IMG/VR virus record: IMGVR_UViG_3300020020_000038
Coordinates: 1-53,478 of that record
Direction: 5' to 3' (one strand)
Source of the DNA: a virus
Lineage: Duplodnaviria > Caudoviricetes
DNA: 53,478 nt
Part shown: positions 1 through 53,478 of the stretch, piece after piece
Position numbering within the stretch: position 1 is the stretch's first letter
Layout: every line of letters begins with the position of its first letter
Program-made: the position numbers and the translations under genes
Notes under the pieces: model-generated
Told to the model about the DNA's origin: nothing
Seen by the model: only the letters and a program-made list of their open reading frames with translations
The model's database searches: none

Positions 1-2
1 AT

Positions 3-209
3 CACGGCGGCGGAGTCGACACGGGCACCGTCGGGCAGGGGGACATGACGAACGGCGGCGACGGAGGCGACAGCCGGGTCGACGGGTCGACGGGCGACAC
101 GGACGACAGCGGTGATCCCGAGACGTTCAACGTCGCCCGAGTGAGGGGTGCCCATGATCCAGAGACGATCGGCGAGCTGCCAGCCGCGGGGCTTAGATGC
201 GGGAGCCAT
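3..209 (-). CDS. Dual-specificity/tyrosine phosphatase-like protein, N-terminal part only (runs off the window edge)
   Basis: Not in the ORF track. Hand translation from ATG 209: MAPASKPRGWQLADRLWIMGTPHSGDVERLGITAVVRVARRPVDPAVASVAAVRHVPLPDG. The RLWxG..LGITAVV..HVPLPDG pattern resembles the DSP N-terminus; the catalytic CX5R motif would lie beyond the window. Confidence 0.55.
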   Translation of the reverse strand, partial: MAPASKPRGWQLADRLWIMGTPHSGDVERLGITAVVRVARRPVDPAVASVAAVRHVPLPDGARVDSAAV

Positions 210-1122
210 CGGCCAACTTCTTCCACTCATCCTCCAGCCAGACACGAGGCCCGGTCCAGCCGTACACCTCGCCGAGATAGGAGTCGTCGAAGAGGGCGGC
301 ACGAATCGCTCGGAACGGCAACACGGATTCCAGCGCTGGGCCGTGGTGCTTCTCGGCGGTCAACCAGTAGGCCAGCTCACGATCCTGGGAGCGGCCCGGG
401 TACTTGCCGGTGAGCGCTTGGCGGTAGGTGCAGAGAAACACTTCGACGTCGTACCAGGAGACGGGGATGTCGGCGGAGCGGAGTCGTTCTCGGACTTCAA
501 AGGCGAGAGCGTCGGTGAGGCGTATGGTCCGCAGCGAGTTGCCGGAGAGCTGATCGGCACGGTCGGGGTAGAGAGCGGCGAGAGCGCGGCGGCCGTAGGT
601 GTTGCCGTCGGCACGGACATCGGAGGCAGCGCAGTCGAGGAGGCCGACGCGGTGCATGGTTTCGAGGACCTTGATGGTGGCGTAGCGGCCGAGCCCCCAG
701 ACATCGGTGGAGACGGAGTCGTAGACGGCGGGATAGGACCTGCGGCGCATCACCGGCCACCTGAGCCGAACCCAGCGACGCCACGATGCGTCGCATCGAT
801 GCAGCTTCTCGGGGGACTTGACAGCGCGGCGCTCCTTCCGCATTGGGAGCGTTGTGGAGGGTCCCCAGGCATCCTGCCACCAGGCGAGGTCGGGATCGCA
901 CGGGATGCAGCCGCGGCGTTCACGGCCAAGCCATTGGACAGCAGCGGCGGCGACGGTGTAGCAATTGACGAACTCACCGGCCATCATCGCCGCGCTGTAC
1001 TCGTCGGCAGCCCGAGCTCGAATGGCGTTGGCGACGATCTCGATCTGCGGGTCGGGGCCACCAGCGGCGATCTCCTCCCGGGCGTAGCGGAGGAGGAGCT
1101 GCCAGTGGAAGTCGGCAGACAC
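193..1122 (-). CDS. Amino acid:DNA transferase (alpha-glutamyl/putrescinyl thymine pyrophosphorylase clade 2-like)
   Basis: Ordered motifs GGPDP, NCY, GLGRYATIKVLE, EVFLCTYRQ..GKYPGRSQDR and YLGE..GW match my recollection of aGPT-Pplase2 proteins; lies next to a TET/JBP gene. Confidence 0.75.
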   Translation of the reverse strand: MSADFHWQLLLRYAREEIAAGGPDPQIEIVANAIRARAADEYSAAMMAGEFVNCYTVAAAAVQWLGRERRGCIPCDPDLAWWQDAWGPSTTLPMRKERRAVKSPEKLHRCDASWRRWVRLRWPVMRRRSYPAVYDSVSTDVWGLGRYATIKVLETMHRVGLLDCAASDVRADGNTYGRRALAALYPDRADQLSGNSLRTIRLTDALAFEVRERLRSADIPVSWYDVEVFLCTYRQALTGKYPGRSQDRELAYWLTAEKHHGPALESVLPFRAIRAALFDDSYLGEVYGWTGPRVWLEDEWKKLADGSRI

Positions 1123-1124
1123 AC

Positions 1125-1328
1125 TCAGGCTCCGTCAGCGGCGGCCAGGAGGGCACGAGCGGCGCGTAGGAGCCGGAAGTCGGCGTGCGGCTCGAAGTCG
1201 TCGACAGCGGCACGCAGTTCATCGAGGCGGTCGGAAAGAGGAGTAGGCGCTCCGGCTCCACGGAGGTTGAGCACGTCGGGGTCGTAGAGGAACGGCGAGG
1301 GGGTGACAATCTCGATTGGTTCATCCAT
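1125..1328 (-). CDS. Small hypothetical protein (67 aa)
   Basis: ATG 1328 overlaps the end of the dioxygenase gene and fills the operon gap. Confidence 0.6.
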   Translation of the reverse strand: MDEPIEIVTPSPFLYDPDVLNLRGAGAPTPLSDRLDELRAAVDDFEPHADFRLLRAARALLAAADGA

Positions 1329-2217
1329 CGGGACCTCCGGTTTGGGTTTGGGCCATTGCTCGGGCGCGGACCGTGGCACGACTGGCGGCACGGGCAATCT
1401 CGTCTTGTTCTGTGGCGGCGCAGGGGATGCAACCGCGGAGACCGTAGAACACGGCGGTCACCCGCCAGCCACGACGGGACACGGTCATCGGGGTGACGCC
1501 GTGGGTGACGTCGCCGCCGGGGAACGCGATGAGGGAGCGGTGGGTGACGGCGAGGGTGACGCCGTATTCGGGAAGATGGAGGTGGCCGCCATCGACAGAG
1601 GATCGGGCGCCGATCATCGCTGACCACGAGTGCGTCAGGTTGCCGGCGTCGCGGTGGTAGGGGAGGAGTTGGGTGAGGTTGAGGACACCGGACGTCCAGC
1701 CGGTGCCAGACCACTTCCAGACATCGGCGATATCGGCGGCGGAGGCGACGTTGGCCGAGGCGACAGCAGGAAGGTGCTCGGCGAGGACGTGGTGGCATTC
1801 GATGGCGACGGCACGCCACGAGCCGGGGTCGGTTTGCCGGGCGACGTTTGAGCGGGAGCATCCGTACCGCTGGCGCAGCGGCACCGGGGCAAGCGTGCCG
1901 AACATGGCTTGCCGGTCACCGATCCCGGAGAGACGAGCCCGACCGTCGAACCGGGCACCCCACTCGTGAGCGGCAGCGGCGATGTAGCCGGCAGCCGACG
2001 ACGACACAGACGCGGCGAGGGCGAGCGGACGGTCGTCGCAGTAGAGGATGCAGTCGGACAGCACCTCGGTCGGGACAGGGGCAACGGGTCGATGCTGGAG
2101 GCCACGGCAGTGGGGACAGGTGCGGCGGGCGACCGGGACATCACCACCGCACGACGGGCCGGCCTTGGAGGAACAGCGGTAGTAGACGTCGAGACGTTCG
2201 ACGTCAATCCGGCGCAT
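1321..2217 (-). CDS. TET/JBP-family 2OG-Fe(II) nucleobase dioxygenase with N-terminal 4-Cys zinc ribbon
   Basis: HxD motif (YHRDAGN), GGHLHLPEYG, distal His in HGVTP and RVTAVFY. Start reassigned to ATG 2217, which overlaps the ParB gene end. Confidence 0.85.
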   Translation of the reverse strand: MRRIDVERLDVYYRCSSKAGPSCGGDVPVARRTCPHCRGLQHRPVAPVPTEVLSDCILYCDDRPLALAASVSSSAAGYIAAAAHEWGARFDGRARLSGIGDRQAMFGTLAPVPLRQRYGCSRSNVARQTDPGSWRAVAIECHHVLAEHLPAVASANVASAADIADVWKWSGTGWTSGVLNLTQLLPYHRDAGNLTHSWSAMIGARSSVDGGHLHLPEYGVTLAVTHRSLIAFPGGDVTHGVTPMTVSRRGWRVTAVFYGLRGCIPCAATEQDEIARAASRATVRARAMAQTQTGGPDG

Positions 2218-2812
2218 TCTCGACCATGAGTTTGACGACGGCGGAGTAGGTGTCGACCTGGTGGTGGCGGGCGATGCGATCGAGTGCTTCGGTGACCTTG
2301 TCGTGGGTGGCGACGTTGTAGGTGAGTTGGATGGTGCGGAGCCCTTTCGCTTCCCAACCGGGCAAGTCCTCCGACGCGGATGAGCCTTGCGTATCACGGG
2401 GAGTGAGGGCGTCGAGCATCGCTTTCGTCTGGGCGAGATCGTCGGGGCCATAGCCGGTGCCGGCGTAGTCACCGTCGAGGATGCCGATCAGCTCGGCGAG
2501 GGCATCGAAGTCATACCCGCCAAGATCGGAAGAGCGGTTGTCGACCAGCAGAATGCGCAGCGCCTGGTCATCATCGACATCGACGTAGACAACCGCGGCG
2601 TCGGTCCAGTTCAACGCTCGAAGAGCCTGGAGCGTGTGGTTGCCTTTGAGGACGTGGCGGGTGGAACGTTGGACCACGAGCGGGGCGTACTGGCCGTGGG
2701 CGGTCAGGGATTCCTTGATGACTTCGACGTCGCCACGGCGGGCGTTGCGGGGATGTTCGACGAGGGAGTCGACAGGGGCTTGCTCGATGGCGAGTCCGGG
2801 GATCAGTTGCAC
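2204..2812 (-). CDS. ParB/sulfiredoxin-like N-terminal domain protein (paralog 2)
   Basis: HPRNARRGD..IKESL..HGQY.PLVV..GNHT..A..DDDQALRILLVDNR. Confidence 0.85.
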   Translation of the reverse strand: MQLIPGLAIEQAPVDSLVEHPRNARRGDVEVIKESLTAHGQYAPLVVQRSTRHVLKGNHTLQALRALNWTDAAVVYVDVDDDQALRILLVDNRSSDLGGYDFDALAELIGILDGDYAGTGYGPDDLAQTKAMLDALTPRDTQGSSASEDLPGWEAKGLRTIQLTYNVATHDKVTEALDRIARHHQVDTYSAVVKLMVENAPD

Positions 2813-3381
2813 TTTGGCAGCTCCTCCTCGATGAGAGCAGCGACGACTTCGCTGTAGGACTCGAATCCGAACTGAGCAGCGAGCACGTCGAGCCGAGCAC
2901 AGAGAGCAGCATGCTCATCGACGGTGTAAGTGAGCAGGATGGAACGGGAGTCCAGCTCGTCCCAGCCGGCGTCGGGGCCGGCGTCAAGAGAAGCGAGACG
3001 GGCGTCGAGGTCGCCGGGCTCGTAGCCGGTGCCGACCAGATCGTTGAGACCGGCGAGCAGAGCGGTCAGCGACTGTTCCTCGTAGCCGCCCAGGTCGGCG
3101 GCACGGTTGTCGACGAGGAGGATGCGGAGGGCTTGGTCATCGTCGACATCGATGAAGGCGGCGTCGACGAACTCGAACCCGAGTTGCCGGGCGGCGAGCC
3201 AGGTGTGGTTGCCTTTGACGATGTGGTTGGTGGAGCGTTGGACGATGAGCGGGACGAACTGGCCGTGGACTTGGAGCGAGTCGCAGATGGCGTCGATGTC
3301 GCCACGGCGGGCGTTGTCGGGGTGAGGGTGGATTGAGTCGAGCGGCACTCGTTCGGACACGAGGTTCGTGATGACGGTCAT
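2803..3381 (-). CDS. ParB/sulfiredoxin-like N-terminal domain protein (paralog 1)
   Basis: HPDNARRGD..SL..HGQF.PLIVQRST..KGNHT..AA..DDDQALRILLVDNR. Confidence 0.85.
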   Translation of the reverse strand: MTVITNLVSERVPLDSIHPHPDNARRGDIDAICDSLQVHGQFVPLIVQRSTNHIVKGNHTWLAARQLGFEFVDAAFIDVDDDQALRILLVDNRAADLGGYEEQSLTALLAGLNDLVGTGYEPGDLDARLASLDAGPDAGWDELDSRSILLTYTVDEHAALCARLDVLAAQFGFESYSEVVAALIEEELPKCN

Positions 3382-3419
3382 AACGGGGATAACCCTAGCC
3401 GCGACAGGAGGGTGGACGC

Positions 3420-3454
3420 GGAACGACCGCCCCCCGTCGGGAGGCGGTCGTTCC
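3420..3454 (-). terminator. GC-rich hairpin, probable terminator
   Basis: Perfect 12-bp inverted repeat GGAACGACCGCC/GGCGGTCGTTCC just downstream of the 3469 stop; no U-tract. Confidence 0.6.
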
Positions 3455-3468
3455 TGTTGACCGGTGTG

Positions 3469-3945
3469 CTACGAAGCAACGGCGGAGAGATGCCGCTCGC
3501 CGATGCCCAGCTCGCTGCGGACGAGGGCGACGGCTGGGTCCATGCGGACCCGGCTGACCTTGACGCCAGCGGCCCGACAAGCGACGTACAGGCGGGACAC
3601 ACCGACCTTGGGATTGGCGGCGAACTCCTGGCGGACGACGGCGACCACCGCAGCATCCGCCCCACCGTTGCTCTGGCGGGCCTCCAGCAGTGCTTCGGCT
3701 TCGGCGACGGCATCGGCCACGTTGAGTCCGGCAGGCGTCTCCTGTCGTCCCTCAGCGTCCGATCCGGGGACTTCGGGCTCGGCGGTGGCGTCGGCCTTGG
3801 AGGCTTCGATTTCGGCCTTGGCGGCGGTCGCCGAGAGGAAGCGGAGCGGTACGCCTTCGGCGTCGAGGAGCGGGTTGCCGTTCTCGTCGAGGACGTTGTA
3901 GTTGCGGGAGGCAACCTTGGTGACGGTGAACTGTTCTGGATTCAT
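3469..3945 (-). CDS. Hypothetical protein
   Basis: AAGGAG RBS and ATGA overlap with the upstream gene. Confidence 0.7.
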   Translation of the reverse strand: MNPEQFTVTKVASRNYNVLDENGNPLLDAEGVPLRFLSATAAKAEIEASKADATAEPEVPGSDAEGRQETPAGLNVADAVAEAEALLEARQSNGGADAAVVAVVRQEFAANPKVGVSRLYVACRAAGVKVSRVRMDPAVALVRSELGIGERHLSAVAS

Positions 3946-4184
3946 GCTGTTTCTCCTTGGGTTGTTGGTTGGGGAACGGGGACCGATTCGTCGGTGAGGA
4001 CGAACTGGTAGCGGAGGATGCGGGGACTGGAGGCCATGGACCAGACGGGTTCGGCGTGAACGGGACGACCTAGTTCGGCGGTGAGCACGTCGGCCTTAGC
4101 CTTGGCGGCATCGCCAGCAGCGCGCTCAGCGTTCATATCGGCGTCCCAGCGGGCGTGCCGGGCGGTGAACTTGGTGGTGGTCAT
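3942..4184 (-). CDS. Hypothetical protein (leaderless start)
   Basis: ATG lies 7 nt after TATAAT. Confidence 0.7.
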   Translation of the reverse strand: MTTTKFTARHARWDADMNAERAAGDAAKAKADVLTAELGRPVHAEPVWSMASSPRILRYQFVLTDESVPVPQPTTQGETA

Positions 4185-4224
4185 AACACTGATTATAGAG
4201 GAACGTGGTGCAGAAGTAAACCCC
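4185..4224 (-). promoter_or_regulatory. Repeated sigma70-type promoter, copy 1
   Basis: GGGG-TTTACT-N17-TATAAT-N7-ATG. Confidence 0.8.
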
Positions 4225-4241
4225 TATTTAACCTTCGTGTT

Positions 4242-4487
4242 CTAGAGACCGGCGAACGGATCGGCGGGGTGCCGCTCCGCCTCCAGCACACCGAGCAGAT
4301 GACGCACGAGGTCCTTGGTGAGGTCGGAGGGAGGGTTGACGCCGGCAGCGGCAACAGCGGCATCCCACGGGAAGTCGGGCAGGTCGAGGTCGTCGACGGT
4401 GGCGCCAGCTGCGACGAGGGCAGCGACGAGGCGGTGGGCCTTGCGGGCACGGGCCTCAGCGACAGCGGTCTCTTGAACAGTAGTCAT
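4242..4487 (-). CDS. Hypothetical protein (leaderless start)
   Basis: TATAAT (4495-4500) then 7 nt then ATG. Confidence 0.7.
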   Translation of the reverse strand: MTTVQETAVAEARARKAHRLVAALVAAGATVDDLDLPDFPWDAAVAAAGVNPPSDLTKDLVRHLLGVLEAERHPADPFAGL

Positions 4488-4520
4488 AACCCCAATTATA
4501 CACCGATCGTGGAACGGTGC

Positions 4521-4769
4521 TCACGGGCGAGCCCGCAGCGTTACGTCGGTCTGATGTCGAGCGGAGGCGAACCCTTGCTCCTGCGCCCGCTTGTCATTGA
4601 GACAGCGGCGGCACGCAGCGCAGTCATCGGGGGAGTCGAGACCGTCATCATTGCGGGGACCGGCGAACATCCAGCGGCCACACAGCGAGATGAGATCGCC
4701 GGCCGGGAAGTAGTGGGCCTTGCGGGCGCGGGCGGGGAACGCCCAGCCGGCCTCCAGCTTGTCGGCCAT
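4521..4769 (-). CDS. Small His/Cys zinc-finger-like protein
   Basis: GWAF..AHYF..SLCG..PDDCAACR; TGATG-coupled start; similar to 21341..21541. Confidence 0.65.
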   Translation of the reverse strand: MADKLEAGWAFPARARKAHYFPAGDLISLCGRWMFAGPRNDDGLDSPDDCAACRRCLNDKRAQEQGFASARHQTDVTLRARP

Positions 4770-4924
4770 CAGTCCTCCAACCTTTCGTAAAGGTAGCCGT
4801 CGACTACTGCTTGGTCGCCGGGATCGGCGTCGCCCAGGGCTTCGGCGAGCGCCGACCGGGGGAACACGTCGTACTCCATGCCGTTGACGAGCTTGCGGGC
4901 ACGGAACAAGGGTTGTGCGGCCAT
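4769..4924 (-). CDS. Small hypothetical protein
   Basis: TGATG coupling at both ends. Confidence 0.6.
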   Translation of the reverse strand: MAAQPLFRARKLVNGMEYDVFPRSALAEALGDADPGDQAVVDGYLYERLED

Positions 4925-5052
4925 CAGAACGGTCCTCCGTTGTCGGGTTGCAGGCAATTGGCGAGCGTGTGACCGGGAGCGTCGCAGACGTCGCAGAAGT
5001 CCTCATGTGCCTCAGGGGCGTCGTCGAGGGACCAGGCAGCGGGAGCGTTCAT
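4924..5052 (-). CDS. Small CxxC-H-C protein (42 aa)
   Basis: MNAPAAWSL..CDVCDAPGHTLANC; ATGA overlap with the corrected upstream gene. Confidence 0.55.
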   Translation of the reverse strand: MNAPAAWSLDDAPEAHEDFCDVCDAPGHTLANCLQPDNGGPF

Positions 5053-5250
5053 GAGCGGCTCCGCTTCCAGCGGCCATCCATGTCGAGAGGCTTCCAGCCG
5101 ACCAACGCACGCAACCGCTGAATCTCGTCCAGGTCGATACGGACGTCGTCGCGGGTTTTGACCACGGGCGACGTGACCGGTGTGGTCGAGCAGGTGGCCT
5201 TGCAGTTGAGCGATGCGGGTGATGGCGGAGGTGGATTCGGTGAAGGTCAT
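5049..5250 (-). pseudogene. Hypothetical gene with a 1-nt insertion
   Basis: Removing one base of the T4 run at 5156-5159 restores GC3-rich codons (..GQTRDDVRIDLDEIQRLR..) and an ATGA overlap at 5049-5052. Confidence 0.55.
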
Positions 5251-5414
5251 GCGAGCCTGCCTTGGAGGACACGGATGTGGCCGATGGCTTGGGCCTCAGA
5301 GAGGCCACCGTTGGCGAGCGTCCACTTGACAGCCGTGGCGACATCATCGGACCGGACACCGGCCGACAGGCAGTCGGTGAACAGGGAGGCGAGGAGACGG
5401 AGGGTGGCGTCCAT
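5247..5414 (-). CDS. Hypothetical protein (55 aa)
   Basis: Hand-translated MDATLRLLASLFTDCLSAG...; start/stop coupling on both sides. Confidence 0.6.
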   Translation of the reverse strand: MDATLRLLASLFTDCLSAGVRSDDVATAVKWTLANGGLSEAQAIGHIRVLQGRLA

Positions 5415-5551
5415 CACTCGGCACCGAGCGCATCGCCGTCAGCGCAGCCCTGGCAGAGGGTGTCGGAGGCGAAGGCCGTTGAGACTTCGATGTCGGGGTC
5501 GGTGGAGGCGAGTCCGCAGACCCGGCACAGCAAGGCGGGGGTGGTGGTCAT
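5414..5551 (-). CDS. Small CxxC..CxxC zinc-ribbon protein (45 aa, leaderless)
   Basis: MTTTPALLCRVCG...LCQGCADG directly after the repeated promoter. Confidence 0.65.
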   Translation of the reverse strand: MTTTPALLCRVCGLASTDPDIEVSTAFASDTLCQGCADGDALGAE

Positions 5552-5591
5552 AACACCGATTATAGACGAGGGGTGTCAGGAAGTAAACCCC
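5552..5591 (-). promoter_or_regulatory. Repeated sigma70-type promoter, copy 2
   Basis: GGGG-TTTACT-N17-TATAAT-N7-ATG. Confidence 0.8.
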
Positions 5592-5789
5592 TATTTCTCT
5601 GGTTCGGTGACGGGGGTGCCGCTGACGACGACGTCGTAGAAGCATTGGCGGAACCCGTCCTCAGACGACCACGTCGGGACAATCTCGACGCGGGGCTCAC
5701 GCACCTCGTCCAGGGCACCCATGATGGAACGCCCAGGCAGCCGGCAGATCGGGGACACGTTCGACGATCTTGAGGTAGCGCTCAGCCAC
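5591..5789 (-). pseudogene. Hypothetical gene with a 1-nt insertion
   Basis: MAERYLKIVERVPDLPAAWAF joins IMGALDEVREPRVEIV if one G at 5726-5727 is removed; the span is 3n+1. Confidence 0.5.
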
Positions 5790-5819
5790 GGTGAATCACG
5801 TTGCCGTCCTCTTGGACGG

Positions 5820-6059
5820 TCAACTCTCGCCGGCCGAGCTGGCGATAGTTCTGTGGTGGACGTACCGGCCGGGGATGTAGAACCCCCAATTACGGACGCG
5901 GCGGCCGGCGAACACGAGCGTCCAGGTCGGCACCCGGAGCAGAGTGTGGATCGTGTGGCACTCGTCGAGACGCATCCGGCGAGGACGTCCGGGGCGACGG
6001 GTCTCGGTGAGGCCCGGTTCACAAGTCGACGGGCAGTTCGAGTAGCGGGCATCGCTCAA
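5820..6059 (-). pseudogene. C-terminal half of a phage cupin-like protein
   Basis: RRPG..H.I..WTLVFAG.R.RNWGF tail is present, but the usual N-terminal HDHPW part is absent. Confidence 0.4.
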
Positions 6060-6648
6060 TGCGGCCTCCAGTTGAAGATACGTTGATGGCCCTTCGCCGG
6101 GATCGGCTCGCAGCGGCCGGCGCCGCCGCAGGTCTGGCACGGAACCCAATCCCAGTTCGAGCCGTAGTAGTACCCAGGCATGCGCCCCTCGAACTGGTTG
6201 AGACACGTCGGGCAGCGTTTGGTGGTGGGTTTGGCGTCTTCGATGATCCACGCCCATCGGCCCGGCGTGAAATCGCCGTACGGCACCTGATCGGTGACAT
6301 CAGTACTGTGTTCGTCGAGAGCAAGGCCAGGCGGGTAGAGGGCGGCGAAGGCGTGACCGAAGCCAGGGTTGGCGGCGACGACGACGACGCCCGAAGCATG
6401 GAGAGCGACGACTTGCTCAGGAGCGGTGGGGCCAGCGGCGACGACGGGGAGGCTGGCGGTGATGCGGCACGACCCGATCACCGCACCGAGCGGCAACAGA
6501 GCGCCGACGCTTGCACCGCGGCGGAACAGACGTCCGTTGCTGTCGACCCAGTAATCGCCGATCGGCTGGATGGCAGGTGCCCAGCGGGACACGGCTGCGG
6601 GGTGAACATGAGGCTGGCCCACGGCTGATCGAGGGAGAGGGCGGGCAT
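6056..6648 (-). pseudogene. ASCH-domain gene, frameshifted and internally deleted, with Zn-finger insertion
   Basis: MPALSLDQPWASLM is in one frame; LPLGAVIG, GDFTPGRWAW and PIPAKGHQRIFNW are in another; no GxKxxETR motif. Confidence 0.6.
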
Positions 6649-6650
6649 GG

Positions 6651-6827
6651 TTATGACGGCTCAGCCTGACGGACCCGAGCGAGGTGGCGCTCAAAGTCGG
6701 CGTGCTCACGGCGAGGGGACCACCAGCCGCACGTGCAAGCCGGAGTCAACGCCCCGTCGGTGAACGAGCGGTGGGTGAGTTGGTGGAGACGCGGGTCAGG
6801 TTGACCGGGGATCGGGATGTACGTCAT
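6651..6827 (-). CDS. Small CxCGW..H protein
   Basis: MTYIPIPG..CTCGWW..HL; ATGA overlap. Confidence 0.55.
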   Translation of the reverse strand: MTYIPIPGQPDPRLHQLTHRSFTDGALTPACTCGWWSPRREHADFERHLARVRQAEPS

Positions 6828-7222
6828 TCCTGATCCCACTTGTCGATGAGTCGGGTGGCGGCGATCACCGCAAGGATGAGATTCGTCGCGCTCCCGGCAT
6901 CGACGATGGCACGCAACGCAGCGACGGCCGCATCCCGATCCAGCACGGCACCCTCGCAGCGGACATCGGCGTCGTCGAGAGTGACGATGGTGTTCCACAC
7001 CTGGTTCCAGCCTGGCGAGTGAGGCAGGTCGGGCGGCGGCTGGAACCCGATCGGATCGCGATCGTCGACTTCCGGGTCGTACGGGACGGGTGGCACGCCG
7101 AGCTTGAGGCCACCGTCGGGATAGCGGGCAGCGAACCGGAGACAGCCGAGCAGCAGTTCCTTCGCCTCGGCGGCGGGACCCCGCTCAGGCTCCGGACCTG
7201 AGCGGGGGCGAGCGGCGGGCAT
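6824..7222 (-). CDS. Hypothetical protein
   Basis: Coupled to neighbours on both sides. Confidence 0.6.
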   Translation of the reverse strand: MPAARPRSGPEPERGPAAEAKELLLGCLRFAARYPDGGLKLGVPPVPYDPEVDDRDPIGFQPPPDLPHSPGWNQVWNTIVTLDDADVRCEGAVLDRDAAVAALRAIVDAGSATNLILAVIAATRLIDKWDQE

Positions 7223-8388
7223 CAGGTGCCGGCGAACTCGTGCGGCCGGGCGATGACGTCCCAGAACGACTGCTCGATCTCGGTCTGGCGATCACCATCA
7301 GACACCGTCTGAGCGGCGGCAGTGAACGACTGGCCGAGCCCGAACACCGACACGTCGCCGGACTTGACGAAACAGTTCAGCGCGGCGTCAACCTCCTCAT
7401 CGGTGAACCCCAGCTTGACCTGGGCAACCTCCATCGCCTTGGTGACGTTGGCGACTTCGACACCCTTCGCCTTGCCCATCTCGGTGATGAGGCCACGGAG
7501 GTAGTCCTCGGAGCAGAACTGGTTGACGGCGTCGGCCATGCGGGACTCGACCAACTCCAGCGACTTCCGCTTGGTGTCCTGCGACCAGACGACGAGACCC
7601 TCGTCGAGGCGGCCGCCGAGGTGGACGGAGCGGATCATGTCGGCCTTGCGGACCATGCCGTTGCGGCAACGGAGGATGAACGCACGGGGGGCGACGGAGG
7701 CGGCACCGCCACCGGTCTCGGAGTTGGAGATTTCCAGGCCGGCCCAGATGACATCACCGACCTGATGGTCACCGACGAGACCGGGCGGCATGTAGCCGGT
7801 GTCGCTCCACGGGGAGCGGTAGTCGCCGAGCAGCTCCGGCGCGGCGACGGCGATCTGTGGGATGGCGATACAGAGACGGAACCGGTCGTCAGTCCAGTCA
7901 CCTTCGACGTGGCAGCCGCCGATGTCGATGTTGGCGCGGGCAGCGCCACGGACGGCGGCGGTGAGGACGTCGAGGTTGTCGATCGCCTGGTAGCCGTTGG
8001 ACAGTGTGGCCCGCACCTTGCACACCGATCCGCCGTCACCTGGGTCCTGGCGGAGCATCCGGTAGAGGGTGGGTTTGTTGGTGGCACGGGAACGCTCGTT
8101 GAGGTTGGTGATGAGCAGGCCGGGTTGATGCGCGGCGAGGAAGTCGACGTACTTCAGGGGGATGTCGAACCGGTCGGCTTGCTGACGGAGGGCGGTCCGG
8201 GTGAACTCGATGGGCACCTCGGTGTAGGCGCCGTCCTCAGTGAAGATCGGCTCAGTGAGCGTCATGGTTCCGGCAGCGTGGTCGATGGCGGTGGATGGGG
8301 CGACGACATCGACAGCGGCGGCGGCGACGTCACGGAGACGTCCCGTGATCGTGCCCATGTCGTGTTCGTGGCGCAGGGACTGATGCAT
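7222..8388 (-). CDS. DUF932-family phage protein
   Basis: RATLSNGYQAIDN, AGLEISNSETGGGA, ILRCRNGM and HLGG motifs. Confidence 0.75.
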   Translation of the reverse strand: MHQSLRHEHDMGTITGRLRDVAAAAVDVVAPSTAIDHAAGTMTLTEPIFTEDGAYTEVPIEFTRTALRQQADRFDIPLKYVDFLAAHQPGLLITNLNERSRATNKPTLYRMLRQDPGDGGSVCKVRATLSNGYQAIDNLDVLTAAVRGAARANIDIGGCHVEGDWTDDRFRLCIAIPQIAVAAPELLGDYRSPWSDTGYMPPGLVGDHQVGDVIWAGLEISNSETGGGAASVAPRAFILRCRNGMVRKADMIRSVHLGGRLDEGLVVWSQDTKRKSLELVESRMADAVNQFCSEDYLRGLITEMGKAKGVEVANVTKAMEVAQVKLGFTDEEVDAALNCFVKSGDVSVFGLGQSFTAAAQTVSDGDRQTEIEQSFWDVIARPHEFAGT

Positions 8389-8400
8389 TGGTTCCCCTCT

Positions 8401-8461
8401 CAGGGTTCGGTGGTGGTTAACAACCCTGATTATAGACGAGGGGTGTAACGGAAGTAAACCC
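8401..8461 (-). promoter_or_regulatory. Repeated sigma70-type promoter, copy 3, with 5' UTR hairpin
   Basis: GGG-TTTACT-N18-TATAAT; the leader has a 7-bp CAGGGTT/AACCCTG stem at 8401-8428. Confidence 0.75.
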
Positions 8462-8463
8462 TT

Positions 8464-8874
8464 TTATTCTTTGGGGCGGCGGAGCAGATCGAGGAACGAC
8501 GGAGGACGCTCCTGCTTCTTGCCGATCGAGGAGAACGCCATCCGGATACTTTGCACGAGGAACTCGGAAGCGATGTCGTCGGCGGCGGACTCACTGAACC
8601 CGGCCTCGATGAGTTGCTTGCGGGTGCCAGTGGCGAGGTCGACGAACCCGGAGAACAAGTCGCCCATCGACATGAGGGCGGCCCCGATGGGATTGGCTGG
8701 CGGAGTGTCGGGCGTTGAGGCTCTCACGTAGCCGGCGGCCTCGACCGCGCAGGCGTTGCAGAGGCCCGGGCCGCCACAACGAGCGATGTTGGTTGGGCGG
8801 TCGAGTGGGTACTGCGGCACGCCGGGGATGGCATGTCCGTGGGTGGTCCAGCCAGCCTTGATTGGGTCGGTCAT
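8464..8874 (-). CDS. Hypothetical actinophage-type protein
   Basis: HGH..ARCGGPGLCxxC motif. Confidence 0.65.
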   Translation of the reverse strand: MTDPIKAGWTTHGHAIPGVPQYPLDRPTNIARCGGPGLCNACAVEAAGYVRASTPDTPPANPIGAALMSMGDLFSGFVDLATGTRKQLIEAGFSESAADDIASEFLVQSIRMAFSSIGKKQERPPSFLDLLRRPKE

Positions 8875-9530
8875 CCCCAGGTCTCCTTGAGTAGTTGGTG
8901 GGCGGCGGTGAGGCGACGGAACTCGTCAGCGTCGCCGTTGCGGTCAGGATGCAGCTTGGCGGCGGCACGCCGATACAGGACGGTGCGGACTTCGGTGCGA
9001 CGTAGAGCGTCACGGGTGAACTCACCGGGGTGGTGCTGGAAGCGGAGCAGGAACGCGCCAGCATCATCAACGGACAGGACCGGCCCCATCGGGCGGGCGA
9101 GCTGAGTGAACCCAACGTACTGCTCACCACGACCAGCGATGCCGTACCGATCCACCGCTCGGAGCGCTTCGAGCCCGAGAGCGATCGCTCGGACGTTGGC
9201 CTGCCAACCCGGGGCCTGGCCGTACCAGGTGTCGGTGAAGGTGTCGCAGGCGTAGCGGAGCGGCCCGTGGCGGGAGTCGAACGAGACGACCACGCCAGGC
9301 GAGCGGACACGGGCGTCGGCGCGGATGCCGCCGTCGCGGCGCATCGCTGATTCGTCGGCTTGGACCTGGAGGACGATGGTGCCGCCGTCCCAGGTGGCGG
9401 AGAGGTTCTCGACCTCGGTACGGAGTTTGGTGAGCGTGCTGGTCCAGGTTGCCTTGAAGTTGTGGGAGCGGCGGGGCGCGGTGACGGGATCGGTCCATGC
9501 CGGCAACGGCCGGAACACGATGGCAGTCAC
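8871..9530 (-). CDS. C-terminal J-domain (DnaJ-like) protein
   Basis: YRRAAAKLHPDRNGDADEFRRLTAA contains the HPD motif. Confidence 0.8.
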   Translation of the reverse strand: MTAIVFRPLPAWTDPVTAPRRSHNFKATWTSTLTKLRTEVENLSATWDGGTIVLQVQADESAMRRDGGIRADARVRSPGVVVSFDSRHGPLRYACDTFTDTWYGQAPGWQANVRAIALGLEALRAVDRYGIAGRGEQYVGFTQLARPMGPVLSVDDAGAFLLRFQHHPGEFTRDALRRTEVRTVLYRRAAAKLHPDRNGDADEFRRLTAAHQLLKETWG

Positions 9531-9682
9531 GTCGAGACCAGGCGACGGATCAACACGGCGTGCCGTTCGGTGTAGTGGCGTTCCATCAGGTCATGCGCCT
9601 CGTCTGGCGTGACCGCTTGGACAACATGCGGGCACGCGAAGCAATGAACTGTGATCAGGTTGAACAATCGCCCCGCACTCAT
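9527..9682 (-). CDS. Small CxxC..H..H protein (51 aa)
   Basis: Hand-translated; ATGA and GTGA overlaps. Confidence 0.55.
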   Translation of the reverse strand: MSAGRLFNLITVHCFACPHVVQAVTPDEAHDLMERHYTERHAVLIRRLVST

Positions 9683-9960
9683 TGGTGGTGGCCGCCCATC
9701 GCTTGCGTGTAGGCGGCGACCGGAGGCAGATTCGGTGACACCGGCCCACCCGAACCGACATCAGGAGACGACTCAACCGAGATCGGCATGAGTCGAGCCG
9801 ATGGACGGAACAGCCGAGCGAACTCCTCCCGTTGCAACGTCAACGTCCCAGTGAACGCCTTGGTGCCGTCGACCGGACCGACATAGACCGACAACTTGAC
9901 GTGAGCAGGTGTGGAACCGTCCTCGTCAACACGGTAGTAGAGGGCGATGGGGGTAAGCAC
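9679..9960 (-). CDS. Hypothetical protein
   Basis: GTG lies 7 nt after a TAACGT -10 element. Confidence 0.55.
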   Translation of the reverse strand: MLTPIALYYRVDEDGSTPAHVKLSVYVGPVDGTKAFTGTLTLQREEFARLFRPSARLMPISVESSPDVGSGGPVSPNLPPVAAYTQAMGGHHQ

Positions 9961-9979
9961 CCCAGTAACGTTAGCAGGA

Positions 9980-11644
9980 TTAGCCAGCCCGAGCGGAACG
10001 CTTCCGGGCGATGTACTGACCGATGAGGTCGGACGCCTCCCCCTTGGTGCAGCCAGGCGGGATGTGGATGCCCCACTTGCTGAGTCGATCCCGTTGCGCC
10101 TTGGAGGGCCGGGCCTGCCGCCAGCGGGCATTCAGATCAGCGAGCCCGGAACCACCCGACCGGCGAACCATATCCTCGGCGACACCCTGCGCCATCTCCA
10201 GGGTGACGGCATCGACCAGGATTCGCTTGTCCCGGCCGCGCTGATGACCGGCACGCCACACGTCAGGCTCACGCTCAACGAGCACGAACCGCTCGAAGAT
10301 GCGGCTGCCGTCGTCAGCGGTTTCCGTGGCGCCGATGCTCAGCTCGTAGCGGCGCAGCTCACCCGGAGAGTGTGCGGAGACCCAGGCCATCTTGCCGGAC
10401 GACCGGACCTTGTCGAACAGCCGCGCCTCGGCAGCCAGGAGCCGGCCCTCACGCTCGTGCCGCTCAACCTGCTCACGGAGCGCCTCGGTGACCGTCATCG
10501 CTTCGCCGTCGGCCCAGACCCGGTTGGCTTGCTCGATGCCGAACAGCGACGGGATCGTCACGAGATCATGCTGGTCGGTGACACCGACAACATCGACGAC
10601 GAGACAGTCCTGCTTCTCCGGGTGGACGCGGGTGCCGCGGCCGACCATCTGCGTGTAGAGCGCACGGGACTTGGTGGGACGGGCGACGATGATGCAGTCG
10701 GTGCGAGGCTCGTCGTAGCCCTCGGTGAGAACCATGCAGTTGGCGAGGACGTCGAGGTCGCCACGGGCGTAGGAGGCGAGCACGGCACGCCGTTCGTCGA
10801 GGGGCATGGCGCCGTGCACGTGGCCGGCGCGGACACCGACCGCAGCGAACGCAGCTTCGACCTGAGCGGCAGTCGATACGGTCGGGGTGAACACGAGAGT
10901 GCGGCGACCCCGGGCGTGTTCGAGCCAGGCCCGAGCGATCAGGTTCGGCGCGTCAGCTTCCTCCAACATCTGGCCGGCCTGACCGACGTCGTAGTCACCG
11001 CCACGCACCTTCAAATCGCCGAGATCGGCTTGCATCTGCACACGGAGCCCACGCAGATCGGACAGAAACCCGCGAGCAATCCCCCAACGGATGTCATAGG
11101 ACCAGGTGATCTCGTCGAACAGATCATCCAGGCCCTTGCCGTCGCCACGGTCGGGGGTGGCGGTGACACCGAGGAGGAGTGGCCCATCCGGTTCGTCACA
11201 ACGTAACCCGTGCATGACGGACCGGTACGACTTGGCGGCGGCATGGTGCGCCTCGTCGATGACGACGAGCCCGAACGACGGAGCCTCGTCGATGAGAGTG
11301 GGGGCGAGCAGCCGAGCGAGCCGGTTGGGGCGGGACAACGTCTGCACCGACGCAACGACGACACGGTTGGCCACCTCGTCACGGTCACCCTTGACGATGC
11401 CGATGTCGGCGTCGGGCCACCACTCACGGACCCGGGCGGCAGCCTGCTCGATCAACTCATCACGGTGAGCGACGATGAGAGTGCGGACCCCGAGCCGGCG
11501 TGCGAGCGCCACGAAGATGCACGTCTTGCCGAGCCCGGTGGCGGCGACACCGAGCTGGCGGCGGACACCACGGGCAGCGGCAGCTTCTACCCGGTCGAGC
11601 GCCTCAGACTGATAGTCACGCAACGAGTACGTCGCTGTCTCCAT
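9980..11644 (-). CDS. Superfamily 2 DEAH-box DNA helicase
   Basis: LRDYQ, ATGLGKT, DEAHH, TATP, LTEGYD and QMVGRGTR motifs. Confidence 0.93.
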   Translation of the reverse strand: METATYSLRDYQSEALDRVEAAAARGVRRQLGVAATGLGKTCIFVALARRLGVRTLIVAHRDELIEQAAARVREWWPDADIGIVKGDRDEVANRVVVASVQTLSRPNRLARLLAPTLIDEAPSFGLVVIDEAHHAAAKSYRSVMHGLRCDEPDGPLLLGVTATPDRGDGKGLDDLFDEITWSYDIRWGIARGFLSDLRGLRVQMQADLGDLKVRGGDYDVGQAGQMLEEADAPNLIARAWLEHARGRRTLVFTPTVSTAAQVEAAFAAVGVRAGHVHGAMPLDERRAVLASYARGDLDVLANCMVLTEGYDEPRTDCIIVARPTKSRALYTQMVGRGTRVHPEKQDCLVVDVVGVTDQHDLVTIPSLFGIEQANRVWADGEAMTVTEALREQVERHEREGRLLAAEARLFDKVRSSGKMAWVSAHSPGELRRYELSIGATETADDGSRIFERFVLVEREPDVWRAGHQRGRDKRILVDAVTLEMAQGVAEDMVRRSGGSGLADLNARWRQARPSKAQRDRLSKWGIHIPPGCTKGEASDLIGQYIARKRSARAG

Positions 11645-11649
11645 AACCC

Positions 11650-12009
11650 CTACCAGAGAGCCGGGGTCGGCACCCCAGCCCGTTCATTACCACGCTTGCG
11701 CCCCCGCCCTCCCGTGTAGCCACGTTCAGCCGTTCGTATGGCGTGGTGGTTAGCACACACAACCTCACAGAGGTCCAGCACCGCCAGAATCCGCTCCTTG
11801 GACCAACTCCACTGGTAAGCACCACCGTCGGTGGTGGCGTCCTTGGTGACCCCAGGTGGATGATCGAACTCAAGCGCCGCCGGGTGCTCCCGGAACCCGC
11901 AATCCGCACAACCGCGAGCCACCTTGTACTCGTTCAACCAGGTCCGAACTTCCCGATGCTTCCGAGCCATGTACTTGCGATTGGCGGCACGAGAGCTAAC
12001 CGACTTCAT
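11650..12009 (-). CDS. HNH endonuclease
   Basis: CADCG..ALEFDH..CEVVCANHHAIRT; start placed at ATG 12009, 7 nt after TACAAT. Confidence 0.85.
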   Translation of the reverse strand: MKSVSSRAANRKYMARKHREVRTWLNEYKVARGCADCGFREHPAALEFDHPPGVTKDATTDGGAYQWSWSKERILAVLDLCEVVCANHHAIRTAERGYTGGRGRKRGNERAGVPTPALW

Positions 12010-12090
12010 AACCCCCATTGTAGACAGGCAGTGTCAGCGTCAACCGCCATAGATGCCGAGGGGCATGACCAGCGGGCGGGGCTGTGGGTG

Positions 12091-12384
12091 TCAGCGTCGG
12101 GCTTTGGCTTTGGAGCCACGGGGTCGGCCGGGCTTGCCCCGAGGCTTCGGGTTGTCAGCCTTGTTGAGGGTTTGCTGCACGGCGGCGGCGGTGAGACCGA
12201 ACGCCTCAGCAATCTCATCGAACGTCAACGGAGGCGCCAACGCCCGACCCTCTCGATACATGTGGACGCGTTGCACACGCAACGTCTCCTCCGTGGCGAC
12301 CGCCCTGCGGTGCCGCTCGTTCAGCTTGCGCATCCGGGTCAGGACAGCCTCCTGTTCCCGGGTGCGGCCGTTGGACTCGGGCAT
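12091..12384 (-). CDS. HTH DNA-binding protein
   Basis: LTFDEIAEAFGLTAAAVQQTL plus a basic tail. Confidence 0.7.
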   Translation of the reverse strand: MPESNGRTREQEAVLTRMRKLNERHRRAVATEETLRVQRVHMYREGRALAPPLTFDEIAEAFGLTAAAVQQTLNKADNPKPRGKPGRPRGSKAKARR

Positions 12385-12725
12385 CAGGCCTCCGCAGCCT
12401 CATCGGGGGCGGGGAAGCGGAGCACGCCGGACGCTTCCTCGATGGCGATGCGTTGCTCGTCGAGGACCTCTTTGACGAGGGACTCTTCGACGAGGGTGGC
12501 GACGCCGGCACGGATGGATTGCACACGGATCAGGCCACGTCCCTCGGATGCAGGTTGGAGGGTGACCCTGGTGACCTCGCCTTCGATGACGAGGTAGACC
12601 TTCTGGCCGAGCCGTAGCTCGTCGGGTGTGACCTTCATGGCTTCCGAGAGACCGTCACCGGCGTTGGTCACCTTGACCTTGCATTCGACAGTGTCGCGGC
12701 CCTCGAACTTGTGTAGTTGCCCCAC
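12384..12725 (-). CDS. Hypothetical protein
   Basis: GGAGG RBS; TGATG coupling downstream. Confidence 0.7.
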   Translation of the reverse strand: MGQLHKFEGRDTVECKVKVTNAGDGLSEAMKVTPDELRLGQKVYLVIEGEVTRVTLQPASEGRGLIRVQSIRAGVATLVEESLVKEVLDEQRIAIEEASGVLRFPAPDEAAEA

Positions 12726-12767
12726 CGGGTACCTCCGTGATCGGGTTTAGGGATTTACGTTAGCGCA

Positions 12768-13004
12768 CTATAGACAGTGGGCGACGGATTCACAGAGAGC
12801 ACCGGCACACGTACTGGCCCTCTTGCCCATCGGTTCACAAGGGGCGATGTCTTGACGACAGATGGAGCAGGTGCCTGGATAGCGGGCAGGCCAGCGCGCA
12901 ATGATCCGGGCGGCCGCCGTGGCTTCCCGTTGAGCGCGACCATTGCAGATAACGCAGGCAGCGACCGGGCCGAGTCCGTGGATGCAGTCGTCAGATTCGG
13001 TCAC
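12768..13004 (-). CDS. Cys-rich small protein
   Basis: CIHG..CVIC..CSIC. Confidence 0.5.
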   Translation of the reverse strand: MTESDDCIHGLGPVAACVICNGRAQREATAAARIIARWPARYPGTCSICRQDIAPCEPMGKRASTCAGALCESVAHCL

Positions 13005-13209
13005 CGTTGACACGTTCGATGCAGATGCGAGCCATGTAGACGGCACCGTTGGCAGCGTCGACGAGACGGGCACACTCGACAGGGCCGAGCTGGTTGAACG
13101 ATTCGACGTTGCAGTTGAGGACGATGGAAGCCCATTCGAGACGGTCGGCGCGGGTGATACAGAACTTGTTGCAGGCGATGAACACCTGCCGGAGCGCAGG
13201 ATCAGCCAC
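12991..13209 (-). CDS. Hypothetical protein
   Basis: GTG start overlapping the upstream gene end. Confidence 0.55.
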   Translation of the reverse strand: MADPALRQVFIACNKFCITRADRLEWASIVLNCNVESFNQLGPVECARLVDAANGAVYMARICIERVNGDRI

Positions 13210-13534
13210 GGTCTCGCAGCTCCGCCACCAGCGACACGCCGTCCAGTTCCACCACGGCTCCCCGCTTGCCTTCCTTGAACGCCGACCACAACGCCTTGAC
13301 CACCGGGATCGGGAGCCCGTTGAACCCGAGCTTCTGGAGAGCGTTGGTGAGGACGGCCAACGCTTCCAACTGATCCAACTCCTGTTCGCTGAACCACAAT
13401 CTGTTGCCGGAGCCGACGTTGCGACGTCCGTCGCCGAACACCCCGTTGGCTGCCCAGTAGTGGACGACCCGATGCGACGGGAGCTTCCATTCCTTGTGCA
13501 GCGTCCGCCACCGCCACTCGTGATACTCACCCAC
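13202..13534 (-). CDS. MerR-like HTH protein
   Basis: HRVVHYWAANGVF..GSGNRLWFSEQEL pattern. Confidence 0.6.
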   Translation of the reverse strand: MGEYHEWRWRTLHKEWKLPSHRVVHYWAANGVFGDGRRNVGSGNRLWFSEQELDQLEALAVLTNALQKLGFNGLPIPVVKALWSAFKEGKRGAVVELDGVSLVAELRDRG

Positions 13535-13631
13535 GGCGGTGGTGGTGGATGTGGGCGACCACGGCGGCGATGATGGATAGTCCGACGAGATACAGGTACC
13601 AGTCGACCAGCGACCACGACCCGTCAATCAC
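13527..13631 (-). CDS. Small single-TM protein (34 aa)
   Basis: MIDGSWSLVDWYLYLVGLSIIAAVVAHIHHHRRG; GTGA overlap. Confidence 0.5.
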   Translation of the reverse strand: MIDGSWSLVDWYLYLVGLSIIAAVVAHIHHHRRG

Positions 13632-13849
13632 CGGCGACCGGCTGTGCAAGTGGCGAAGTGGGGGAGATGGGCGACGCCTTCGGGGTTGGGATGTTCGGCG
13701 GAGACGACGGTGCAGCGCATCTTGCCGCCCTCCCAGCGGACGTACACGTTGCCGGCGGGATCGGGGACCGGATCGAGCGGCATCCGTTTCTTGCGGTCGG
13801 TGAGGGCGAACATGATCGGCTCACCACAGCGGCGACAGGTCGGAGTCAT
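13628..13849 (-). CDS. Phage CxxC..HFATC protein
   Basis: CRRCGEPI..MPLD..GNV..HFATC. Confidence 0.7.
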   Translation of the reverse strand: MTPTCRRCGEPIMFALTDRKKRMPLDPVPDPAGNVYVRWEGGKMRCTVVSAEHPNPEGVAHLPHFATCTAGRR

Positions 13850-14433
13850 GAGCGGTGAAGTTTGCAGACCGGACCGGAGTGGCCTTGGCGAATCCACAGG
13901 GCGGGACGCATGGCGCAGTGAGACCATGTGCAGTAATCCTCAGGATTCGGATGAAGCGGCGGCGGAGATTCGGCGAGCACGTGTTCCAGGTTCAAGGCGC
14001 CGGACGGGTACGGTTCGAGCCGGTCGAGCTTGATGATGACGCCGGTCCACTGCTGCCACACCTCCAATTTACAGACGTGACCGACGGCAATCCGGGCATC
14101 ATCGACGATCAGCCCGCCAGCCTTCAACGCGTCGGCGACCGCACGAGCCAGTTTCTCACGGTCCGGGGCAGTGTCCTTGTAGGCGACCCCGGCGGCACGA
14201 ACCTTCGCCGGCCGGGAGGGAGGCATCGGGAAGCGGAACGTCAACCAGAGTTGCAGCGGCCCGTCGAGACAGCCATGCACAGCGGCCTGCTCCCGGGCGG
14301 CATCGGCGACGTCGACACGCCACGCCTTCGTCTTCGGATTGGCCTCACGAACGAACCGGCGGCCGGTCTTGGTGACGCCGGGAACTTTGCTGCCCTGAGG
14401 GACCGGCACACCGAGGACGATGAACTCGATCAC
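13846..14433 (-). CDS. rusA: RusA-family Holliday junction resolvase
   Basis: GVPVPQGSK and PDREKLARAVADAL..IVDDARI. Confidence 0.88.
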   Translation of the reverse strand: MIEFIVLGVPVPQGSKVPGVTKTGRRFVREANPKTKAWRVDVADAAREQAAVHGCLDGPLQLWLTFRFPMPPSRPAKVRAAGVAYKDTAPDREKLARAVADALKAGGLIVDDARIAVGHVCKLEVWQQWTGVIIKLDRLEPYPSGALNLEHVLAESPPPLHPNPEDYCTWSHCAMRPALWIRQGHSGPVCKLHRS

Positions 14434-14711
14434 GTCTTGGCGGGGGTTCGAGGCGTCCGCTTGCGGGGGGTGAGAGAGTTGAGGACCCGCTCCGTCGTTT
14501 CCAGCTCGCCCCGCAGGTGTTGGATCGCAGTGTTGGCCCGCGCCCGGATTTCCTGATGGTTCTTGATCTGCCCCAGGAGCCAGTCGCGCTTGGTTTCCAG
14601 GTCCGCCTTCATCTTGCCGAGGTCGAGCACGTCCACCGGGGGGTTGGGCACGTTGTCTCGGAAGTTGTCAGACTCAATGTCGTAGGTGGGGGAATCGGCT
14701 GGAGTTGTCAT
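14430..14711 (-). CDS. Coiled-coil hypothetical protein (leaderless)
   Basis: TG-C-TAACGT-N8-ATG; heptad-like core. Confidence 0.65.
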   Translation of the reverse strand: MTTPADSPTYDIESDNFRDNVPNPPVDVLDLGKMKADLETKRDWLLGQIKNHQEIRARANTAIQHLRGELETTERVLNSLTPRKRTPRTPAKT

Positions 14712-14740
14712 ACCCGGTTACGTTAGCACAATTACCCGGG

Positions 14741-15439
14741 CTAGAAGTCGACCGGCGCCTCAGGCACCGGACGGCCCAGAGCCCGAGTCAGCGAACCGGT
14801 GAACCACTCCAGATCCGGCACCCGTTCAGCCTCCCGACACTGCTCCTCGTACGCTGCCTTGGCGATGGCGAGCCCAGTAGCCGGCGGCACCGGAGGCTCA
14901 GGGAACTCGGAGCACGGCGAATCCAGAGCGGGGCGATCCGTCCAACGCAGCATCCCGCGCACGGCATCGACACCGACATCGAGGGCGCTGAGCGGAGTGT
15001 CATCCAACCACTGGCGCAGCTTGCCGGGCTCGGAGAACACCTCCGCCAGGGCAGCGTTGCAGCGGCCACACGGCGACAGGCGACCGTCATCGGCCTTGAT
15101 CCAGCCGGACCCGTCGCACTGGGAGATGCACTCGGGGTAGCGGTGCCCACCGCCAGCCGACCGTTGGGCCTTGGCGATGATACGGAGCAGATCCATCGGC
15201 GACGGGAAGTACTCGGCGCCGTCACCGGCCATCCAAGCCGTTCCGGCATCACGGAAATCCTCGATGGACACACCGGAGCCCTGCATGATGTCGAGCCACA
15301 GATCCGTGGTTTGATCCTGCATCACCTCGTCTTGCCCTGTCCAGGGGGTGGGGCGGGGCTCGTACATGTAGCGGAGGTTCTTGATGGCGAGACTCATGTT
15401 GGCCCGGTAGAGGGCTTTGGCTTCGGCGGCACGGTTCAT
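14741..15439 (-). CDS. Probable helicase-loader-like replication accessory protein with Cys cluster
   Basis: Follows the initiator with an ATGA overlap; W..IM..F..A..W..FPSPMDL resembles G39P-like loaders; CxxxCDGSGW..CGRC. Confidence 0.45.
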   Translation of the reverse strand: MNRAAEAKALYRANMSLAIKNLRYMYEPRPTPWTGQDEVMQDQTTDLWLDIMQGSGVSIEDFRDAGTAWMAGDGAEYFPSPMDLLRIIAKAQRSAGGGHRYPECISQCDGSGWIKADDGRLSPCGRCNAALAEVFSEPGKLRQWLDDTPLSALDVGVDAVRGMLRWTDRPALDSPCSEFPEPPVPPATGLAIAKAAYEEQCREAERVPDLEWFTGSLTRALGRPVPEAPVDF

Positions 15440-16317
15440 TGGGTAGTCCCTTCAATGGCGTTGGTGGGCAGCGCCGGCTTGATGCCGAGCAGCGGACGAG
15501 AACCGAACTCTGGCCCAGGTGAACCCTCGCCGGCAAGAGCCCGGGCAACATCCCGACGGGCCTGCTCGGGGAGCGACAGGCGGCCGGTGCGCGCCGGCAA
15601 CGCCTCAACGTCATTCCACCGGTCCTGATGCAGCCACGTGGACGGATGCACGATGAACTGTGGTTTCGTCGCGGCCTGCTCCCACCAGACGACCCGCCTT
15701 TGGAGCCCGTCGATGATCGCCTCCGCAGGAGCACGCTTCACCGCACGCGCCCATTCCAGCTCGGCTGCACGTTTGCCGACCTTGCGCGGGTAGAGCTTCC
15801 AGAACTCCTCGAACGACGGTGGCCGGGGGGGTGCTTCAACATCCACGAGCACAAGTTCGCCGTCACCGTTGCAAGAACCGGAAAGAGTGTTAGAGGAGGA
15901 CGGTTCTAAGGATGGTTCATAGGACGGTTCGGGGGGCGCGGGAGGCACCCCCGTCGGGCCGTCGGAGGCACCCCCGCGGGGGGGCGCGGGAGGCACCCCC
16001 GTTGAGTTGGACGGGGGGGCGCGGGAGGCACCCCCGTCGAAGTGGATGGTGTAGCGGTTGGGGCGGCGGTCGCCGGGCGTGTCTTTGGAGCCGCCAGCGT
16101 TGATTTCGGTGGTGATGTAGCCGAGCGATTCCAGGGCGCGAAGCGCGATTCGGACGGATTTCTCAGTGATGCCGGCGTAGCGGGCGAGGGTGGCTTTGGA
16201 GGGCCAGGCTCCGCCGTCGCCGTCGTGGTTGGCGATGCCGATGAGGACGAGACGTTGAATGGGGGTGAGTTGGTCGTCGACGATGTTGAGTGCCCGGCTG
16301 ACGGACTCGATACTCAT
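15436..16317 (-). CDS. Phage replication initiator (N-terminal winged HTH)
   Basis: LVLIGIANH..AWPSKATLARYAG..NRYTI; C-terminal FEEFWKLYPRKVGK..HPSTWLHQDRW; internal repeats. Confidence 0.85.
   Translation of the reverse strand: MSIESVSRALNIVDDQLTPIQRLVLIGIANHDGDGGAWPSKATLARYAGITEKSVRIALRALESLGYITTEINAGGSKDTPGDRRPNRYTIHFDGGASRAPPSNSTGVPPAPPRGGASDGPTGVPPAPPEPSYEPSLEPSSSNTLSGSCNGDGELVLVDVEAPPRPPSFEEFWKLYPRKVGKRAAELEWARAVKRAPAEAIIDGLQRRVVWWEQAATKPQFIVHPSTWLHQDRWNDVEALPARTGRLSLPEQARRDVARALAGEGSPGPEFGSRPLLGIKPALPTNAIEGTTQ
15931..16037. repeat. Iteron-like direct repeats (probable replication origin)
   Basis: Three copies of GGGGGGCGCGGGAGGCACCCCCGT plus one partial GGAGGCACCCCCG in the initiator linker. 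Confidence 0.75.
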
Positions 16318-16469
16318 GCAATTCCTCCAGTTCGGTGCCGGAGGGGGCTAGAGTGAGCCACCTTCGGCGTCGCAACCGTGAAGTTTAGCCCCGGCCACCA
16401 GAGCCCGCCGCGCTGGGAGGCCGGGGCGAACTTTAACCCCGGTTCTGTTATCGGGCTATAGTTCACGGC

Positions 16470-16643
16470 ATGAGTGACAGCCCTGACCAGATGGAACGAG
16501 CCCGCGCCGCCCGAGCGATTCTCACGGACGCTCGCCCACCGGACCCCTACGACGGCAAGACGAGACGGCAGGAGCAGGCCGAACTCGACGCCTTCATGGC
16601 GATCTTCCACCCCGACCACGAGCGCATCGTCTTGGAGGCGTGA
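16470..16643 (+). CDS. Hypothetical protein (57 aa, leaderless)
   Basis: TATAGT-N7-ATG; MSDSPDQMERARAAR...; stop overlaps the next start. Confidence 0.6.
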   Translation: MSDSPDQMERARAARAILTDARPPDPYDGKTRRQEQAELDAFMAIFHPDHERIVLEA

Positions 16644-17365
16644 TGGATTTGGAGCGTTTGGCGGAGCCGCCGCGGCCCGTGGACGAGGACGCAGTCCTGG
16701 CGGAGATTGCTGCCTACCTGCATGACGACCTTCCATCCGATCAGGCCCGGGAGCCGTGGCGGATCACGAACATCGGTGAGGCTGATTGGGCGATGCGGGT
16801 GGTGGCGGAGGCACGTCGCCGGCAGCAGGACTACGACGATCAGATCCGGTTGTGGCAGGACGCCAAGCGGCGGATGGGCGGCAGCGCGGATTGGTTGGAG
16901 GATCGGTTGGCGGAGTGGGCGTTGGAGGTGCGGACGGATCGGGTGAAGTCGCAGGCGTTGGCGCATGGGACGGTCGCTACGAGGCGGAGCCCACCGAAGA
17001 TTGAGGTGGTCGCCGAGGACGCTGTCATCGAGTGGGCGAAGTCGCATGCTCCGCAGGCGGTGCGGATCGAGTGTCGATTCTTGAAGTCGGAGGTGGGAGA
17101 CTCTTGGGCGATCAGGGATGTGGTGGTCGGGTTCCGGGCGATCGAGCGGGTGACGGGAGAGGTGGAGGAGATTCCGCTGGAGCCACCGATCGTCGACCGG
17201 GACGAGGCCATCGATCGGTTGTTGGCGATCCAGTCGCGGATGACCGGGTACAACGTCACGTCGATCGTGGGGTCGGCGGTGATGGACAGCGGTGGCGGTC
17301 TCGTGCCGGGCGTCGAGGTGGTGCCCGAGCACATTGCGGCGACCGTCAGGCCGTTGATGCCATGA
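16640..17365 (+). CDS. Gam-like host-nuclease inhibitor
   Basis: WRITN..ADWAMR, coiled coil, KSQALAHGTVATRR; sits beside a recombinase. Confidence 0.7.
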   Translation: MMDLERLAEPPRPVDEDAVLAEIAAYLHDDLPSDQAREPWRITNIGEADWAMRVVAEARRRQQDYDDQIRLWQDAKRRMGGSADWLEDRLAEWALEVRTDRVKSQALAHGTVATRRSPPKIEVVAEDAVIEWAKSHAPQAVRIECRFLKSEVGDSWAIRDVVVGFRAIERVTGEVEEIPLEPPIVDRDEAIDRLLAIQSRMTGYNVTSIVGSAVMDSGGGLVPGVEVVPEHIAATVRPLMP

Positions 17366-17628
17366 CGGCCACGAAGGCTTCGATGGGGCGGTGGGACCCG
17401 GCCTGGCCGTACCAGCCTTTGGAGAAGTACTTGGCGGCGACGCGGCCGACGACGGACGGCCCCGTCACGGCGAGAGAAGTTGCGAAGCTGGCGGGGGTGA
17501 CACGGACGACCGTGCAGAAGTGGCGGGCGACGGGAGTGTTCCCTGAGGTGTTCGCCGACAGGGCAGCGATTGCGGCGGGCGCGCACCCGGCCGAGATCTG
17601 GCCCGACTGGTTTGACCGGGTCGCATAA
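17362..17628 (+). CDS. HTH DNA-binding protein (Ner/Cro-like)
   Basis: AREVAKLAGVTRTTVQKW..ADRAA..GAHPAEIWP. Confidence 0.7.
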   Translation: MTATKASMGRWDPAWPYQPLEKYLAATRPTTDGPVTAREVAKLAGVTRTTVQKWRATGVFPEVFADRAAIAAGAHPAEIWPDWFDRVA

Positions 17629-17683
17629 ACACCCGTCAGCTATAATCCAGGTTTAACAGCAAACGTGTGAACAGGAGAATCCG

Positions 17684-18709
17684 ATGCCAGCACTCTTTCA
17701 GGAAGCGGTACGCGAACAGATCAAGCTGCGTGCCGCGATCGACGGCCCCACCGGGGCAGGCAAGACGTGGACAGCGTTGCAGTTTGCACGCATCCTCGCC
17801 GGGCCGAACGGGACGGTGGCGTTGGGGGACACCGAGCACCGATCCTCGTTGAGGTATGCGCCGGCCCCCGGTGAGAGCCTCGACCGGGACCGGTTCTTCG
17901 ATCCGCCGTACACCTTCAAGCGGTTGGACTTGACGGCGCCGTACAACCCGGTCGGACTGGCCGAGCTGATCAACCGGGCACCCGACGAGATTGGGGAGGA
18001 CGGCGTCCTCATCGTCGATTCGCTCACCCATTACTGGGTGGGGGAGGGCGGCACGTTGGACATCGTTGATCAGGCGAGGTTGAAGGGGTTCAACGGGTTC
18101 ACGGCATGGCAGGAAGGCACCCCACCCCAACGGTTCTTGCTGTATTCGATCGTGCAGTGCCGGTGCCACCTGATTTGCACGATGCGCTCCAAGATGGAGT
18201 ACGCGATGGAGGAGAACACCGACACGAAGGGCAACCGGAAGTCGACCGTCACGAAGAAGGGAATGGCGCCGGAGCAGCGGTCGGGCATCGAGTACGAGTT
18301 CGACTTGATCGTGTCGATGGACTTGTCGAACCGGGCAGAGGTCACGAAGTCGCGCATCCCGGGGTTGATGGGGACGGTGTTCCATCCGGGCCGGTCGTAC
18401 GAGATGGGGGAGGCGTTGGCCGATTGGTTGGCGACGGGAGCCCCACTGATTTCGACGGTGCAGGTGGAGGCGATCCGGGCGGCCATCGGTTCGTTGCCGA
18501 CGGAGGAGGATCGGGTCCGAGTGCGACGCGATTTCGTGGCGAAGTTCGGGCGGAAGCCGGCCGACTTGTTGGCGTCGGACGCTGAGGCGGCAGCGAGTTG
18601 GGTTGCTGGGCAGATCGCGGCGGCCGGGAAGTTGGCCGGTCCGTTGGCGGACGCCGTAGACGCCACCGAGCCCGACGAGCAGCCATCCCTACAGGAGGCC
18701 ACGACATGA
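17684..18709 (+). CDS. AAA ATPase, Sak4-like single-strand annealing recombinase
   Basis: GPTGAGKT, DTEH, LIVDSLTH, CTMRSK and EYEFD. Confidence 0.85.
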   Translation: MPALFQEAVREQIKLRAAIDGPTGAGKTWTALQFARILAGPNGTVALGDTEHRSSLRYAPAPGESLDRDRFFDPPYTFKRLDLTAPYNPVGLAELINRAPDEIGEDGVLIVDSLTHYWVGEGGTLDIVDQARLKGFNGFTAWQEGTPPQRFLLYSIVQCRCHLICTMRSKMEYAMEENTDTKGNRKSTVTKKGMAPEQRSGIEYEFDLIVSMDLSNRAEVTKSRIPGLMGTVFHPGRSYEMGEALADWLATGAPLISTVQVEAIRAAIGSLPTEEDRVRVRRDFVAKFGRKPADLLASDAEAAASWVAGQIAAAGKLAGPLADAVDATEPDEQPSLQEATT

Positions 18710-19107
18710 GCACCACCGATCCGACCGCGCTGGACTTGAACGCGACCATCGCCGCGGCGGTCAACGCCCGCATCGAAGCATCCGTCGCTGCGGCCTTGGC
18801 CGGTGACGAGATGATCGGTGCGCTCGTCGCCGCGGCACTCAACCAGGAGATCGAGGTCGGCCGCGACTACAAGAAGTCCAAGACGACGTGGTTGAAGCAC
18901 ACGGTCGCTGAGGCGATCCGTGCGGCCACGAAAGCGGCCGTGGAGCGCCTCGTGATCGAGGAGAGCCCGCTCATCGAGGAGGAGCTGCGGAAGGCGTTCC
19001 GCCGTCAGGCCGGCGAGTTCGCCGAGGGCATCACCCGGTCGCTGCGGGAGAACGCCGCGAAGGGCTACGGCGTGACCGTCGAGCTGAAACTGCCGGGAGG
19101 GTACTGA
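18706..19107 (+). CDS. Hypothetical helical protein
   Basis: AGGAGG RBS and ATGA overlap. Confidence 0.7.
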   Translation: MSTTDPTALDLNATIAAAVNARIEASVAAALAGDEMIGALVAAALNQEIEVGRDYKKSKTTWLKHTVAEAIRAATKAAVERLVIEESPLIEEELRKAFRRQAGEFAEGITRSLRENAAKGYGVTVELKLPGGY

Positions 19108-19289
19108 TGAGCGAGCGGCGACGCATCTACGTCGGGACGTTCCCCGACGGCTCCCAACTCCTCGTGAACCGATGGGTCGACGACGACGGCAACGAGACAT
19201 CAGTCGACGCCGCGACCCGTCCGCACATCGGGTACACGTGGGGTCCACCGATCACCCTCACCGATATCACCCTCACCGAGGAACGATGA
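19107..19289 (+). CDS. Hypothetical protein
   Basis: TGATG coupling. Confidence 0.6.
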   Translation: MSERRRIYVGTFPDGSQLLVNRWVDDDGNETSVDAATRPHIGYTWGPPITLTDITLTEER

Positions 19290-19318
19290 TGCCCCGCCAA
19301 ACCAGAATGGAGAACCCC

Positions 19319-19630
19319 ATGAAGAACAAGATGAGAGCAGCCACCGTGGCCGCAGCGATGCTCTTCACCCTCGCCACGGAGGGAGCAGCATCGGCGCACT
19401 CGGCGCATTGCGACTTCGGCTACATCAACGGGTCAGTTTCGGCGGCCGGTTGGGTCGTGTGCGACACCGGCATCCACGCGGCGAGGGTGACGTTCCAGTC
19501 GAACATCGGGACCCGCGTAACTATCACGGGCGCGTACGTCGTGGCTGGACACCGCTCCACAGCGACTAAGACAGGCTCGTGGACGGTCCGGTGGCGCGTC
19601 TACAACATCGTCCCGCTACACGCGGGCTGA
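19319..19630 (+). CDS. Small secreted protein (2 Cys)
   Basis: Signal peptide MKNKMRAATVAAAMLFTLATEGAASA; GGAG RBS. Confidence 0.7.
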   Translation: MKNKMRAATVAAAMLFTLATEGAASAHSAHCDFGYINGSVSAAGWVVCDTGIHAARVTFQSNIGTRVTITGAYVVAGHRSTATKTGSWTVRWRVYNIVPLHAG

Positions 19631-19668
19631 CCCCCCTCGAATCAAACCCCCAGCCAGAAAGAACACAC

Positions 19669-20478
19669 GTGAACAAGACCATGCGTAACTTCGGTTGCGT
19701 TGCCCTCGCCGCCGCCTCATTCGGCATCGGCATCAACACCGTCGTCAACGCCGGAGACGTCCACCACCCGGACTGCACCGGTCTCGTCAAGGATCAGGCC
19801 CACACGGTGAACACGTCGGTGGCCGGCGTCGTCTACATCAAGGCCGGTGACGACCACTACAACATCGGTTTCCAGCCGGCCGGGTACGACGTGCCGGCGA
19901 GCTACAACGGGCACGGCACGTCGCATTACGACATCTGCCCGAAGTCCTACGGGACCACCACGACAGGAGTGACGACATCAACGACAACGAGCACCACGAC
20001 GACTGCTCCGGGCAACACGACGACGACGGTTGGTGCATCCTCCACGACAACGTCAACGCCGGACACGTCGAGCACCACGAGCACCACGAGCCCGGCGAGC
20101 ACCTCCACCTCGACGACTTCCACCTCGTCATCGGTCCCGACGACGTCAACGACGACGAGCGTGCCGGACTCGTCATCAACTTCGACGACGACATCGACAC
20201 CGACTACGTCCTCGTCCGTCGAGACATCCTCGACAACCTCCAGCGAGCCATCGACCACGACGTCCACGGCCCCGACCACCACCGCACCGACGACGTCTAC
20301 ATCGCCGCCCGGCAACTCCTCGACGACCGACCCGGGACGGCCCTCGACCACGGAACCGCCAGAACCTCGGGGCGCGCTGCCGGAGACCGGGGCCAACGAT
20401 TGGGCGCTCGGAGCGGCAGCCGGGCTGATGATCACGGCCGGGGCGGTCCTGTTGGCGATGGCACGGAACCGGCGATGA
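19669..20478 (+). CDS. LPXTG sortase-anchored surface protein with Thr/Ser-rich stalk
   Basis: Signal peptide, small 2-Cys domain, long T/S/P tract, then LPETG, a hydrophobic helix and RNRR. Confidence 0.85.
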   Translation: MNKTMRNFGCVALAAASFGIGINTVVNAGDVHHPDCTGLVKDQAHTVNTSVAGVVYIKAGDDHYNIGFQPAGYDVPASYNGHGTSHYDICPKSYGTTTTGVTTSTTTSTTTTAPGNTTTTVGASSTTTSTPDTSSTTSTTSPASTSTSTTSTSSSVPTTSTTTSVPDSSSTSTTTSTPTTSSSVETSSTTSSEPSTTTSTAPTTTAPTTSTSPPGNSSTTDPGRPSTTEPPEPRGALPETGANDWALGAAAGLMITAGAVLLAMARNRR

Positions 20479-20675
20479 GCGTGATAGCGAACCAGCTCGT
20501 TGAGCGCAACGGAGAAACACCCTCCGAGGCGCTCGACCAACTGGCTGGCGCCGTCCGGATTCAGCAGAAGCATCGGTGGGTCATCGTCGGGAAGGTGCAC
20601 GTCGTCCCCGGCCAGCCCGGGACCGGGCATGTGGCGAGGGTGACGATGGAGCAGGACTTGGGGAACTGGCCGTGA
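20475..20675 (+). CDS. Hypothetical protein
   Basis: ATGA and GTGA overlaps. Confidence 0.6.
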   Translation: MSVIANQLVERNGETPSEALDQLAGAVRIQQKHRWVIVGKVHVVPGQPGTGHVARVTMEQDLGNWP

Positions 20676-20986
20676 TCGGACCGCCACCCATCGAGTGCGA
20701 CCTGAGCCATCACACGGTGAACCTGGAAGCGGCACCGGATGGGGAGGGGCACCGGTTGCCGTCCGGGTGGACGTCGTTGTCGGTGATCACCAACACCGGC
20801 AACGACGCCGTACCCGTGGTGCCGTACGTGAAGCACTTGTGTCCGAGCTGCACGAGTCGGTTGGAGGCGTTCCTGGCTGGCACCGCAGCGTTCAACCGGA
20901 CACCGCCACAGCGCAGGCCACCCGACCCTGAGGGCGAGCACGTCCCGCCCGTCGTGTTCGATCCACCGATGCACGAGCGGCCATGA
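20672..20986 (+). CDS. Hypothetical Cys-containing protein
   Basis: IECD..LPSGW..HLCPSC. Confidence 0.6.
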   Translation: MIGPPPIECDLSHHTVNLEAAPDGEGHRLPSGWTSLSVITNTGNDAVPVVPYVKHLCPSCTSRLEAFLAGTAAFNRTPPQRRPPDPEGEHVPPVVFDPPMHERP

Positions 20987-21183
20987 CCCGGACCGACGTC
21001 GTCGTGTGCGCAGCCGGAGCCGTCCTCACCGGTTGGACGTGCTGGATGGCGTTCACCTTGTGGATCGGTCGTCGGCAGCCGATCCGCCGGGAGGCACCCA
21101 CGGGTGAAGGCCCGTGGGTGCCCCCGGATCATGCCCGCCGACTGAGGGTGGTACCACCGGAGTCATGGAGGATTCAGCGATGA
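20983..21183 (+). CDS. Small membrane protein
   Basis: N-terminal hydrophobic segment; ATGA overlaps. Confidence 0.55.
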   Translation: MTRTDVVVCAAGAVLTGWTCWMAFTLWIGRRQPIRREAPTGEGPWVPPDHARRLRVVPPESWRIQR

Positions 21184-21344
21184 ATGAGGCTGAGCAGAAG
21201 ATGGCCGCTGCATTGGCACCGTTCGGTTGGACGCGTTCCCCAGCCTTCTGGCAGCGGTATCACAACGACACGTGGGTGTTTAACCTTGCGAACGCTGTCG
21301 AGCGGCTGACTGACGAGTTGAACAGCAAGGGAGCGAGGCGATGA
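21180..21344 (+). CDS. Hypothetical protein
   Basis: GGAGG RBS and ATGA overlaps. Confidence 0.55.
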   Translation: MNEAEQKMAAALAPFGWTRSPAFWQRYHNDTWVFNLANAVERLTDELNSKGARR

Positions 21345-21541
21345 CGGTTGTGGCGGGCGGGTGGGCGTTTCAGACAGGGAGAGACGTCAACAAGAGCGTC
21401 GCCCACTTCTGGCGGGACGGATTCGCCGCATCGTTGTGCGGGCAAGCCACGAGACCGACCACCACCCCGGAGCCCGACGATCAGCATCGCTTCCCGGACG
21501 ACTGCCGCACCTGCCGCTACTACCTCGACCGATTGACGTGA
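21341..21541 (+). CDS. Small His/Cys zinc-finger-like protein
   Basis: GWAF..AHFW..SLCG..PDDCRTCR. Confidence 0.65.
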   Translation: MTVVAGGWAFQTGRDVNKSVAHFWRDGFAASLCGQATRPTTTPEPDDQHRFPDDCRTCRYYLDRLT

Positions 21542-21894
21542 AGCGTGGAGGGCGACTCCGGTCAATGTCGGCGAAGCGACGCGGAGAGAAACGGACGCGG
21601 CACGAGGTGATCGCCGAGGTCGTCGCCAGGGACGGCGCACGATGCCGAGCACAGTTCCTAGTGATCGAGATCGCCTGTAGCGGTCCACTGGACGCTGACG
21701 AGTGGGACCAGCGCGGGGTACGCCCAGGAGGGCACTTGGACCCGGCGAACGTCCAGCTCCTCTGCCGGGCGCATCACGACTGGAAGACGGAGCACCCCGT
21801 GGAGGCCGCGAGAGCCGGTTTACGGCCGTTTCCCCGGAACTACACCGGGGAGGACGGAAACGCGTCCCGGACGATGCCCCTGAACCCCACGTAG
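21538..21894 (+). CDS. HNH-fold protein, first His apparently replaced
   Basis: RDGARC..C.GPLDADE..GG..DPANVQLLCRAHHDWK. Confidence 0.7.
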   Translation: MKRGGRLRSMSAKRRGEKRTRHEVIAEVVARDGARCRAQFLVIEIACSGPLDADEWDQRGVRPGGHLDPANVQLLCRAHHDWKTEHPVEAARAGLRPFPRNYTGEDGNASRTMPLNPT

Positions 21895-21942
21895 CGGTAG
21901 CTCAGCGCCGATTCCCGGGGCCTGGAGGCCCTCCGGGCAGCT

Positions 21943-23133
21943 TTACCGCCCAGAAACCGCCTGCGGGCGCCAGGCACGCTCGATTTCGACGGCTTCGGCC
22001 CACACTTCAGCCGTCCGCCAGGCGTTCCCTTCGACCGTCAACCGGCCGGCCACCTCACGACCCGCTGCCGACTGCTCCGCACGGAGCGCCGGGTCCCGGA
22101 CGAGGGACCGCAACGCCCGCAGCCAGTCTTTCGGCTTGGCAGCCAACGCGCCGCAGCCGAGCGCGGCGAGACGCTGGTACTCGGGGCGGGGCGACGCAAC
22201 CCACGGCACCCCCGCCGCGGACAGCTCCAGCGGTTTGAGCCAGGACTTGGCCTCGTTGAACCGGGACTCCGCCAGCGGCGCGACACCGACGCCGAGCTGG
22301 GCGACGGCTTCGATCCAGCCGTCGTACCCGATCGGACCGGTCATGGGGACTTCCACCCCCAGCTCACGGTCGGCCCCGGTGGAGTCACCGACGACCAGGA
22401 ACCGGCCGCCGTCGCGCAGTAGAGACGCGACAGCGCCGCCCATGACGGCGAGATCGCCGGGATGGGAGTGGGTGGAGCCGGGCCAACCGACGAGATCGGA
22501 GTCCTCGTGCGGGGTGTCAAGGAACCGGGCCGGGACGTAGTTCTCGATGACCCGGGCGTTCCCCCGTCCGTAGCGGCCGGCGAGGGCGGGCGTGGAGACG
22601 GTGGTGAGGGTGGCGGAAGCGGCAGCTTCCTTGGCGGCGAGCCACGAATGACGAGGGAACGACCCGAGGAACTTGACGTACAGGTCGAGGGCGAGCCGGT
22701 TGAGCATGGACTGGGACAGGGCGTCAGGATCGCGGCCTTCGGCACGGAGCCGGGTGAGGACCATCTCAGCGATGTGTTGCCGGGTGGAGTCGGACTCGTA
22801 GGACCAGAGCCGACCCGAGCGCCGATCGGGGTGCATCATCACCCACGCGGGATTGGCCGGATCGATGTGGGACAGATCATCGTCGAGGTCGACGACGACG
22901 GCGACACCCTTGGCACGCCAGAACGGGATAGCGGCGGCGACGTCGGGGACGGTCGGCCGTTGGAACACGAGCAGATCGGCGTCCTCCGGGCAGTGGGCTT
23001 CGATGACGGCGTCGCCTTTCATGATGACACGCAGCCCGGTGTCGGCGTCCTTGCGGGGTTCGTTGATGACGACTTCGATGTCAGGGTGAGCCTCGTGGAT
23101 GGCGCGGGCAGGCCAGATCAGGCGGACATTCAA
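21943..23133 (-). CDS. GT-B (GT4-like) glycosyltransferase with detached N-terminus
   Basis: VFQR, DLDDDL, TVSTPALA, VGWPGS.SHPGDL, GVAPL..FNEAKSWLKPLE..GVPWVAS. The original start peptide at 23130..23177 is out of frame. Confidence 0.8.
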   Translation of the reverse strand: MNVRLIWPARAIHEAHPDIEVVINEPRKDADTGLRVIMKGDAVIEAHCPEDADLLVFQRPTVPDVAAAIPFWRAKGVAVVVDLDDDLSHIDPANPAWVMMHPDRRSGRLWSYESDSTRQHIAEMVLTRLRAEGRDPDALSQSMLNRLALDLYVKFLGSFPRHSWLAAKEAAASATLTTVSTPALAGRYGRGNARVIENYVPARFLDTPHEDSDLVGWPGSTHSHPGDLAVMGGAVASLLRDGGRFLVVGDSTGADRELGVEVPMTGPIGYDGWIEAVAQLGVGVAPLAESRFNEAKSWLKPLELSAAGVPWVASPRPEYQRLAALGCGALAAKPKDWLRALRSLVRDPALRAEQSAAGREVAGRLTVEGNAWRTAEVWAEAVEIERAWRPQAVSGR

Positions 23134-23173
23134 TGGCCGCACGCCCAAAGGTCGGCAGGCCAGACATATACCT

Positions 23174-23695
23174 TCATCGTGCGGCAGGCTCACCCGCCAC
23201 GACGGAACCCCCTTCTGCGGAGGCGTTGTTGAGGCGAGCGAACTCACCCCACGCGGCCTCCGCCGCTCGATCGTAGGCATCAGCGGCCTCGGCTTCCGTT
23301 CCGAAGGCCCCCAGGTACCGCGTGCGGCCGTCGATGTGAATGTGGGAGACCCACCGATTGTGAACACCGTTGCGCGATTTGATCGAGACGCCCTTGTAGC
23401 GGGAGGTGCGACCCCGCTTGCGATTCGGCCCAGCGTTGGCCCGGTTCTGCGCCTTGGACGCGAAGCGCAGGTTGGAGGTCCGATTGTCGAGAGGGTCGCC
23501 GTTCTCATGGTCGACACGTTGATCAGGCCCAGCGCCAGCGATGAGACGGTGGAGGAACAGGAACATCTGCCCACGCATCGCCGCCACGTAGCCCTGAGCC
23601 GTGAGCTTCCAGACGAACCCGGCGACCAACTCGCGGTCAGCGGCGTCGACTACAGCCCGGACCCCATCACCCAGTTCGATCCAATGGTCGGACAT
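23174..23695 (-). CDS. HNH-AP2 homing-type endonuclease
   Basis: LHRLI..VDHENGDPLDNRTSNLR, SRYKGV, YLGAF..AADAYDRAA..GEFARLN. Confidence 0.9.
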   Translation of the reverse strand: MSDHWIELGDGVRAVVDAADRELVAGFVWKLTAQGYVAAMRGQMFLFLHRLIAGAGPDQRVDHENGDPLDNRTSNLRFASKAQNRANAGPNRKRGRTSRYKGVSIKSRNGVHNRWVSHIHIDGRTRYLGAFGTEAEAADAYDRAAEAAWGEFARLNNASAEGGSVVAGEPAAR

Positions 23696-23726
23696 TTCGG
23701 CCAACATAGCACCCGACCGCACGCGT

Positions 23727-24935
23727 TCATCCGATCACCTCGAAGCGGGGGCAGGGCACGACCAGCTTGCCGCCAGCGGCGAGGTAGGCGGCTTCCCGTT
23801 TGGTGAACTCCGTCAGGAACTGCCAGGGCAGCACGAGCGCATACTCCGGGTGGGCGGCACGCATCGCCGATTCGGGCCAGATCGGGATGTCGGTGCCGAC
23901 GGTACGCAGCCCGTACTTCTGGGGTTGCCGTTCGGCGATCCCTTGGATGAGAGACGAGTCGAGCCCGAAGAACTGCAACAGAGTGTTGCCCTTGGTGGAG
24001 GCGCCGTAGCCCCAGACCTTGTCGCCGCGGCGGGCAGCGGAAGTCAGGAACCCGGAGACGTCGGCGGCGAGGACGTTGACGGCGTGCCAGAACGCCATCC
24101 ACGGGTCGGGCGTGTTGACGGCGGTCCACAGTTCCTCGGCGAGCAAGGCGTCGAGGCGGAACTGGCCGACGTCGCGCCACGGTTGGGAACCGATCTTGCG
24201 GACGTCGGCGATCTCGTGGGTGGCGAACACGCGCAGCGATCCGCCGTTGACGGTGTTCAGTTCGGCGTCGAGCACTTGGAACCCGAAGGCCCGCAGCGTG
24301 TCGGTGAGGGTGGTGAGGGAGTAGTAGCGGGCGTGCTCGTGGCAGATGGCGTCGAAGGCGAGCTGGCGGAGCATGAGCGGGGCATAGGCGAGTTGGATGA
24401 CGAACACCCCGTCGGCGGCAAGCATTTGACGGACCGCCCACAGGAACGGCCCGGGGTCCATCAGGTCGTAGAACATGGCGGCGCAGGTCACGACGTCGGC
24501 CGGCCCGTACTTGTCGACGATCCGGTCGGCGACATCCAACGTGAACGGCTCTTGTACGACGAGGTCAGCGTGGCGTTCGCACTCCACCCGGAACGAGTCA
24601 TCGGCGGGGTCGACCCCGACGCGCTTCGCCTCGTCGGACACGTAGGACAGGAGGGTGCCGTCGTTGGAGGCGATGTCGACCCACACGTCGTAGCCGACGA
24701 CTTGCTCGACGGCCATGACGATGTCGTGCAGCTCGAACCGCATCGTCTGGTTGACACCGGACCGATACCAGTAGCGGCCCCACATCAGCTCGGCGGGCGG
24801 CTGGGCGGCGAGGTGCACGAGGCCGTCGCCATCCATCTGCATTTGGAGCGGGAACGGATCGGCGCGAGGAACCTCGTCGAGGGCGAGGAAGTCCGAGACG
24901 TACAGGTCACCGAGGGAGAACAAGTCAGTCGTCAT
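23727..24935 (-). CDS. NDP-sugar C-methyltransferase-like SAM-dependent methyltransferase
   Basis: YWYRSG, DIASNDGTLL, FDAICHEHARYYSL, NGGSLR, GYGASTKGNTLLQ, LVLPW.F. Confidence 0.88.
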   Translation of the reverse strand: MTTDLFSLGDLYVSDFLALDEVPRADPFPLQMQMDGDGLVHLAAQPPAELMWGRYWYRSGVNQTMRFELHDIVMAVEQVVGYDVWVDIASNDGTLLSYVSDEAKRVGVDPADDSFRVECERHADLVVQEPFTLDVADRIVDKYGPADVVTCAAMFYDLMDPGPFLWAVRQMLAADGVFVIQLAYAPLMLRQLAFDAICHEHARYYSLTTLTDTLRAFGFQVLDAELNTVNGGSLRVFATHEIADVRKIGSQPWRDVGQFRLDALLAEELWTAVNTPDPWMAFWHAVNVLAADVSGFLTSAARRGDKVWGYGASTKGNTLLQFFGLDSSLIQGIAERQPQKYGLRTVGTDIPIWPESAMRAAHPEYALVLPWQFLTEFTKREAAYLAAGGKLVVPCPRFEVIG

Positions 24936-24960
24936 ATCGGGCGTAGTGTAATCTAGGTTT

Positions 24961-25935
24961 ATGGCCAGAGTGTTGATCATCAATCACGGCGGATCGACCG
25001 TGTGCGGCATCCACGACTTGGGTTCGAGGATGGCGATGCGGCTCCGCGACGAGACCGACTTGCACGTCGGGTACGCGGCGTGCTCGACGGCGGACGAGTA
25101 CCGGAAGGCGCGTGCCGACCATGACCCGGACGCCGTGATCGTGAATTACCGGGCGGACCTGGCGCCGTGGTGGAGGCAGGTCGCTCACGAGCCGGGCGGG
25201 GTCCGGTGGGCGGTGGCGCACAACTACGAGCCCGGGAACCTTGTGCAGCACGCCCAGACGATCCGTAGCCACGGCTTCGATCGAGTCCTGGCGCTCGACC
25301 CCCCGTTGTACGCCGGCACCGCTTGGGCCGAACACGGGGTGGACATCGTCGGGCGGCCACTCCCACCGACAGCCAGGACAGTTCCGGGAGACGGCCCGGC
25401 GCGCATCGGGACGTTCGGGTTCGCCTTCCCGCACAAGGGGTTCGTCGAGGTGGCCCGCGAGGTCAACATGACGCTCGCCGAGGGCACGTTCGATCTGCAC
25501 ATGCCGGAGGCATGGTTCAACGGCGCCGAGGGGCGGCCGTTGTACGGGCCGGCGATCCTCGATTCGTGCCGGGACCAGATCGATCACGGAGGCCGGATCA
25601 CGTTCCATCACACGTCGAACCACCTGCCGTCGCCTGACCTGGTGGACAGGCTCGGCAAGAACGATGTCAACATACTCCTGTACGCGCCGGGCCAGCCCGA
25701 CGCCGGACTGTCGTCGGCACTCGACTACCTGATTGCGGCGCGCCGGCCGGCGATCGTGACGGATTGCGCCATGTTTCGGCACGGACTCCCGCACGTCGCG
25801 GTTTGGCCGGCCGTCACGTTGCGCGACGTCCTCAACCATCGGGAGCAGTGGGAGCGACAGGCGACAGCGTTGTGGTGGGCGCACACCGGCCGATTCTCCA
25901 GCGACATCGAGACGGTCCTTGACCGATGGGCGTGA
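24961..25935 (+). CDS. GT-B-like glycosyltransferase
   Basis: CGIHDLG, IGTFGFAFPHKGF, GLSSALDYLIAARRP.IVT..MFRH. Confidence 0.7.
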   Translation: MARVLIINHGGSTVCGIHDLGSRMAMRLRDETDLHVGYAACSTADEYRKARADHDPDAVIVNYRADLAPWWRQVAHEPGGVRWAVAHNYEPGNLVQHAQTIRSHGFDRVLALDPPLYAGTAWAEHGVDIVGRPLPPTARTVPGDGPARIGTFGFAFPHKGFVEVAREVNMTLAEGTFDLHMPEAWFNGAEGRPLYGPAILDSCRDQIDHGGRITFHHTSNHLPSPDLVDRLGKNDVNILLYAPGQPDAGLSSALDYLIAARRPAIVTDCAMFRHGLPHVAVWPAVTLRDVLNHREQWERQATALWWAHTGRFSSDIETVLDRWA

Positions 25936-26060
25936 GCGACGACGAGTGCGTTTGCGGGCACCCCCACGTCTGGCACACGCTTGACGAGACACGTTGCCAG
26001 TTCCATTGCGGCAACCCTGAACGATGCCCATGCACCGGATACGAGGAGGCCCAGCGATGA
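25932..26060 (+). CDS. Small Cys/His-rich protein (42 aa)
   Basis: CVCGH...H..C..C...CPC..Y; GTGA and ATGA overlaps. Confidence 0.6.
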   Translation: MSDDECVCGHPHVWHTLDETRCQFHCGNPERCPCTGYEEAQR

Positions 26061-26275
26061 TCGGACTACCACACAGCGAAGGCGCAGCGATCCACCGGCG
26101 CCCACCAAGCGAAGTGATGCGCGCCACCGTCGACCTGGAGCACGCCTGGAGTCACCCCAAAGTGACCATCGTCCCCGCCCGACGCCGCAAACCCCGCCAA
26201 CGCTGGTGCGCCCACTGCGCTGGCAATCACGCCGAGACCGAATGTCCGAGCCGACCTGAACGGCCCGACCGATGA
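26057..26275 (+). CDS. Small protein with CCHC-like knuckle
   Basis: CAHCAGNHAETEC; ATGA overlaps. Confidence 0.55.
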   Translation: MIGLPHSEGAAIHRRPPSEVMRATVDLEHAWSHPKVTIVPARRRKPRQRWCAHCAGNHAETECPSRPERPDR

Positions 26276-26910
26276 CGTGGTACAGCCAGGCCGGACAGGA
26301 CAAGTGGGTGAGTGAGCAGATGCGAGCCTTGACCGGACGGAGCACGGGATGGTTCGTGGACGTCGGCGCCTACGACGGAATCTCCACGAGCAACACGTAC
26401 GCCTTGGAGCAGGCCGGCTGGCAAGGCTTGTGCGTCGAGCCCGGCCCGAGCTTCGAACAACTGAAGATGAACCGGAGTTGCGCCGTCACACGGCAGGCAG
26501 CATCAAACTTCACGGGAGGCGTCCGATTCGACGGGATGAGCGTCATCGCCGACGATGGAGCACCCGTGCACGGCGAGAGCTACGTGCCGTGCGCCACCCT
26601 CGACTACCTGATGGACAGCGCCGGCATCCCACACGTCGTCGACTACCTGTCGATCGATGTCGAGGGCCACGAACCCGAAGTGCTCGACGGCATCAACTTC
26701 GCCCGCCGACACTTCCGGTTCATCACCATCGAACACAACGCCTACCGAGACGGCCCAGCCCTAAAGACGGCGATCCACGACCACTTGACCGCAGCCGGAT
26801 TCATCCGGGCAGTCGACAACGCCGGATGCGTCGACCCGTGCCCGCCACCGGCCTACCCCGGGTGCCCGTTCGAGGACTGGTACATCAACCGGACCGTCCG
26901 CCGAACGTAG
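26272..26910 (+). CDS. FkbM-family methyltransferase
   Basis: YSQAGQD, FVDVGAYDG..SNT, GWQGLCVEP, DYLSIDVEGHE, IEHN, EDWY. Confidence 0.9.
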   Translation: MTWYSQAGQDKWVSEQMRALTGRSTGWFVDVGAYDGISTSNTYALEQAGWQGLCVEPGPSFEQLKMNRSCAVTRQAASNFTGGVRFDGMSVIADDGAPVHGESYVPCATLDYLMDSAGIPHVVDYLSIDVEGHEPEVLDGINFARRHFRFITIEHNAYRDGPALKTAIHDHLTAAGFIRAVDNAGCVDPCPPPAYPGCPFEDWYINRTVRRT

Positions 26911-26912
26911 CT

Positions 26913-27644
26913 CTACTTGCCGAACGTGGCGGCGCGCCGTTCGTACGTGTGCCGATCACCGCGCATCAACGCCCCCGTGCCGTGGAGGTCACGAGATTCG
27001 TGTGAGATGACGCCGGGTAGCAGCCGCTCCGGCTTGCCTGAGACGACACACCACGCCTTCACCGACCGCTCGGCCAGATGGCCGGCCCAGATGTTGTCGG
27101 CCCACACGTCGAAGAGCGGCTCGAACCAATCCATGAATAGTTCAAGGTCTTCCATTCGCCACGCCATCCCCTGAGTCGACGGCCACGCATCGAACGGGGG
27201 AAACGACGGATCAACCCCGACCGTAGCCATCCCAGCGTTGTACGCCTCGGCGAACCCGGCAATGGCGAGCATCCAGTTCCCGGCCGACGCATAGCCAGCA
27301 TTGAACGCGACCGGGCCGGGCGCCTCGGCGAGGAGCCGGTCGCAACGATCGACGAGCCCGTCGTCGAGGATCGTCATGTCGTCCTGCAACAGGATCACGT
27401 TGTCGGCGGCAGTGAGGACGTACTTGGCGAGGATGAACCAACCGGTGAAGTCGTAGAACGCGGGGAGATGCTCCCGGTTGCCGGCCCATTCCCGAGCGAC
27501 GATCGCGTTGAGGCCGGAGAGACGGTCAACGGGGCGAGGCCCGACGAACACGTAGCGGTGGGGCACCCGGGCGAACCGGGCCTCAGCCTCCCGCTCGATC
27601 AGCAAGTCTTGACTATGGATGGTCACGAACACCTCGACCGTCAT
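26913..27644 (-). CDS. Putative GT-A-like glycosyltransferase
   Basis: VFVTIH start strand, ILLQDD (DxD-like), GHLAERS; context of glycan genes. Confidence 0.5.
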   Translation of the reverse strand: MTVEVFVTIHSQDLLIEREAEARFARVPHRYVFVGPRPVDRLSGLNAIVAREWAGNREHLPAFYDFTGWFILAKYVLTAADNVILLQDDMTILDDGLVDRCDRLLAEAPGPVAFNAGYASAGNWMLAIAGFAEAYNAGMATVGVDPSFPPFDAWPSTQGMAWRMEDLELFMDWFEPLFDVWADNIWAGHLAERSVKAWCVVSGKPERLLPGVISHESRDLHGTGALMRGDRHTYERRAATFGK

Positions 27645-27659
27645 GCCACCATTATCGCC

Positions 27660-28319
27660 GTGACGCGGCTCAGCCACTGGTATCACGTGTACGCCGACGG
27701 GAACTGGGCGCAGCCCGTCACCGAGCATTGCCAAGCCCTTTGCAAAGGCGGACTCCTCGACGCGCTGGAGGGATGGTTCGTCGGGTTCGTCGGCAGCGAC
27801 GACAACATCGCCGCAGCCAGGTGCACACTCGATGTACTAGCGCCCGGCTACACCGTCGTAGCCGCGGCGCCGGTTGGGTGGGAGCAGGAGACGTTGGAGC
27901 CGCTCTGGGCGTGGACTCAGGACCATGACGGATTGGTCAGTTACGGCCACACGAAAGGCTCGGCGCACCCGAACCCGATCAATGATCCGTGGCGGCGCTG
28001 CATGGAGTACCACTGTTTCGTTGAGTGGCGGCGACCGGTGGAGGCGTTGACGGAGGGCGGCGCGTCTATCGCCGGGTCGCATTGGATCAAGGGCGGACCG
28101 TCATCCGTGCCGGGCTACGGGACGGGAGGCATGTTCGGCGGGAACTTCTGGTGGACGAGAGCCGAGCTGCTCCGTCAGAACCCGGCACCGGACCGGACTT
28201 CGAGGATGCACGCCGAGCATTGGCTCGGGCAACTGTCGGAGGTGACGCCGTTGACCGACGCCACGGTGTGCGATTTGAATACGGCGAGCATCGGGCGAGG
28301 CTGCCCCGACTGGGTCTAG
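27660..28319 (+). CDS. Putative glycan-related enzyme (HTKG/GNFWW type)
   Basis: EQETL..LW, YGHTKG, WRRCM, FGGNFWW, AEHWLG; context of glycan genes. Confidence 0.5.
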   Translation: MTRLSHWYHVYADGNWAQPVTEHCQALCKGGLLDALEGWFVGFVGSDDNIAAARCTLDVLAPGYTVVAAAPVGWEQETLEPLWAWTQDHDGLVSYGHTKGSAHPNPINDPWRRCMEYHCFVEWRRPVEALTEGGASIAGSHWIKGGPSSVPGYGTGGMFGGNFWWTRAELLRQNPAPDRTSRMHAEHWLGQLSEVTPLTDATVCDLNTASIGRGCPDWV

Positions 28320-28621
28320 AGGTAGACGATGACGGTGTCGGAACCCTCTTCGGGCCAGACAGGCGTCGACAAGTCGAGGAACACCGGATGCCACGTGAGG
28401 TCCCACGAACCCAACTCGGCGGTGGGCAGCCAGCCGGACAGGTCGAGCGTCACGATACGCGCCTCGGGATCATCGATTTCCCCGGGCAGCACGACCGCCG
28501 CTCCGGTGGTGCAGTGCTTGCAGAGGCCGGTGACAGCGGACGCGGTGGCGAGCGTCAGGAGGCCGTGGAGTTGCCCGGTGAGCGAGTCGACCCCGGTGCG
28601 ATGCCGCCGCCACGTCGTCAT
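28316..28621 (-). CDS. Small BppU/Ig-like virion adaptor protein
   Basis: GSWDLTWHPVFLDLSTPVWPEEG pattern; last gene of fibre module B. Confidence 0.5.
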   Translation of the reverse strand: MTTWRRHRTGVDSLTGQLHGLLTLATASAVTGLCKHCTTGAAVVLPGEIDDPEARIVTLDLSGWLPTAELGSWDLTWHPVFLDLSTPVWPEEGSDTVIVYL

Positions 28622-30699
28622 ACCGTGGACGTCCTACGAACCCCGTCGACCCGGGACGTCAACCGTGCCATGTCGAGTCGGGTGGTCAACCGCACCCCAT
28701 CGATCCTAGTCGTGTAGCGCGGCCCGCCCGTGTAGATCGGCGCCGACGACGGAACGGTCGGCGTGACGACGTCGGTGATCCCGACCGGATCGACGAAGGC
28801 CCGCACGGCATCGTGGACGATTTCGATGGAGTCGACGAGACCGACGACATCAACGATGTTGGCTGCGCCGGCCCCGGCGATCTCGACCGAGTCGGTGATC
28901 CCGACCGGATCGACGGCGGAGACCGCCGACCCGACAGCGATCTCGACCGAGTCGGTGATCCCGACCGGATCGACGGCGGAGACCGCTTGGCTGAGGGACA
29001 CATCGACAGAGTCAGTGATCCCGAGAGCGTCGGCGACAGAGCGAGCGACCGACAGAGCGACGTCAACCGAGTCGGCGATGCCGATGACGTCGACGTGTGA
29101 GCGGACGATGACGGAGGCGGCGTCAACGGCGTCGGTGATCCCGATGTTGTCGGCTGGGTTGATCGCCCCTTCGCCGGAGGACTCGACCGTGACGGAATCG
29201 GTGATCCCCACCACGTCCGTTTGCGGGCGGACGATCGCACTGGCGGCATCGACTGTGTCGGTGATCCCGATCTCGTCGGTCTCTGCGACCACCTTGCTGA
29301 TTACGACCGCAGCGGAGTCGGTGATCCCCACCCCGTCGACCGCGGCCAGGGCGTTGCCGACGGTGAGCGTTGCCGTGTCGGTGACACCGATGTTGTCGAC
29401 GGCCGCTACGGCGTTACCGACCGCCACCGTCGTTGCGTCGGTGATCCCGACTGGGTCGACGACGTCGAAGGCATTACCGACGGCGAGCGTTGCCGTGTCC
29501 GTGATCCCGACGACATCGACCGGGGATTGGGTGAGGCTGAGTTGTAGCGTCGCCGTGTCCGTGATCCCGACATCGTCAGCGTCGGCATCGATCGTGACGG
29601 CAAGCGCCACGTCAACGTCTTCGGTGATCCCGACTGGATCGACTGCCGCGATGGCGTTCGCCACGACGAGCGCCACCGAGTCGGTGATGCCGACGTTGTC
29701 GGTGACCGCTTCGAGGAGCCCAAGCTCCGTTGTGATCGAATCGGTGATCCCGACGGTGTCGGTGACGGCGACGACGTTGTCGACGACGAGCGTCGCGGCA
29801 TCGGTGATGCCGATGTTGTCGACTGGGGTGAGGTCGGTGTCGCCGCCAGGAACGAACGTGGTCGCCGAGTCGGTGATCCCGACCGCTTCGGCGCGTTGTA
29901 GTTCGTAGTCCTCGGCGACACCCGAGTCGCCGATCCCGATGAGATCGACAGGGTTGACGCCCCGGCCGATGACGAGAGCCACCGAGTCCGTGATCCCGAC
30001 CTCATCGGTCTCGGAGACGGTGTGGGCGATAGCGGACGACGGATGGACAGCGAGCGTGAACGCCCGCCAAGCGAACGATACGTCGGTGCTGAACGCCCCG
30101 GCGTCCTCTGACGCTGCGTTGAGTTGTCGAGACGCTGCCGCAATCAAGCCACCGAGGTTTGTGCCTGCGGTACCGCAAGTCTTCTGGAGCGGCGGGCTCG
30201 GCGTGTAGTTGGCTGGCGAACCGGCGTTGGCCCATGTGTCATCGTCGGCTTCCTCGCCAGCCGATCCGAAGAAGGTGATCCATAGGTAGTCCTTGGCACC
30301 ACCGGTCGGGGTGCAAGTCGTGGCGTTGGGAGCAGTCGAGGTGCCGGTCGCCAACGTCGACAGTTGCGGAGCCTGGGTTGCCGGGTCCTCAGCACCCGAA
30401 ATCTGATATGTAATCGTGGCGTCACGGACAGCCACCGTTGACGTGAACGTGACCGTCGCGCCTTCCGCCCCATTGGACACGCGATACCACACGGCCATGC
30501 CGCTCGGGACGGCCTCATCGAGAAGTTCGGTCCATCCGGCGAGCGTGTTGAACGATGCAGTCGACGCTGGGGTGCCCTTGTCCAACAGGACGAGAATCAG
30601 GTTCCCCGAGACGAGACTCGCGGGCAAGCTGACGACGTGGGACGTATTCGCGGTGGCTGTCGCCGACTCGTTGGTCGTAACGACGACGGGGAAGGCCAC
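28618..30699 (-). CDS. Structural repeat protein: beta-rich N-domain plus ~21 D-x-V-G-I-T-D repeats
   Basis: Repeats counted in the translation, period mostly 20 aa; near-identical 60-bp DNA units around 28880-28990. Confidence 0.85.
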   Translation of the reverse strand: MAFPVVVTTNESATATANTSHVVSLPASLVSGNLILVLLDKGTPASTASFNTLAGWTELLDEAVPSGMAVWYRVSNGAEGATVTFTSTVAVRDATITYQISGAEDPATQAPQLSTLATGTSTAPNATTCTPTGGAKDYLWITFFGSAGEEADDDTWANAGSPANYTPSPPLQKTCGTAGTNLGGLIAAASRQLNAASEDAGAFSTDVSFAWRAFTLAVHPSSAIAHTVSETDEVGITDSVALVIGRGVNPVDLIGIGDSGVAEDYELQRAEAVGITDSATTFVPGGDTDLTPVDNIGITDAATLVVDNVVAVTDTVGITDSITTELGLLEAVTDNVGITDSVALVVANAIAAVDPVGITEDVDVALAVTIDADADDVGITDTATLQLSLTQSPVDVVGITDTATLAVGNAFDVVDPVGITDATTVAVGNAVAAVDNIGVTDTATLTVGNALAAVDGVGITDSAAVVISKVVAETDEIGITDTVDAASAIVRPQTDVVGITDSVTVESSGEGAINPADNIGITDAVDAASVIVRSHVDVIGIADSVDVALSVARSVADALGITDSVDVSLSQAVSAVDPVGITDSVEIAVGSAVSAVDPVGITDSVEIAGAGAANIVDVVGLVDSIEIVHDAVRAFVDPVGITDVVTPTVPSSAPIYTGGPRYTTRIDGVRLTTRLDMARLTSRVDGVRRTSTV

Positions 30700-30700
30700 G

Positions 30701-31486
30701 TCAGATCACCCTCGTGATGGCGAGACGCACACGCGGCGGCGGCACCACCACATCGGCCGCATCAGTGATCCCGACGTTGTCGACCGGATTGACTTCCTCC
30801 GCATCGCCCGCGCCAGCGGCGACCTCGATGGCAACACCTGCAAACGAGAACACCGCCACCGACGCGCCGGCCCTGATGTCATTCCACAGCACCGAGGCAG
30901 AGGTTGACCCGGTGCGTTGCTGGAACTGTGCGCCACCAAAGAACGACGCTGACGAGTCGACCTGGGCGTCCTCAGTCCAGCCGGTCCCACCGTCGATGTC
31001 GTTGAGTCCGGCGTCCGTGTCCACCACACAACCGGCCAGGACGACACTCGACGCCGCCGGAGCCCCGGACAACGTGATCGTCTTAGCCCCGTCAGTCGTG
31101 TTATCGGCGAGACCGATGACGGCATCGATCGGGTCACCAGTGTCGAATCCGGTCACCTCGTACACGGCATAGAACATGCCGTAGGTCGACGATGCCCCCG
31201 TGCCGATCGTGATCGTCGTAGACCCGCCCACTGCGACCGCTGTGAATGACTCGCCGGACGCCTTATCGGAGACACCTTGGTAGGCGGATGCTTGCGTGGC
31301 GAACGTGTGTGACGGCGCGGCACAGGTCAACGCACCCGCCGCGGAGCTACCCATGATCGCCATCAACTGGACGACAATCAAACTGCCCGCCGTGAAAGAG
31401 ATTGCACCCAACGCCTCCGACGCAGCGACAGGCGACGTCGCCAGGTCTGCCGAGCCGGACGCCTTGAGTGTCGCTACGACGGCCAT
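30701..31486 (-). CDS. Beta-rich virion accessory protein with one terminal VGITD repeat
   Basis: A/G/S/T-rich; ends NPVDNVGITDAADVVVPPPRVRLAITRVI. Confidence 0.7.
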   Translation of the reverse strand: MAVVATLKASGSADLATSPVAASEALGAISFTAGSLIVVQLMAIMGSSAAGALTCAAPSHTFATQASAYQGVSDKASGESFTAVAVGGSTTITIGTGASSTYGMFYAVYEVTGFDTGDPIDAVIGLADNTTDGAKTITLSGAPAASSVVLAGCVVDTDAGLNDIDGGTGWTEDAQVDSSASFFGGAQFQQRTGSTSASVLWNDIRAGASVAVFSFAGVAIEVAAGAGDAEEVNPVDNVGITDAADVVVPPPRVRLAITRVI

Positions 31487-31487
31487 G

Positions 31488-32825
31488 TCATGCAGCCTCT
31501 ACCACAAGCACCCAGTCGCCGTCACCGGCAGCGTTCGTCCCGAGCGACCCGAACGATTGCGAACCGGTCGTAGCGAACACCCCGAGAGACGTCGCGGCCA
31601 GGTTGACGGGGTCGACCTTGAACACTTCACAGTTGGTCGGGGCAAGCATGCCGACGTTGAGACCGACAGTGGCCGCTCCACCACTGGGCCGGTAGACGAC
31701 AGCGAGCGTCCCGCTGGTGGCAGCGGTGTCAACTCGGGCACCGATCAACAGGCCACCCGACCCACGCCCCGTGGTGACGAACGTAGACCCCAACGGCAGC
31801 ATCGTGGACCAGCGGGTGCCGAGACCGATGATGAATTGGGCGAACATCTCCAGCTTCAATGAGCCGGGCGAATCCAGATTCGATTCCCACGTCCCGGTCC
31901 ACGCGATCCCCCACGAGGCGTCCTCGAAATGCCAGATCGGGTTGTTCCCGAACAGGACGTAGCAAGCACCACCGACGAACGGCCCCCACATCTGCGACCG
32001 CAGATACGGCTCGTCACCGTATTGATCCTCATGATCAAAGTCGGCTTCGTAGTGCCCCTCGAAGAACCCGACCGGAATCGCCGACGCCGCGTACGCCGTC
32101 TCGGTGTCGGCAGCCGGAGTGTTGCCGTAGTCGTAGATGGTGTCGAGGTCGAACGTGATCCCCGGATAGAACGTCGAACCGAGCGAGCCGCTGAGACCAC
32201 CCGGAGCAACCAGGAAACCACTGTTGGCTCGTAGCGCCGTAGCGACGTTCGCTTGGCGATCCTCCAAGGTGGCGTCGGGGTCGAAGTCGTGCCCGATCAG
32301 CCAGATCAGGTTGGGGCGATCGGCGTACCGTTGGGCGAGCGACGTCGCATAGGTGGACACCTGCCCGTTGGTCGCCGCCGCCAGCTCGGTCCGCCAACCG
32401 TCGCCGAGGTTGAACCCGAGGTACGTCATACACACGATGACCGTGAACCCCAGGCGTTCCATCTCATCGAAGATGAAGTCGATGTGTTCCCAGTACGGCT
32501 CGTTCAACGACGACTGGTACGCGGTCCCAGTGAACGGCAGGTCACCGTTGACGTTGCGTTCGGGCGGGGTCTGGTTGGAGAACCCGCCCTCGGGAGCGTT
32601 GAACAGACTGAGGTTGAAACCCTTCGCCGCCCGATCCTCCAGGTAGGTCGTTACCTCGGCGGCGGTGAGTTGCACCCCGAGCGACCACGCCGTGTCAGCG
32701 ACACCAAACCAGGGTTGTCCGTTCTGATCGACAAGGTAGGTGCCGTCACCCGAAACCGCCGTGGCGAACGGCAACCCAGTCTCGATGAACCTCAGATGGT
32801 GATCTGTGCGGACGGTCACGGCCAC
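31488..32825 (-). CDS. DUF4038/apiosidase-like glycoside hydrolase
   Basis: VSGDGTYLVDQNGQPWF..DTAW, YLEDRAAKGFN, RYADRPNLIW..G.D, EGHYE, DWVLV. Confidence 0.75.
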   Translation of the reverse strand: MAVTVRTDHHLRFIETGLPFATAVSGDGTYLVDQNGQPWFGVADTAWSLGVQLTAAEVTTYLEDRAAKGFNLSLFNAPEGGFSNQTPPERNVNGDLPFTGTAYQSSLNEPYWEHIDFIFDEMERLGFTVIVCMTYLGFNLGDGWRTELAAATNGQVSTYATSLAQRYADRPNLIWLIGHDFDPDATLEDRQANVATALRANSGFLVAPGGLSGSLGSTFYPGITFDLDTIYDYGNTPAADTETAYAASAIPVGFFEGHYEADFDHEDQYGDEPYLRSQMWGPFVGGACYVLFGNNPIWHFEDASWGIAWTGTWESNLDSPGSLKLEMFAQFIIGLGTRWSTMLPLGSTFVTTGRGSGGLLIGARVDTAATSGTLAVVYRPSGGAATVGLNVGMLAPTNCEVFKVDPVNLAATSLGVFATTGSQSFGSLGTNAAGDGDWVLVVEAA

Positions 32826-32837
32826 AACCGTGACCCC

Positions 32838-33419
32838 CTATGCGCCTAGAAGATCATGACTCCACGTGATCGCCAGAGTGTCGCTCGCACCCTTGTCGAC
32901 GGCGCTGAACACGACACGGGAGATTGTGTCGGCCGCCGCACCTGCGCCCGTGCCGATCGGGGTGAGATTCGTGATCACAGCCTCCGTGATCGCCGAGTTT
33001 GTCGCCGTGCCAGCCGCCCACGTCGTCTTCCACTGGATGCGTCGAGACGAACCGTTCAACGCCGAGGTGGGGAACCCGCCGTCGATCGCCACGTTCGAGC
33101 CAGAGATGTGCGCAACGATCGCCGCGCCGGCACCGGTCTTGGCCGCCGCGGTCGTGCTGGTGCCGAGCCGCATCCCGGTCACCTGGTCAGGCGGCGAAGC
33201 GATGCCGGCGGCCCGTTCGCCGTAGTACTCGTCGCCGACCTGGGTGACCAGGTTCCGGATAAGTTCCAGGCTGATGATTTCGAGACCGGCAGCCTTACGG
33301 CGGGGACGGAGCAACGCCACTTCGACGAGGCCGGCGATCCCGACCGAGTCGTCGTGGCCACGGGCACGGTCGAGCGTCAAAACGACCTCGTCGCGGATAC
33401 CACTGGGATCAACGTTCAC
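32838..33419 (-). CDS. Putative fibre/filament structural subunit
   Basis: NLVT.VG, MRLGT, AITEAVI.N, SRVVFSAVDKGASDTLAITW; AGGAGG RBS. Confidence 0.65.
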   Translation of the reverse strand: MNVDPSGIRDEVVLTLDRARGHDDSVGIAGLVEVALLRPRRKAAGLEIISLELIRNLVTQVGDEYYGERAAGIASPPDQVTGMRLGTSTTAAAKTGAGAAIVAHISGSNVAIDGGFPTSALNGSSRRIQWKTTWAAGTATNSAITEAVITNLTPIGTGAGAAADTISRVVFSAVDKGASDTLAITWSHDLLGA

Positions 33420-33428
33420 TGGGGCCTC

Positions 33429-33905
33429 CTACTTGATGCCGACGTTGGCGAGCTTGCCGGGTTCGGTGACGAGCGTCCCGGTCGAGTCGGTGCGGGTGAC
33501 GAACGACGACGTGAGTCCGACCGTCGACCAGCCGAGATAGGCGACCATGGCGAACGCCCACGTGATCGCCGCCGAAATGAACGCTGACCACGAGATGACC
33601 GCGCCGCCACCATCAACGAGATGCACGTTCACGAGCCCGGCGACACCGGACAGGACGATGGTGACCAGTTGTTTCACCCAGCTCGCCCAGAGCAGTTTGG
33701 TGAGGAGACCGGTGACCAGCGGGATGACGACACCGAGAATGACCGAGACGACATACGGCGGGAGGGCGAACGCCCCGTCGACTTGTACGGCGTCCGGGCC
33801 GACCGGGGTCGGTTCCTCCAGGCCGGAAGCGAGCACCGCAGCGGGCAACATCACCGCCCCGACGAACACGAGAGCAGCAGTGAGGATGCGACCGAGACGG
33901 CTCAT
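33429..33905 (-). CDS. Holin-like membrane protein (lysis cassette B)
   Basis: Several TM segments, GVVIPLVTGLLTK; TACGAT-N8-ATG leaderless start. Confidence 0.7.
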   Translation of the reverse strand: MSRLGRILTAALVFVGAVMLPAAVLASGLEEPTPVGPDAVQVDGAFALPPYVVSVILGVVIPLVTGLLTKLLWASWVKQLVTIVLSGVAGLVNVHLVDGGGAVISWSAFISAAITWAFAMVAYLGWSTVGLTSSFVTRTDSTGTLVTEPGKLANVGIK

Positions 33906-33949
33906 GTGTGGGCATCGTAGACGGCGCGCCACCGTGAAGTGTGGACCTG

Positions 33950-34483
33950 TCAGGGTGCCCGCTCGATCAGGATGAACGCGAGCGAGGACAGCCCGACGAG
34001 TACGGCGACGGCCCAACCGATGATCTGGCGGGACTTGTCGAGTCCGGCCGCGGTGCCAGTGGTGAGGTCGAGCCGCGAGTTGACCGTGTCGAGCCGCGAG
34101 TTGACGACGGCGATGGCATCGGTGCGGGCGGCGACCCCGGCGTCGACCTTGGCGTTCATCGCTTGGAGCCCGGCGTCGACCTTGGCCTCCAACGCCTGGA
34201 ACCCTGTCTCGACCCGGCCTTCCATCGACTTGAAGCGGGCCTCGATCTCGTCACGGGGCATCGTCTTAGCGATGATGTCAGCTTGCTGACCACGGAACTC
34301 GTTGACGCTGTCGAGACGAGCCTGGATCGTCTCATTCTTCTCGCTGAGCGCTGTGTTCTGGGCGTCGAACCGCTGATCCAGGCGCAGGTCGAGGTCGATG
34401 AACCGCTGCTCGAAGTGGGCACGCAGCGTGTCAACAGTCCAGCCGGACGGATCTTTCTCCGTCTCACCGCCACCGATCGCCAC
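33950..34483 (-). CDS. Coiled-coil protein with C-terminal TM anchor (lysis cassette B)
   Basis: NEFRGQ motif, internal AKVDAG and VNSRLD repeats, hydrophobic tail, GGAGGAG RBS. Confidence 0.7.
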   Translation of the reverse strand: MAIGGGETEKDPSGWTVDTLRAHFEQRFIDLDLRLDQRFDAQNTALSEKNETIQARLDSVNEFRGQQADIIAKTMPRDEIEARFKSMEGRVETGFQALEAKVDAGLQAMNAKVDAGVAARTDAIAVVNSRLDTVNSRLDLTTGTAAGLDKSRQIIGWAVAVLVGLSSLAFILIERAP

Positions 34484-34564
34484 CTTCGCTCCTCCCACGA
34501 GCCTAATGCTAGTAGTGATAAGGATCGTAGACGGGCGTACCTCCAGCGTGTCGCCGCGTACCGG

Positions 34565-35572
34565 TCAGTTGACCTGAACACCCAGCCGAGCAATGCCGGC
34601 ATCGGACACGTTGGTGACATCATCGGCACTGTTGACCGACTTCTTCGACGCCAAATCTATGAGCTGATCGGCCGCATTCCCCGACAGTCCACGCCGGAAC
34701 GTCCCCATCGAAATCTGCTGGTTGATGTCATTCGTGTCGGCGAGCTGCCGGCGGGCGAGTCCGTTACCGATGAAGAACTTGCCGTCCTTGGTCTTGGCGA
34801 TGAACATGCCTTCTCCTTCCGACCCGGCCAACGCGAGGACCGGATTCGGGTCGATGGGTCCGAGCCACGCCTGTTGAATTTGGATGGCCCTCGGGATGAT
34901 GAGGTTGCGGACCTGGACCTTTTTGCGGTCACCGGGGCAGGATTTGCCGGGGTGAATCGTGGTGAACGGGTAAGTATCCGGGTCGGTGTGGGATGCAACC
35001 CCGGTATCCCACCACTCGGTCACCATCACGAGAGGGAAGCCATGCACAAGCGATTCGTAGGCGACGATCGCCGCGATCGTTTCGATCTGGCCCTCATCGA
35101 AGAACGAGCCCGTCGGATACGGGTCGGCGATGGAGCCACGATCGGCGGTCTCGATGGCGAGAGACCACCACTGGACGTCGCCACGTTCACGGATCTCGGC
35201 CTGTTGAGCGTCGGTCAACGAATCCCACCGGTCGGACCCGGGCCGGACCGTCTTGTTGGCAATCCCCTTCTGCGACGAGTCCAACATCTTCCGGGCGCGA
35301 GTCACCCCGTCATGGGTGCGGTCGACCTGATAGTGCGGGAGGGTGTTCACACCCGGGTTGCCGTGCGTGTGGTTCCACGCCGACTCGATCGACCCCTCCC
35401 GCTGCGCCGCATTCGTGTGGATGAAGATGGAGCGGGCGATCCCGTCATCGGCCAGCGTGGAAGGCTCGCCGGGGAGGTCGGGCCGGGAGTCGGCGAAGGT
35501 GACGAACTTGACTTCGACACCGTCAGGGGCATGCGCCGAGTCGATGACGGCCGGGCGTGGGGGGAAGGCCAC
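34565..35572 (-). CDS. Endolysin, amidase_2-like N-acetylmuramoyl-L-alanine amidase (B)
   Basis: IFIHTNAA, PHYQVD, SLAIETAD, ASH, KSCPG. Confidence 0.8.
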   Translation of the reverse strand: MAFPPRPAVIDSAHAPDGVEVKFVTFADSRPDLPGEPSTLADDGIARSIFIHTNAAQREGSIESAWNHTHGNPGVNTLPHYQVDRTHDGVTRARKMLDSSQKGIANKTVRPGSDRWDSLTDAQQAEIRERGDVQWWSLAIETADRGSIADPYPTGSFFDEGQIETIAAIVAYESLVHGFPLVMVTEWWDTGVASHTDPDTYPFTTIHPGKSCPGDRKKVQVRNLIIPRAIQIQQAWLGPIDPNPVLALAGSEGEGMFIAKTKDGKFFIGNGLARRQLADTNDINQQISMGTFRRGLSGNAADQLIDLASKKSVNSADDVTNVSDAGIARLGVQVN

Positions 35573-35582
35573 GAGATGGACC

Positions 35583-36236
35583 CTAGTCGGGGATGAAGAT
35601 GTAGTGGAGGACGCAGCGAGTCGCCGCCGCGATCGAGGCCGTGCCCGTGCCGGATGCGCGGGTGATGGTGGCAGTGATCACAGCGTCGGAGGCACCGTCG
35701 ATGGCGGCGCTCCCACTCATCGACCACGGCCATGACGTCGTCGCGTCTGGAGCCTGGTTATCGACGTTGGAAATCGAGTCGCCGTCGATCAAGAGCACCA
35801 GCGAGAAGCGGTCCGTGCCAACGGTCTTAGTGTGCTGCCCATTTGACCAGGCATGGAGACGGCCGGGGATTCCCGGCGCTGGCAACGTGATCGTGTCAAA
35901 CGTGAGCGACGTCGTGCCGGACGTCGGCCCAGCGTTGGTCGCCCCGGTCTTGCCACCCGAGACCGGCCCGTTGGCAGCAGCCCCGATGACGCCGATGATG
36001 ACGGCGCCGGCCGGAGGATGGAACAGGACCATGACTCGTTGCCCGGCAGGGACCGGGCCGATCAGTGACGGCACCTCGACCGGGACCGTGTCGCCGTCGA
36101 CGAGCACCATCGGCCCGACAACATCGGCGACGGTGCCCGGACGCAACTCCGGCGTCCGGACCTTCTCCAACGCCCGCGACAACGTCTCGGAGATGAGGGT
36201 GCGGAGCATGTGATCGTCGAAACGGGGATCGCTCAC
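35583..36236 (-). CDS. Minor tail protein
   Basis: RPGTV..VLVDGD..GQRVMV..IIGVI (OB-like) followed by a beta-rich domain. Confidence 0.6.
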   Translation of the reverse strand: MSDPRFDDHMLRTLISETLSRALEKVRTPELRPGTVADVVGPMVLVDGDTVPVEVPSLIGPVPAGQRVMVLFHPPAGAVIIGVIGAAANGPVSGGKTGATNAGPTSGTTSLTFDTITLPAPGIPGRLHAWSNGQHTKTVGTDRFSLVLLIDGDSISNVDNQAPDATTSWPWSMSGSAAIDGASDAVITATITRASGTGTASIAAATRCVLHYIFIPD

Positions 36237-37303
36237 GTCAGAACCCTCCGCAGAGTGTGGGCCATCGGGCCGGACGGAGACAGCGGGAGCGACCACGACT
36301 CCTCCACCCAGCGCAGATCGAACACTTCCATGACGGTGTAGCCGTCGTGGCGGGGATCGGGAGGACCAGCGAACGAGACATGCTCCACGAACGTTTCAGC
36401 CTTGCGGTGGGAACCGGTCGACAAGGCGAGCGTCCGGGCAGCCTCATCGATTTGCGATTGAGACCCGATGCCTTGGACGTTGAACACCTCGACGATGCGG
36501 AACCCGCGGGCATGGAAGGAATGTGGAGCGCCAGCCGGGACGTCGTACACACCGACGAACGCCTGAGCAGCCGAATCCGACGAGATGGCGATGGTCCGGT
36601 TGACGGCGTGGAGCAGGTCACTGGTGGTGACAGTCGTCGCTGCGTACACGGAGTGCTCATGAACGACCTCAGGTTCCACCGCGTCGGGGTCGACGATGCG
36701 TTGGACCCGGCACACGCCGTCATGGTCGAACCAGGGAGGATGCCACCCGACGTTGGTGGCGAGGTCGGTGATGATTTGGGTGCGGGACGTCCCGCCCGGC
36801 CAGGCCATCGGCGCGCCGACCGTCGCCGTTGCAGACTCGACGACAGAGGCGAGCCCCAACTCGTCGAGGATGTCGACGACCACCCCACGGACATCGGCGT
36901 CGGATTGAACACCGACCGTCCGGTCCATCGCCTGGTCGAGAATCAGTCCCTTGTCGACGAGGGTGCCGGACAGCGTTTCGCCGTAGCTGTAGCGAGGGTT
37001 CGAGGCGTCGGCGAACAGGAACACGCCGAGTGGATGTTCGGAGGCGTCCTCTAGGACCATGATCGGCCGCAACCGATCGGACAGAGGATTGACAGAGGCC
37101 CGATCGACCGGCGTGAGGTTGAGGTTCGCCATATCGCGGACAATCGTGCGGGACGTGTCGTGCGTGATGACGGGAGTCAGATCGTCACGAGCAGGGTTCA
37201 CCTCACCGATGAGCCGCTCGGCGTTGTCGAGCACCTCGAACCGGTACGCCGACGCCCGTTGGGAAACGCCACGCAGATCGAGAAGATCATGAGTTTGAGG
37301 CAT
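36233..37303 (-). CDS. Minor tail (hub/tip) protein, block B
   Basis: Actinophage tail-type motifs PLGVFLF, DKGLILDQ, WFDHDG, PDPRHD, W.LPL..M.HTLRRV. Confidence 0.7.
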   Translation of the reverse strand: MPQTHDLLDLRGVSQRASAYRFEVLDNAERLIGEVNPARDDLTPVITHDTSRTIVRDMANLNLTPVDRASVNPLSDRLRPIMVLEDASEHPLGVFLFADASNPRYSYGETLSGTLVDKGLILDQAMDRTVGVQSDADVRGVVVDILDELGLASVVESATATVGAPMAWPGGTSRTQIITDLATNVGWHPPWFDHDGVCRVQRIVDPDAVEPEVVHEHSVYAATTVTTSDLLHAVNRTIAISSDSAAQAFVGVYDVPAGAPHSFHARGFRIVEVFNVQGIGSQSQIDEAARTLALSTGSHRKAETFVEHVSFAGPPDPRHDGYTVMEVFDLRWVEESWSLPLSPSGPMAHTLRRVLT

Positions 37304-37743
37304 CAGGCACGCTGCTTCTGCCGGTAGCGCTTCCAGGCAGCCCGGGAGCACTCACGGCAGTGCCGAAGCCCTTTCGGGTCGACGTAAGTGTTGGCCCCGT
37401 CGTACGGATGCCCCTGAGGACAGCGCGTCTTGGCAGCATTCTGAGCGGCAAGAGTCAACGGTGACGCCAACAGATTCGCCCGATGGCTCGACGGCACCAA
37501 ATGAGCCGGGTTACAACACCGCCGATGCAGACAACCCTCCCCGCCAGCGCAGCCCGAACCGTTGTGACACGAGTGATCGAGAAGCGGGGGAGCCTCACCG
37601 TGCGTCAACATCCACGCCACCCGATGGGCCTGCATCGTTCGGCCCATCCAAACGACCTGCCCATACCCCCTGGACACTGCCTTGCCGGTGAACGGCCAAC
37701 ATTCATCCGCACCCTTGATTTCGACCCTGTCCCAGAACCGCAC
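37303..37743 (-). CDS. HNH endonuclease
   Basis: RFWDRV..ECWPF.G..GYG, AHRVAW, LDH.C, CCNPAHL, CPQGHPY..CREC. Confidence 0.9.
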   Translation of the reverse strand: MRFWDRVEIKGADECWPFTGKAVSRGYGQVVWMGRTMQAHRVAWMLTHGEAPPLLDHSCHNGSGCAGGEGCLHRRCCNPAHLVPSSHRANLLASPLTLAAQNAAKTRCPQGHPYDGANTYVDPKGLRHCRECSRAAWKRYRQKQRA

Positions 37744-37763
37744 ATCATTAATGTAGCAACCCT

Positions 37764-38594
37764 TTAAGTTTTGATGATCGCCCGGAGCCGCACGTGGGCC
37801 GGTTGATGGTTGACGGCCGTACCCGATCCGGCAGACCCAGTGTTGGCGGCCGACGACCCACCCGAGTTGGCGGCCGACGACCCACCCGAGACGAACCCCG
37901 ACGACGCCGGGATGTCGATGGCGTGGGCGTGGGTGCCGTCGTTGTCGGTGTTGAGGACGGTGATCGAGCCGAGCGGAGCGGTCCAGGCGACAAGATCGGA
38001 GTAGGCCGCGCCAGCGCCGGGGTTGGTCGCCGAGAAGAACCGGACAGCGTGTTCGTGACCGCCAGCGGTCGCCGTGGAGAACGACGGATGGTTGTGGTCG
38101 ATGTCGTGGGTATGGGCGATCGTGTGCGTATGAGCGATCGTGTGGTCATGGGAGGCGAGGTTGGCCTCGGTCAGGTTGTGCGTGTTGGAGCCGCCGAGCG
38201 CGCCGAGAGTGCCGCCGTCGGTGATGACCCGGTCGACGAGCGACGGCAAGTTGAGGGTGGTGCCGGACTTCCACGACGCGGGCGACGCAGCGAACAGGGC
38301 AGGAAAGTTGACGTCGGCGTTCGGGTTGGAGGTCCCCATGAACAGCCAGCCCGACGGGGCAACCGTGTAGCAGCCCCAGACCACCGTCGATGTCGGGACG
38401 CCACGCAGATTCAGTTGAGCGGTCAGCGCACTGATTTGAGCTTGGAGGTCGACGTCCTCCAAGGCGAGCGCATCGACCTGCCCTTGGAGGTCGTTGGCGG
38501 CGCCAGCCACAGCGTTGTGATGATCAGGATGATCATCAGTCGTCGGGGTGGCGTTGGTCTTGGAAGTGTCGAGAGGGAACCCGGCAAAGGGCAT
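37764..38594 (-). CDS. Tail fibre with collar domain and HxH repeats
   Basis: APSGWL, FPALFA, NLPSL, LTEANLASHDH, HTH repeats, terminal IIKT. Confidence 0.8.
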   Translation of the reverse strand: MPFAGFPLDTSKTNATPTTDDHPDHHNAVAGAANDLQGQVDALALEDVDLQAQISALTAQLNLRGVPTSTVVWGCYTVAPSGWLFMGTSNPNADVNFPALFAASPASWKSGTTLNLPSLVDRVITDGGTLGALGGSNTHNLTEANLASHDHTIAHTHTIAHTHDIDHNHPSFSTATAGGHEHAVRFFSATNPGAGAAYSDLVAWTAPLGSITVLNTDNDGTHAHAIDIPASSGFVSGGSSAANSGGSSAANTGSAGSGTAVNHQPAHVRLRAIIKT

Positions 38595-38845
38595 TAGCAA
38601 TCTCCTTGGCAGGGTGAGAATACAGCGAGACGGTCAGCCGGGCCGGAAGCGGCCGGCACGAGCCGGGGACACGGGGCAACGGTCGCCTCGGAAGAGGAGA
38701 ACACGAGGTAGAGCCCGGACCCTTCCGGATCCTCGACCAATTCGACATCTGTGAAGTAGTAGAGGCCGGAACCGGGAGGGTCCTCGACGGCGACGCCAGG
38801 AGCGATATACAGGCCCGAGCCGGGAGGGTCTTCGATGAGGGCCAT
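38594..38845 (-). CDS. Small protein with three EDPxGSGLY repeats
   Basis: Seen directly in the translation from ATG 38845. Confidence 0.6.
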   Translation of the reverse strand: MALIEDPPGSGLYIAPGVAVEDPPGSGLYYFTDVELVEDPEGSGLYLVFSSSEATVAPCPRLVPAASGPADRLAVFSPCQGDC

Positions 38846-38922
38846 CAGGTCACCAGACAGACCCAACCACCGACCACCGCCACGATGCCTAGCAACGTGT
38901 AGGTGACGGCACGGGCGATCAT
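38845..38922 (-). CDS. Possible 25-aa hydrophobic peptide
   Basis: MIARAVTYTLLGIVAVVGGWVCLVT; ATGA and TGATG coupling exactly fill the gap. Confidence 0.45.
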   Translation of the reverse strand: MIARAVTYTLLGIVAVVGGWVCLVT

Positions 38923-40772
38923 GCGAACCGCACAGCGACCGACGGAATGTTCGACGCCACACTCGACGTCGCCGCCGGAGACGGCAAAGAGGTGCCGACC
39001 ACCGAACCACGGTTACGGCCAGCCCGCAAGTTGGTGCCGGCGACGGCGTTGGCTAGTGACGAGTTGACCCCGGCCCACGACCCCGAAATGACCCGCATCG
39101 TCGGTGTGCCACCCTGCACGAGCGCAGCGAAATGGTAGACCTCGCCACCGACCAACGCTTGACTGATCGTCAACTCCTGTGCCGTGGCTGAGCCGCCGTC
39201 GATCGTACCGGCGTCAAGCAGCAAAGTCGAGGCGGAGCCGGCGCCGTCGTCGTTGTAGATCCCTAGCGAGATGGTCGATGCGGCCGCCAATGTCGTCACC
39301 TCGGCACCGATCCGGTTCACCGTACAATCGATCGGCACATACACGCCGAACGTGTACAAGGTGCCGGCAGTCGTCACCGCTGTCGTCCGCGTCAACGGCA
39401 TTCCCCAATACTCGTTGGTTTTGCCGAACAGCGATGGCGCGATGCCGGACAGGTCCGCCGACGCCGGGGCTGCCGCCGGCAACTCCAACGACTCGATGCC
39501 GAGGGCGTGCCCGGCATCATCCATCGTGACGAACCCGGTAAGGCGCAGCGACCCGTTACCTGTCACCGTGAACAGGGTCGACACGTCGTAAGGGGCGTCC
39601 GCCGAGACGATGGCTAGGCCCTCGATGAACAGTCGGGACGATCCGCCGCCACCCGGCTGGACGGCGATCTTGGGGACGACCCCGGAAGGCGGGTTGACAC
39701 ACTTGACCTCGCTCATCGAGAACGTGCCGCCCAGATCGAACCGAACCCAGTAGGTGTCGGTGTGTAAGTCGTTCGCCGAATAGAGGACGTCACGCATCGT
39801 GATCATCGGCGGCGCCGACGACCCGGTGTTCGTGATCAGGAGACGTTGATATGACTCGACACGCATCCCGTTGAACGTGTTGTGTCCGGTCAAACCGACT
39901 TTGATGGCGGCTTCGCCGCCGGCGAACCCGGCACCGAACACGGCGGCCTGAGACGCCGAGTTGACGAGGCCGTAACGGATGCTTTGGATGCGCAGGTGAT
40001 AGACGTTGTGAGTCAGGTTGTTGCCGCCAGTCCCGTTGCCCAACACGAGACCTTCTTGGTAGCGGGCCGCCTCCCCGTCCTCCCACGCCCCATTCAAAAT
40101 GATGTGGTCGAACACGTCGTCGGACACGTCGGCACCGCCGACACCGGGTTTGCCGACCCGAAACGCGGTGACGAAATCGAGGTTGCGGACCGTGATGTTG
40201 CGGTAGCTGTTGGCCGTGTTCGACCGGGACGACCCGGCCGAATCCCAATAGGTGTAGAAGGCGTTGTCGACCTGCACCCCGGCCGAACCGGTGATCGTGA
40301 ACCCTTCGAAGAGCGAGTAGGCCGCCCCGTTGATGTCGAACACGGCGGCCATGTTGCTGTCTGCCCGCAACTCACACATGCCCTGCCCGATGATCTGTAC
40401 CCCGATCACGGACCGCACCGTGATCGGGGCGGCCAACAGGTAGATGCCAGCAGGTAGGACGACTCGACGGTTCGCCGTCCGCACGGTCGTCACCGGATCA
40501 CCCGGGCCGCAGGCTTCGTCGATCGCCGCCTGTAACGCCGCCGAGTTGACGGTGCCTGACGCGGCGGTGGAGAACCCGTAGGTGCGGGGGTCGATGTCGG
40601 TGTTGGCTGCTTTCCGTCCGGCCGGGGTCACCGCCAACACTGTCGATGTCCCGGCGATCGTCTCAGGGGTCGTCGCAAAGTTGAACTCGGGGTCCAACGC
40701 ATCGATCTGCGCCTGCAAATCGGCGAGTTCGGCAATGACCGATGACGAACTCGAGGAACGGACATTCAACAT
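38919..40772 (-). CDS. Tailspike-like protein, pectin-lyase-type beta-helix (putative depolymerase)
   Basis: DPRTYG..NSAALQAAID..VVLPAGIY..IIGQG, followed by a beta-helix-like region and a C-terminal beta domain. Confidence 0.7.
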   Translation of the reverse strand: MLNVRSSSSSSVIAELADLQAQIDALDPEFNFATTPETIAGTSTVLAVTPAGRKAANTDIDPRTYGFSTAASGTVNSAALQAAIDEACGPGDPVTTVRTANRRVVLPAGIYLLAAPITVRSVIGVQIIGQGMCELRADSNMAAVFDINGAAYSLFEGFTITGSAGVQVDNAFYTYWDSAGSSRSNTANSYRNITVRNLDFVTAFRVGKPGVGGADVSDDVFDHIILNGAWEDGEAARYQEGLVLGNGTGGNNLTHNVYHLRIQSIRYGLVNSASQAAVFGAGFAGGEAAIKVGLTGHNTFNGMRVESYQRLLITNTGSSAPPMITMRDVLYSANDLHTDTYWVRFDLGGTFSMSEVKCVNPPSGVVPKIAVQPGGGGSSRLFIEGLAIVSADAPYDVSTLFTVTGNGSLRLTGFVTMDDAGHALGIESLELPAAAPASADLSGIAPSLFGKTNEYWGMPLTRTTAVTTAGTLYTFGVYVPIDCTVNRIGAEVTTLAAASTISLGIYNDDGAGSASTLLLDAGTIDGGSATAQELTISQALVGGEVYHFAALVQGGTPTMRVISGSWAGVNSSLANAVAGTNLRAGRNRGSVVGTSLPSPAATSSVASNIPSVAVRFA

Positions 40773-41054
40773 TTAGGCGGTGACTTTCGGGTCGACAGCG
40801 ATGAAGCCTTGGTCGGCGGCGATCACACCGCCGGTCCCAGCGATCCACCACGACCAAATGCCGCCGACATCGAACGTCGGCAACACGATGGTGAGTACAC
40901 CTGCTCCGCCGTCCGTCGGCACCACCGCAGTCGGGATCGCTGTGCCGGGTTTGCGGTACTCACCGACGAACGACGACGGCGACGTCGGGACGCCAACATC
41001 GTTACGGAATGTCGTAACGATTTTGATGCGGTCACCGACCTCGTAATCAGCCAT
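40773..41054 (-). CDS. Small Ig-like virion adaptor protein
   Basis: YEVGD..TFRN..G.PTSP..G.WSWW..GTG; AAGGAG RBS; last gene of fibre module A. Confidence 0.6.
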   Translation of the reverse strand: MADYEVGDRIKIVTTFRNDVGVPTSPSSFVGEYRKPGTAIPTAVVPTDGGAGVLTIVLPTFDVGGIWSWWIAGTGGVIAADQGFIAVDPKVTA

Positions 41055-41064
41055 GACACACTCC

Positions 41065-42315
41065 TTAGGGGGTGACTGTGGACGTGGCGCCGGCACCAAC
41101 CAGCACAGAGTCGGCTGAATCTGTGAGCTCGAGAGCGGTGTCGGGGTCGACGGCGACAATGACAGACGTAGCGTCGGCCAGTTGTAGGACGGTGGTGGTG
41201 TCAGCGGCGACAATGACAGAGGTGGCGGTACCGAGAACGAATTGTGGCAACGTGTCAACGTCGCCGGCCTCGGCGATCGCCTCCGCGACCTGAGCAGCGG
41301 CGCCGACAGCAGCGGCCACGTCGTGGGCGATACCAACCGCCTCAGCCGCTCCGGCAAAGACGAGTTTGGCAAAGACGGCAGTCGGGTTGAACGCCGCCCC
41401 CGTCGCCTCAGCCGTCACCGACGTTGGGGCGACACTTGCGGCCGACGGGTTCGCTGCCGCCGTGGCCTCCGCAGTCACCGAACTCGGAGCGACGCTGATG
41501 GCAGGCTGGTTCGCTACCCCGGTGGCCTCTGCGCATTGTGCGTTAGCGAACGTCTGCGTCGCCGTGGAGACTGTGGCGTCAAACGCCGCCGCTGTCGCTT
41601 CCGCCGTCGCCGCAACTGGAGCGACACTCGTTGCCGGGTTTTCGGCGGTCGCCGTGCCCCCGGCGACCGCCGAAACAGGAGCCACACTGGCGGAGGCTGG
41701 GAACGCCGCAGCGGTGGCTTCCGCCGTTTCGGCGGGGGCGTTCGTCGGTGAGGTCGTCGAAACGGTGGCGTCAAACGCCGCTCCGGTCGCCTCGGCAACC
41801 GCCGAAACCGGAGCGACACCAGGAGCCGGCTGCTCCGCCGTCCCGGTAGCCGCCGCAGTGGCCGAGCTCGGGGCGATGTTGGCGGAGGCTGGGAACGCCG
41901 CAGCCGTGGCTTCAGCTGCTTCGGCCGCGGCGTTCGTAACAATGGCAACCGAAACAGTCGCATCAAACGCCGCCGCCGACGCTTCGGCCGTGGCCGCGGC
42001 CGGGGCGACGCCGGGAGCCGGTGTCTCGGCGATAGCGGTTACCGCAGCATTCCCAGCGACCGGAGCAACGCTCGTTGCTGGCTGCTCCGCCACACCGGTC
42101 ACCGCAGCGGGAGCGGCGGCGGCGCCGACATTGACCGTCGAACTGTTCGCTACCCCAGTGGCTTCCGCGGGTAGAGCATTCGGCGCGACACTCGCCGCCG
42201 CACCGTCCGCTACCGCGGACGCTTCCGCCGTCTCAGCTGGAGCGTTGGTGTCAGCAGTAGCTACTGCCGGTGGTCTCGGGGCGAGACGGACGTTCGCCGC
42301 ACGCCCGGCAATCAT
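41065..42315 (-). CDS. Ala/Thr-rich structural repeat protein (~16 AEATxxA repeats)
   Basis: 20-aa units with a 24-aa unit about every third repeat. Confidence 0.85.
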   Translation of the reverse strand: MIAGRAANVRLAPRPPAVATADTNAPAETAEASAVADGAAASVAPNALPAEATGVANSSTVNVGAAAAPAAVTGVAEQPATSVAPVAGNAAVTAIAETPAPGVAPAAATAEASAAAFDATVSVAIVTNAAAEAAEATAAAFPASANIAPSSATAAATGTAEQPAPGVAPVSAVAEATGAAFDATVSTTSPTNAPAETAEATAAAFPASASVAPVSAVAGGTATAENPATSVAPVAATAEATAAAFDATVSTATQTFANAQCAEATGVANQPAISVAPSSVTAEATAAANPSAASVAPTSVTAEATGAAFNPTAVFAKLVFAGAAEAVGIAHDVAAAVGAAAQVAEAIAEAGDVDTLPQFVLGTATSVIVAADTTTVLQLADATSVIVAVDPDTALELTDSADSVLVGAGATSTVTP

Positions 42316-42318
42316 GGC

Positions 42319-42810
42319 CTACGCGGGCTCTTCAAAGACGACCCAAGGGATGCAGTTGATATCCACAGAGAACGTCGTACGGATACGCAACGACCTTGAC
42401 GGCGGGACCCTCGGGCCGCCCTCAGGGAACCACACCGCATATGCCGATTGGGGATGCACGAGTTGTGAGTCGAGGATGCGGGTGGTGGCTCCGACCGTGC
42501 CTTCTGTGGTGAACCCGTAACCGGTCGCACCCGTACCACCCACACAGAGTGAGGCGGTGAGTAGGTCTGAACCCCATTCTTCGGGGGTGATCGAAGTCCC
42601 GGAAGTCGCGGCGACATCAACGTCGGAGAGAGTGACGATCCCAGCCGGGTTCGTCGCGACGATCCCGGCGAACGAACAACCCCAACCATGAACCCTGATA
42701 TCCGTCGTCGACGGCGTGAGAACCTGTAACACGGTTTTGACCGCAGCCGAAGTAGCGACCACCACAGGAGTGTTCGACGTTCTCGGCACGGCGAGGTATC
42801 GGTTAGACAA
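42319..42810 (-). CDS. Beta-rich virion accessory protein
   Basis: KTVLQV, WGCSF.G, HPQ..Y, LRIR, FEE motifs. Confidence 0.6.
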   Translation of the reverse strand: MSNRYLAVPRTSNTPVVVATSAAVKTVLQVLTPSTTDIRVHGWGCSFAGIVATNPAGIVTLSDVDVAATSGTSITPEEWGSDLLTASLCVGGTGATGYGFTTEGTVGATTRILDSQLVHPQSAYAVWFPEGGPRVPPSRSLRIRTTFSVDINCIPWVVFEEPA

Positions 42811-42822
42811 TTCAGTGGCCTT

Positions 42823-43596
42823 TCATCGAGCGAACGTCGCTGCCAGTCGAGGACGGGCAAGCGATATCACAGGGCGGCGACGAGGCGGATTATCGACAGC
42901 GGCACCTACACCGCGTAGCCGGACGAACGCGACCGGGCCGCATTGCGACACGGCGGTAGTCATGGCGAACGCCGGAGCGACCGTCGCCGACCCCGACGAC
43001 ACCGTCGCGTCGAACGTGACAAGGTTGCCGTCGAACCCGACACCGGACGGAGTCGTCTCCGTCAACCGTGCATTCGTCGCCCCGAACGTGATACCGCCAG
43101 CGGTGATCGCCGGTGCCGTGATCGTCAACACATTGTCAGTGTCAATCGACACGGCGGCCAACAACAGGTCACCCGGCTCAAACGTGAGTGAAGTGGTCGA
43201 GGTGGCCGCCCTGTTCGCGGCGTGGCTGGCGTCGTCGCCGAACCCGACAGCGATATCCCACGTCTCGCTAGCGCCCTTCTCGTAGATGACGATCACACCG
43301 ATCGCACCGTTCGGTGAACCGGCCTGATCAAACGTCACGACACCCGACTCGCCACCCGCCAATATCTTCGTGTCAATCCCGATACGACAGGTGTGGTTGT
43401 CAGCTGTCGACCCGGTCCCCCCCGCAAGATCCGCTTGGTCCACCCACCCGCCCTCGGCGGTCAGGGTGGCGGTGGATAGCCAGACGTTGCGGACACATAT
43501 CGCCAGGCGGGCCGCCGTGGTCCCGGCCGGGTAGGACGGACCGACAGTTGTGGTGCCGGTGGCTTTCGTGCCGGAGATGATGTGGGTGACAGTCAC
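42823..43596 (-). CDS. Beta-rich virion accessory protein
   Basis: T/G/A-rich with an Arg/Pro-rich tail, like 30701..31486. Confidence 0.65.
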   Translation of the reverse strand: MTVTHIISGTKATGTTTVGPSYPAGTTAARLAICVRNVWLSTATLTAEGGWVDQADLAGGTGSTADNHTCRIGIDTKILAGGESGVVTFDQAGSPNGAIGVIVIYEKGASETWDIAVGFGDDASHAANRAATSTTSLTFEPGDLLLAAVSIDTDNVLTITAPAITAGGITFGATNARLTETTPSGVGFDGNLVTFDATVSSGSATVAPAFAMTTAVSQCGPVAFVRLRGVGAAVDNPPRRRPVISLARPRLAATFAR

Positions 43597-43599
43597 CGA

Positions 43600-44076
43600 T
43601 CAGAGGCTGTCCCTCATGACCCCGTTGGCATGCCACACGATAGTGAACGTCCCGTCAGTTACCGAGTTGGTGCCACCGAAGTAGTTGTAGCAGAACCCTT
43701 GGTCGGCGACAGGGGTGGTGATCGTGTCGTCATACACGAGGCAACCGAACACGAGCAGCAACGTGGCGCTCGAGCCGGACGCAGTGTTCGCGGCCCGCAA
43801 CGACACGAAATCGGCGACAGTGACGTCAATGGTTCGGGACGCCAGGTTGACGCCACCGGTCGCCCATTCGGCACCGTCAAACACTTCGTTACCAGCGGAC
43901 ACCCACTGACCGGCAGCGAACGCCGAGTTAGCTGCCGTCACATCGTTGTCAGGGGTGATGTCGTTGTCAAACAAGGCGGCCTTGACGGAGGCATCAGTGA
44001 CCCAGTCCATCGCCGTGGTGTTGTCAAAGATGTCGGCTTTCCACTGACGGAACTGCTTCGAGTTAGACCAGGCCAT
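43600..44076 (-). CDS. Putative fibre/filament structural subunit
   Basis: D..KAALF, NEV...W.TGG..L, LVYDDT, FGG..SVT.GTFTI.W pattern of small phage structural proteins. Confidence 0.65.
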   Translation of the reverse strand: MAWSNSKQFRQWKADIFDNTTAMDWVTDASVKAALFDNDITPDNDVTAANSAFAAGQWVSAGNEVFDGAEWATGGVNLASRTIDVTVADFVSLRAANTASGSSATLLLVFGCLVYDDTITTPVADQGFCYNYFGGTNSVTDGTFTIVWHANGVMRDSL

Positions 44077-44348
44077 CAGCTCTCCTCTGCTTTCAACGCC
44101 GCCACAGCGGCCTTCACGGCACGCTCAGCGGCGACGATCATCTTCTGTGTCTCCCGAGCCTTCGCCACGTAGATCGCTGCGACCGCCGCAGCCTTGGCCT
44201 CCGCCCGCGCCTTACCCTCCACAAGCTCCTCGAGGACACGTTGGGTTTGGGCGACGTCGGCACGTAACCGGTTGACACGACGCGCCGCGTTCTCCACGGC
44301 GACGGTGGCGTCCAATGCGGCGGCTTTCGCCCCTGCTGACTCAGGCAT
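44076..44348 (-). CDS. Coiled-coil hypothetical protein
   Basis: Ala-rich helix; TGATG coupling. Confidence 0.6.
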   Translation of the reverse strand: MPESAGAKAAALDATVAVENAARRVNRLRADVAQTQRVLEELVEGKARAEAKAAAVAAIYVAKARETQKMIVAAERAVKAAVAALKAEES

Positions 44349-44653
44349 CAATCACTCCTTGCTGTAGCACACGGCGCATAGACGGTGCAGTCCTGCCCGT
44401 CGTCACGGGTCGTCACGACAGACATCACCGGGCGGCCTTCGCCGTCGGTGGTGACGTTGTCGCCGTTGACGTAGTCGTCGCGGTCCCGGGCCTCGATTTT
44501 GCATTTCGTGCCGGCCGGGACCATCGGCACCGTCAACCCTCGCATCCCGGCACAGATATGCATCCGGCTATGTGGCAGCGGCTCAAAGGTGACGTCGGTC
44601 CGGTTGCAGTTCGGGCATTCCCACCGCTGCTCCGGGCGGATTACCGGAACCAC
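44348..44653 (-). CDS. Cys-containing phage hypothetical protein
   Basis: WECPNC..H.C.G..GL..PMV..RDDY..RDDG.DC.V.AP. Confidence 0.65.
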   Translation of the reverse strand: MVPVIRPEQRWECPNCNRTDVTFEPLPHSRMHICAGMRGLTVPMVPAGTKCKIEARDRDDYVNGDNVTTDGEGRPVMSVVTTRDDGQDCTVYAPCATARSD

Positions 44654-44961
44654 CAGATGCCTTGCGAATCAATCCACGAGTAACCGGCCGAACAGTACGC
44701 TTTCGACGCACCCGACGCCGCACCCGTAGACGATTCGTTGTTCGTCCGGACCGGCCCGTACTTGGTTTGCACCGCACCAGCCCAGTTACGACACCACAAC
44801 TTCACCTGAAACGCGATGTTGCCACCAGCCGAGTTCGCACAGCGGACAGACGCGGCGTTAGACCAGACAATCTCCGGGCAGTTCGTGACAGCCTGTACGT
44901 TGCCGAACGGGAGCAGAGCGAGAAGAGCGGTGAACGCGGCGAGACCTGCTAGCCGTCTCAT
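44641..44961 (-). CDS. Small secreted 4-Cys protein
   Basis: Signal peptide MRRLAGLAAFTALLALLPFGNVQA; ATGA overlap. Confidence 0.65.
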   Translation of the reverse strand: MRRLAGLAAFTALLALLPFGNVQAVTNCPEIVWSNAASVRCANSAGGNIAFQVKLWCRNWAGAVQTKYGPVRTNNESSTGAASGASKAYCSAGYSWIDSQGIWWFR

Positions 44962-45101
44962 GTCTGCCGGATCAGATGCTGGGCTCTTCCCTCGAGCACA
45001 CCGCGGGCCGCCTCCTGGTCGAGGACCTTGAAGATGACGACGATCACAACGATGACGACGAGCAGGAGAATGAGCAGCTCGATAGCCCGTTGGACGCTCA
45101 T
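44958..45101 (-). CDS. Small single-TM protein
   Basis: LLILLLVVIVVIVVIF. Confidence 0.6.
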   Translation of the reverse strand: MSVQRAIELLILLLVVIVVIVVIFKVLDQEAARGVLEGRAQHLIRQT

Positions 45102-45277
45102 GGCTGGTTCGGTGTCTGGTAGACGCCACTCAAAGTGACGAAGACAGCGACGGCAACGCCGACCCATTCAACGGCGGTCACCTCAACAGGGCCATCACCG
45201 AGCGGGTTCAACGCCACTTGAAGAGCGGTGAGCCCGGCCAGCAACGCGCCGACGACCGCCTTGAGATACGTGGACAT
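45098..45277 (-). CDS. Holin-like 2-TM protein (lysis cassette A)
   Basis: YLKAVVGALLAGL..DG..TAVEW..GVYQTPN; AAGGAG RBS. Confidence 0.7.
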   Translation of the reverse strand: MSTYLKAVVGALLAGLTALQVALNPLGDGPVEVTAVEWVGVAVAVFVTLSGVYQTPNQP

Positions 45278-45302
45278 GGGCAAGTGCTCCTTTGAGCGGG
45301 AG

Positions 45303-45890
45303 TTACGGGGTGGGATTGCTGTTAGCGAAGATGAACCCGAGGACCGCGACACCGGCGAACAGCAAGGTGGCGCCGAGTCCGATGATGGCGTAGACACCGG
45401 TCTTGGATTCTTCGCCACCGGTCTTCGCCGCGTTGATCGCGATGACGGCGGCTTGGATGTCGGAGACGATCTGTTTCAGGTCGTCGTACCGGGTGGTCTG
45501 CGCAGCGATCGCCGTGCCGAACGTGTCCCGCAAACCCTTCAACTGCTCCGCAAAGTTGTTCTCAGTCTTCGTGTTCGCGAGGGCAGCTGCCTCGGTTTGT
45601 TGCACCACCGACTTCTCAGCCGCAGCCAGAGCGGCGTCTACGGCTTTGGAGGTGTCGGCTTTCTGTTCGAGGCGTTGCCGTTCCGATGTCTGCTCCGAAA
45701 CGAGTAGCCGTTCCTTGATCGAGTTGAACCGTTCATCGGTCACCGCCGCCAACCCGTCCATTTCCACAGCGAAGATGTCGGTGAGTTCTTTGCGGAGGGC
45801 GTCGACTGCACGGGAGGTGAGGACGGTCGGGTCAGGGATTGGACGCGACCCCGGCCCGTGTTGCGTTTCGGGTTCGGTTTCAGTAGCCAT
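45303..45890 (-). CDS. Coiled-coil protein with C-terminal TM anchor (lysis cassette A)
   Basis: PDPTVLT, KAVDAALAAAEK, hydrophobic tail; start could extend to 45992. Confidence 0.7.
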   Translation of the reverse strand: MATETEPETQHGPGSRPIPDPTVLTSRAVDALRKELTDIFAVEMDGLAAVTDERFNSIKERLLVSEQTSERQRLEQKADTSKAVDAALAAAEKSVVQQTEAAALANTKTENNFAEQLKGLRDTFGTAIAAQTTRYDDLKQIVSDIQAAVIAINAAKTGGEESKTGVYAIIGLGATLLFAGVAVLGFIFANSNPTP

Positions 45891-45991
45891 CTCACCCCCA
45901 TCACTGCGGCGACGGCGTCTGGGCCGGGAAGGCGTGACCCGTTTTGCGATTTCATGGTTGCCCATCGCACCTCCCCAACCGGACAGAATCA

Positions 45992-46171
45992 TCAGTCGTC
46001 CCTTTCGCGAAGACTGGTGATGCAGAGCAGTGAGCCGACGATGCCGGCCACGATCGTGTTCGGGGCTGTAGCGGTAGTCCCCCAGAAGATGACGAGTCCG
46101 AGACCTACACAGAACCCGATGGTGCGTCGCTCACCGTCCGACAGTTCCCGAAGGCGACGACGGGGGCTCAC
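45992..46171 (-). CDS. Small 2-TM protein (59 aa)
   Basis: Hand-translated MSPRRRLRELSDGERRTIGFCVGLGLVIFWG..IVAGIVGSLLCITSLRERDD. Confidence 0.55.
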   Translation of the reverse strand: MSPRRRLRELSDGERRTIGFCVGLGLVIFWGTTATAPNTIVAGIVGSLLCITSLRERDD

Positions 46172-46247
46172 ATAATAATGATGAACGCCGGTCGTCCGTT
46201 AACCGTACCGGCCCGTACCGGATTTCATACTTTCGGACGATTGACAA

Positions 46248-47093
46248 TCAGCCGGTGTCTTTGCGTTGCAATAGTTCGTTCAGCTTCAACGCCGCCGCCT
46301 GGTCGTACTCGTCCGAGCCTGTGAGTTCGAACAAGAATGCCTTGAACAAGGCTTGTTGGAACCATTCCGACGCCGCCCCCGAGTTGAACTGGTCGACCGG
46401 TGGCGCCGACGTAACCGAGGCGAGAGTTTTGGAACTAACCAGCATGTCATCATCTCCAGAAGGCGGCGGGATTGGCGGGGGTTGGAGTGTTGACCCGGCA
46501 GCGGCAACGAGGCTGCGTAACGCAGCCACATCCCATGTGCCGGCACCGAGTGTCGGGTAGCCGTCAGCGGGCCCGAACGGATCAGACTTGCGGGTACCCG
46601 CCCAGCCTCGGTGGGTGGTGACGTCACGCATCGGATCGAGGCGAAGGCGGCGACACAACATGTTCATCAGGCGCAGGTAGGCGTCCATCTGTGGCCGCGG
46701 CCAACGTTCACCGACACCATTCGAGGCGGCTTCGATGGCGAACGCCATACGGTTACCCATCGAGGACGGGTCGAGCGGGATGACACCTTTCGATGTCGAC
46801 CACGGGGCGATGCCTTTGCCGTTCGTGTTTGAGGCGCCGGCTGTCCCGATGGTGACGACACCGGCCCGATCCAAGTGGACGTTGCCGATCGGTTTCGTCG
46901 TCGCGTTCTGCCACATGTAGGCGCAGTCGTTCTGCCATGTCGCATTGCTGGCCGTGTGATGGGCGACGATGCCCCACACTTGGTCGAATCCACCAGACGA
47001 CCGGGCCCGGGTCTCCCAGCCTGGATACTCACGGAACGCGATGCCCTCGGTGCGCAGCCAGTCGTCGAGATCGCGTAGCCAGATGGAACCCAT
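46248..47093 (-). CDS. Endolysin, amidase_2-like N-acetylmuramoyl-L-alanine amidase (A)
   Basis: GWETR, GIVAHHTAS, FAIEA, W...QMDAY, H..WA..RKSDP. Confidence 0.88.
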   Translation of the reverse strand: MGSIWLRDLDDWLRTEGIAFREYPGWETRARSSGGFDQVWGIVAHHTASNATWQNDCAYMWQNATTKPIGNVHLDRAGVVTIGTAGASNTNGKGIAPWSTSKGVIPLDPSSMGNRMAFAIEAASNGVGERWPRPQMDAYLRLMNMLCRRLRLDPMRDVTTHRGWAGTRKSDPFGPADGYPTLGAGTWDVAALRSLVAAAGSTLQPPPIPPPSGDDDMLVSSKTLASVTSAPPVDQFNSGAASEWFQQALFKAFLFELTGSDEYDQAAALKLNELLQRKDTG

Positions 47094-47161
47094 CAGTCCT
47101 CGGGCTCGTCGTCCTCGGCTTCGTCGTCGTCCTCGAGGAACTCAGGTTCGTCAGACATCAT
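47093..47161 (-). CDS. Possible 22-aa acidic peptide coupled to the lysin
   Basis: AGGAAGG RBS, MMSDEPEFLEDDDEAEDDEPED, TGATG overlap with the lysin start. Confidence 0.45.
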   Translation of the reverse strand: MMSDEPEFLEDDDEAEDDEPED

Positions 47162-47211
47162 CGACAACCTTCCTGTTGCTATTCCAAAGCGGCGCCGTCT
47201 ATGATGGGGGT

Positions 47212-47361
47212 GTGCCACGACCACCCGAAGGCGAACGAATCTGCATCCGCCTCAAGCCTGAGACGATCGCCGTCATCGACAAGTGGGCCGCCGAAGAGGG
47301 CTTCAGTCGGGCCGGGATGATCCGCCAAATACTGGAAGACCTTGAAGAGGGCCGCCGATGA
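47212..47361 (+). CDS. Ribbon-helix-helix (CopG-like) regulator
   Basis: RICIRLKPETIAVIDKWAAEEGFSRAGMIRQIL; TATGAT-N6-GTG leaderless start. Confidence 0.8.
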   Translation: MPRPPEGERICIRLKPETIAVIDKWAAEEGFSRAGMIRQILEDLEEGRR

Positions 47362-48617
47362 CGATCTCTCGCCGTCAGTTACTCGCCGGTGCCGGCAGCG
47401 CCGCCACCTACCTAACCCTCAACCACCCCACACTCGGAGCCCTGGACGCACACGCCCTCGCCCCACAACCACCACCATCCAACACCTTCGAAGCACAAGA
47501 CTGGGCGACCGCCACCATCGTCCTCGAAAACCGGACCGGTTACGCCGACGGCTTACTACCCATCCAACTCGCCGACGGCACACTGTTTGCCACTCTCACC
47601 GTCAACGACACCGGCGAAGGAACCGGCGACGGAACCCACACCGTCACCCTCCACTCCGTCGACGGCGGAGAAACCTGGGAACGAACCGGCGTCATCGAAC
47701 CCCCCGAAGCCCCCGAAGCTGCGTGGGGCACCCCGTGGCTTCACCCTTCGGGCCGCATCTACGTCTTCTACACCTATAACGCAGCCAACCTGCGCTCCAT
47801 CCCCAACAACGACGGCACCTACGGCAACCAGAGGGTCGACAGTGTTGGTGTCATCGCCTACCGGTCATCGCTGGACGGCGGCTACACATGGGGGGCACGC
47901 CGCCACATCCACATCCCTGTCACAGCGATCGATCTACGTAACCCGTTCAAAGGCACCCACTGCATCTTCTGGATGGGTCCCGGCGTCCCCATCCCCAACG
48001 GCCTCGACGCCTACATCGGCATCTCCAAAGTCGGTGCCGTACATGGCGGCGTCATGTCCAACGACACCGAAGGCTTCGTCGTCAAGTTCACCGAAACCGA
48101 ACCCGGCCACATCACCGCCACATTCTCCACCGCCATCAAATGTGGACAACCGAACACCGAAGAACCCAGCCCAATCATCTTCGACGACGGAGTCATCAAC
48201 TGCACCTACCGATCCGTCATCGGCCGCCTCGGCGAAGCCTGGTCCACCAACGGCGGCGTCACATGGACCGTCGACTGGGCCAAGGATCGCACCGGCGCAA
48301 TCATCGCCCAACCAAGGGCCGGTGCTCAACAGGTCCGTCTCCCGGACGGCCGGTTCATCGTCTGGCATCACAACAACAGTTCCGACCCGGCGACCCTCGC
48401 ATCACACTTCGGGCCACGAAATCCGGTCTTCTACAGGATCGGCGAACGGGTCGGGAACCGCATCGTGTGGGGAGCTCCCAAACTGTTGTTGTGGGACCAA
48501 GATCCGAAGACAAACATCTCTGGTCCAAGTTTCCTGTTCGACGGTGACGTGATGACTGTCGTCGCCACCGACAAGTTGACGGCCCGCCTACTCCGTTTCC
48601 CGCTCGCCGGCCTCTAA
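47358..48617 (+). CDS. Tat-exported sialidase-like (BNR/Asp-box) beta-propeller protein
   Basis: SRRQLL Tat motif; Asp boxes SVDGGETW, SLDGGYTW and STNGGVTW; EEP and PRNP motifs. Confidence 0.8.
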   Translation: MTISRRQLLAGAGSAATYLTLNHPTLGALDAHALAPQPPPSNTFEAQDWATATIVLENRTGYADGLLPIQLADGTLFATLTVNDTGEGTGDGTHTVTLHSVDGGETWERTGVIEPPEAPEAAWGTPWLHPSGRIYVFYTYNAANLRSIPNNDGTYGNQRVDSVGVIAYRSSLDGGYTWGARRHIHIPVTAIDLRNPFKGTHCIFWMGPGVPIPNGLDAYIGISKVGAVHGGVMSNDTEGFVVKFTETEPGHITATFSTAIKCGQPNTEEPSPIIFDDGVINCTYRSVIGRLGEAWSTNGGVTWTVDWAKDRTGAIIAQPRAGAQQVRLPDGRFIVWHHNNSSDPATLASHFGPRNPVFYRIGERVGNRIVWGAPKLLLWDQDPKTNISGPSFLFDGDVMTVVATDKLTARLLRFPLAGL

Positions 48618-49090
48618 GTCGGGTAGACCAGTTCCACGTCGAAGAATCCGGTAAAGGTGACGGTAACCGAACCCGCCTGTAACGCCCTGATCGACAATGT
48701 GTCTGACGTCCCGTTCATCAGGATTAGCGGACTCACACCGAACACCCCTGAACTGACCGACGACGGCTCAATGTCGAAGCCATGAAGGTCCGTCGAGTTG
48801 CGGCGTACAACCACGTTGAAACGGGTGGCGGCGGTATCGGTGGAGGCGGACCCCCTGACTCCGACCCGGTACCAGCCGGTGATGTTCGGAGTGATAACGG
48901 TCGGTGTTCCACCTGCGAACCAGCCGCGAGGGTCGAGAACCTCTGTCTCCCACGAGACCGTGATAATCGAACCACTGACCAGCGAGTTACCAGTTGACGT
49001 TGACACCTGGCAGACAGCGTTGACAGGCCGAGTCACTGCGTTCAGATTGGTGGCGGTCACGATCTCGAGGGAGGCAAACGGCCAAGCCAT
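48614..49090 (-). CDS. Minor tail/receptor-binding-like protein (C1q/TNF-like beta domain)
   Basis: VTATNLN leader, W.TE..D..G, ITPNITGWY.V. Confidence 0.6.
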   Translation of the reverse strand: MAWPFASLEIVTATNLNAVTRPVNAVCQVSTSTGNSLVSGSIITVSWETEVLDPRGWFAGGTPTVITPNITGWYRVGVRGSASTDTAATRFNVVVRRNSTDLHGFDIEPSSVSSGVFGVSPLILMNGTSDTLSIRALQAGSVTVTFTGFFDVELVYPT

Positions 49091-49102
49091 AAGTGGGGCT
49101 CC

Positions 49103-50350
49103 TTAGAAGGCTAGACGGTTGGAGTCGAGGACACCGAACACGGCGTCATCCAACGTCAGGAAGGCACGGGTGTCTGCATTGGCAAACGACAACTCGGCAG
49201 TCCAAGAACCGTGAGCGATGTTGTGGTGGATGCCGTCGACAATCGACAACTTGACGATTCCAGAACCGACGTTCAACGGTGCCCGTTCCACACTGACCAC
49301 ATCGGTCAGATCCAACGACACCACCGTCTGTACTTCGGGCTGTGTCAACGCCGCCACGTTGACCGTCGCCGATTCGAACCGGACCTCCGGTGTGGAGAAC
49401 CGGTCCAGGTGCAAATCGAGAATGTCTTGGGTCTCTACATCGTCGACAGTGAACAGCTGCCCCAAAGACAGGGTACGAATCATGAACTTGTCGATTGCCG
49501 CCAAGTCGACGGCCTCGAGCGGGACACCTGTCGTTTCTGATTCGCCGAGCACACGGGTATACAACAGGTCTGCCGCGGATCGTTGACTGGCATTGCGGTA
49601 AGGGACGCCTGCTGTCCGGTCGTCAGAGAACACGACGTCAGCAGAAGCGTTGAGGGTGGCGGTCCGGTTGCGGAACATCAATGTTCCGTCAGCGGCTATG
49701 TACAGGTAGCCGGCTTCGGAACGTGAACAGGCTTGGAGGTAGGCGAGGACGTTGCCACCCAACGTGGTCGCCCCGAACGTCGAGTTGCCGTCATCGATCA
49801 ACCGGGAGAAATGTTCCACTTCGGGACGGTCCAACACTCGGATGATTCGTTCCCCGGACAGGTCACCGGAGAACGCCGGGGCAATCTCGGGGAGTTCCTG
49901 GTTGGCGAGGATGGCGAACCCGTCAACACAGGTAGCGGTGACACGGGACAGGTTGTCGCCCGGTTCATAGGTGACAGCCCAGTCCTCGACCCAGCCGGTG
50001 AACAGGTCGAGGCCTTGCCAGCGGATCGCGACCCGTTTGATCGGAACAATTTCGCCGTCGTATGGGGAACCGCTATAGGACGGGTCGAAGGTGCGGTCGT
50101 TGTCGTTGAGTACGACGGTGGCGACCCCTGGGTTGTATTCGTCGCGTTCGTGGTCCCGGCCCCGCTTGGTCGTGATCGCCGCGACGTGTTCCGTGACGTC
50201 GACGAACACGTCATCGGGGGCAAGCAGGTAGGTGACGTTGTTGAGTTCGCCGCGGTCGGGGTGGTCGAGTACGAAGAAGTTGCCGCCGACGGCGTCAACC
50301 CCGAACCCGATTTCGACGGTGACACCGGCGAGGTTGGTGGCGACAGTCAT
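49103..50350 (-). CDS. Minor tail (hub/tip) protein, block A
   Basis: FVLD..G.L, RGR..E..PG.A..L.DNDR.FDP, SEAGYLYI..DG.L.FR, terminal FLTLDD..GVLDSN.L. Confidence 0.75.
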   Translation of the reverse strand: MTVATNLAGVTVEIGFGVDAVGGNFFVLDHPDRGELNNVTYLLAPDDVFVDVTEHVAAITTKRGRDHERDEYNPGVATVVLNDNDRTFDPSYSGSPYDGEIVPIKRVAIRWQGLDLFTGWVEDWAVTYEPGDNLSRVTATCVDGFAILANQELPEIAPAFSGDLSGERIIRVLDRPEVEHFSRLIDDGNSTFGATTLGGNVLAYLQACSRSEAGYLYIAADGTLMFRNRTATLNASADVVFSDDRTAGVPYRNASQRSAADLLYTRVLGESETTGVPLEAVDLAAIDKFMIRTLSLGQLFTVDDVETQDILDLHLDRFSTPEVRFESATVNVAALTQPEVQTVVSLDLTDVVSVERAPLNVGSGIVKLSIVDGIHHNIAHGSWTAELSFANADTRAFLTLDDAVFGVLDSNRLAF

Positions 50351-53300
50351 CTTGTGCTAATGGGGACTGGTCCGCTGCGTCGCTCCCACTGCCGCAACGC
50401 CCGGACGACGGCGTCTGGTACGACTTCGCCGGGCCCATTGTGGTTGATCGTCAGGTTGTAGACGGCACCACCACCGGACATGCCGCCGCCGCCCCTACCG
50501 ATACTGGCGGCAGCCCCACCCATCGCCGACAGAGCCGACATGATCGGCCCCGACACCCGCGGATCACCCAACACCGCCGCCATCCGGGCCGGATTACCCA
50601 ACGGCAAAACCGCTTCATTCCCGTGGATCTGAGCAATCTGATCCTGGGCAATGTAGCCACCCTCAGCGAACGTTTTGACCTTAGCCAAAATCTGGGTAAA
50701 CCGAGTTTTCGTTAGGGCGTTCAACTGCGAGTTTGCGTCATATGTATAAGCCACAGCCACCACAGGTGCTGTGCGCTTCGGGGTCAGCGAATTAAGGAGC
50801 CGTCTCGCCTCTTCGTACTGGCCATGATCAAGCAACAGGTCCAGCTGGGTGGCGATCTCCGGCGGAATATTGTCATACTGCGCTATGAGTGCTTCGATCT
50901 CTTGGCGTGCGGTCGTCATGCCGGCCTGCACGATCGCCGTCTCCACCTGCTCCGGCGTCAACCCCCACGTATACAACAGATAATCAAACTGCTCCCTGTT
51001 GAAACCCGCCGCGAGAGCGTTGTCACGCATGACACCCGTGTTGTAGAGGACATCGTCGGCAACCGTCTCGATTGCTTCGCCATCCTCCAGACGGGCAGCA
51101 GCCAAATCCAGAATGTTGTCGCGTTGCTCCTGGAACATCTGAACATTCGCGTTGCCCTCGACCGTGCTGATCGACAACGACCGGTTGACATGCCCCAACT
51201 CGTCATCCTGTGCAGCCAGGGCGTCATTGAATTTGAGTGCCCAGTCCCACAGTTCTGCCTCAGCATCAGCCACGCCGATCGCTCCACCGGTGAGCCGAGA
51301 AAGTTCATCCCCGAAGTTGGCGGCGGCCCGGGCAGCCATGTCGAACGCCTCCGCCGACAACGTCATCGTGTCAATCGTCGACCCAGCAACCCCCTCCAAC
51401 TCGTCGAACGAACCGGCCAGATCATCGACCCCGCCGACAGCGTCGCCGGCTTCGTCACCGATCGTTTTGAACCCGGCACCCATCGCCCCGATGTCCGGCC
51501 CGAAGATGTCAGCGAGCCCCTTGCCGCTCGCCTTCAACTTGTCAACGACACCATCGACCGCGCCGGCAGCCAGGGTCGCCTTGTCTGCCAGGCCCTTGAA
51601 CTTGTCGCCCGACATCTCGACCTGTGCAGCCAACAATTCGATCTTTGATGCGCCATCAACAAACGACTCAGCTAGTTGTTTGATGGAGTCCAACGTCGGG
51701 ACAGTCTTGGTTCGCAACGACTCCTGTGCTGTCGTCAACTCCTCAACTGCCGCCGTGTACGACTCGGTGCCTAGCACGGCATCCTGAGTCGCCTGATCCG
51801 ACTGGGCGAGGAGTTCGTTGAACCTTTGGTACACCTCGACGGCTTGGTCGGATGCCCGGGTGGCACCGATCTGGGTCTCAGCGAGCCGGATCAACTCATC
51901 GGCTTCCTCCGACGCCGCCGCGGCAGCGTTCAACGCCTGCGTCGCAACCTTATCCAAATCAGTTTTTTCGGCCTGGTCCTGGATTTCCTCCATCGCCAAC
52001 GCCACCGGCAACAACTCCGCCGCGAATACCTTGGCTTCTTCGTAGGTCATGCCCATCTGCTCAGCGAAGAACCTGAGCGAGATAGACAAGTCTTCGGCAC
52101 CGCCATCGGTGTCGTTGACGGCCTGCCCGACAATCGAGATTTCCTCTGCCGTCAGCCCGGCCTGAACGCCGAGATGGTAGAGCGCCGACTCGACATCGAG
52201 GTCACGGAAGCGGGCCAGCACCGTGAACGCTTCATCGGACTGGATGCCCAACGCCCCCAACGCCTGCGTCAGTTTGACGCCGTCCTCATCGGTCTGTGCG
52301 AGAGCTAACGCCAACGCCTCGTTAGCCGCCGCCAACCCGGCAATCGCCGGTTCCGCACCCTGCGACGCCAACGTCGTCCGCAACGTCTCCTGCCACTGCA
52401 CCACCAGCGCTGCGCCGACCTCGCGGGAACGGGCCTCGAGTTCGCGTTGCTTTGACGTGAACGCCTCGTACGCCAACACACCGACAGTGGCGGCGATAGC
52501 GATACCGGCGAACGCGGTGCCTGCCAACCCGGCCGCACCAGCAGAGAGTTTCATGAGACCATTGATAGCCGCCAGGTTCTTGATGAGTGACCCGGTGATG
52601 AACATCATCGGCCCGGCCGCCGCCACCAGAGCCAAAAACCCGCCAACGGCAGCCTGCACCGGGGCCGGGAGAGCTTGGAAGCCCTCCACCCAGCTACTAA
52701 CGAGATCAAGGACAGTGGAGACGATCGGCAGCAACGTGGCCCCGAGGTCGATGAACAGGTCGACGATTTTGTTGCGGACAATCTCGAATTGGGCGGCCGT
52801 AGTGGCATACCGTTTCGCCGCCTCACCGGTCAAGGCAAGGTTGTCCTCCCAAAACCCGACGGAACGGCCCAACGTCTCATTCAACGAGTCACCAGCACCA
52901 AGCAATGACAGAAACACCTGTTGCGCCAGTTGGCCCTTCAACCCGATACTGCCCAGGGCGTCAGATGCGTTCCCGCTTTCCGCCTCGATACGGGCGAGCC
53001 CTTGTACGAACGCGACAACTGCTCCTGCCGCATCATCCCGGAACGTGGTGGCAAACTGTTCCCCCGACATGCCGGCAATATCAGCGAACGCCTCAAGTTT
53101 GGCCCCGCCACTATCTACCGCAGTGTTCATCAACAGAAATGCCCGCTGAACCGCCGTTCCACCACGCTCCGCCGGGATACCGAGGTCAGCCATTGCTGCG
53201 GCAAACCCCAACACTTCGGCTTCAGAAAGACCGATCAGCGCACCGGCACCGGCGATACGTTGCGCCATATCCAAAATCTGGCCCTCAGTCGAAGCACCCG

Positions 53301-53478
53301 TGTTACCCAACCCCACTAACGCGGAGCCGAGATTGTCGACGTCATCCCCCGACGTCTGCATCACATTCATCAACTGGGCGATCGACGTCGCCGCCTGATC
53401 CGCCGTCAGATTCGTCGTCTCCCCCAAGTCAATCATCACTCGGGTGAACTGCAAAATATCCGGCGTCGCCACACCGAG
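50347..53478 (-). CDS. Tail tape measure protein (5' end outside the window)
   Basis: >1000 aa, Ala-rich helical; TP901-type core motifs LGNTGASTE, AERGGTA and EAAKRYAT; hydrophobic segment; FAEGG near the C-terminus. Confidence 0.93.
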   Translation of the reverse strand, partial: LGVATPDILQFTRVMIDLGETTNLTADQAATSIAQLMNVMQTSGDDVDNLGSALVGLGNTGASTEGQILDMAQRIAGAGALIGLSEAEVLGFAAAMADLGIPAERGGTAVQRAFLLMNTAVDSGGAKLEAFADIAGMSGEQFATTFRDDAAGAVVAFVQGLARIEAESGNASDALGSIGLKGQLAQQVFLSLLGAGDSLNETLGRSVGFWEDNLALTGEAAKRYATTAAQFEIVRNKIVDLFIDLGATLLPIVSTVLDLVSSWVEGFQALPAPVQAAVGGFLALVAAAGPMMFITGSLIKNLAAINGLMKLSAGAAGLAGTAFAGIAIAATVGVLAYEAFTSKQRELEARSREVGAALVVQWQETLRTTLASQGAEPAIAGLAAANEALALALAQTDEDGVKLTQALGALGIQSDEAFTVLARFRDLDVESALYHLGVQAGLTAEEISIVGQAVNDTDGGAEDLSISLRFFAEQMGMTYEEAKVFAAELLPVALAMEEIQDQAEKTDLDKVATQALNAAAAASEEADELIRLAETQIGATRASDQAVEVYQRFNELLAQSDQATQDAVLGTESYTAAVEELTTAQESLRTKTVPTLDSIKQLAESFVDGASKIELLAAQVEMSGDKFKGLADKATLAAGAVDGVVDKLKASGKGLADIFGPDIGAMGAGFKTIGDEAGDAVGGVDDLAGSFDELEGVAGSTIDTMTLSAEAFDMAARAAANFGDELSRLTGGAIGVADAEAELWDWALKFNDALAAQDDELGHVNRSLSISTVEGNANVQMFQEQRDNILDLAAARLEDGEAIETVADDVLYNTGVMRDNALAAGFNREQFDYLLYTWGLTPEQVETAIVQAGMTTARQEIEALIAQYDNIPPEIATQLDLLLDHGQYEEARRLLNSLTPKRTAPVVAVAYTYDANSQLNALTKTRFTQILAKVKTFAEGGYIAQDQIAQIHGNEAVLPLGNPARMAAVLGDPRVSGPIMSALSAMGGAAASIGRGGGGMSGGGAVYNLTINHNGPGEVVPDAVVRALRQWERRSGPVPISTR

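Follow-up and report, generated by a model that had tools for sequence, protein, structure and literature searches.

The repeat-rich region of the Caudoviricetes virus IMGVR_UViG_3300020020_000038 is probably a modular cassette of virion fibre genes with a dedicated adaptor-like partner, belonging to a soil phage of Actinomycetota. The cassette lies within 28316-33419 on the minus strand of the stretch analyzed, here called the window, which is 53,478 nt in length. Its components would include p693, a fibre with a stalk of tandem units built around the motif GITD, and p193, a conserved adaptor-like structural protein working with stalks of that type.

The cassette and its genomic setting

All on one strand of the window, the tape measure is followed by tail genes, two membrane-protein ORFs and then the cassette, which is contiguous with the tail genes and distant from the expected position of the head genes. 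Sugar-modifying genes adjoin it. The matches in genome contigs come from Actinomycetes, including Embleya, Streptomyces and Pseudonocardiaceae. The components of the cassette are collected in Table 1.

Table 1. Genes and protein segments of the cassette, with positions in the window.
Feature	Position	Strand	Description
p101	28316..28621	minus	small ORF; 4-nt overlap with the p693 stop; in the module by position alone
p693	28618..30699	minus	head, 21-unit stalk and basic tail
p693 C-terminal tail	28621..28725	minus	proline-containing linker and three basic 9-residue mini-repeats
p693 stalk	28726..30012	minus	aa 230-658; 21 units of ~20 residues each
p693 head	30025..30699	minus	aa 1-225; two beta-sandwich lobes; invariant EEADDDTW motif
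p261	30701..31486	minus	head (aa 1 to ~225), one GITD unit, proline-rich stretch, short basic tail
p261 GITD unit	30728..30787	minus	aa 234-253, PVDNVGITDAADVVVPPPRV
p445	31488..32825	minus	apiosidase-like (GH140-type) catalytic domain and C-terminal beta domain
p193	32838..33419	minus	small, strongly conserved; globular beta domain aa 29-193
p193 N-terminal arm	33336..33413	minus	aa 3-28; like about one GITD unit and the start of the next

From its sequence, p445 is a predicted GH140 or apiosidase-like glycoside hydrolase, a membership given both by Pfam (PF13204, E = 1.8e-43, 149.8 bits against a gathering cut-off of 26.5; PF12904 weakly) and by the solved apiosidases (PDB 8t9w, E = 1.3e-15; also 3kzs/5msy). 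No family was found for p693, p261 or p101 at E <= 0.01 in Pfam, 1e-3 in PHROGs or 0.01 in NCBIfam, the sole NCBIfam match lying far under its cut-off. This absence from the curated fibre and tail families weakens the case for membership of a named family, not that for working as a fibre. There was no relative of p101 among the fetched loci, and cultured phages yielded no homologue of either p693 or p261.

The GITD unit and the stalk of p693

Counting unit sites in p693 with the regular expression [VILA]G[IVL][TAGVR][DE] gives 21, extending from aa 234 to aa 643. The spacing is very regular, with 16 of the 20 intervals being exactly 20 aa and the remaining ones 19, 21, 22 and 23. VGITD is exact in 12 copies and GITD in 16, and Tandem Repeats Finder detects 60-nt periods inside 28883-29522. 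An HMM of the unit, 20 residues long and made from 400 of 851 units, all from outside proteins, was searched against every six-frame ORF of the window, 623 in number with 78,001 aa in all. p693 was found with E = 6.6e-50 and 21 domains, followed by p261 with E = 6.1e-4 and one domain; the third-ranked ORF reached only E = 0.56. The sequence-only reading had described about 21 repeats of D-x-V-G-I-T-D at ~20-aa spacing in p693, and this description is borne out. We define the GITD stalk repeat operationally as at least three tandem units with a period of ~20 and the core D-x-[VIL]-G-[IVL]-T-D, of which the 21 units of p693 are an example. No model in Pfam, PHROGs or NCBIfam matched the unit, and we found no published description of it.

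The AF2 monomer model of the stalk is solenoid-like, with a pLDDT of 40-68. On this low-confidence model the stalk would most likely be a self-contained beta-solenoid, although the fibre may instead be trimeric. Alignment of the model using VIA-align, in which repeat folds easily score high, gives Z = 19.7 and rmsd 9.6 with the curli subunit CsgA (8c50), and Z = 16.1-16.4 and rmsd 4.7-5.2 over 267-272 residues with region IV of MpAFP, a Ca2+-dependent antifreeze protein (3p4g); tailspike beta-helices also align. Like the modelled stalk of p693, MpAFP and CsgA consist of tandem units of ~19-23 residues with one coil per unit. They have no sequence relationship with the stalk, which has no Pfam match, and the p693 side of the comparison is a low-confidence model. 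The context is also different, since p693 is encoded in a phage structural cassette and carries a head and a tail peptide besides the stalk. The Asp, Gly and Thr conserved in the unit may recall metal-binding turns.

The head and tail of p693

The head of p693 is modelled by AF2 at a pLDDT of ~96, and E149-W156 is invariant in the alignment. Relatives of the head occur in viral contigs at 40 loci, with identities of 38-67%; one further locus (L042) matches the repeat region only (27%). GITD is absent from all 41 of these fetched loci. The relatives of the head either stand alone or are followed by quite different ~20-aa repeats. All matches to the fold of the head are weak (Z <= 5.6). That of residues 4-100 with chain 5e7t_H of the Tuc2009 tripod (Z = 5.6, rmsd 3.4, 87 aligned) is the sole basis for the label 'BppU-like', and the Atlas neighbours are viral hypothetical proteins.

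The mini-repeats at the C-terminus of p693 can be read directly as TTRIDGVRL, TTRLDMARL and TSRVDGVRR. Similar tails of 2-4 mini-repeats terminate many GITD proteins and stand-alone heads, the latter keeping the proline-rich linker together with the basic tail.

A second head with a single unit

In p261 the unit HMM places its domain at ~aa 238-251, counted in the stop-to-stop ORF that begins 4 codons before the called start; the domain corresponds to PVDNVGITDAA at aa 234-244 of the protein. A single C-terminal motif had been noticed here from the sequence alone, and it stands far above chance. As there is one significant unit, p261 holds a unit and not an array. This unit is an insertion, the three closest relatives showing a gap exactly at its position, and it is present in just two of the 150 best representatives of the p261 family. 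It is at most 75% identical to any p693 unit over the 36-nt core, and is therefore not a recent copy of one. The head itself belongs to a family of 1026 representatives (E <= 1e-3, 50% identity), which stand alone or are fused to many repeat types. It is without detectable homology to the p693 head, given an hhalign probability of 11%. In one relative (P0255) a p261-type head is fused to a hydrolase like p445 (31% identity over 429 aa, E = 4e-39).

Spread of the unit among heads and loci

The GITD unit is carried by at least 247 metagenomic proteins at E <= 1e-3 (clusters at 90% identity, 381-1213 aa), with many different heads. A precomputed Pfam family, anywhere in the protein, is available for 19 of the 120 listed, and includes LamG_3, GDPD, DUF4082, SGNH and Beta_helix; the head of p693 is found in only 8 of the 120. 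The arrangement of head, linker, one unit and proline-rich stretch seen in p261 recurs in P0324, and one unit is placed between two heads in P0001, P0024, L045 and L049. Judged by these sequences the unit is a stalk module in wide use, not a private docking tag.

In other phages such genes often sit in the head module: at 6 of 32 GITD loci and at 6 of 35 loci of the head family there is a portal, protease or major capsid gene within 5 kb, and two further loci of the 35 have a terminase gene. Relatives placed behind the major capsid gene or between portal and protease occur at L022, L028, L031, L040, L030, L063, L064, L073, L077 and L087. Sugar-modifying genes are present within 5 kb at 8 of the 32 GITD loci, compared with 2 of 35 control loci.

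p193 and its association with GITD arrays

The family of p193 comprises 1455 proteins at E <= 1e-3, of which the 120 listed are 56-79% identical. The protein falls in PHROG 5417, of unknown function, and has no Pfam match at E <= 0.01, including to Gp80 (PF23140); Gp80 matches are seen in small ORFs adjoining related fibres (L032, L013 and L084). Its sole relative in cultured phages is gp18 of BcepGomr, whose gene has the tape-measure region on one side and an annotated tail fibre gene on the other. The AF2 model (mean pLDDT 79.4) resembles in fold class the proteins of phage tails, baseplates and fibre adaptors. The closest is the HFTV1 tail chain 9h4p_BD (VIA-align Z = 10.9, rmsd 2.9, 127 aligned; Foldseek E = 2e-4), followed by the phi812 baseplate protein 9euf_b (Z = 6.9) and the GP4 'Fiber I and fiber-tail-adaptor' 8jou_a (Z = 6.9, rmsd 3.9, 115 aligned). 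There is a weaker likeness to neck and connector proteins (Sf14, Z = 5.2; the Bas63 connector by Foldseek).

For the genomic association we compared 27 viral records, picked solely by an in-register GITD pattern in the DNA, with 41 control records having the p693 head family with other repeat types. A profile of the p193 family matches 17 of the 27 and none of the 41 whole control records. In all 17 the p193 homologue shares the strand of the array at a distance of 423-4312 nt, and in 15 it is upstream. These records include some at ~39% G+C, and there are near-duplicates among them, the matched stretches of G013 and G016 being identical. Of the 10 GITD records in which p193 is missing, five are fragments of <12 kb and one is rated 92% complete. 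Starting from p193, a GITD ORF lies within the fetched flanks (<= 10 kb each side) at 8 of 11 viral loci, compared with none of the 41 controls; no other protein of the window is conserved across the 11. At p193 loci in genome contigs, GITD is found within 8 kb in only 3 of 13. The homologues at L046 and L053 adjoin beta-helix proteins without GITD, and those at L047, L048, L050 and L052 accompany fibres of few units (3-7 motif matches); p193 is unchanged whether the partner has few units or none. A functional link of p193 to the repeat, which the sequence-only reading had proposed, is supported by these distributions, because the profile separates 17/27 from 0/41 and the two genes keep to one strand within 4.3 kb.

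Two degenerate copies of the motif had also been proposed at the N-terminus of p193. In the protein itself they are at chance level with the unit HMM (E = 92, 623 ORFs). A single pairwise BLASTP comparison aligns aa 3-35 in register with two units (15/33 identical, E = 0.002). In the AlphaFold model the second proposed copy, DDSVGIAGLV, enters beta-strand 29-39, the first of the globular domain, and residues 1-28 are of low confidence (pLDDT 52-62). The arm is present in 80 of the 120 listed relatives and absent from the other 40. The profile of these 80 aligns in register with a three-unit profile along 25 columns, at an hhalign probability of 82% (P = 1e-5) and a score of 25.5; 200 column permutations have a mean of 5.6 and a maximum of 10.6, none reaching the score, and the reversed alignment gives 13.7. 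Thus at profile level the likeness is probably a real trait of the family, since its profile beats the permutations although the unit HMM is at chance; it is marginal for this one sequence, and amounts to about one unit, not two. By eye, a unit-like arm is present at 3 of 8 loci with GITD and 1 of 3 without, and does not follow the presence of GITD neighbours.

DISCUSSION

We consider that the region is a cassette of genes for a virion surface appendage. p693 would be the fibre, with the two-lobed N-terminal head probably a glycan- or metal-binding tip, the 21 stacked units a beta-solenoid-like rod of ~10 nm if each contributes one coil, and the short basic tail of three mini-repeats at the opposite, presumably attaching, end. 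p261 would carry a different head, unrelated to the first, in the same layout with one unit only, and p445 would be a hydrolase of a kind found fused to a p261-type head in other phages. The GITD unit itself is probably a mobile stalk module of variable length, placed by recombination behind many heads, which would be why the motif is common to several proteins. We infer that p193 contacts the fibre.

The sequence-only reading explained the shared motif differently, with p693 as ruler or core, p193 as an abundant subunit that attaches to every repeat through strand complementation, and an Ig/BppU-like protein of small size as anchor. We regard this as very improbable. The tight linkage of p193 and GITD arrays would fit, as would the poor prediction of the stalk alone. 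Yet the modelled monomer is already a closed solenoid, not an array of incomplete folds, and the p693 head and the p193 domain, the latter with a tail- or adaptor-like fold, are both modelled complete. Nor is there any sign of one subunit per repeat or of a ruler. Repeat number among relatives runs from none to more than 20, and p193 is the same beside fibres of few units or none. Donor-strand complementation of the chaperone-usher type was rejected for the same complete beta domains, and no PapD- or usher-type family was found by Pfam among the 42 window proteins scanned. A dedicated docking tag likewise fits poorly with the number of proteins and heads carrying the unit, and with the missing insertion in the nearest relatives of p261. 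A modified form of docking is unlikely, if less so. Here the GITD unit would act in trans, the lone p261 unit and the p193 arm capping or extending the free end of the p693 solenoid by stacking of coils, so that heads and adaptor plug non-covalently onto one stalk. A single unit cannot make a solenoid alone and yet single-unit layouts recur, the p193 arm matches the unit at family level, and the p193-GITD neighbourhood is conserved. Against this, the unit is rare in the p261 family, the arm is missing from a third of the listed p193 relatives and by eye from 5 of 8 GITD loci, and p193 itself is at chance. A simpler reading of the single units is that they are scars of recombination at the junction of head and stalk. 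If docking were true, interchangeable lectin or enzyme heads would plug onto a common stalk with no covalent fusion, the fused proteins in which head, unit, head and units follow one another would represent this assembly in covalent form, and this would be a new principle of assembly for virus appendages.

The site of the appendage bears on a further alternative, that these are fibres decorating the capsid, bound to it by their basic C-terminal tails and holding lectin-like heads off the shell, with p193 as a capsid or neck anchor. The ten loci beside capsid, portal and protease genes point this way, as do the linker and basic tail retained by stand-alone heads and the weak likeness of p193 to neck proteins. 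We nevertheless find it doubtful, as the cassette here adjoins tail genes, the best fold matches of p193 are tail and baseplate parts, and gp18 of BcepGomr is in a tail module. That the proteins are not virion parts at all, being secreted or displayed on the cell surface during infection, for example as glycosylated repeat proteins altering the host envelope, seems scarcely credible. The sugar-modifying genes, enriched near GITD loci, and the preceding membrane-protein-like ORFs would suit this, but by eye no N-terminus resembling a signal peptide is seen in p693, p261 or p193, the genes of relatives are embedded in structural modules, and the modelled fold of p193 is that of virion parts. We prefer a fibre cassette of the virion, whose fibres may sit on the tail or on the capsid.

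The shafts of adenovirus and reovirus (the triple beta-spiral) and the long and short fibres of T4 also use short beta-rich repeats with a conserved glycine turn, which set the length of the appendage and vary in number. They are obligate trimers with an N-terminal anchor and a C-terminal receptor-binding knob. By analogy p693 would be similar in its short, beta-rich and variable repeats; in contrast its globular head is N-terminal and its C-terminus is a short basic peptide. T4 Hoc and the phi29 head fibre combine a binding domain at the distal end, a spacer built from repeated modules (Ig-like domains or coiled coil) and a small anchoring element. The GITD fibres would share this layout, and many of their relatives adjoin the major capsid gene, but the spacer is made of 20-residue units and no homology was detected. 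For p193, the globular domain shares its fold class with the HFTV1, GP4 and phi812 proteins at an identity of only 3-14%, and its gene, as with gp18 of BcepGomr, directly precedes fibre genes. It differs from those adaptors in the partnership with GITD stalks and the unit-like arm, for which we found no described counterpart.

The GITD repeat is an unannotated but widespread stalk repeat that is now defined. The arrangement of head, variable repeat stalk and mini-repeat tail would be a general architecture of phage surface fibres, occurring with at least two large head families, and the two-gene module of p193 family and GITD fibre persists in phages from 65% to 39% G+C. Many proteins of soil and Actinomycetota phages now listed as 'hypothetical' could be annotated from this, and p193 with its fibre is a concrete pair of proteins in which to look for an interaction. 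The results suggest as well how phages may swap heads and glycan-degrading enzymes, which bears on host range.

Gene content and order around the putative fibre cassette

The window, an IMG/VR virus record of 53,478 bp, is rated 59% complete and has a G+C content of about 65%. On the minus strand the order runs from a truncated tape-measure gene (PF10145) at the right end through several tail-associated genes, comprising ORFs with matches to PHROG tail and tail-fibre families besides an Amidase_2 and a pectate-lyase-like protein. A 335-aa ORF without a family and two ORFs with hydrophobic stretches follow, and then the fibre cassette of five ORFs (p193, p445, p261, p693 and p101). Past the cassette lie methyltransferase and weakly glycosyltransferase-like genes, then replication genes; a tRNA scan found no tRNA genes in the window. 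The exact sequences of p261 and p193 also occur, as P0121 and P0125, on a 75,198-bp contig, and thus a longer version of this phage genome is present in public data.

The string of tail genes includes an HNH endonuclease ORF (PHROG 826, E 6e-37), which overlaps the beginning of the tail ORF that follows. The tail region holds three envelope-active domains, Amidase_2, BNR/sialidase-like (on the opposite strand) and pectate-lyase-like, making with p445 an unusually rich glycan- or wall-degrading set. Beside the cassette two long ORFs on opposite strands, neither with a family match, overlap by about 270 nt, and the true start of the plus-strand one is probably further downstream. A frameshift fusion of p261 and p693 was rejected: the junction (GAGG...TGA C GTG), where the GAGG resembles a Shine-Dalgarno sequence, is that of an ordinary coupled restart, and no slippery run was seen.

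Coordinates of features in the window and in related viral loci (L numbers)
Feature	Record	Position	Strand
p193	window	33419-32838	minus
p445, hydrolase	window	32825-31488	minus
p261	window	31486-30701	minus
p693	window	30699-28618	minus
C-terminal tail of p693, with its three 9-mer mini-repeats	window	28621-28725	
p101	window	28621-28316	minus
Sugar-modifying genes adjoining the cassette	window	21943-28319	both
Weak GT1-like ORF	window	21943-23574	
C-methyltransferase	window	23727-24983	
FkbM methyltransferase	window	26272-26910	
ORF without family match	window	26913-27734	minus
ORF without family match	window	27468-28319	plus
HNH endonuclease ORF	window	37303-37743	
Pectate-lyase-like protein	window	38919-40772	
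Amidase_2	window	46248-47093	
BNR/sialidase-like ORF	window	47358-48617	opposite
Two-headed ORF	L015	3708-5423	
p693-head relative with H-G-H-T-A-D repeats	L007	8001 onward	
Small ORF, about 145 aa	L022	7570-7995	
Small ORF, about 145 aa	L029	3132-3557	
Small ORF, about 145 aa	L011	7326-7748	
Small ORF, about 145 aa	L031	6739-7179	
Small ORF, about 145 aa	L028	2724-3173	
Small ORF, about 145 aa	L037	7329-7781	
Small ORF, about 145 aa	L032	7548-7979	

The GITD repeat

The stalk of p693 is an array of GITD units of ~20 residues with the core D-x-V-G-I-T-D. Between aa 234 and 643, 21 sites fit the pattern [VILA]G[IVL][TAGVR][DE], and the interval between sites is exactly 20 residues in 16 of 20 cases. 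The repeat DNA has a 60-nt periodicity, with a mean unit-to-unit identity of 55% over 60 nt. To gauge chance matches we ran a unit HMM, made from 400 of 851 units and all from proteins other than those of the window, on all 623 six-frame window ORFs. This gave E 6.6e-50 and 21 domains for p693, E 6.1e-4 and a single domain for p261, and E 0.56 for the next-ranked ORF. The sequence-only reading, which saw about 21 repeats at ~20-aa spacing in p693 and one unit in p261, is thus borne out for both proteins.

The GITD repeat is a widespread module. The repeat region as query returned at least 247 proteins at E<=1e-3 (word-index search, 8000 scored), and in most of the 120 GITD proteins listed the commonest motif spacing is 20 residues. 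A precomputed Pfam family is present in 19 of these 120 (e.g. Laminin_G_3, GDPD, DUF4082, SGNH hydrolase, phytase, PhoD_N and Beta_helix), assigned at the level of the protein with the position inside it unspecified; the p693 head is common to only eight (BLASTP). No matching repeat model was found in Pfam, PHROGs or NCBIfam. In the literature searched, 'VGITD' turned up only in unrelated contexts, and no relevant account emerged of actinobacteriophage tail proteins with repeat stalks or of tail fibres with a 20-residue repeat. The cassette region, p693 and p261 had no match in 50,697 phage records (nucleotide and protein), where the low-complexity filter may have hidden repeats. Virus fibres with repeat shafts, and fibre adaptors, are well known. 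Neither the GITD repeat family nor the reversed layout, with the head first and mini-repeats in the tail, nor the pairing of p193 with GITD appears to have been described in the libraries and papers searched.

Head, stalk and tail of p693

With p693 as query we recovered 41 viral contigs, of which 40 match the first ~220 residues, essentially the globular head (aa 1-225), at 38-67% identity, and one (L042) matches the repeat region only. The motif EEADDDTW is invariant in the head-family alignment. After the head, some relatives have just a proline-rich linker and a basic tail (proteins of 230-260 aa), and others have arrays of quite different ~20-residue repeats, such as the HGHTADNV, SSGTE and TFAPTV types; GITD was found in none of the 41 fetched loci. 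One ORF (L015) contains two tandem heads, a divergent copy and then a canonical p693-type head. Another relative (L007) has 20-residue repeats with an H-G-H-T-A-D motif in each. The tip of the T4 fibre binds metal through His-x-His ladders, and the likeness hints that stalks of this kind may be metal-stabilised.

The AlphaFold2 model of p693 (87-row alignment) has a confident, all-beta head (pLDDT about 96) and a weak, solenoid-like stalk (pLDDT 40-68). In structure comparison the stalk model aligns with CsgA (8c50; Z 19.7, rmsd 9.6), with the beta-helix of the Ca2+-dependent antifreeze protein (3p4g; Z 16.1-16.4, rmsd 4.7-5.2) and with the beta-helices of tailspikes; by the tool's own warning, high scores come easily to repeat folds. 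Fold matches of the head are weak (Z<=5.6) and include a Tuc2009 tripod chain and perforin APC-beta domains. A Foldseek search of the PDB with the whole model yielded weak jelly-roll and concanavalin rows but no match at E<=1e-3, and the head profile against PDB sequences gave only noise (E>0.6).

The p693 C-terminus carries three mini-repeats of 9 residues. Proteins of this architecture end, behind a proline-rich stretch, in tandem mini-repeats: there are 2-4 of them, each 8-12 residues long and usually basic. Such tails form the C-termini of P0020, P0036, P0070, P0071, P0073, P0116, L035 and L042, that of P0070 being TTRLD-type like p693's. Such a tail could be an attachment peptide.

The small protein p193 and its pairing with GITD arrays

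Two degenerate units had been read at the N-terminus of p193, and this holds in part. For this sequence the case is weak: the unit HMM gives E 92 (623 window ORFs), and although aa 3-35 align to two units in register (BLASTP, E 0.002), the second 'unit' extends into the first strand of the globular domain, with residues 1-28 of low confidence in the structure model. As a family feature the N-terminal arm (aa 3-28 in p193) is real and amounts to about one unit. It is present in 80 of 120 listed p193 relatives, and over 25 columns the arm profile of the family aligns with a profile of three units, scoring 25.5 (probability 82%, P 1e-5) against at most 10.6 in 200 column permutations and 13.7 for the reversed alignment.

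The predicted fold of p193 (mean pLDDT 79.4) resembles virus tail parts: the HFTV1 tail chain 9h4p_BD (Z 10.9, rmsd 2.9, 127 aligned; Foldseek E 2e-4), the phi812 baseplate (Z 6.9) and the GP4 'fiber I and fiber-tail-adaptor' entry (Z 6.9). The HFTV1 baseplate is described as having a hub that bears three fibres (PMC12494034). The p193 family profile had no match at E<=1 among PDB sequences. The sole relative of p193 in cultured phages is BcepGomr gp18 (30% identity, E 4e-5), which sits between the tape-measure region and an annotated tail fibre gene.

With p193 as query we retrieved 11 viral loci, including flanks of up to 10 kb on either side. A GITD ORF is present in eight of them, a ninth has a single unit, and no window protein other than p193 is conserved among the 11; the 41 head-family loci (516 kb) contain no GITD ORF. 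In the reverse test a DNA pattern of three in-register GITD cores gave 33 stretches, and 27 records could be searched whole. Seventeen of these have a p193-family match (G013 and G016 are near-duplicates), and five of the remaining ten are fragments under 12 kb. The same profile matched 0 of 41 head-family records, seven of them at least 90% complete. In all 17, match and array are on one strand at a distance of 423-4312 nt, with p193 upstream in 15. Several are AT-rich (L079 has 39% G+C), and thus the pairing spans distant phages. Of 13 p193 loci on contigs of bacterial genomes, all of them Actinomycetes or MAGs, only three have GITD no further than 8 kb away, and in L046 and L053 beta-helix proteins lie downstream of the p193 homologue in place of GITD.

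Head-family fibre genes whose repeats are not of the GITD type also have a small ORF, of about 145 aa, ahead of them. Pfam Gp80, the GP4 fibre I protein, is matched by one of these (L032) and by a nearby ORF in L013. Homology to p193 was rejected (hhalign probability 0.4%); the small ORF may be an analogous small partner fitted to another stalk type.

p261, p445 and the single GITD unit

The head of p261 belongs to a different family. Divergent paralogy with the p693 head was considered, and at an hhalign probability of 11% we do not take it as established. The p261-head profile found 1026 relatives at E<=1e-3 among 1.84 billion representatives. The best 150 comprise 63 short and 87 long forms with many repeat types, and only two, p261 itself and P0324, have a GITD unit; the junction VNPVDNVGITD is identical in both. 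The p261 unit faces a gap in all three closest relatives, and is therefore an insertion. It is not a recent copy from p693, since over 36 nt no p693 unit is more than 75% identical to it, a level like that between units inside p693. P0255 joins a p261-type head and a hydrolase of the p445 type (31% identity over 429 aa, E 4e-39), and the fusion ties p261 and p445 functionally.

A single-unit junction recurs in fusions of the form head - unit - head - units (P0001, P0024 and L045) and in L049. Scored by eye, a unit-like arm is present in three of eight GITD-positive p193 loci and in one of three GITD-negative loci. That single units serve for docking, as the sequence-only reading proposed of the VGITD motif, seems to us improbable. 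Its further proposal, in which the array is a ruler binding one subunit per repeat, found little support and we consider it very improbable indeed.

Possible location on the virion and a proposed modular fibre

Fibres borne on the capsid are the alternative for location. Neighbours of the relatives within 5 kb are often head-module genes: portal, prohead protease or major capsid genes occur in 6/32 GITD loci (L063, L064, L073, L077, L085 and L087) and 6/35 head-family loci (L016, L022, L028, L030, L031 and L040), several of the latter having the fibre gene directly after the capsid gene, and two more of the 35 (L005 and L019) have a terminase gene. Against this, the window cassette continues the tail gene string, and tail-module neighbours are also seen (L012, L038, L013, L032, L059 and L084). 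We think a place on the capsid less likely, yet a serious alternative.

Glycosyltransferase or other sugar-modifying families lie within 5 kb of GITD arrays in 8/32 loci (L061, L065, L067, L072, L079, L081 and L083 among them; one of the eight is a giant-virus MAG record), compared with 2/35 controls. By position, the p193 homologues of L061, L079 and L083 have a GT1/GT4 gene immediately ahead of them on the upstream side, and the C-methyltransferase of L081 is 37% identical to that of the window. Sugar-modifying genes also adjoin the window cassette. From this gene context, the fibres may be glycosylated.

On balance we favour the cassette as a modular surface-fibre set, with a distal head, a GITD spacer, an attaching tail and p193 as partner. 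The head would be the distal binding part, given its lectin-like beta-sandwich, the hydrolase fusion and the range of lectin and enzyme heads that occur on this one stalk type. The GITD array would form a rigid spacer whose length evolves freely, from 0 to more than 20 units. Even stand-alone heads retain the proline-rich linker and the basic tail of mini-repeats, and these are therefore likely to form the end that attaches. The fold class and conserved neighbourhood of p193 suggest that it would act as a dedicated, adaptor-like partner of GITD stalks.

Follow-up and report, generated by a model that had tools for sequence, protein, structure and literature searches.

Two tail-tip, lysis and fibre gene sets joined through a single tailspike gene in a soil phage contig

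The window analysed here, an incomplete phage contig of 53,478 nucleotides from a soil metagenome (IMG/VR), carries two parallel gene sets on the minus strand, A (50350-40773) and B (37303-28316). The contig is probably a chimera of two single-kit phages with a common, recently exchanged tailspike body. This reading is supported by a repeat at the join, a break in a second assembly, a step in GC3, the lineage coherence of the two sides and the separate occurrence of the two tip families in the other records retrieved. A and B would be the equivalent late regions of two distantly related actinophages in one sample, each running from the tail tip through a lysis cassette to a post-lysis fibre module. 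One phage (G_A) would contribute the tape measure, gp27-like hub, kit A and tailspike; the other (G_B) would have the tailspike followed by an 83-aa ORF, collar fibre, HNH gene, 356-aa tip protein, kit B, glycosyltransferase region and replication genes. The 1.78-kb tailspike body, which runs from codon 48 of the 617-aa gene to its stop, would be identical in the two phages, and this identity suggests recent exchange of a receptor-binding/depolymerase module that became fused to different N-terminal anchors. An assembler working from short reads may then have passed from G_A to G_B via the common segment, leaving a seamless, in-frame contig with two apparent kits. We infer both the pairing of the arms and that the join was made in silico, not in vivo.

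Gene content of the two sets

In both A and B, a tail-tip protein and a small protein come first, then an Amidase_2 lysin and a coiled-coil protein with a membrane anchor at its C-terminus. Small membrane protein(s) and fibre-type genes follow, and a 20-aa-repeat protein and another small protein end the set. The initial annotation had described two such blocks without evident similarity to each other, and every element that it named was found there or nearby on the minus strand. The late genes of the two blocks are intact, closely packed and share one orientation; ORFs overlap at stop and start, and the 617-aa tailspike gene begins immediately after the 93-aa gene ends. The lack of similarity was borne out. 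An all-versus-all BLASTP with 28 ORFs found nothing between the blocks at E below 0.06. Smith-Waterman z scores (200 shuffles) lay between -1.1 and 2.6 for the eight counterpart pairs without repeats, and two additional pairings of small proteins scored 0.4 and 2.3. The z of 4.6 for the two repeat proteins is an effect of composition and periodicity.

Block A follows a tape measure gene (50347-53478, minus strand) whose 5' end is cut by the contig end. Its product matches PF10145 (1.5e-13) and phrog_13339 (1.1e-85); the match covers phrog_13339 positions 144-459, so about 140 aa are missing. It is 30% identical to the tape measure of L030, a related locus. The tip gene of kit A (49103-50350, minus) encodes a 415-aa protein with 5459 representative relatives at E<=1e-3. 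Its AF2 model (pLDDT 88.7, pTM 0.85) had 71 Foldseek matches in the PDB at E<=1e-3, with 7b5h at the top (1.2e-15) and 3cdd, 1k28_D, 1wru and 6v8i also among them. The model resembles T4 gp27, Mu gp44 and the phage 80alpha baseplate entry 6v8i, and predicts a tail hub with a gp27/Mu gp44-like fold. The hub gene directly follows the tape measure in the window, L001, L003-L007 and L030, and the L030 hub is 61% identical to that of the window. A 158-aa small tail protein (48614-49090, minus) has no family match in Pfam/PHROG-type scans and is 35% identical over 81 aa to a 165-aa L030 ORF (E 1e-6). A plus-strand gene for a BNR/sialidase-like protein (47358-48617; PF13088, 4.2e-10) with a twin-arginine-type N-terminus (MTISRRQLLAGAGSAA) interrupts the otherwise minus-strand block.

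The 281-aa kit A endolysin (46248-47093, minus) consists of an Amidase_2 domain (PF01510, 4.7e-14, 53.3 bits versus a cut-off of 26; phrog_880 endolysin, 3.8e-27) and a C-terminal domain whose last 60 aa are similar to the end of the L030 amidase (37%, E 0.002). Hydropathy scans of the membrane and secreted proteins that follow (44641-46171, minus) identified a 2-TM ORF (45992-46171), a 220-aa coiled-coil protein with a C-terminal TM (45303-45965), a 59-aa 2-TM ORF (45098-45277), a 47-aa 1-TM ORF (44958-45101) and a signal-peptide-like 106-aa protein (44641-44961). This last ORF is probably the one that the initial annotation had called the block A holin; the small ORFs at 45098-45277, 44958-45101 and 45992-46171, which were missing from the ORF list, are better candidates. 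A YLKAVV motif occurs both in the 59-aa ORF and in a homologous ORF that lies after the amidase homologue of locus L027, and gene calls for the 220-aa and 106-aa forms are present in two sources. The kit A post-lysis fibre module (40773-44653, minus) encodes proteins of 101 aa (44348-44653), 91 aa (coiled coil, 44076-44351), 158 aa (43600-44076; 31% identical to the 147-aa ORF that precedes the L030 GH gene) and 257 aa (42823-43596). It ends with a 416-aa Ala-rich repeat protein (41065-42315), whose gene contains tandem repeats of 60 and 192 bp (TRF periods 60 and 192 at 41374-42021), and a 93-aa protein (40773-41054) whose gene adjoins the tailspike gene.

The kit B tip gene (36233-37303, minus) encodes a 356-aa protein that had been called a second hub. 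It is a minor tail protein (phrog_1887 tail protein, 7.1e-17), and its hub likeness comes down to an hhalign match between the 356 and 415 families at E 0.011 over 281 collinear columns, compared with 0.098-0.63 for nine controls. It has 151 relatives at E<=1e-3, mostly of about 350-360 aa among the matches listed. In 12 of 19 IMG/VR loci, tblastn placed a homologue of its 237-aa partner (35583-36296, minus; start uncertain, with an alternative at 36209) immediately after the 356-type gene. The 335-aa kit B endolysin (34565-35572, minus) is a divergent Amidase_2 protein with a C-terminal domain. It has no Pfam match of its own, but among its 49 relatives at E<=1e-3, PF01510 was found in 10 of 21 aligned homologues, PG_binding_1 in two and LysM in two, and H52, H195 and C212 are invariant in the alignment. 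The best Foldseek matches of its AF2 model (pLDDT 85.5) are amidase/PGRP folds (AmiA, AmpD, amidase endolysins and PGRPs), the lowest E value of 1.3e-3 being slightly above the 1e-3 threshold. By hydropathy, a 182-aa coiled-coil protein with a C-terminal TM (33950-34498, minus; 33-bp tandem repeats inside the coiled coil) and a 158-aa 4-TM holin-like protein (33429-33905, minus) complete the cassette. The kit B post-lysis fibre module (28316-33419, minus), within which there is a phrog_5417 match (6.1e-11), encodes a 193-aa protein (32838-33419), a 445-aa apiosidase-like GH (31488-32825; PF13204, 1.8e-43), a 261-aa protein (30701-31486), a 693-aa VGITD-repeat protein (28618-30699; 60-bp repeats) and a 101-aa protein (28316-28621).

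Between the blocks lie the tailspike gene, an 83-aa ORF with three EDPPGSGLY motifs (38594-38845, minus), a 276-aa collar-type fibre gene (37764-38594, minus; phrog_8469 tail fibre, 2e-08) and an HNH endonuclease gene (37303-37743, minus; phrog_826, 6e-37), the last two as the initial annotation had placed them. The collar-type fibre matches the Collar-domain gp21 of Microbacterium phage Juicer.

Gene content bears on two other explanations of the duplication. A prophage remnant, which the initial annotation had also raised, or a satellite remnant nested within the late operon of a phage would account for the HNH gene and the opposite-strand BNR gene inside the region. It is highly improbable: the PHROG matches to 73 scanned ORFs include no integrase family, the window has no tRNA genes and no flanking direct repeats of at least 25 nt beyond in-gene tandem repeats, and both blocks consist of intact, ordinary late genes. 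The region could instead be one long tail-tip region of a single phage, with the first amidase acting as a virion-associated lysin and the 356/237 pair as additional baseplate components. Tail-associated lysins are known, and the hub is of another family than the 356-aa protein. We consider this very unlikely, since each amidase has its own C-terminal domain and is followed by its own coiled-coil/TM and small membrane proteins, each block ends with its own repeat-protein module, and L030 carries the unit as a single kit. It would also leave the repeat, the second assembly and the GC3 step unaddressed.

The tailspike segment in two assemblies

The sole link between A and B is the gene for a 617-aa pectate-lyase-fold tailspike (38919-40772, minus; PF12708, 1.6e-6, 28.5 bits versus a cut-off of 27). 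Residues 27-115 resemble the N-terminus of a 483-aa L030 ORF that follows the L030 hub. The segment at 38851-40631 (tailspike codon 48 to the stop plus 68 nt) is single copy in the contig and behaves as a repeat in the source metagenome. Its unitig depth is about 1.5-2 times that of its surroundings. The Logan unitig over 38851-40631 in run X1 has a depth of 7.42 compared with 4.1-6.1 for the other X1 unitigs listed, and the X2 unitig over 39352-40626 has 9.16 compared with 4.5-5.8. The unitigs terminate at 40631 (X1) and 40626 (X2), the X1 unitig has a 55-nt arm left of 38851 that matches nowhere in the window, and the two runs differ at 40103 (T/G).

The initial annotation had named a coverage break or missing spanning reads at the junction as evidence against a genuine recombinant. 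Depth is continuous over 31-51 kb, with A unitigs at about 4.1-6.1 and B unitigs at 4.5-4.7, and a single unitig spans 36532-37959, around the HNH gene. In the unitig data, no link is visible across the 1.78-kb repeat from unique A to unique B. Such even depth would be expected from a single genome, and equally from two genomes of the same abundance.

A second assembly leaves A and B unjoined. The two protein sources were distinguished by GTG starts, which are written V in one and M in the other, and the contig figures are our own interpretation of the look-up table fields 'contigs' and 'longest contig'. The B proteins of 83, 356, 335, 193, 445, 261 and 101 aa and the holin were assigned to a 75,198-bp contig together with early proteins (219 aa at 8871 and 309 aa at 193), and the A proteins of 257 and 101 aa to a 25,237-bp contig. 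Neither six ATG-start A proteins nor the 93-aa protein adjoining the tailspike were found on a contig >53,478 bp. On this placement the break falls in the tailspike gene, within 38845-40773. The exact 617-aa protein occurs in one source, and no near-identical protein was found among 14 matches, the best being 53% identical. Against a chimera, the source assembler did join A and B, and the second assembly gives no different partner for either arm.

The segment could also be a collapsed repeat, with two tailspike-body copies in one genome and the loop between them skipped, so that A and B are not neighbours. Its depth of about twice the flanks, its four arms and the second-assembly break are as expected from this arrangement. 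We regard it as unlikely. A phage genome would not stably keep a perfect direct repeat of 1.78 kb, two populations would better explain the T/G difference at 40103, and the GC3 step and the A/B lineage split would be left unexplained.

Composition, relatives and a natural recombinant

The GC3 of A genes is 0.736 ± 0.027 (n = 12), compared with 0.796 ± 0.047 (n = 13) for B genes; early genes have 0.806 ± 0.036 (n = 23). Counterparts differ in the same way (A/B): 0.74/0.81 for the lysins, 0.73/0.84 for the coiled-coil/TM proteins and 0.69/0.80 for the repeat proteins. The step falls at the tailspike gene, which at 0.814 is similar to B and the early genes.

Relatives with one or both blocks were sought. 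Among the other records retrieved, the two tip families were found together in 0 of 26 loci, and a 356-type ORF in 0 of 80 hub-type loci. Searches of whole records detected no 356-type ORF in 17 hub-type records (11 of them at least 90% complete) and no 415-type hub in 17 356-type records (four of them 100% complete). As positive controls, the hub profile recovered the window and the L030 record and the 356 profile recovered five of five known carriers. The window genes at 17684-18709 and 21943-23574 have homologues in 14 of 19 loci with a 356-type gene and none in 415-type hub loci. In the 11 of these 19 loci that were ORF-mapped, the 356-type gene is the second large ORF after a tape-measure-sized ORF, being preceded by that ORF and a 765-1407-aa protein; PHROGs confirmed the upstream tape measure in six of six loci scanned. 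Both are missing upstream of the 356-type gene in the window.

The contig may instead be correct, as the initial annotation had proposed: one phage of about 90-100 kb with both kits in tandem, a natural recombinant of G_A-like and G_B-like parents with a crossover in the common tailspike body. One lineage would have supplied the half from the head to kit A, and the other kit B with the early genes. Expression of both lysis cassettes and both fibre sets would be possible, and the 356/237 tip pair would have lost the upstream partner it usually has. The join in the source assembly, the even depth over both blocks in two runs and the HNH gene at the block border are consistent with such a phage, as are the intact, co-oriented blocks with their stop/start overlaps. 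The window has no circular junction, and its CheckV completeness of 59% implies a full genome of about 90 kb. The second-assembly pieces with the segment (75.2 + 1.8 + 25.2 kb) come to about 102 kb, a possible phage genome, leaving about 12 kb past the tape measure, approximately what the terminase-to-tail genes need. A natural recombinant is nevertheless a doubtful reading. It requires the same common segment and parent genomes as the chimera plus one further event, the segment remains a repeat with other arms in the sample, and the GC3 step shows no amelioration. The tip families, moreover, co-occur in none of the 26 loci, 80 loci or 34 whole records, and the 356-type gene stands here without the upstream pair present in its mapped relatives.

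L030 bears on both the recombinant and the chimera. It has a single kit in the same gene order, so the A/B parallel is beyond chance and phages of this architecture normally have one kit each, which favours the chimera. Its genes are A-like at some positions and B-like at others: the L030 GH is 27% identical to that of kit B, the N-domain of the kit B 693-aa protein has 51% identity to an L030 protein of 984 aa, and a 4-TM ORF follows the amidase, as the holin-like protein does in kit B. This one mixed kit is itself a natural mosaic of A-like and B-like genes, and such recombination in nature favours a recombinant and counts against the chimera. Complete 356-type records span 65-76 kb, and the 75,198-bp contig fits this range as a genome of its own.

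Gene content of two parallel late blocks

The window, an entire linear IMG/VR virus contig of 53,478 bp from soil metagenomes, has a GC content of about 65% and a CheckV completeness of 59%. One contig end falls inside the tape measure gene, and neither a terminal repeat nor an open frame over the joined ends points to circularity. Replication and modification genes occupy 1-28 kb (two ParB-like genes, a helicase, RusA, a replication initiator, a Gam-like protein, a glycosyltransferase and a methyltransferase), and the late operon, encoded on the minus strand, extends from 53478 to 28316. A scan of 73 ORFs found no head gene. The 28000-50500 interval had no megablast match in 50,697 phage records, NCBIfam searches over 25 ORFs returned nothing meaningful, a tRNA scan of the window found none, and promoter and terminator scans of the window gave site counts not above those of shuffled sequences. 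The two ParB-like genes are in tandem (2204-3381 and 1321-2472, both minus strand; phrog_723 and phrog_8071), and the C-terminal half of an adjoining ORF is queuine tRNA-ribosyltransferase-like (phrog_6059, 3.2e-31); judged by these family matches, the three may form a DNA-modification module.

The initial annotation described two parallel tail-tip, lysis and fibre blocks with dissimilar sequences in this operon. That description holds, and the counterparts have no detectable sequence similarity. The first gene of block A is the tape measure (50347-53478, minus strand), whose ORF end at 50347 is abutted by the start of the 415-aa hub at 50350 (49103-50350, minus strand), and a 158-aa protein follows the hub. 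A BNR/sialidase-like gene on the plus strand (47358-48617) lies between the small tail protein and the lysin; its product bears a twin-arginine-type signal (MTISRRQLLAGAGSAA), and the gene could be a moron or encode a secreted glycosidase. The lysin of block A is a 281-aa Amidase_2 endolysin on the minus strand that passes the PF01510 gathering score (4.7e-14, 53.3 bits against a cut-off of 26). After it come a 220-aa coiled-coil protein whose membrane anchor is C-terminal (45303-45965, minus strand), several small membrane ORFs, a 158-aa and a 257-aa protein, an Ala-rich protein of 416 aa with tandem repeats of 60 bp and 192 bp, a 93-aa protein and, at the end of the block, a 617-aa pectate-lyase-fold protein (38919-40772; PF12708). 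Between this protein and block B lie, in order, an 83-aa ORF, the gene of a collar-type fibre and an HNH gene. The HNH gene (37303-37743) is immediately adjacent to the start of the 356-aa tail gene and is one of three HNH endonuclease genes of differing PHROG families on the contig, the others being at 11650-12018 and 21361-21894.

Block B opens with the 356-aa minor tail protein (36233-37303; phrog_1887) and its 237-aa partner. A 335-aa lysin (34565-35572, minus strand), which has Amidase_2 homologues and no Pfam match of its own, precedes a 182-aa coiled-coil protein with a C-terminal anchor (33950-34498, minus strand) and a 4-TM holin-like protein. The block continues with a 193-aa protein and an apiosidase-like glycoside hydrolase (1.8e-43). 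Its last three proteins are 261 aa, 693 aa (made of 20-aa VGITD repeats) and 101 aa long. The 261-aa protein ends in a single VGITD unit and its 693-aa neighbor has about 25 such 20-aa units after an N-domain (28618-31486, minus strand); the two may be a paralogous pair.

Tail-tip families and their relatives

An AlphaFold2 model of the 415-aa protein (pLDDT 88.7) has a predicted multi-domain gp27-like fold. Foldseek returned 71 PDB matches to the model at E ≤ 1e-3, to hubs of the gp27, Mu gp44 and VgrG types; these include T4 gp27 (1k28_D, 1.9e-13), Mu gp44 (1wru, 5.3e-13), 3cdd, 3gs9 and 6v8i_AE. The model suggests that the 415-aa protein is a tail or baseplate hub of the gp27/Mu gp44 type. 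The family is very large, with 5459 representatives at E ≤ 1e-3, and the hub gene directly follows the tape measure gene both in the window and in the hub-type loci L001, L003-L007 and L030.

Members of the 356-aa family are mostly stand-alone proteins about 350-360 aa long. Gene order in 11 mapped loci of the 19 IMG/VR loci with a 356-type gene (L008-L026) is a tape-measure-sized ORF, a 765-1407-aa protein (the first minor tail protein, with CBM/fn3-type inserts), the 356-type gene and a gene of about 230 aa. PHROGs confirmed the tape measure in all six loci scanned, and the 237-type partner was detectable in 12 of the 19. Unlike the 11 mapped relatives, the window has no tape measure of that lineage in view: its 356-aa gene does not follow a tape measure and first minor tail protein and has the HNH gene, collar fibre, 83-aa ORF and tailspike upstream. 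The second minor tail protein of Microbacterium phages, such as gp20 of Juicer, is 25-28% identical to the 356-aa protein over its C-terminal two thirds, and gp21, like the 276-aa protein of the window, is a Collar-domain fibre.

The two families were compared by hhalign of a 112-row against a 114-row alignment, which gave E = 0.011 over 281 collinear columns with a probability of 3.9%; nine controls gave E values of 0.098-0.63. HMM cross-searches between the families returned nothing at E ≤ 0.1. The profile comparison is a hint that the families share a common hub fold. A PDB sequence search with the 356-aa family profile found no credible match, and one 356-aa homologue is annotated as a "baseplate hub protein and central tail fiber." ESM Atlas neighbors of the family (DUF5047, DUF5048 and Sipho_Gp37) serve as leads only, and these three Pfam families were absent at E ≤ 1 from 37 members. 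A metagenome scan with the 356-family alignment gave 387 pattern matches, of which none was confirmed.

The two tip families did not occur together in any of 26 loci or of 80 hub loci. No 356-type gene was found in 17 whole hub-type records, of which 11 have a completeness of 90% or more, and no hub was found in 17 whole 356-type records, four of them 100% complete. As positive controls, the hub profile found the window and the L030 record, and the 356 profile found all five known carriers. This mutual exclusivity in every other fetched record is of use however the contig is read. That the window holds a single extended tail-tip region is a minor alternative.

The contig carrying L030 and L036 (37,468 bp, CheckV 41%) is the closest relative found, with a hub 61% and a tape measure 30% identical to those of the window. 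Its order resembles that of the window kits: tip, small proteins, Amidase_2, 4-TM protein, small protein, glycoside hydrolase, repeat protein and small protein. Unlike the window, the record has one kit only, and no 356-type gene is present in the whole record. Its A-like parts are the hub, 165-aa and 147-aa proteins and the amidase C terminus; its B-like parts are the amidase catalytic domain (35%), the glycoside hydrolase (27%) and the N-domain of a 984-aa repeat protein, part of which is 51% identical to the N-domain of the window's 693-aa protein. Because this 37.5-kb contig repeats the order of A and B as a single kit that mixes A-like and B-like parts, the parallel between A and B is more than chance. 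In tblastx of the window against the whole record, matches were confined to the late region apart from low-complexity noise. A late-region architecture that recurs three times (A, B and L030) with almost no sequence similarity between counterparts is of use under either view of the A-B join.

Pontimonas phage phiPsal1 (MG835450.1) and 352 IMG/VR relatives of its gp19 have, right after the tape measure, a protein of about 400 aa that is 33% identical to the 415-aa hub. The phiPsal1 protein (L001, 395 aa) is annotated as a "putative tail fiber," whereas its window homologue is predicted to have the gp27-like hub fold. As in the window, short fibre-like genes and then a peptidoglycan hydrolase and holin follow in phiPsal1-type late regions. 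Unlike the window, these phages are about 30-35 kb in size with 46-52% GC, have an M23 peptidase in place of Amidase_2 and lack a post-lysis repeat-protein module. The phiPsal1 record shares a glycosyltransferase neighborhood with the window and annotates glycosyltransferases beside the capsid gene.

The tailspike gene at the junction

Blocks A and B are linked solely via the 617-aa tailspike gene. Its product scores 28.5 bits against PF12708 (cut-off 27), a right-handed beta-helix family that is also present in 7 of the protein's 13 other matches; it is a putative pectate-lyase-fold tailspike or depolymerase. The unitigs of two sequencing runs of one sample holding the contig (X1 and X2) were used to examine this gene. 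In X1, a unitig over 38851-40631 has a depth of 7.42, compared with 4.1-6.1 for the other listed pieces, and in X2 a unitig over 39352-40626 has a depth of 9.16, compared with 4.5-5.8. The X1 piece continues to the left of 38851 for 55 letters, which have no match in the window. The shared piece stops at 40631 in X1 and at 40626 in X2, and the runs differ at 40103 (T/G). The higher-depth unitig, the 55-nt arm and the unitig ends at both borders, in two runs, place the join in an assembly-graph repeat. The shared segment occurs once in the contig and is a repeat in the unitigs; it is therefore common to other DNA in the sample. A collapsed intragenomic repeat is a minor alternative. The first 30 nt of the segment had no match in a scan of metagenome contigs and none in viral contigs, and a 30-nt loose-end consensus had no match in the window at ≤3 mismatches.

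The shared segment begins at codon 48 in the tailspike gene and extends 68 nt beyond the stop; it is a tailspike body carried on N-terminal anchors that differ. Codons 1-47 and the gene downstream are not the same in the two contexts, the second of which is known from the 55-nt arm alone. That tailspike or receptor-binding modules are exchanged while their N-terminal anchors stay conserved is a classical pattern, and the window resembles it in its common body, variable first 47 codons and variable downstream gene. The presence of the 1.78-kb body in two genomic contexts of one soil sample is direct evidence of recent receptor-binding-module exchange. The 83-aa ORF (38594-38845, minus strand) begins exactly at the end of the shared segment and has three copies of an EDPPGSGLY motif; two sources call it as a gene, at 83 aa and 90 aa.

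Depth was compared across the join. Bin mean depths were about 4.35 (X1) and 5.06 (X2) for A versus about 3.35 (X1) and 4.19 (X2) for B, and the longest A and B unitigs differ by only 10-15%, a small difference within noise; these depths are not copy numbers. Runs from two other studies gave identical listed pieces at 34361-35099, 37007-37464 and 39365-39942 (X3, B side and shared segment) and at 40740-43123, 46852-47084 and 50148-50515 (X4, A side), a pattern not used as evidence: uncovered parts are not countable, and weak cover of the 40.3-42.3 kb interval is seen in X3 too, where loose ends occur at 40993 and 41313.

Proteins of the blocks were located in a second assembly from another source. 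The sources were told apart by GTG starts, written as M in the second assembly and as V in the first, and placements in the second assembly rest on an interpreted "longest contig" field of a look-up table. A 75,198-bp contig holds the 83-aa, 356-aa, 335-aa, 193-aa, 445-aa, 261-aa, 101-aa and holin proteins as well as the early proteins encoded at 8871 and 193, and a 25,237-bp contig holds A proteins of 257 aa and 101 aa. The 93-aa protein, neighbor of the tailspike, and the other A proteins looked up were on no contig longer than 53,478 bp, and the homologue search returned no near-identical 617-aa protein. The join was not reproduced in the second assembly, as is expected of a chimera; the break therefore falls exactly at the tailspike gene, between 38845 and 40773. 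The second assembly neither confirms nor replaces the A-B join.

Third-position GC (GC3) is 0.736 ± 0.027 in 12 A genes, 0.796 ± 0.047 in 13 B genes, 0.806 ± 0.036 in 23 early genes and 0.814 in the tailspike gene. The step at the join is 0.06-0.07, and like-for-like gene pairs differ in the same direction. Homologues of the genes at 17684-18709 and 21943-23574, left of B, occur in 14 of the 19 356-type loci and in none of the hub-type loci; in the 356-type lineage, as in the window, these glycosyltransferase (phrog_7162, 14775) or phrog_1366 genes occur a few kilobases downstream from the tail-tip genes. In size, the 75,198-bp contig matches complete 356-type records (65-76 kb). GC3 and homologue distribution therefore assign B and the early region to one coherent lineage and the tape measure, hub and A to another. 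A nested element is a minor alternative.

The contig is probably a concatenation of the late regions of two single-kit phages via a recently exchanged, identical tailspike body. A chimera of this kind explains the seamless, in-frame junction, the intactness of both blocks and their combination of parallel order with unrelated sequence. Inter-genome chimeras arise at shared genes in short-read viromes. A benchmark paper (PMC5610896) reportedly mentions chimeric contigs. The window resembles chimeric contigs in its join via an exact repeat common to co-occurring relatives, in the disagreement of a second assembly and in the composition step there; the repeat is also assumed to be longer than a typical short-read insert. 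A genuine recombinant with its crossover in the same tailspike segment would look identical in this contig and is a possible, less favored explanation. It is favored by the join made by the source assembler, by the even depth and by the pieces of the second assembly, which sum to a plausible genome of about 102 kb. Recombination requires one event more than a chimera and leaves the other arms of the repeat and an unameliorated GC3 step to be explained. If the contig were correct, which is possible but less likely, it would derive from a soil actinophage of about 90-100 kb with two complete non-homologous kits in one late operon, generated by crossover in a shared tailspike gene between tip-exclusive lineages. 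Each kit would have its own tail-tip protein and Amidase_2 endolysin, together with holin-type proteins, a tail-anchored coiled-coil protein and a fibre module with a repeat protein, and the phage would have either two kinds of tail tip (two host ranges) or a just-captured module before decay of the redundant kit. A real join would be a rare snapshot of a phage equipped with two full sets of tip, lysis and fibre genes. If the join arose as an artefact of assembly, a "dual-kit phage" should stay out of catalogues as a host-range oddity, and the record and CheckV-type completeness or host-range inferences from it need flagging.

Lysis proteins of the two blocks

The 335-aa lysin of block B has no Pfam match at E ≤ 0.01, PF01510 included. 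Among its 21 aligned homologues, 10 match PF01510 (best 7.7e-10), and other aligned relatives carry PG_binding_1 or LysM. The best Foldseek matches listed for the lysin model are amidase/PGRP chains (4knk, 2y2b, 7f5i, 3hmb and others), the best E value of 1.3e-3 being just over the tool's bar. H52, H195 and C212 are invariant across the 21 sequences of the alignment and are putative zinc ligands. The model thus has a predicted Amidase_2 fold with conserved His/His/Cys. The family is an Amidase_2 lineage in which Pfam is patchy and the window's own member is missed, and a lineage that escapes Pfam in this way is of use whichever reading of the contig holds. Its C-terminal wall-binding domains are swapped among PG_binding_1, LysM and the window's uncharacterised domain. 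The B-amidase profile aligned to the A amidase by hhalign at a non-significant E of 0.3, and the register of HxT and AIE motifs in that alignment is not evidence. PDB sequence searches with the 335-aa protein and its profile found nothing credible, and locus scans with the 335-aa or the 281-aa lysin alone gave no confirmed locus.

Small membrane proteins are encoded beside the endolysin in both blocks and are putative holins by hydropathy only: a 158-aa ORF with four hydrophobic segments in B, and 59-aa 2-TM, 47-aa 1-TM and 59-aa 2-TM ORFs in A. Actinophage lysis cassettes with several holin-like proteins of varying topology are described in PMC13056207 and PMC9671378. Like these cassettes, which have lysin A, lysin B and holin-like TMD proteins, each block of the window has an endolysin with one to three small membrane proteins after it. 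Unlike them, both window lysins are of the Amidase_2 type, and family searches of the window ORFs matched no lysin B-type esterase family.

Next after each lysin is a protein (220 aa in A and 182 aa in B) whose N-terminal part is a long coiled coil and whose single membrane anchor is C-terminal. The two sequences are mutually unrelated and matched no annotated family; a weak match of the 182-aa protein is to phrog_6701 (1.7e-05), a family of unknown function. These tail-anchored proteins may be an undescribed class of lysis accessory protein, and their recurrence after the lysin in both kits, without a described function, is of use regardless of how the join arose. [quoted passage not shown]
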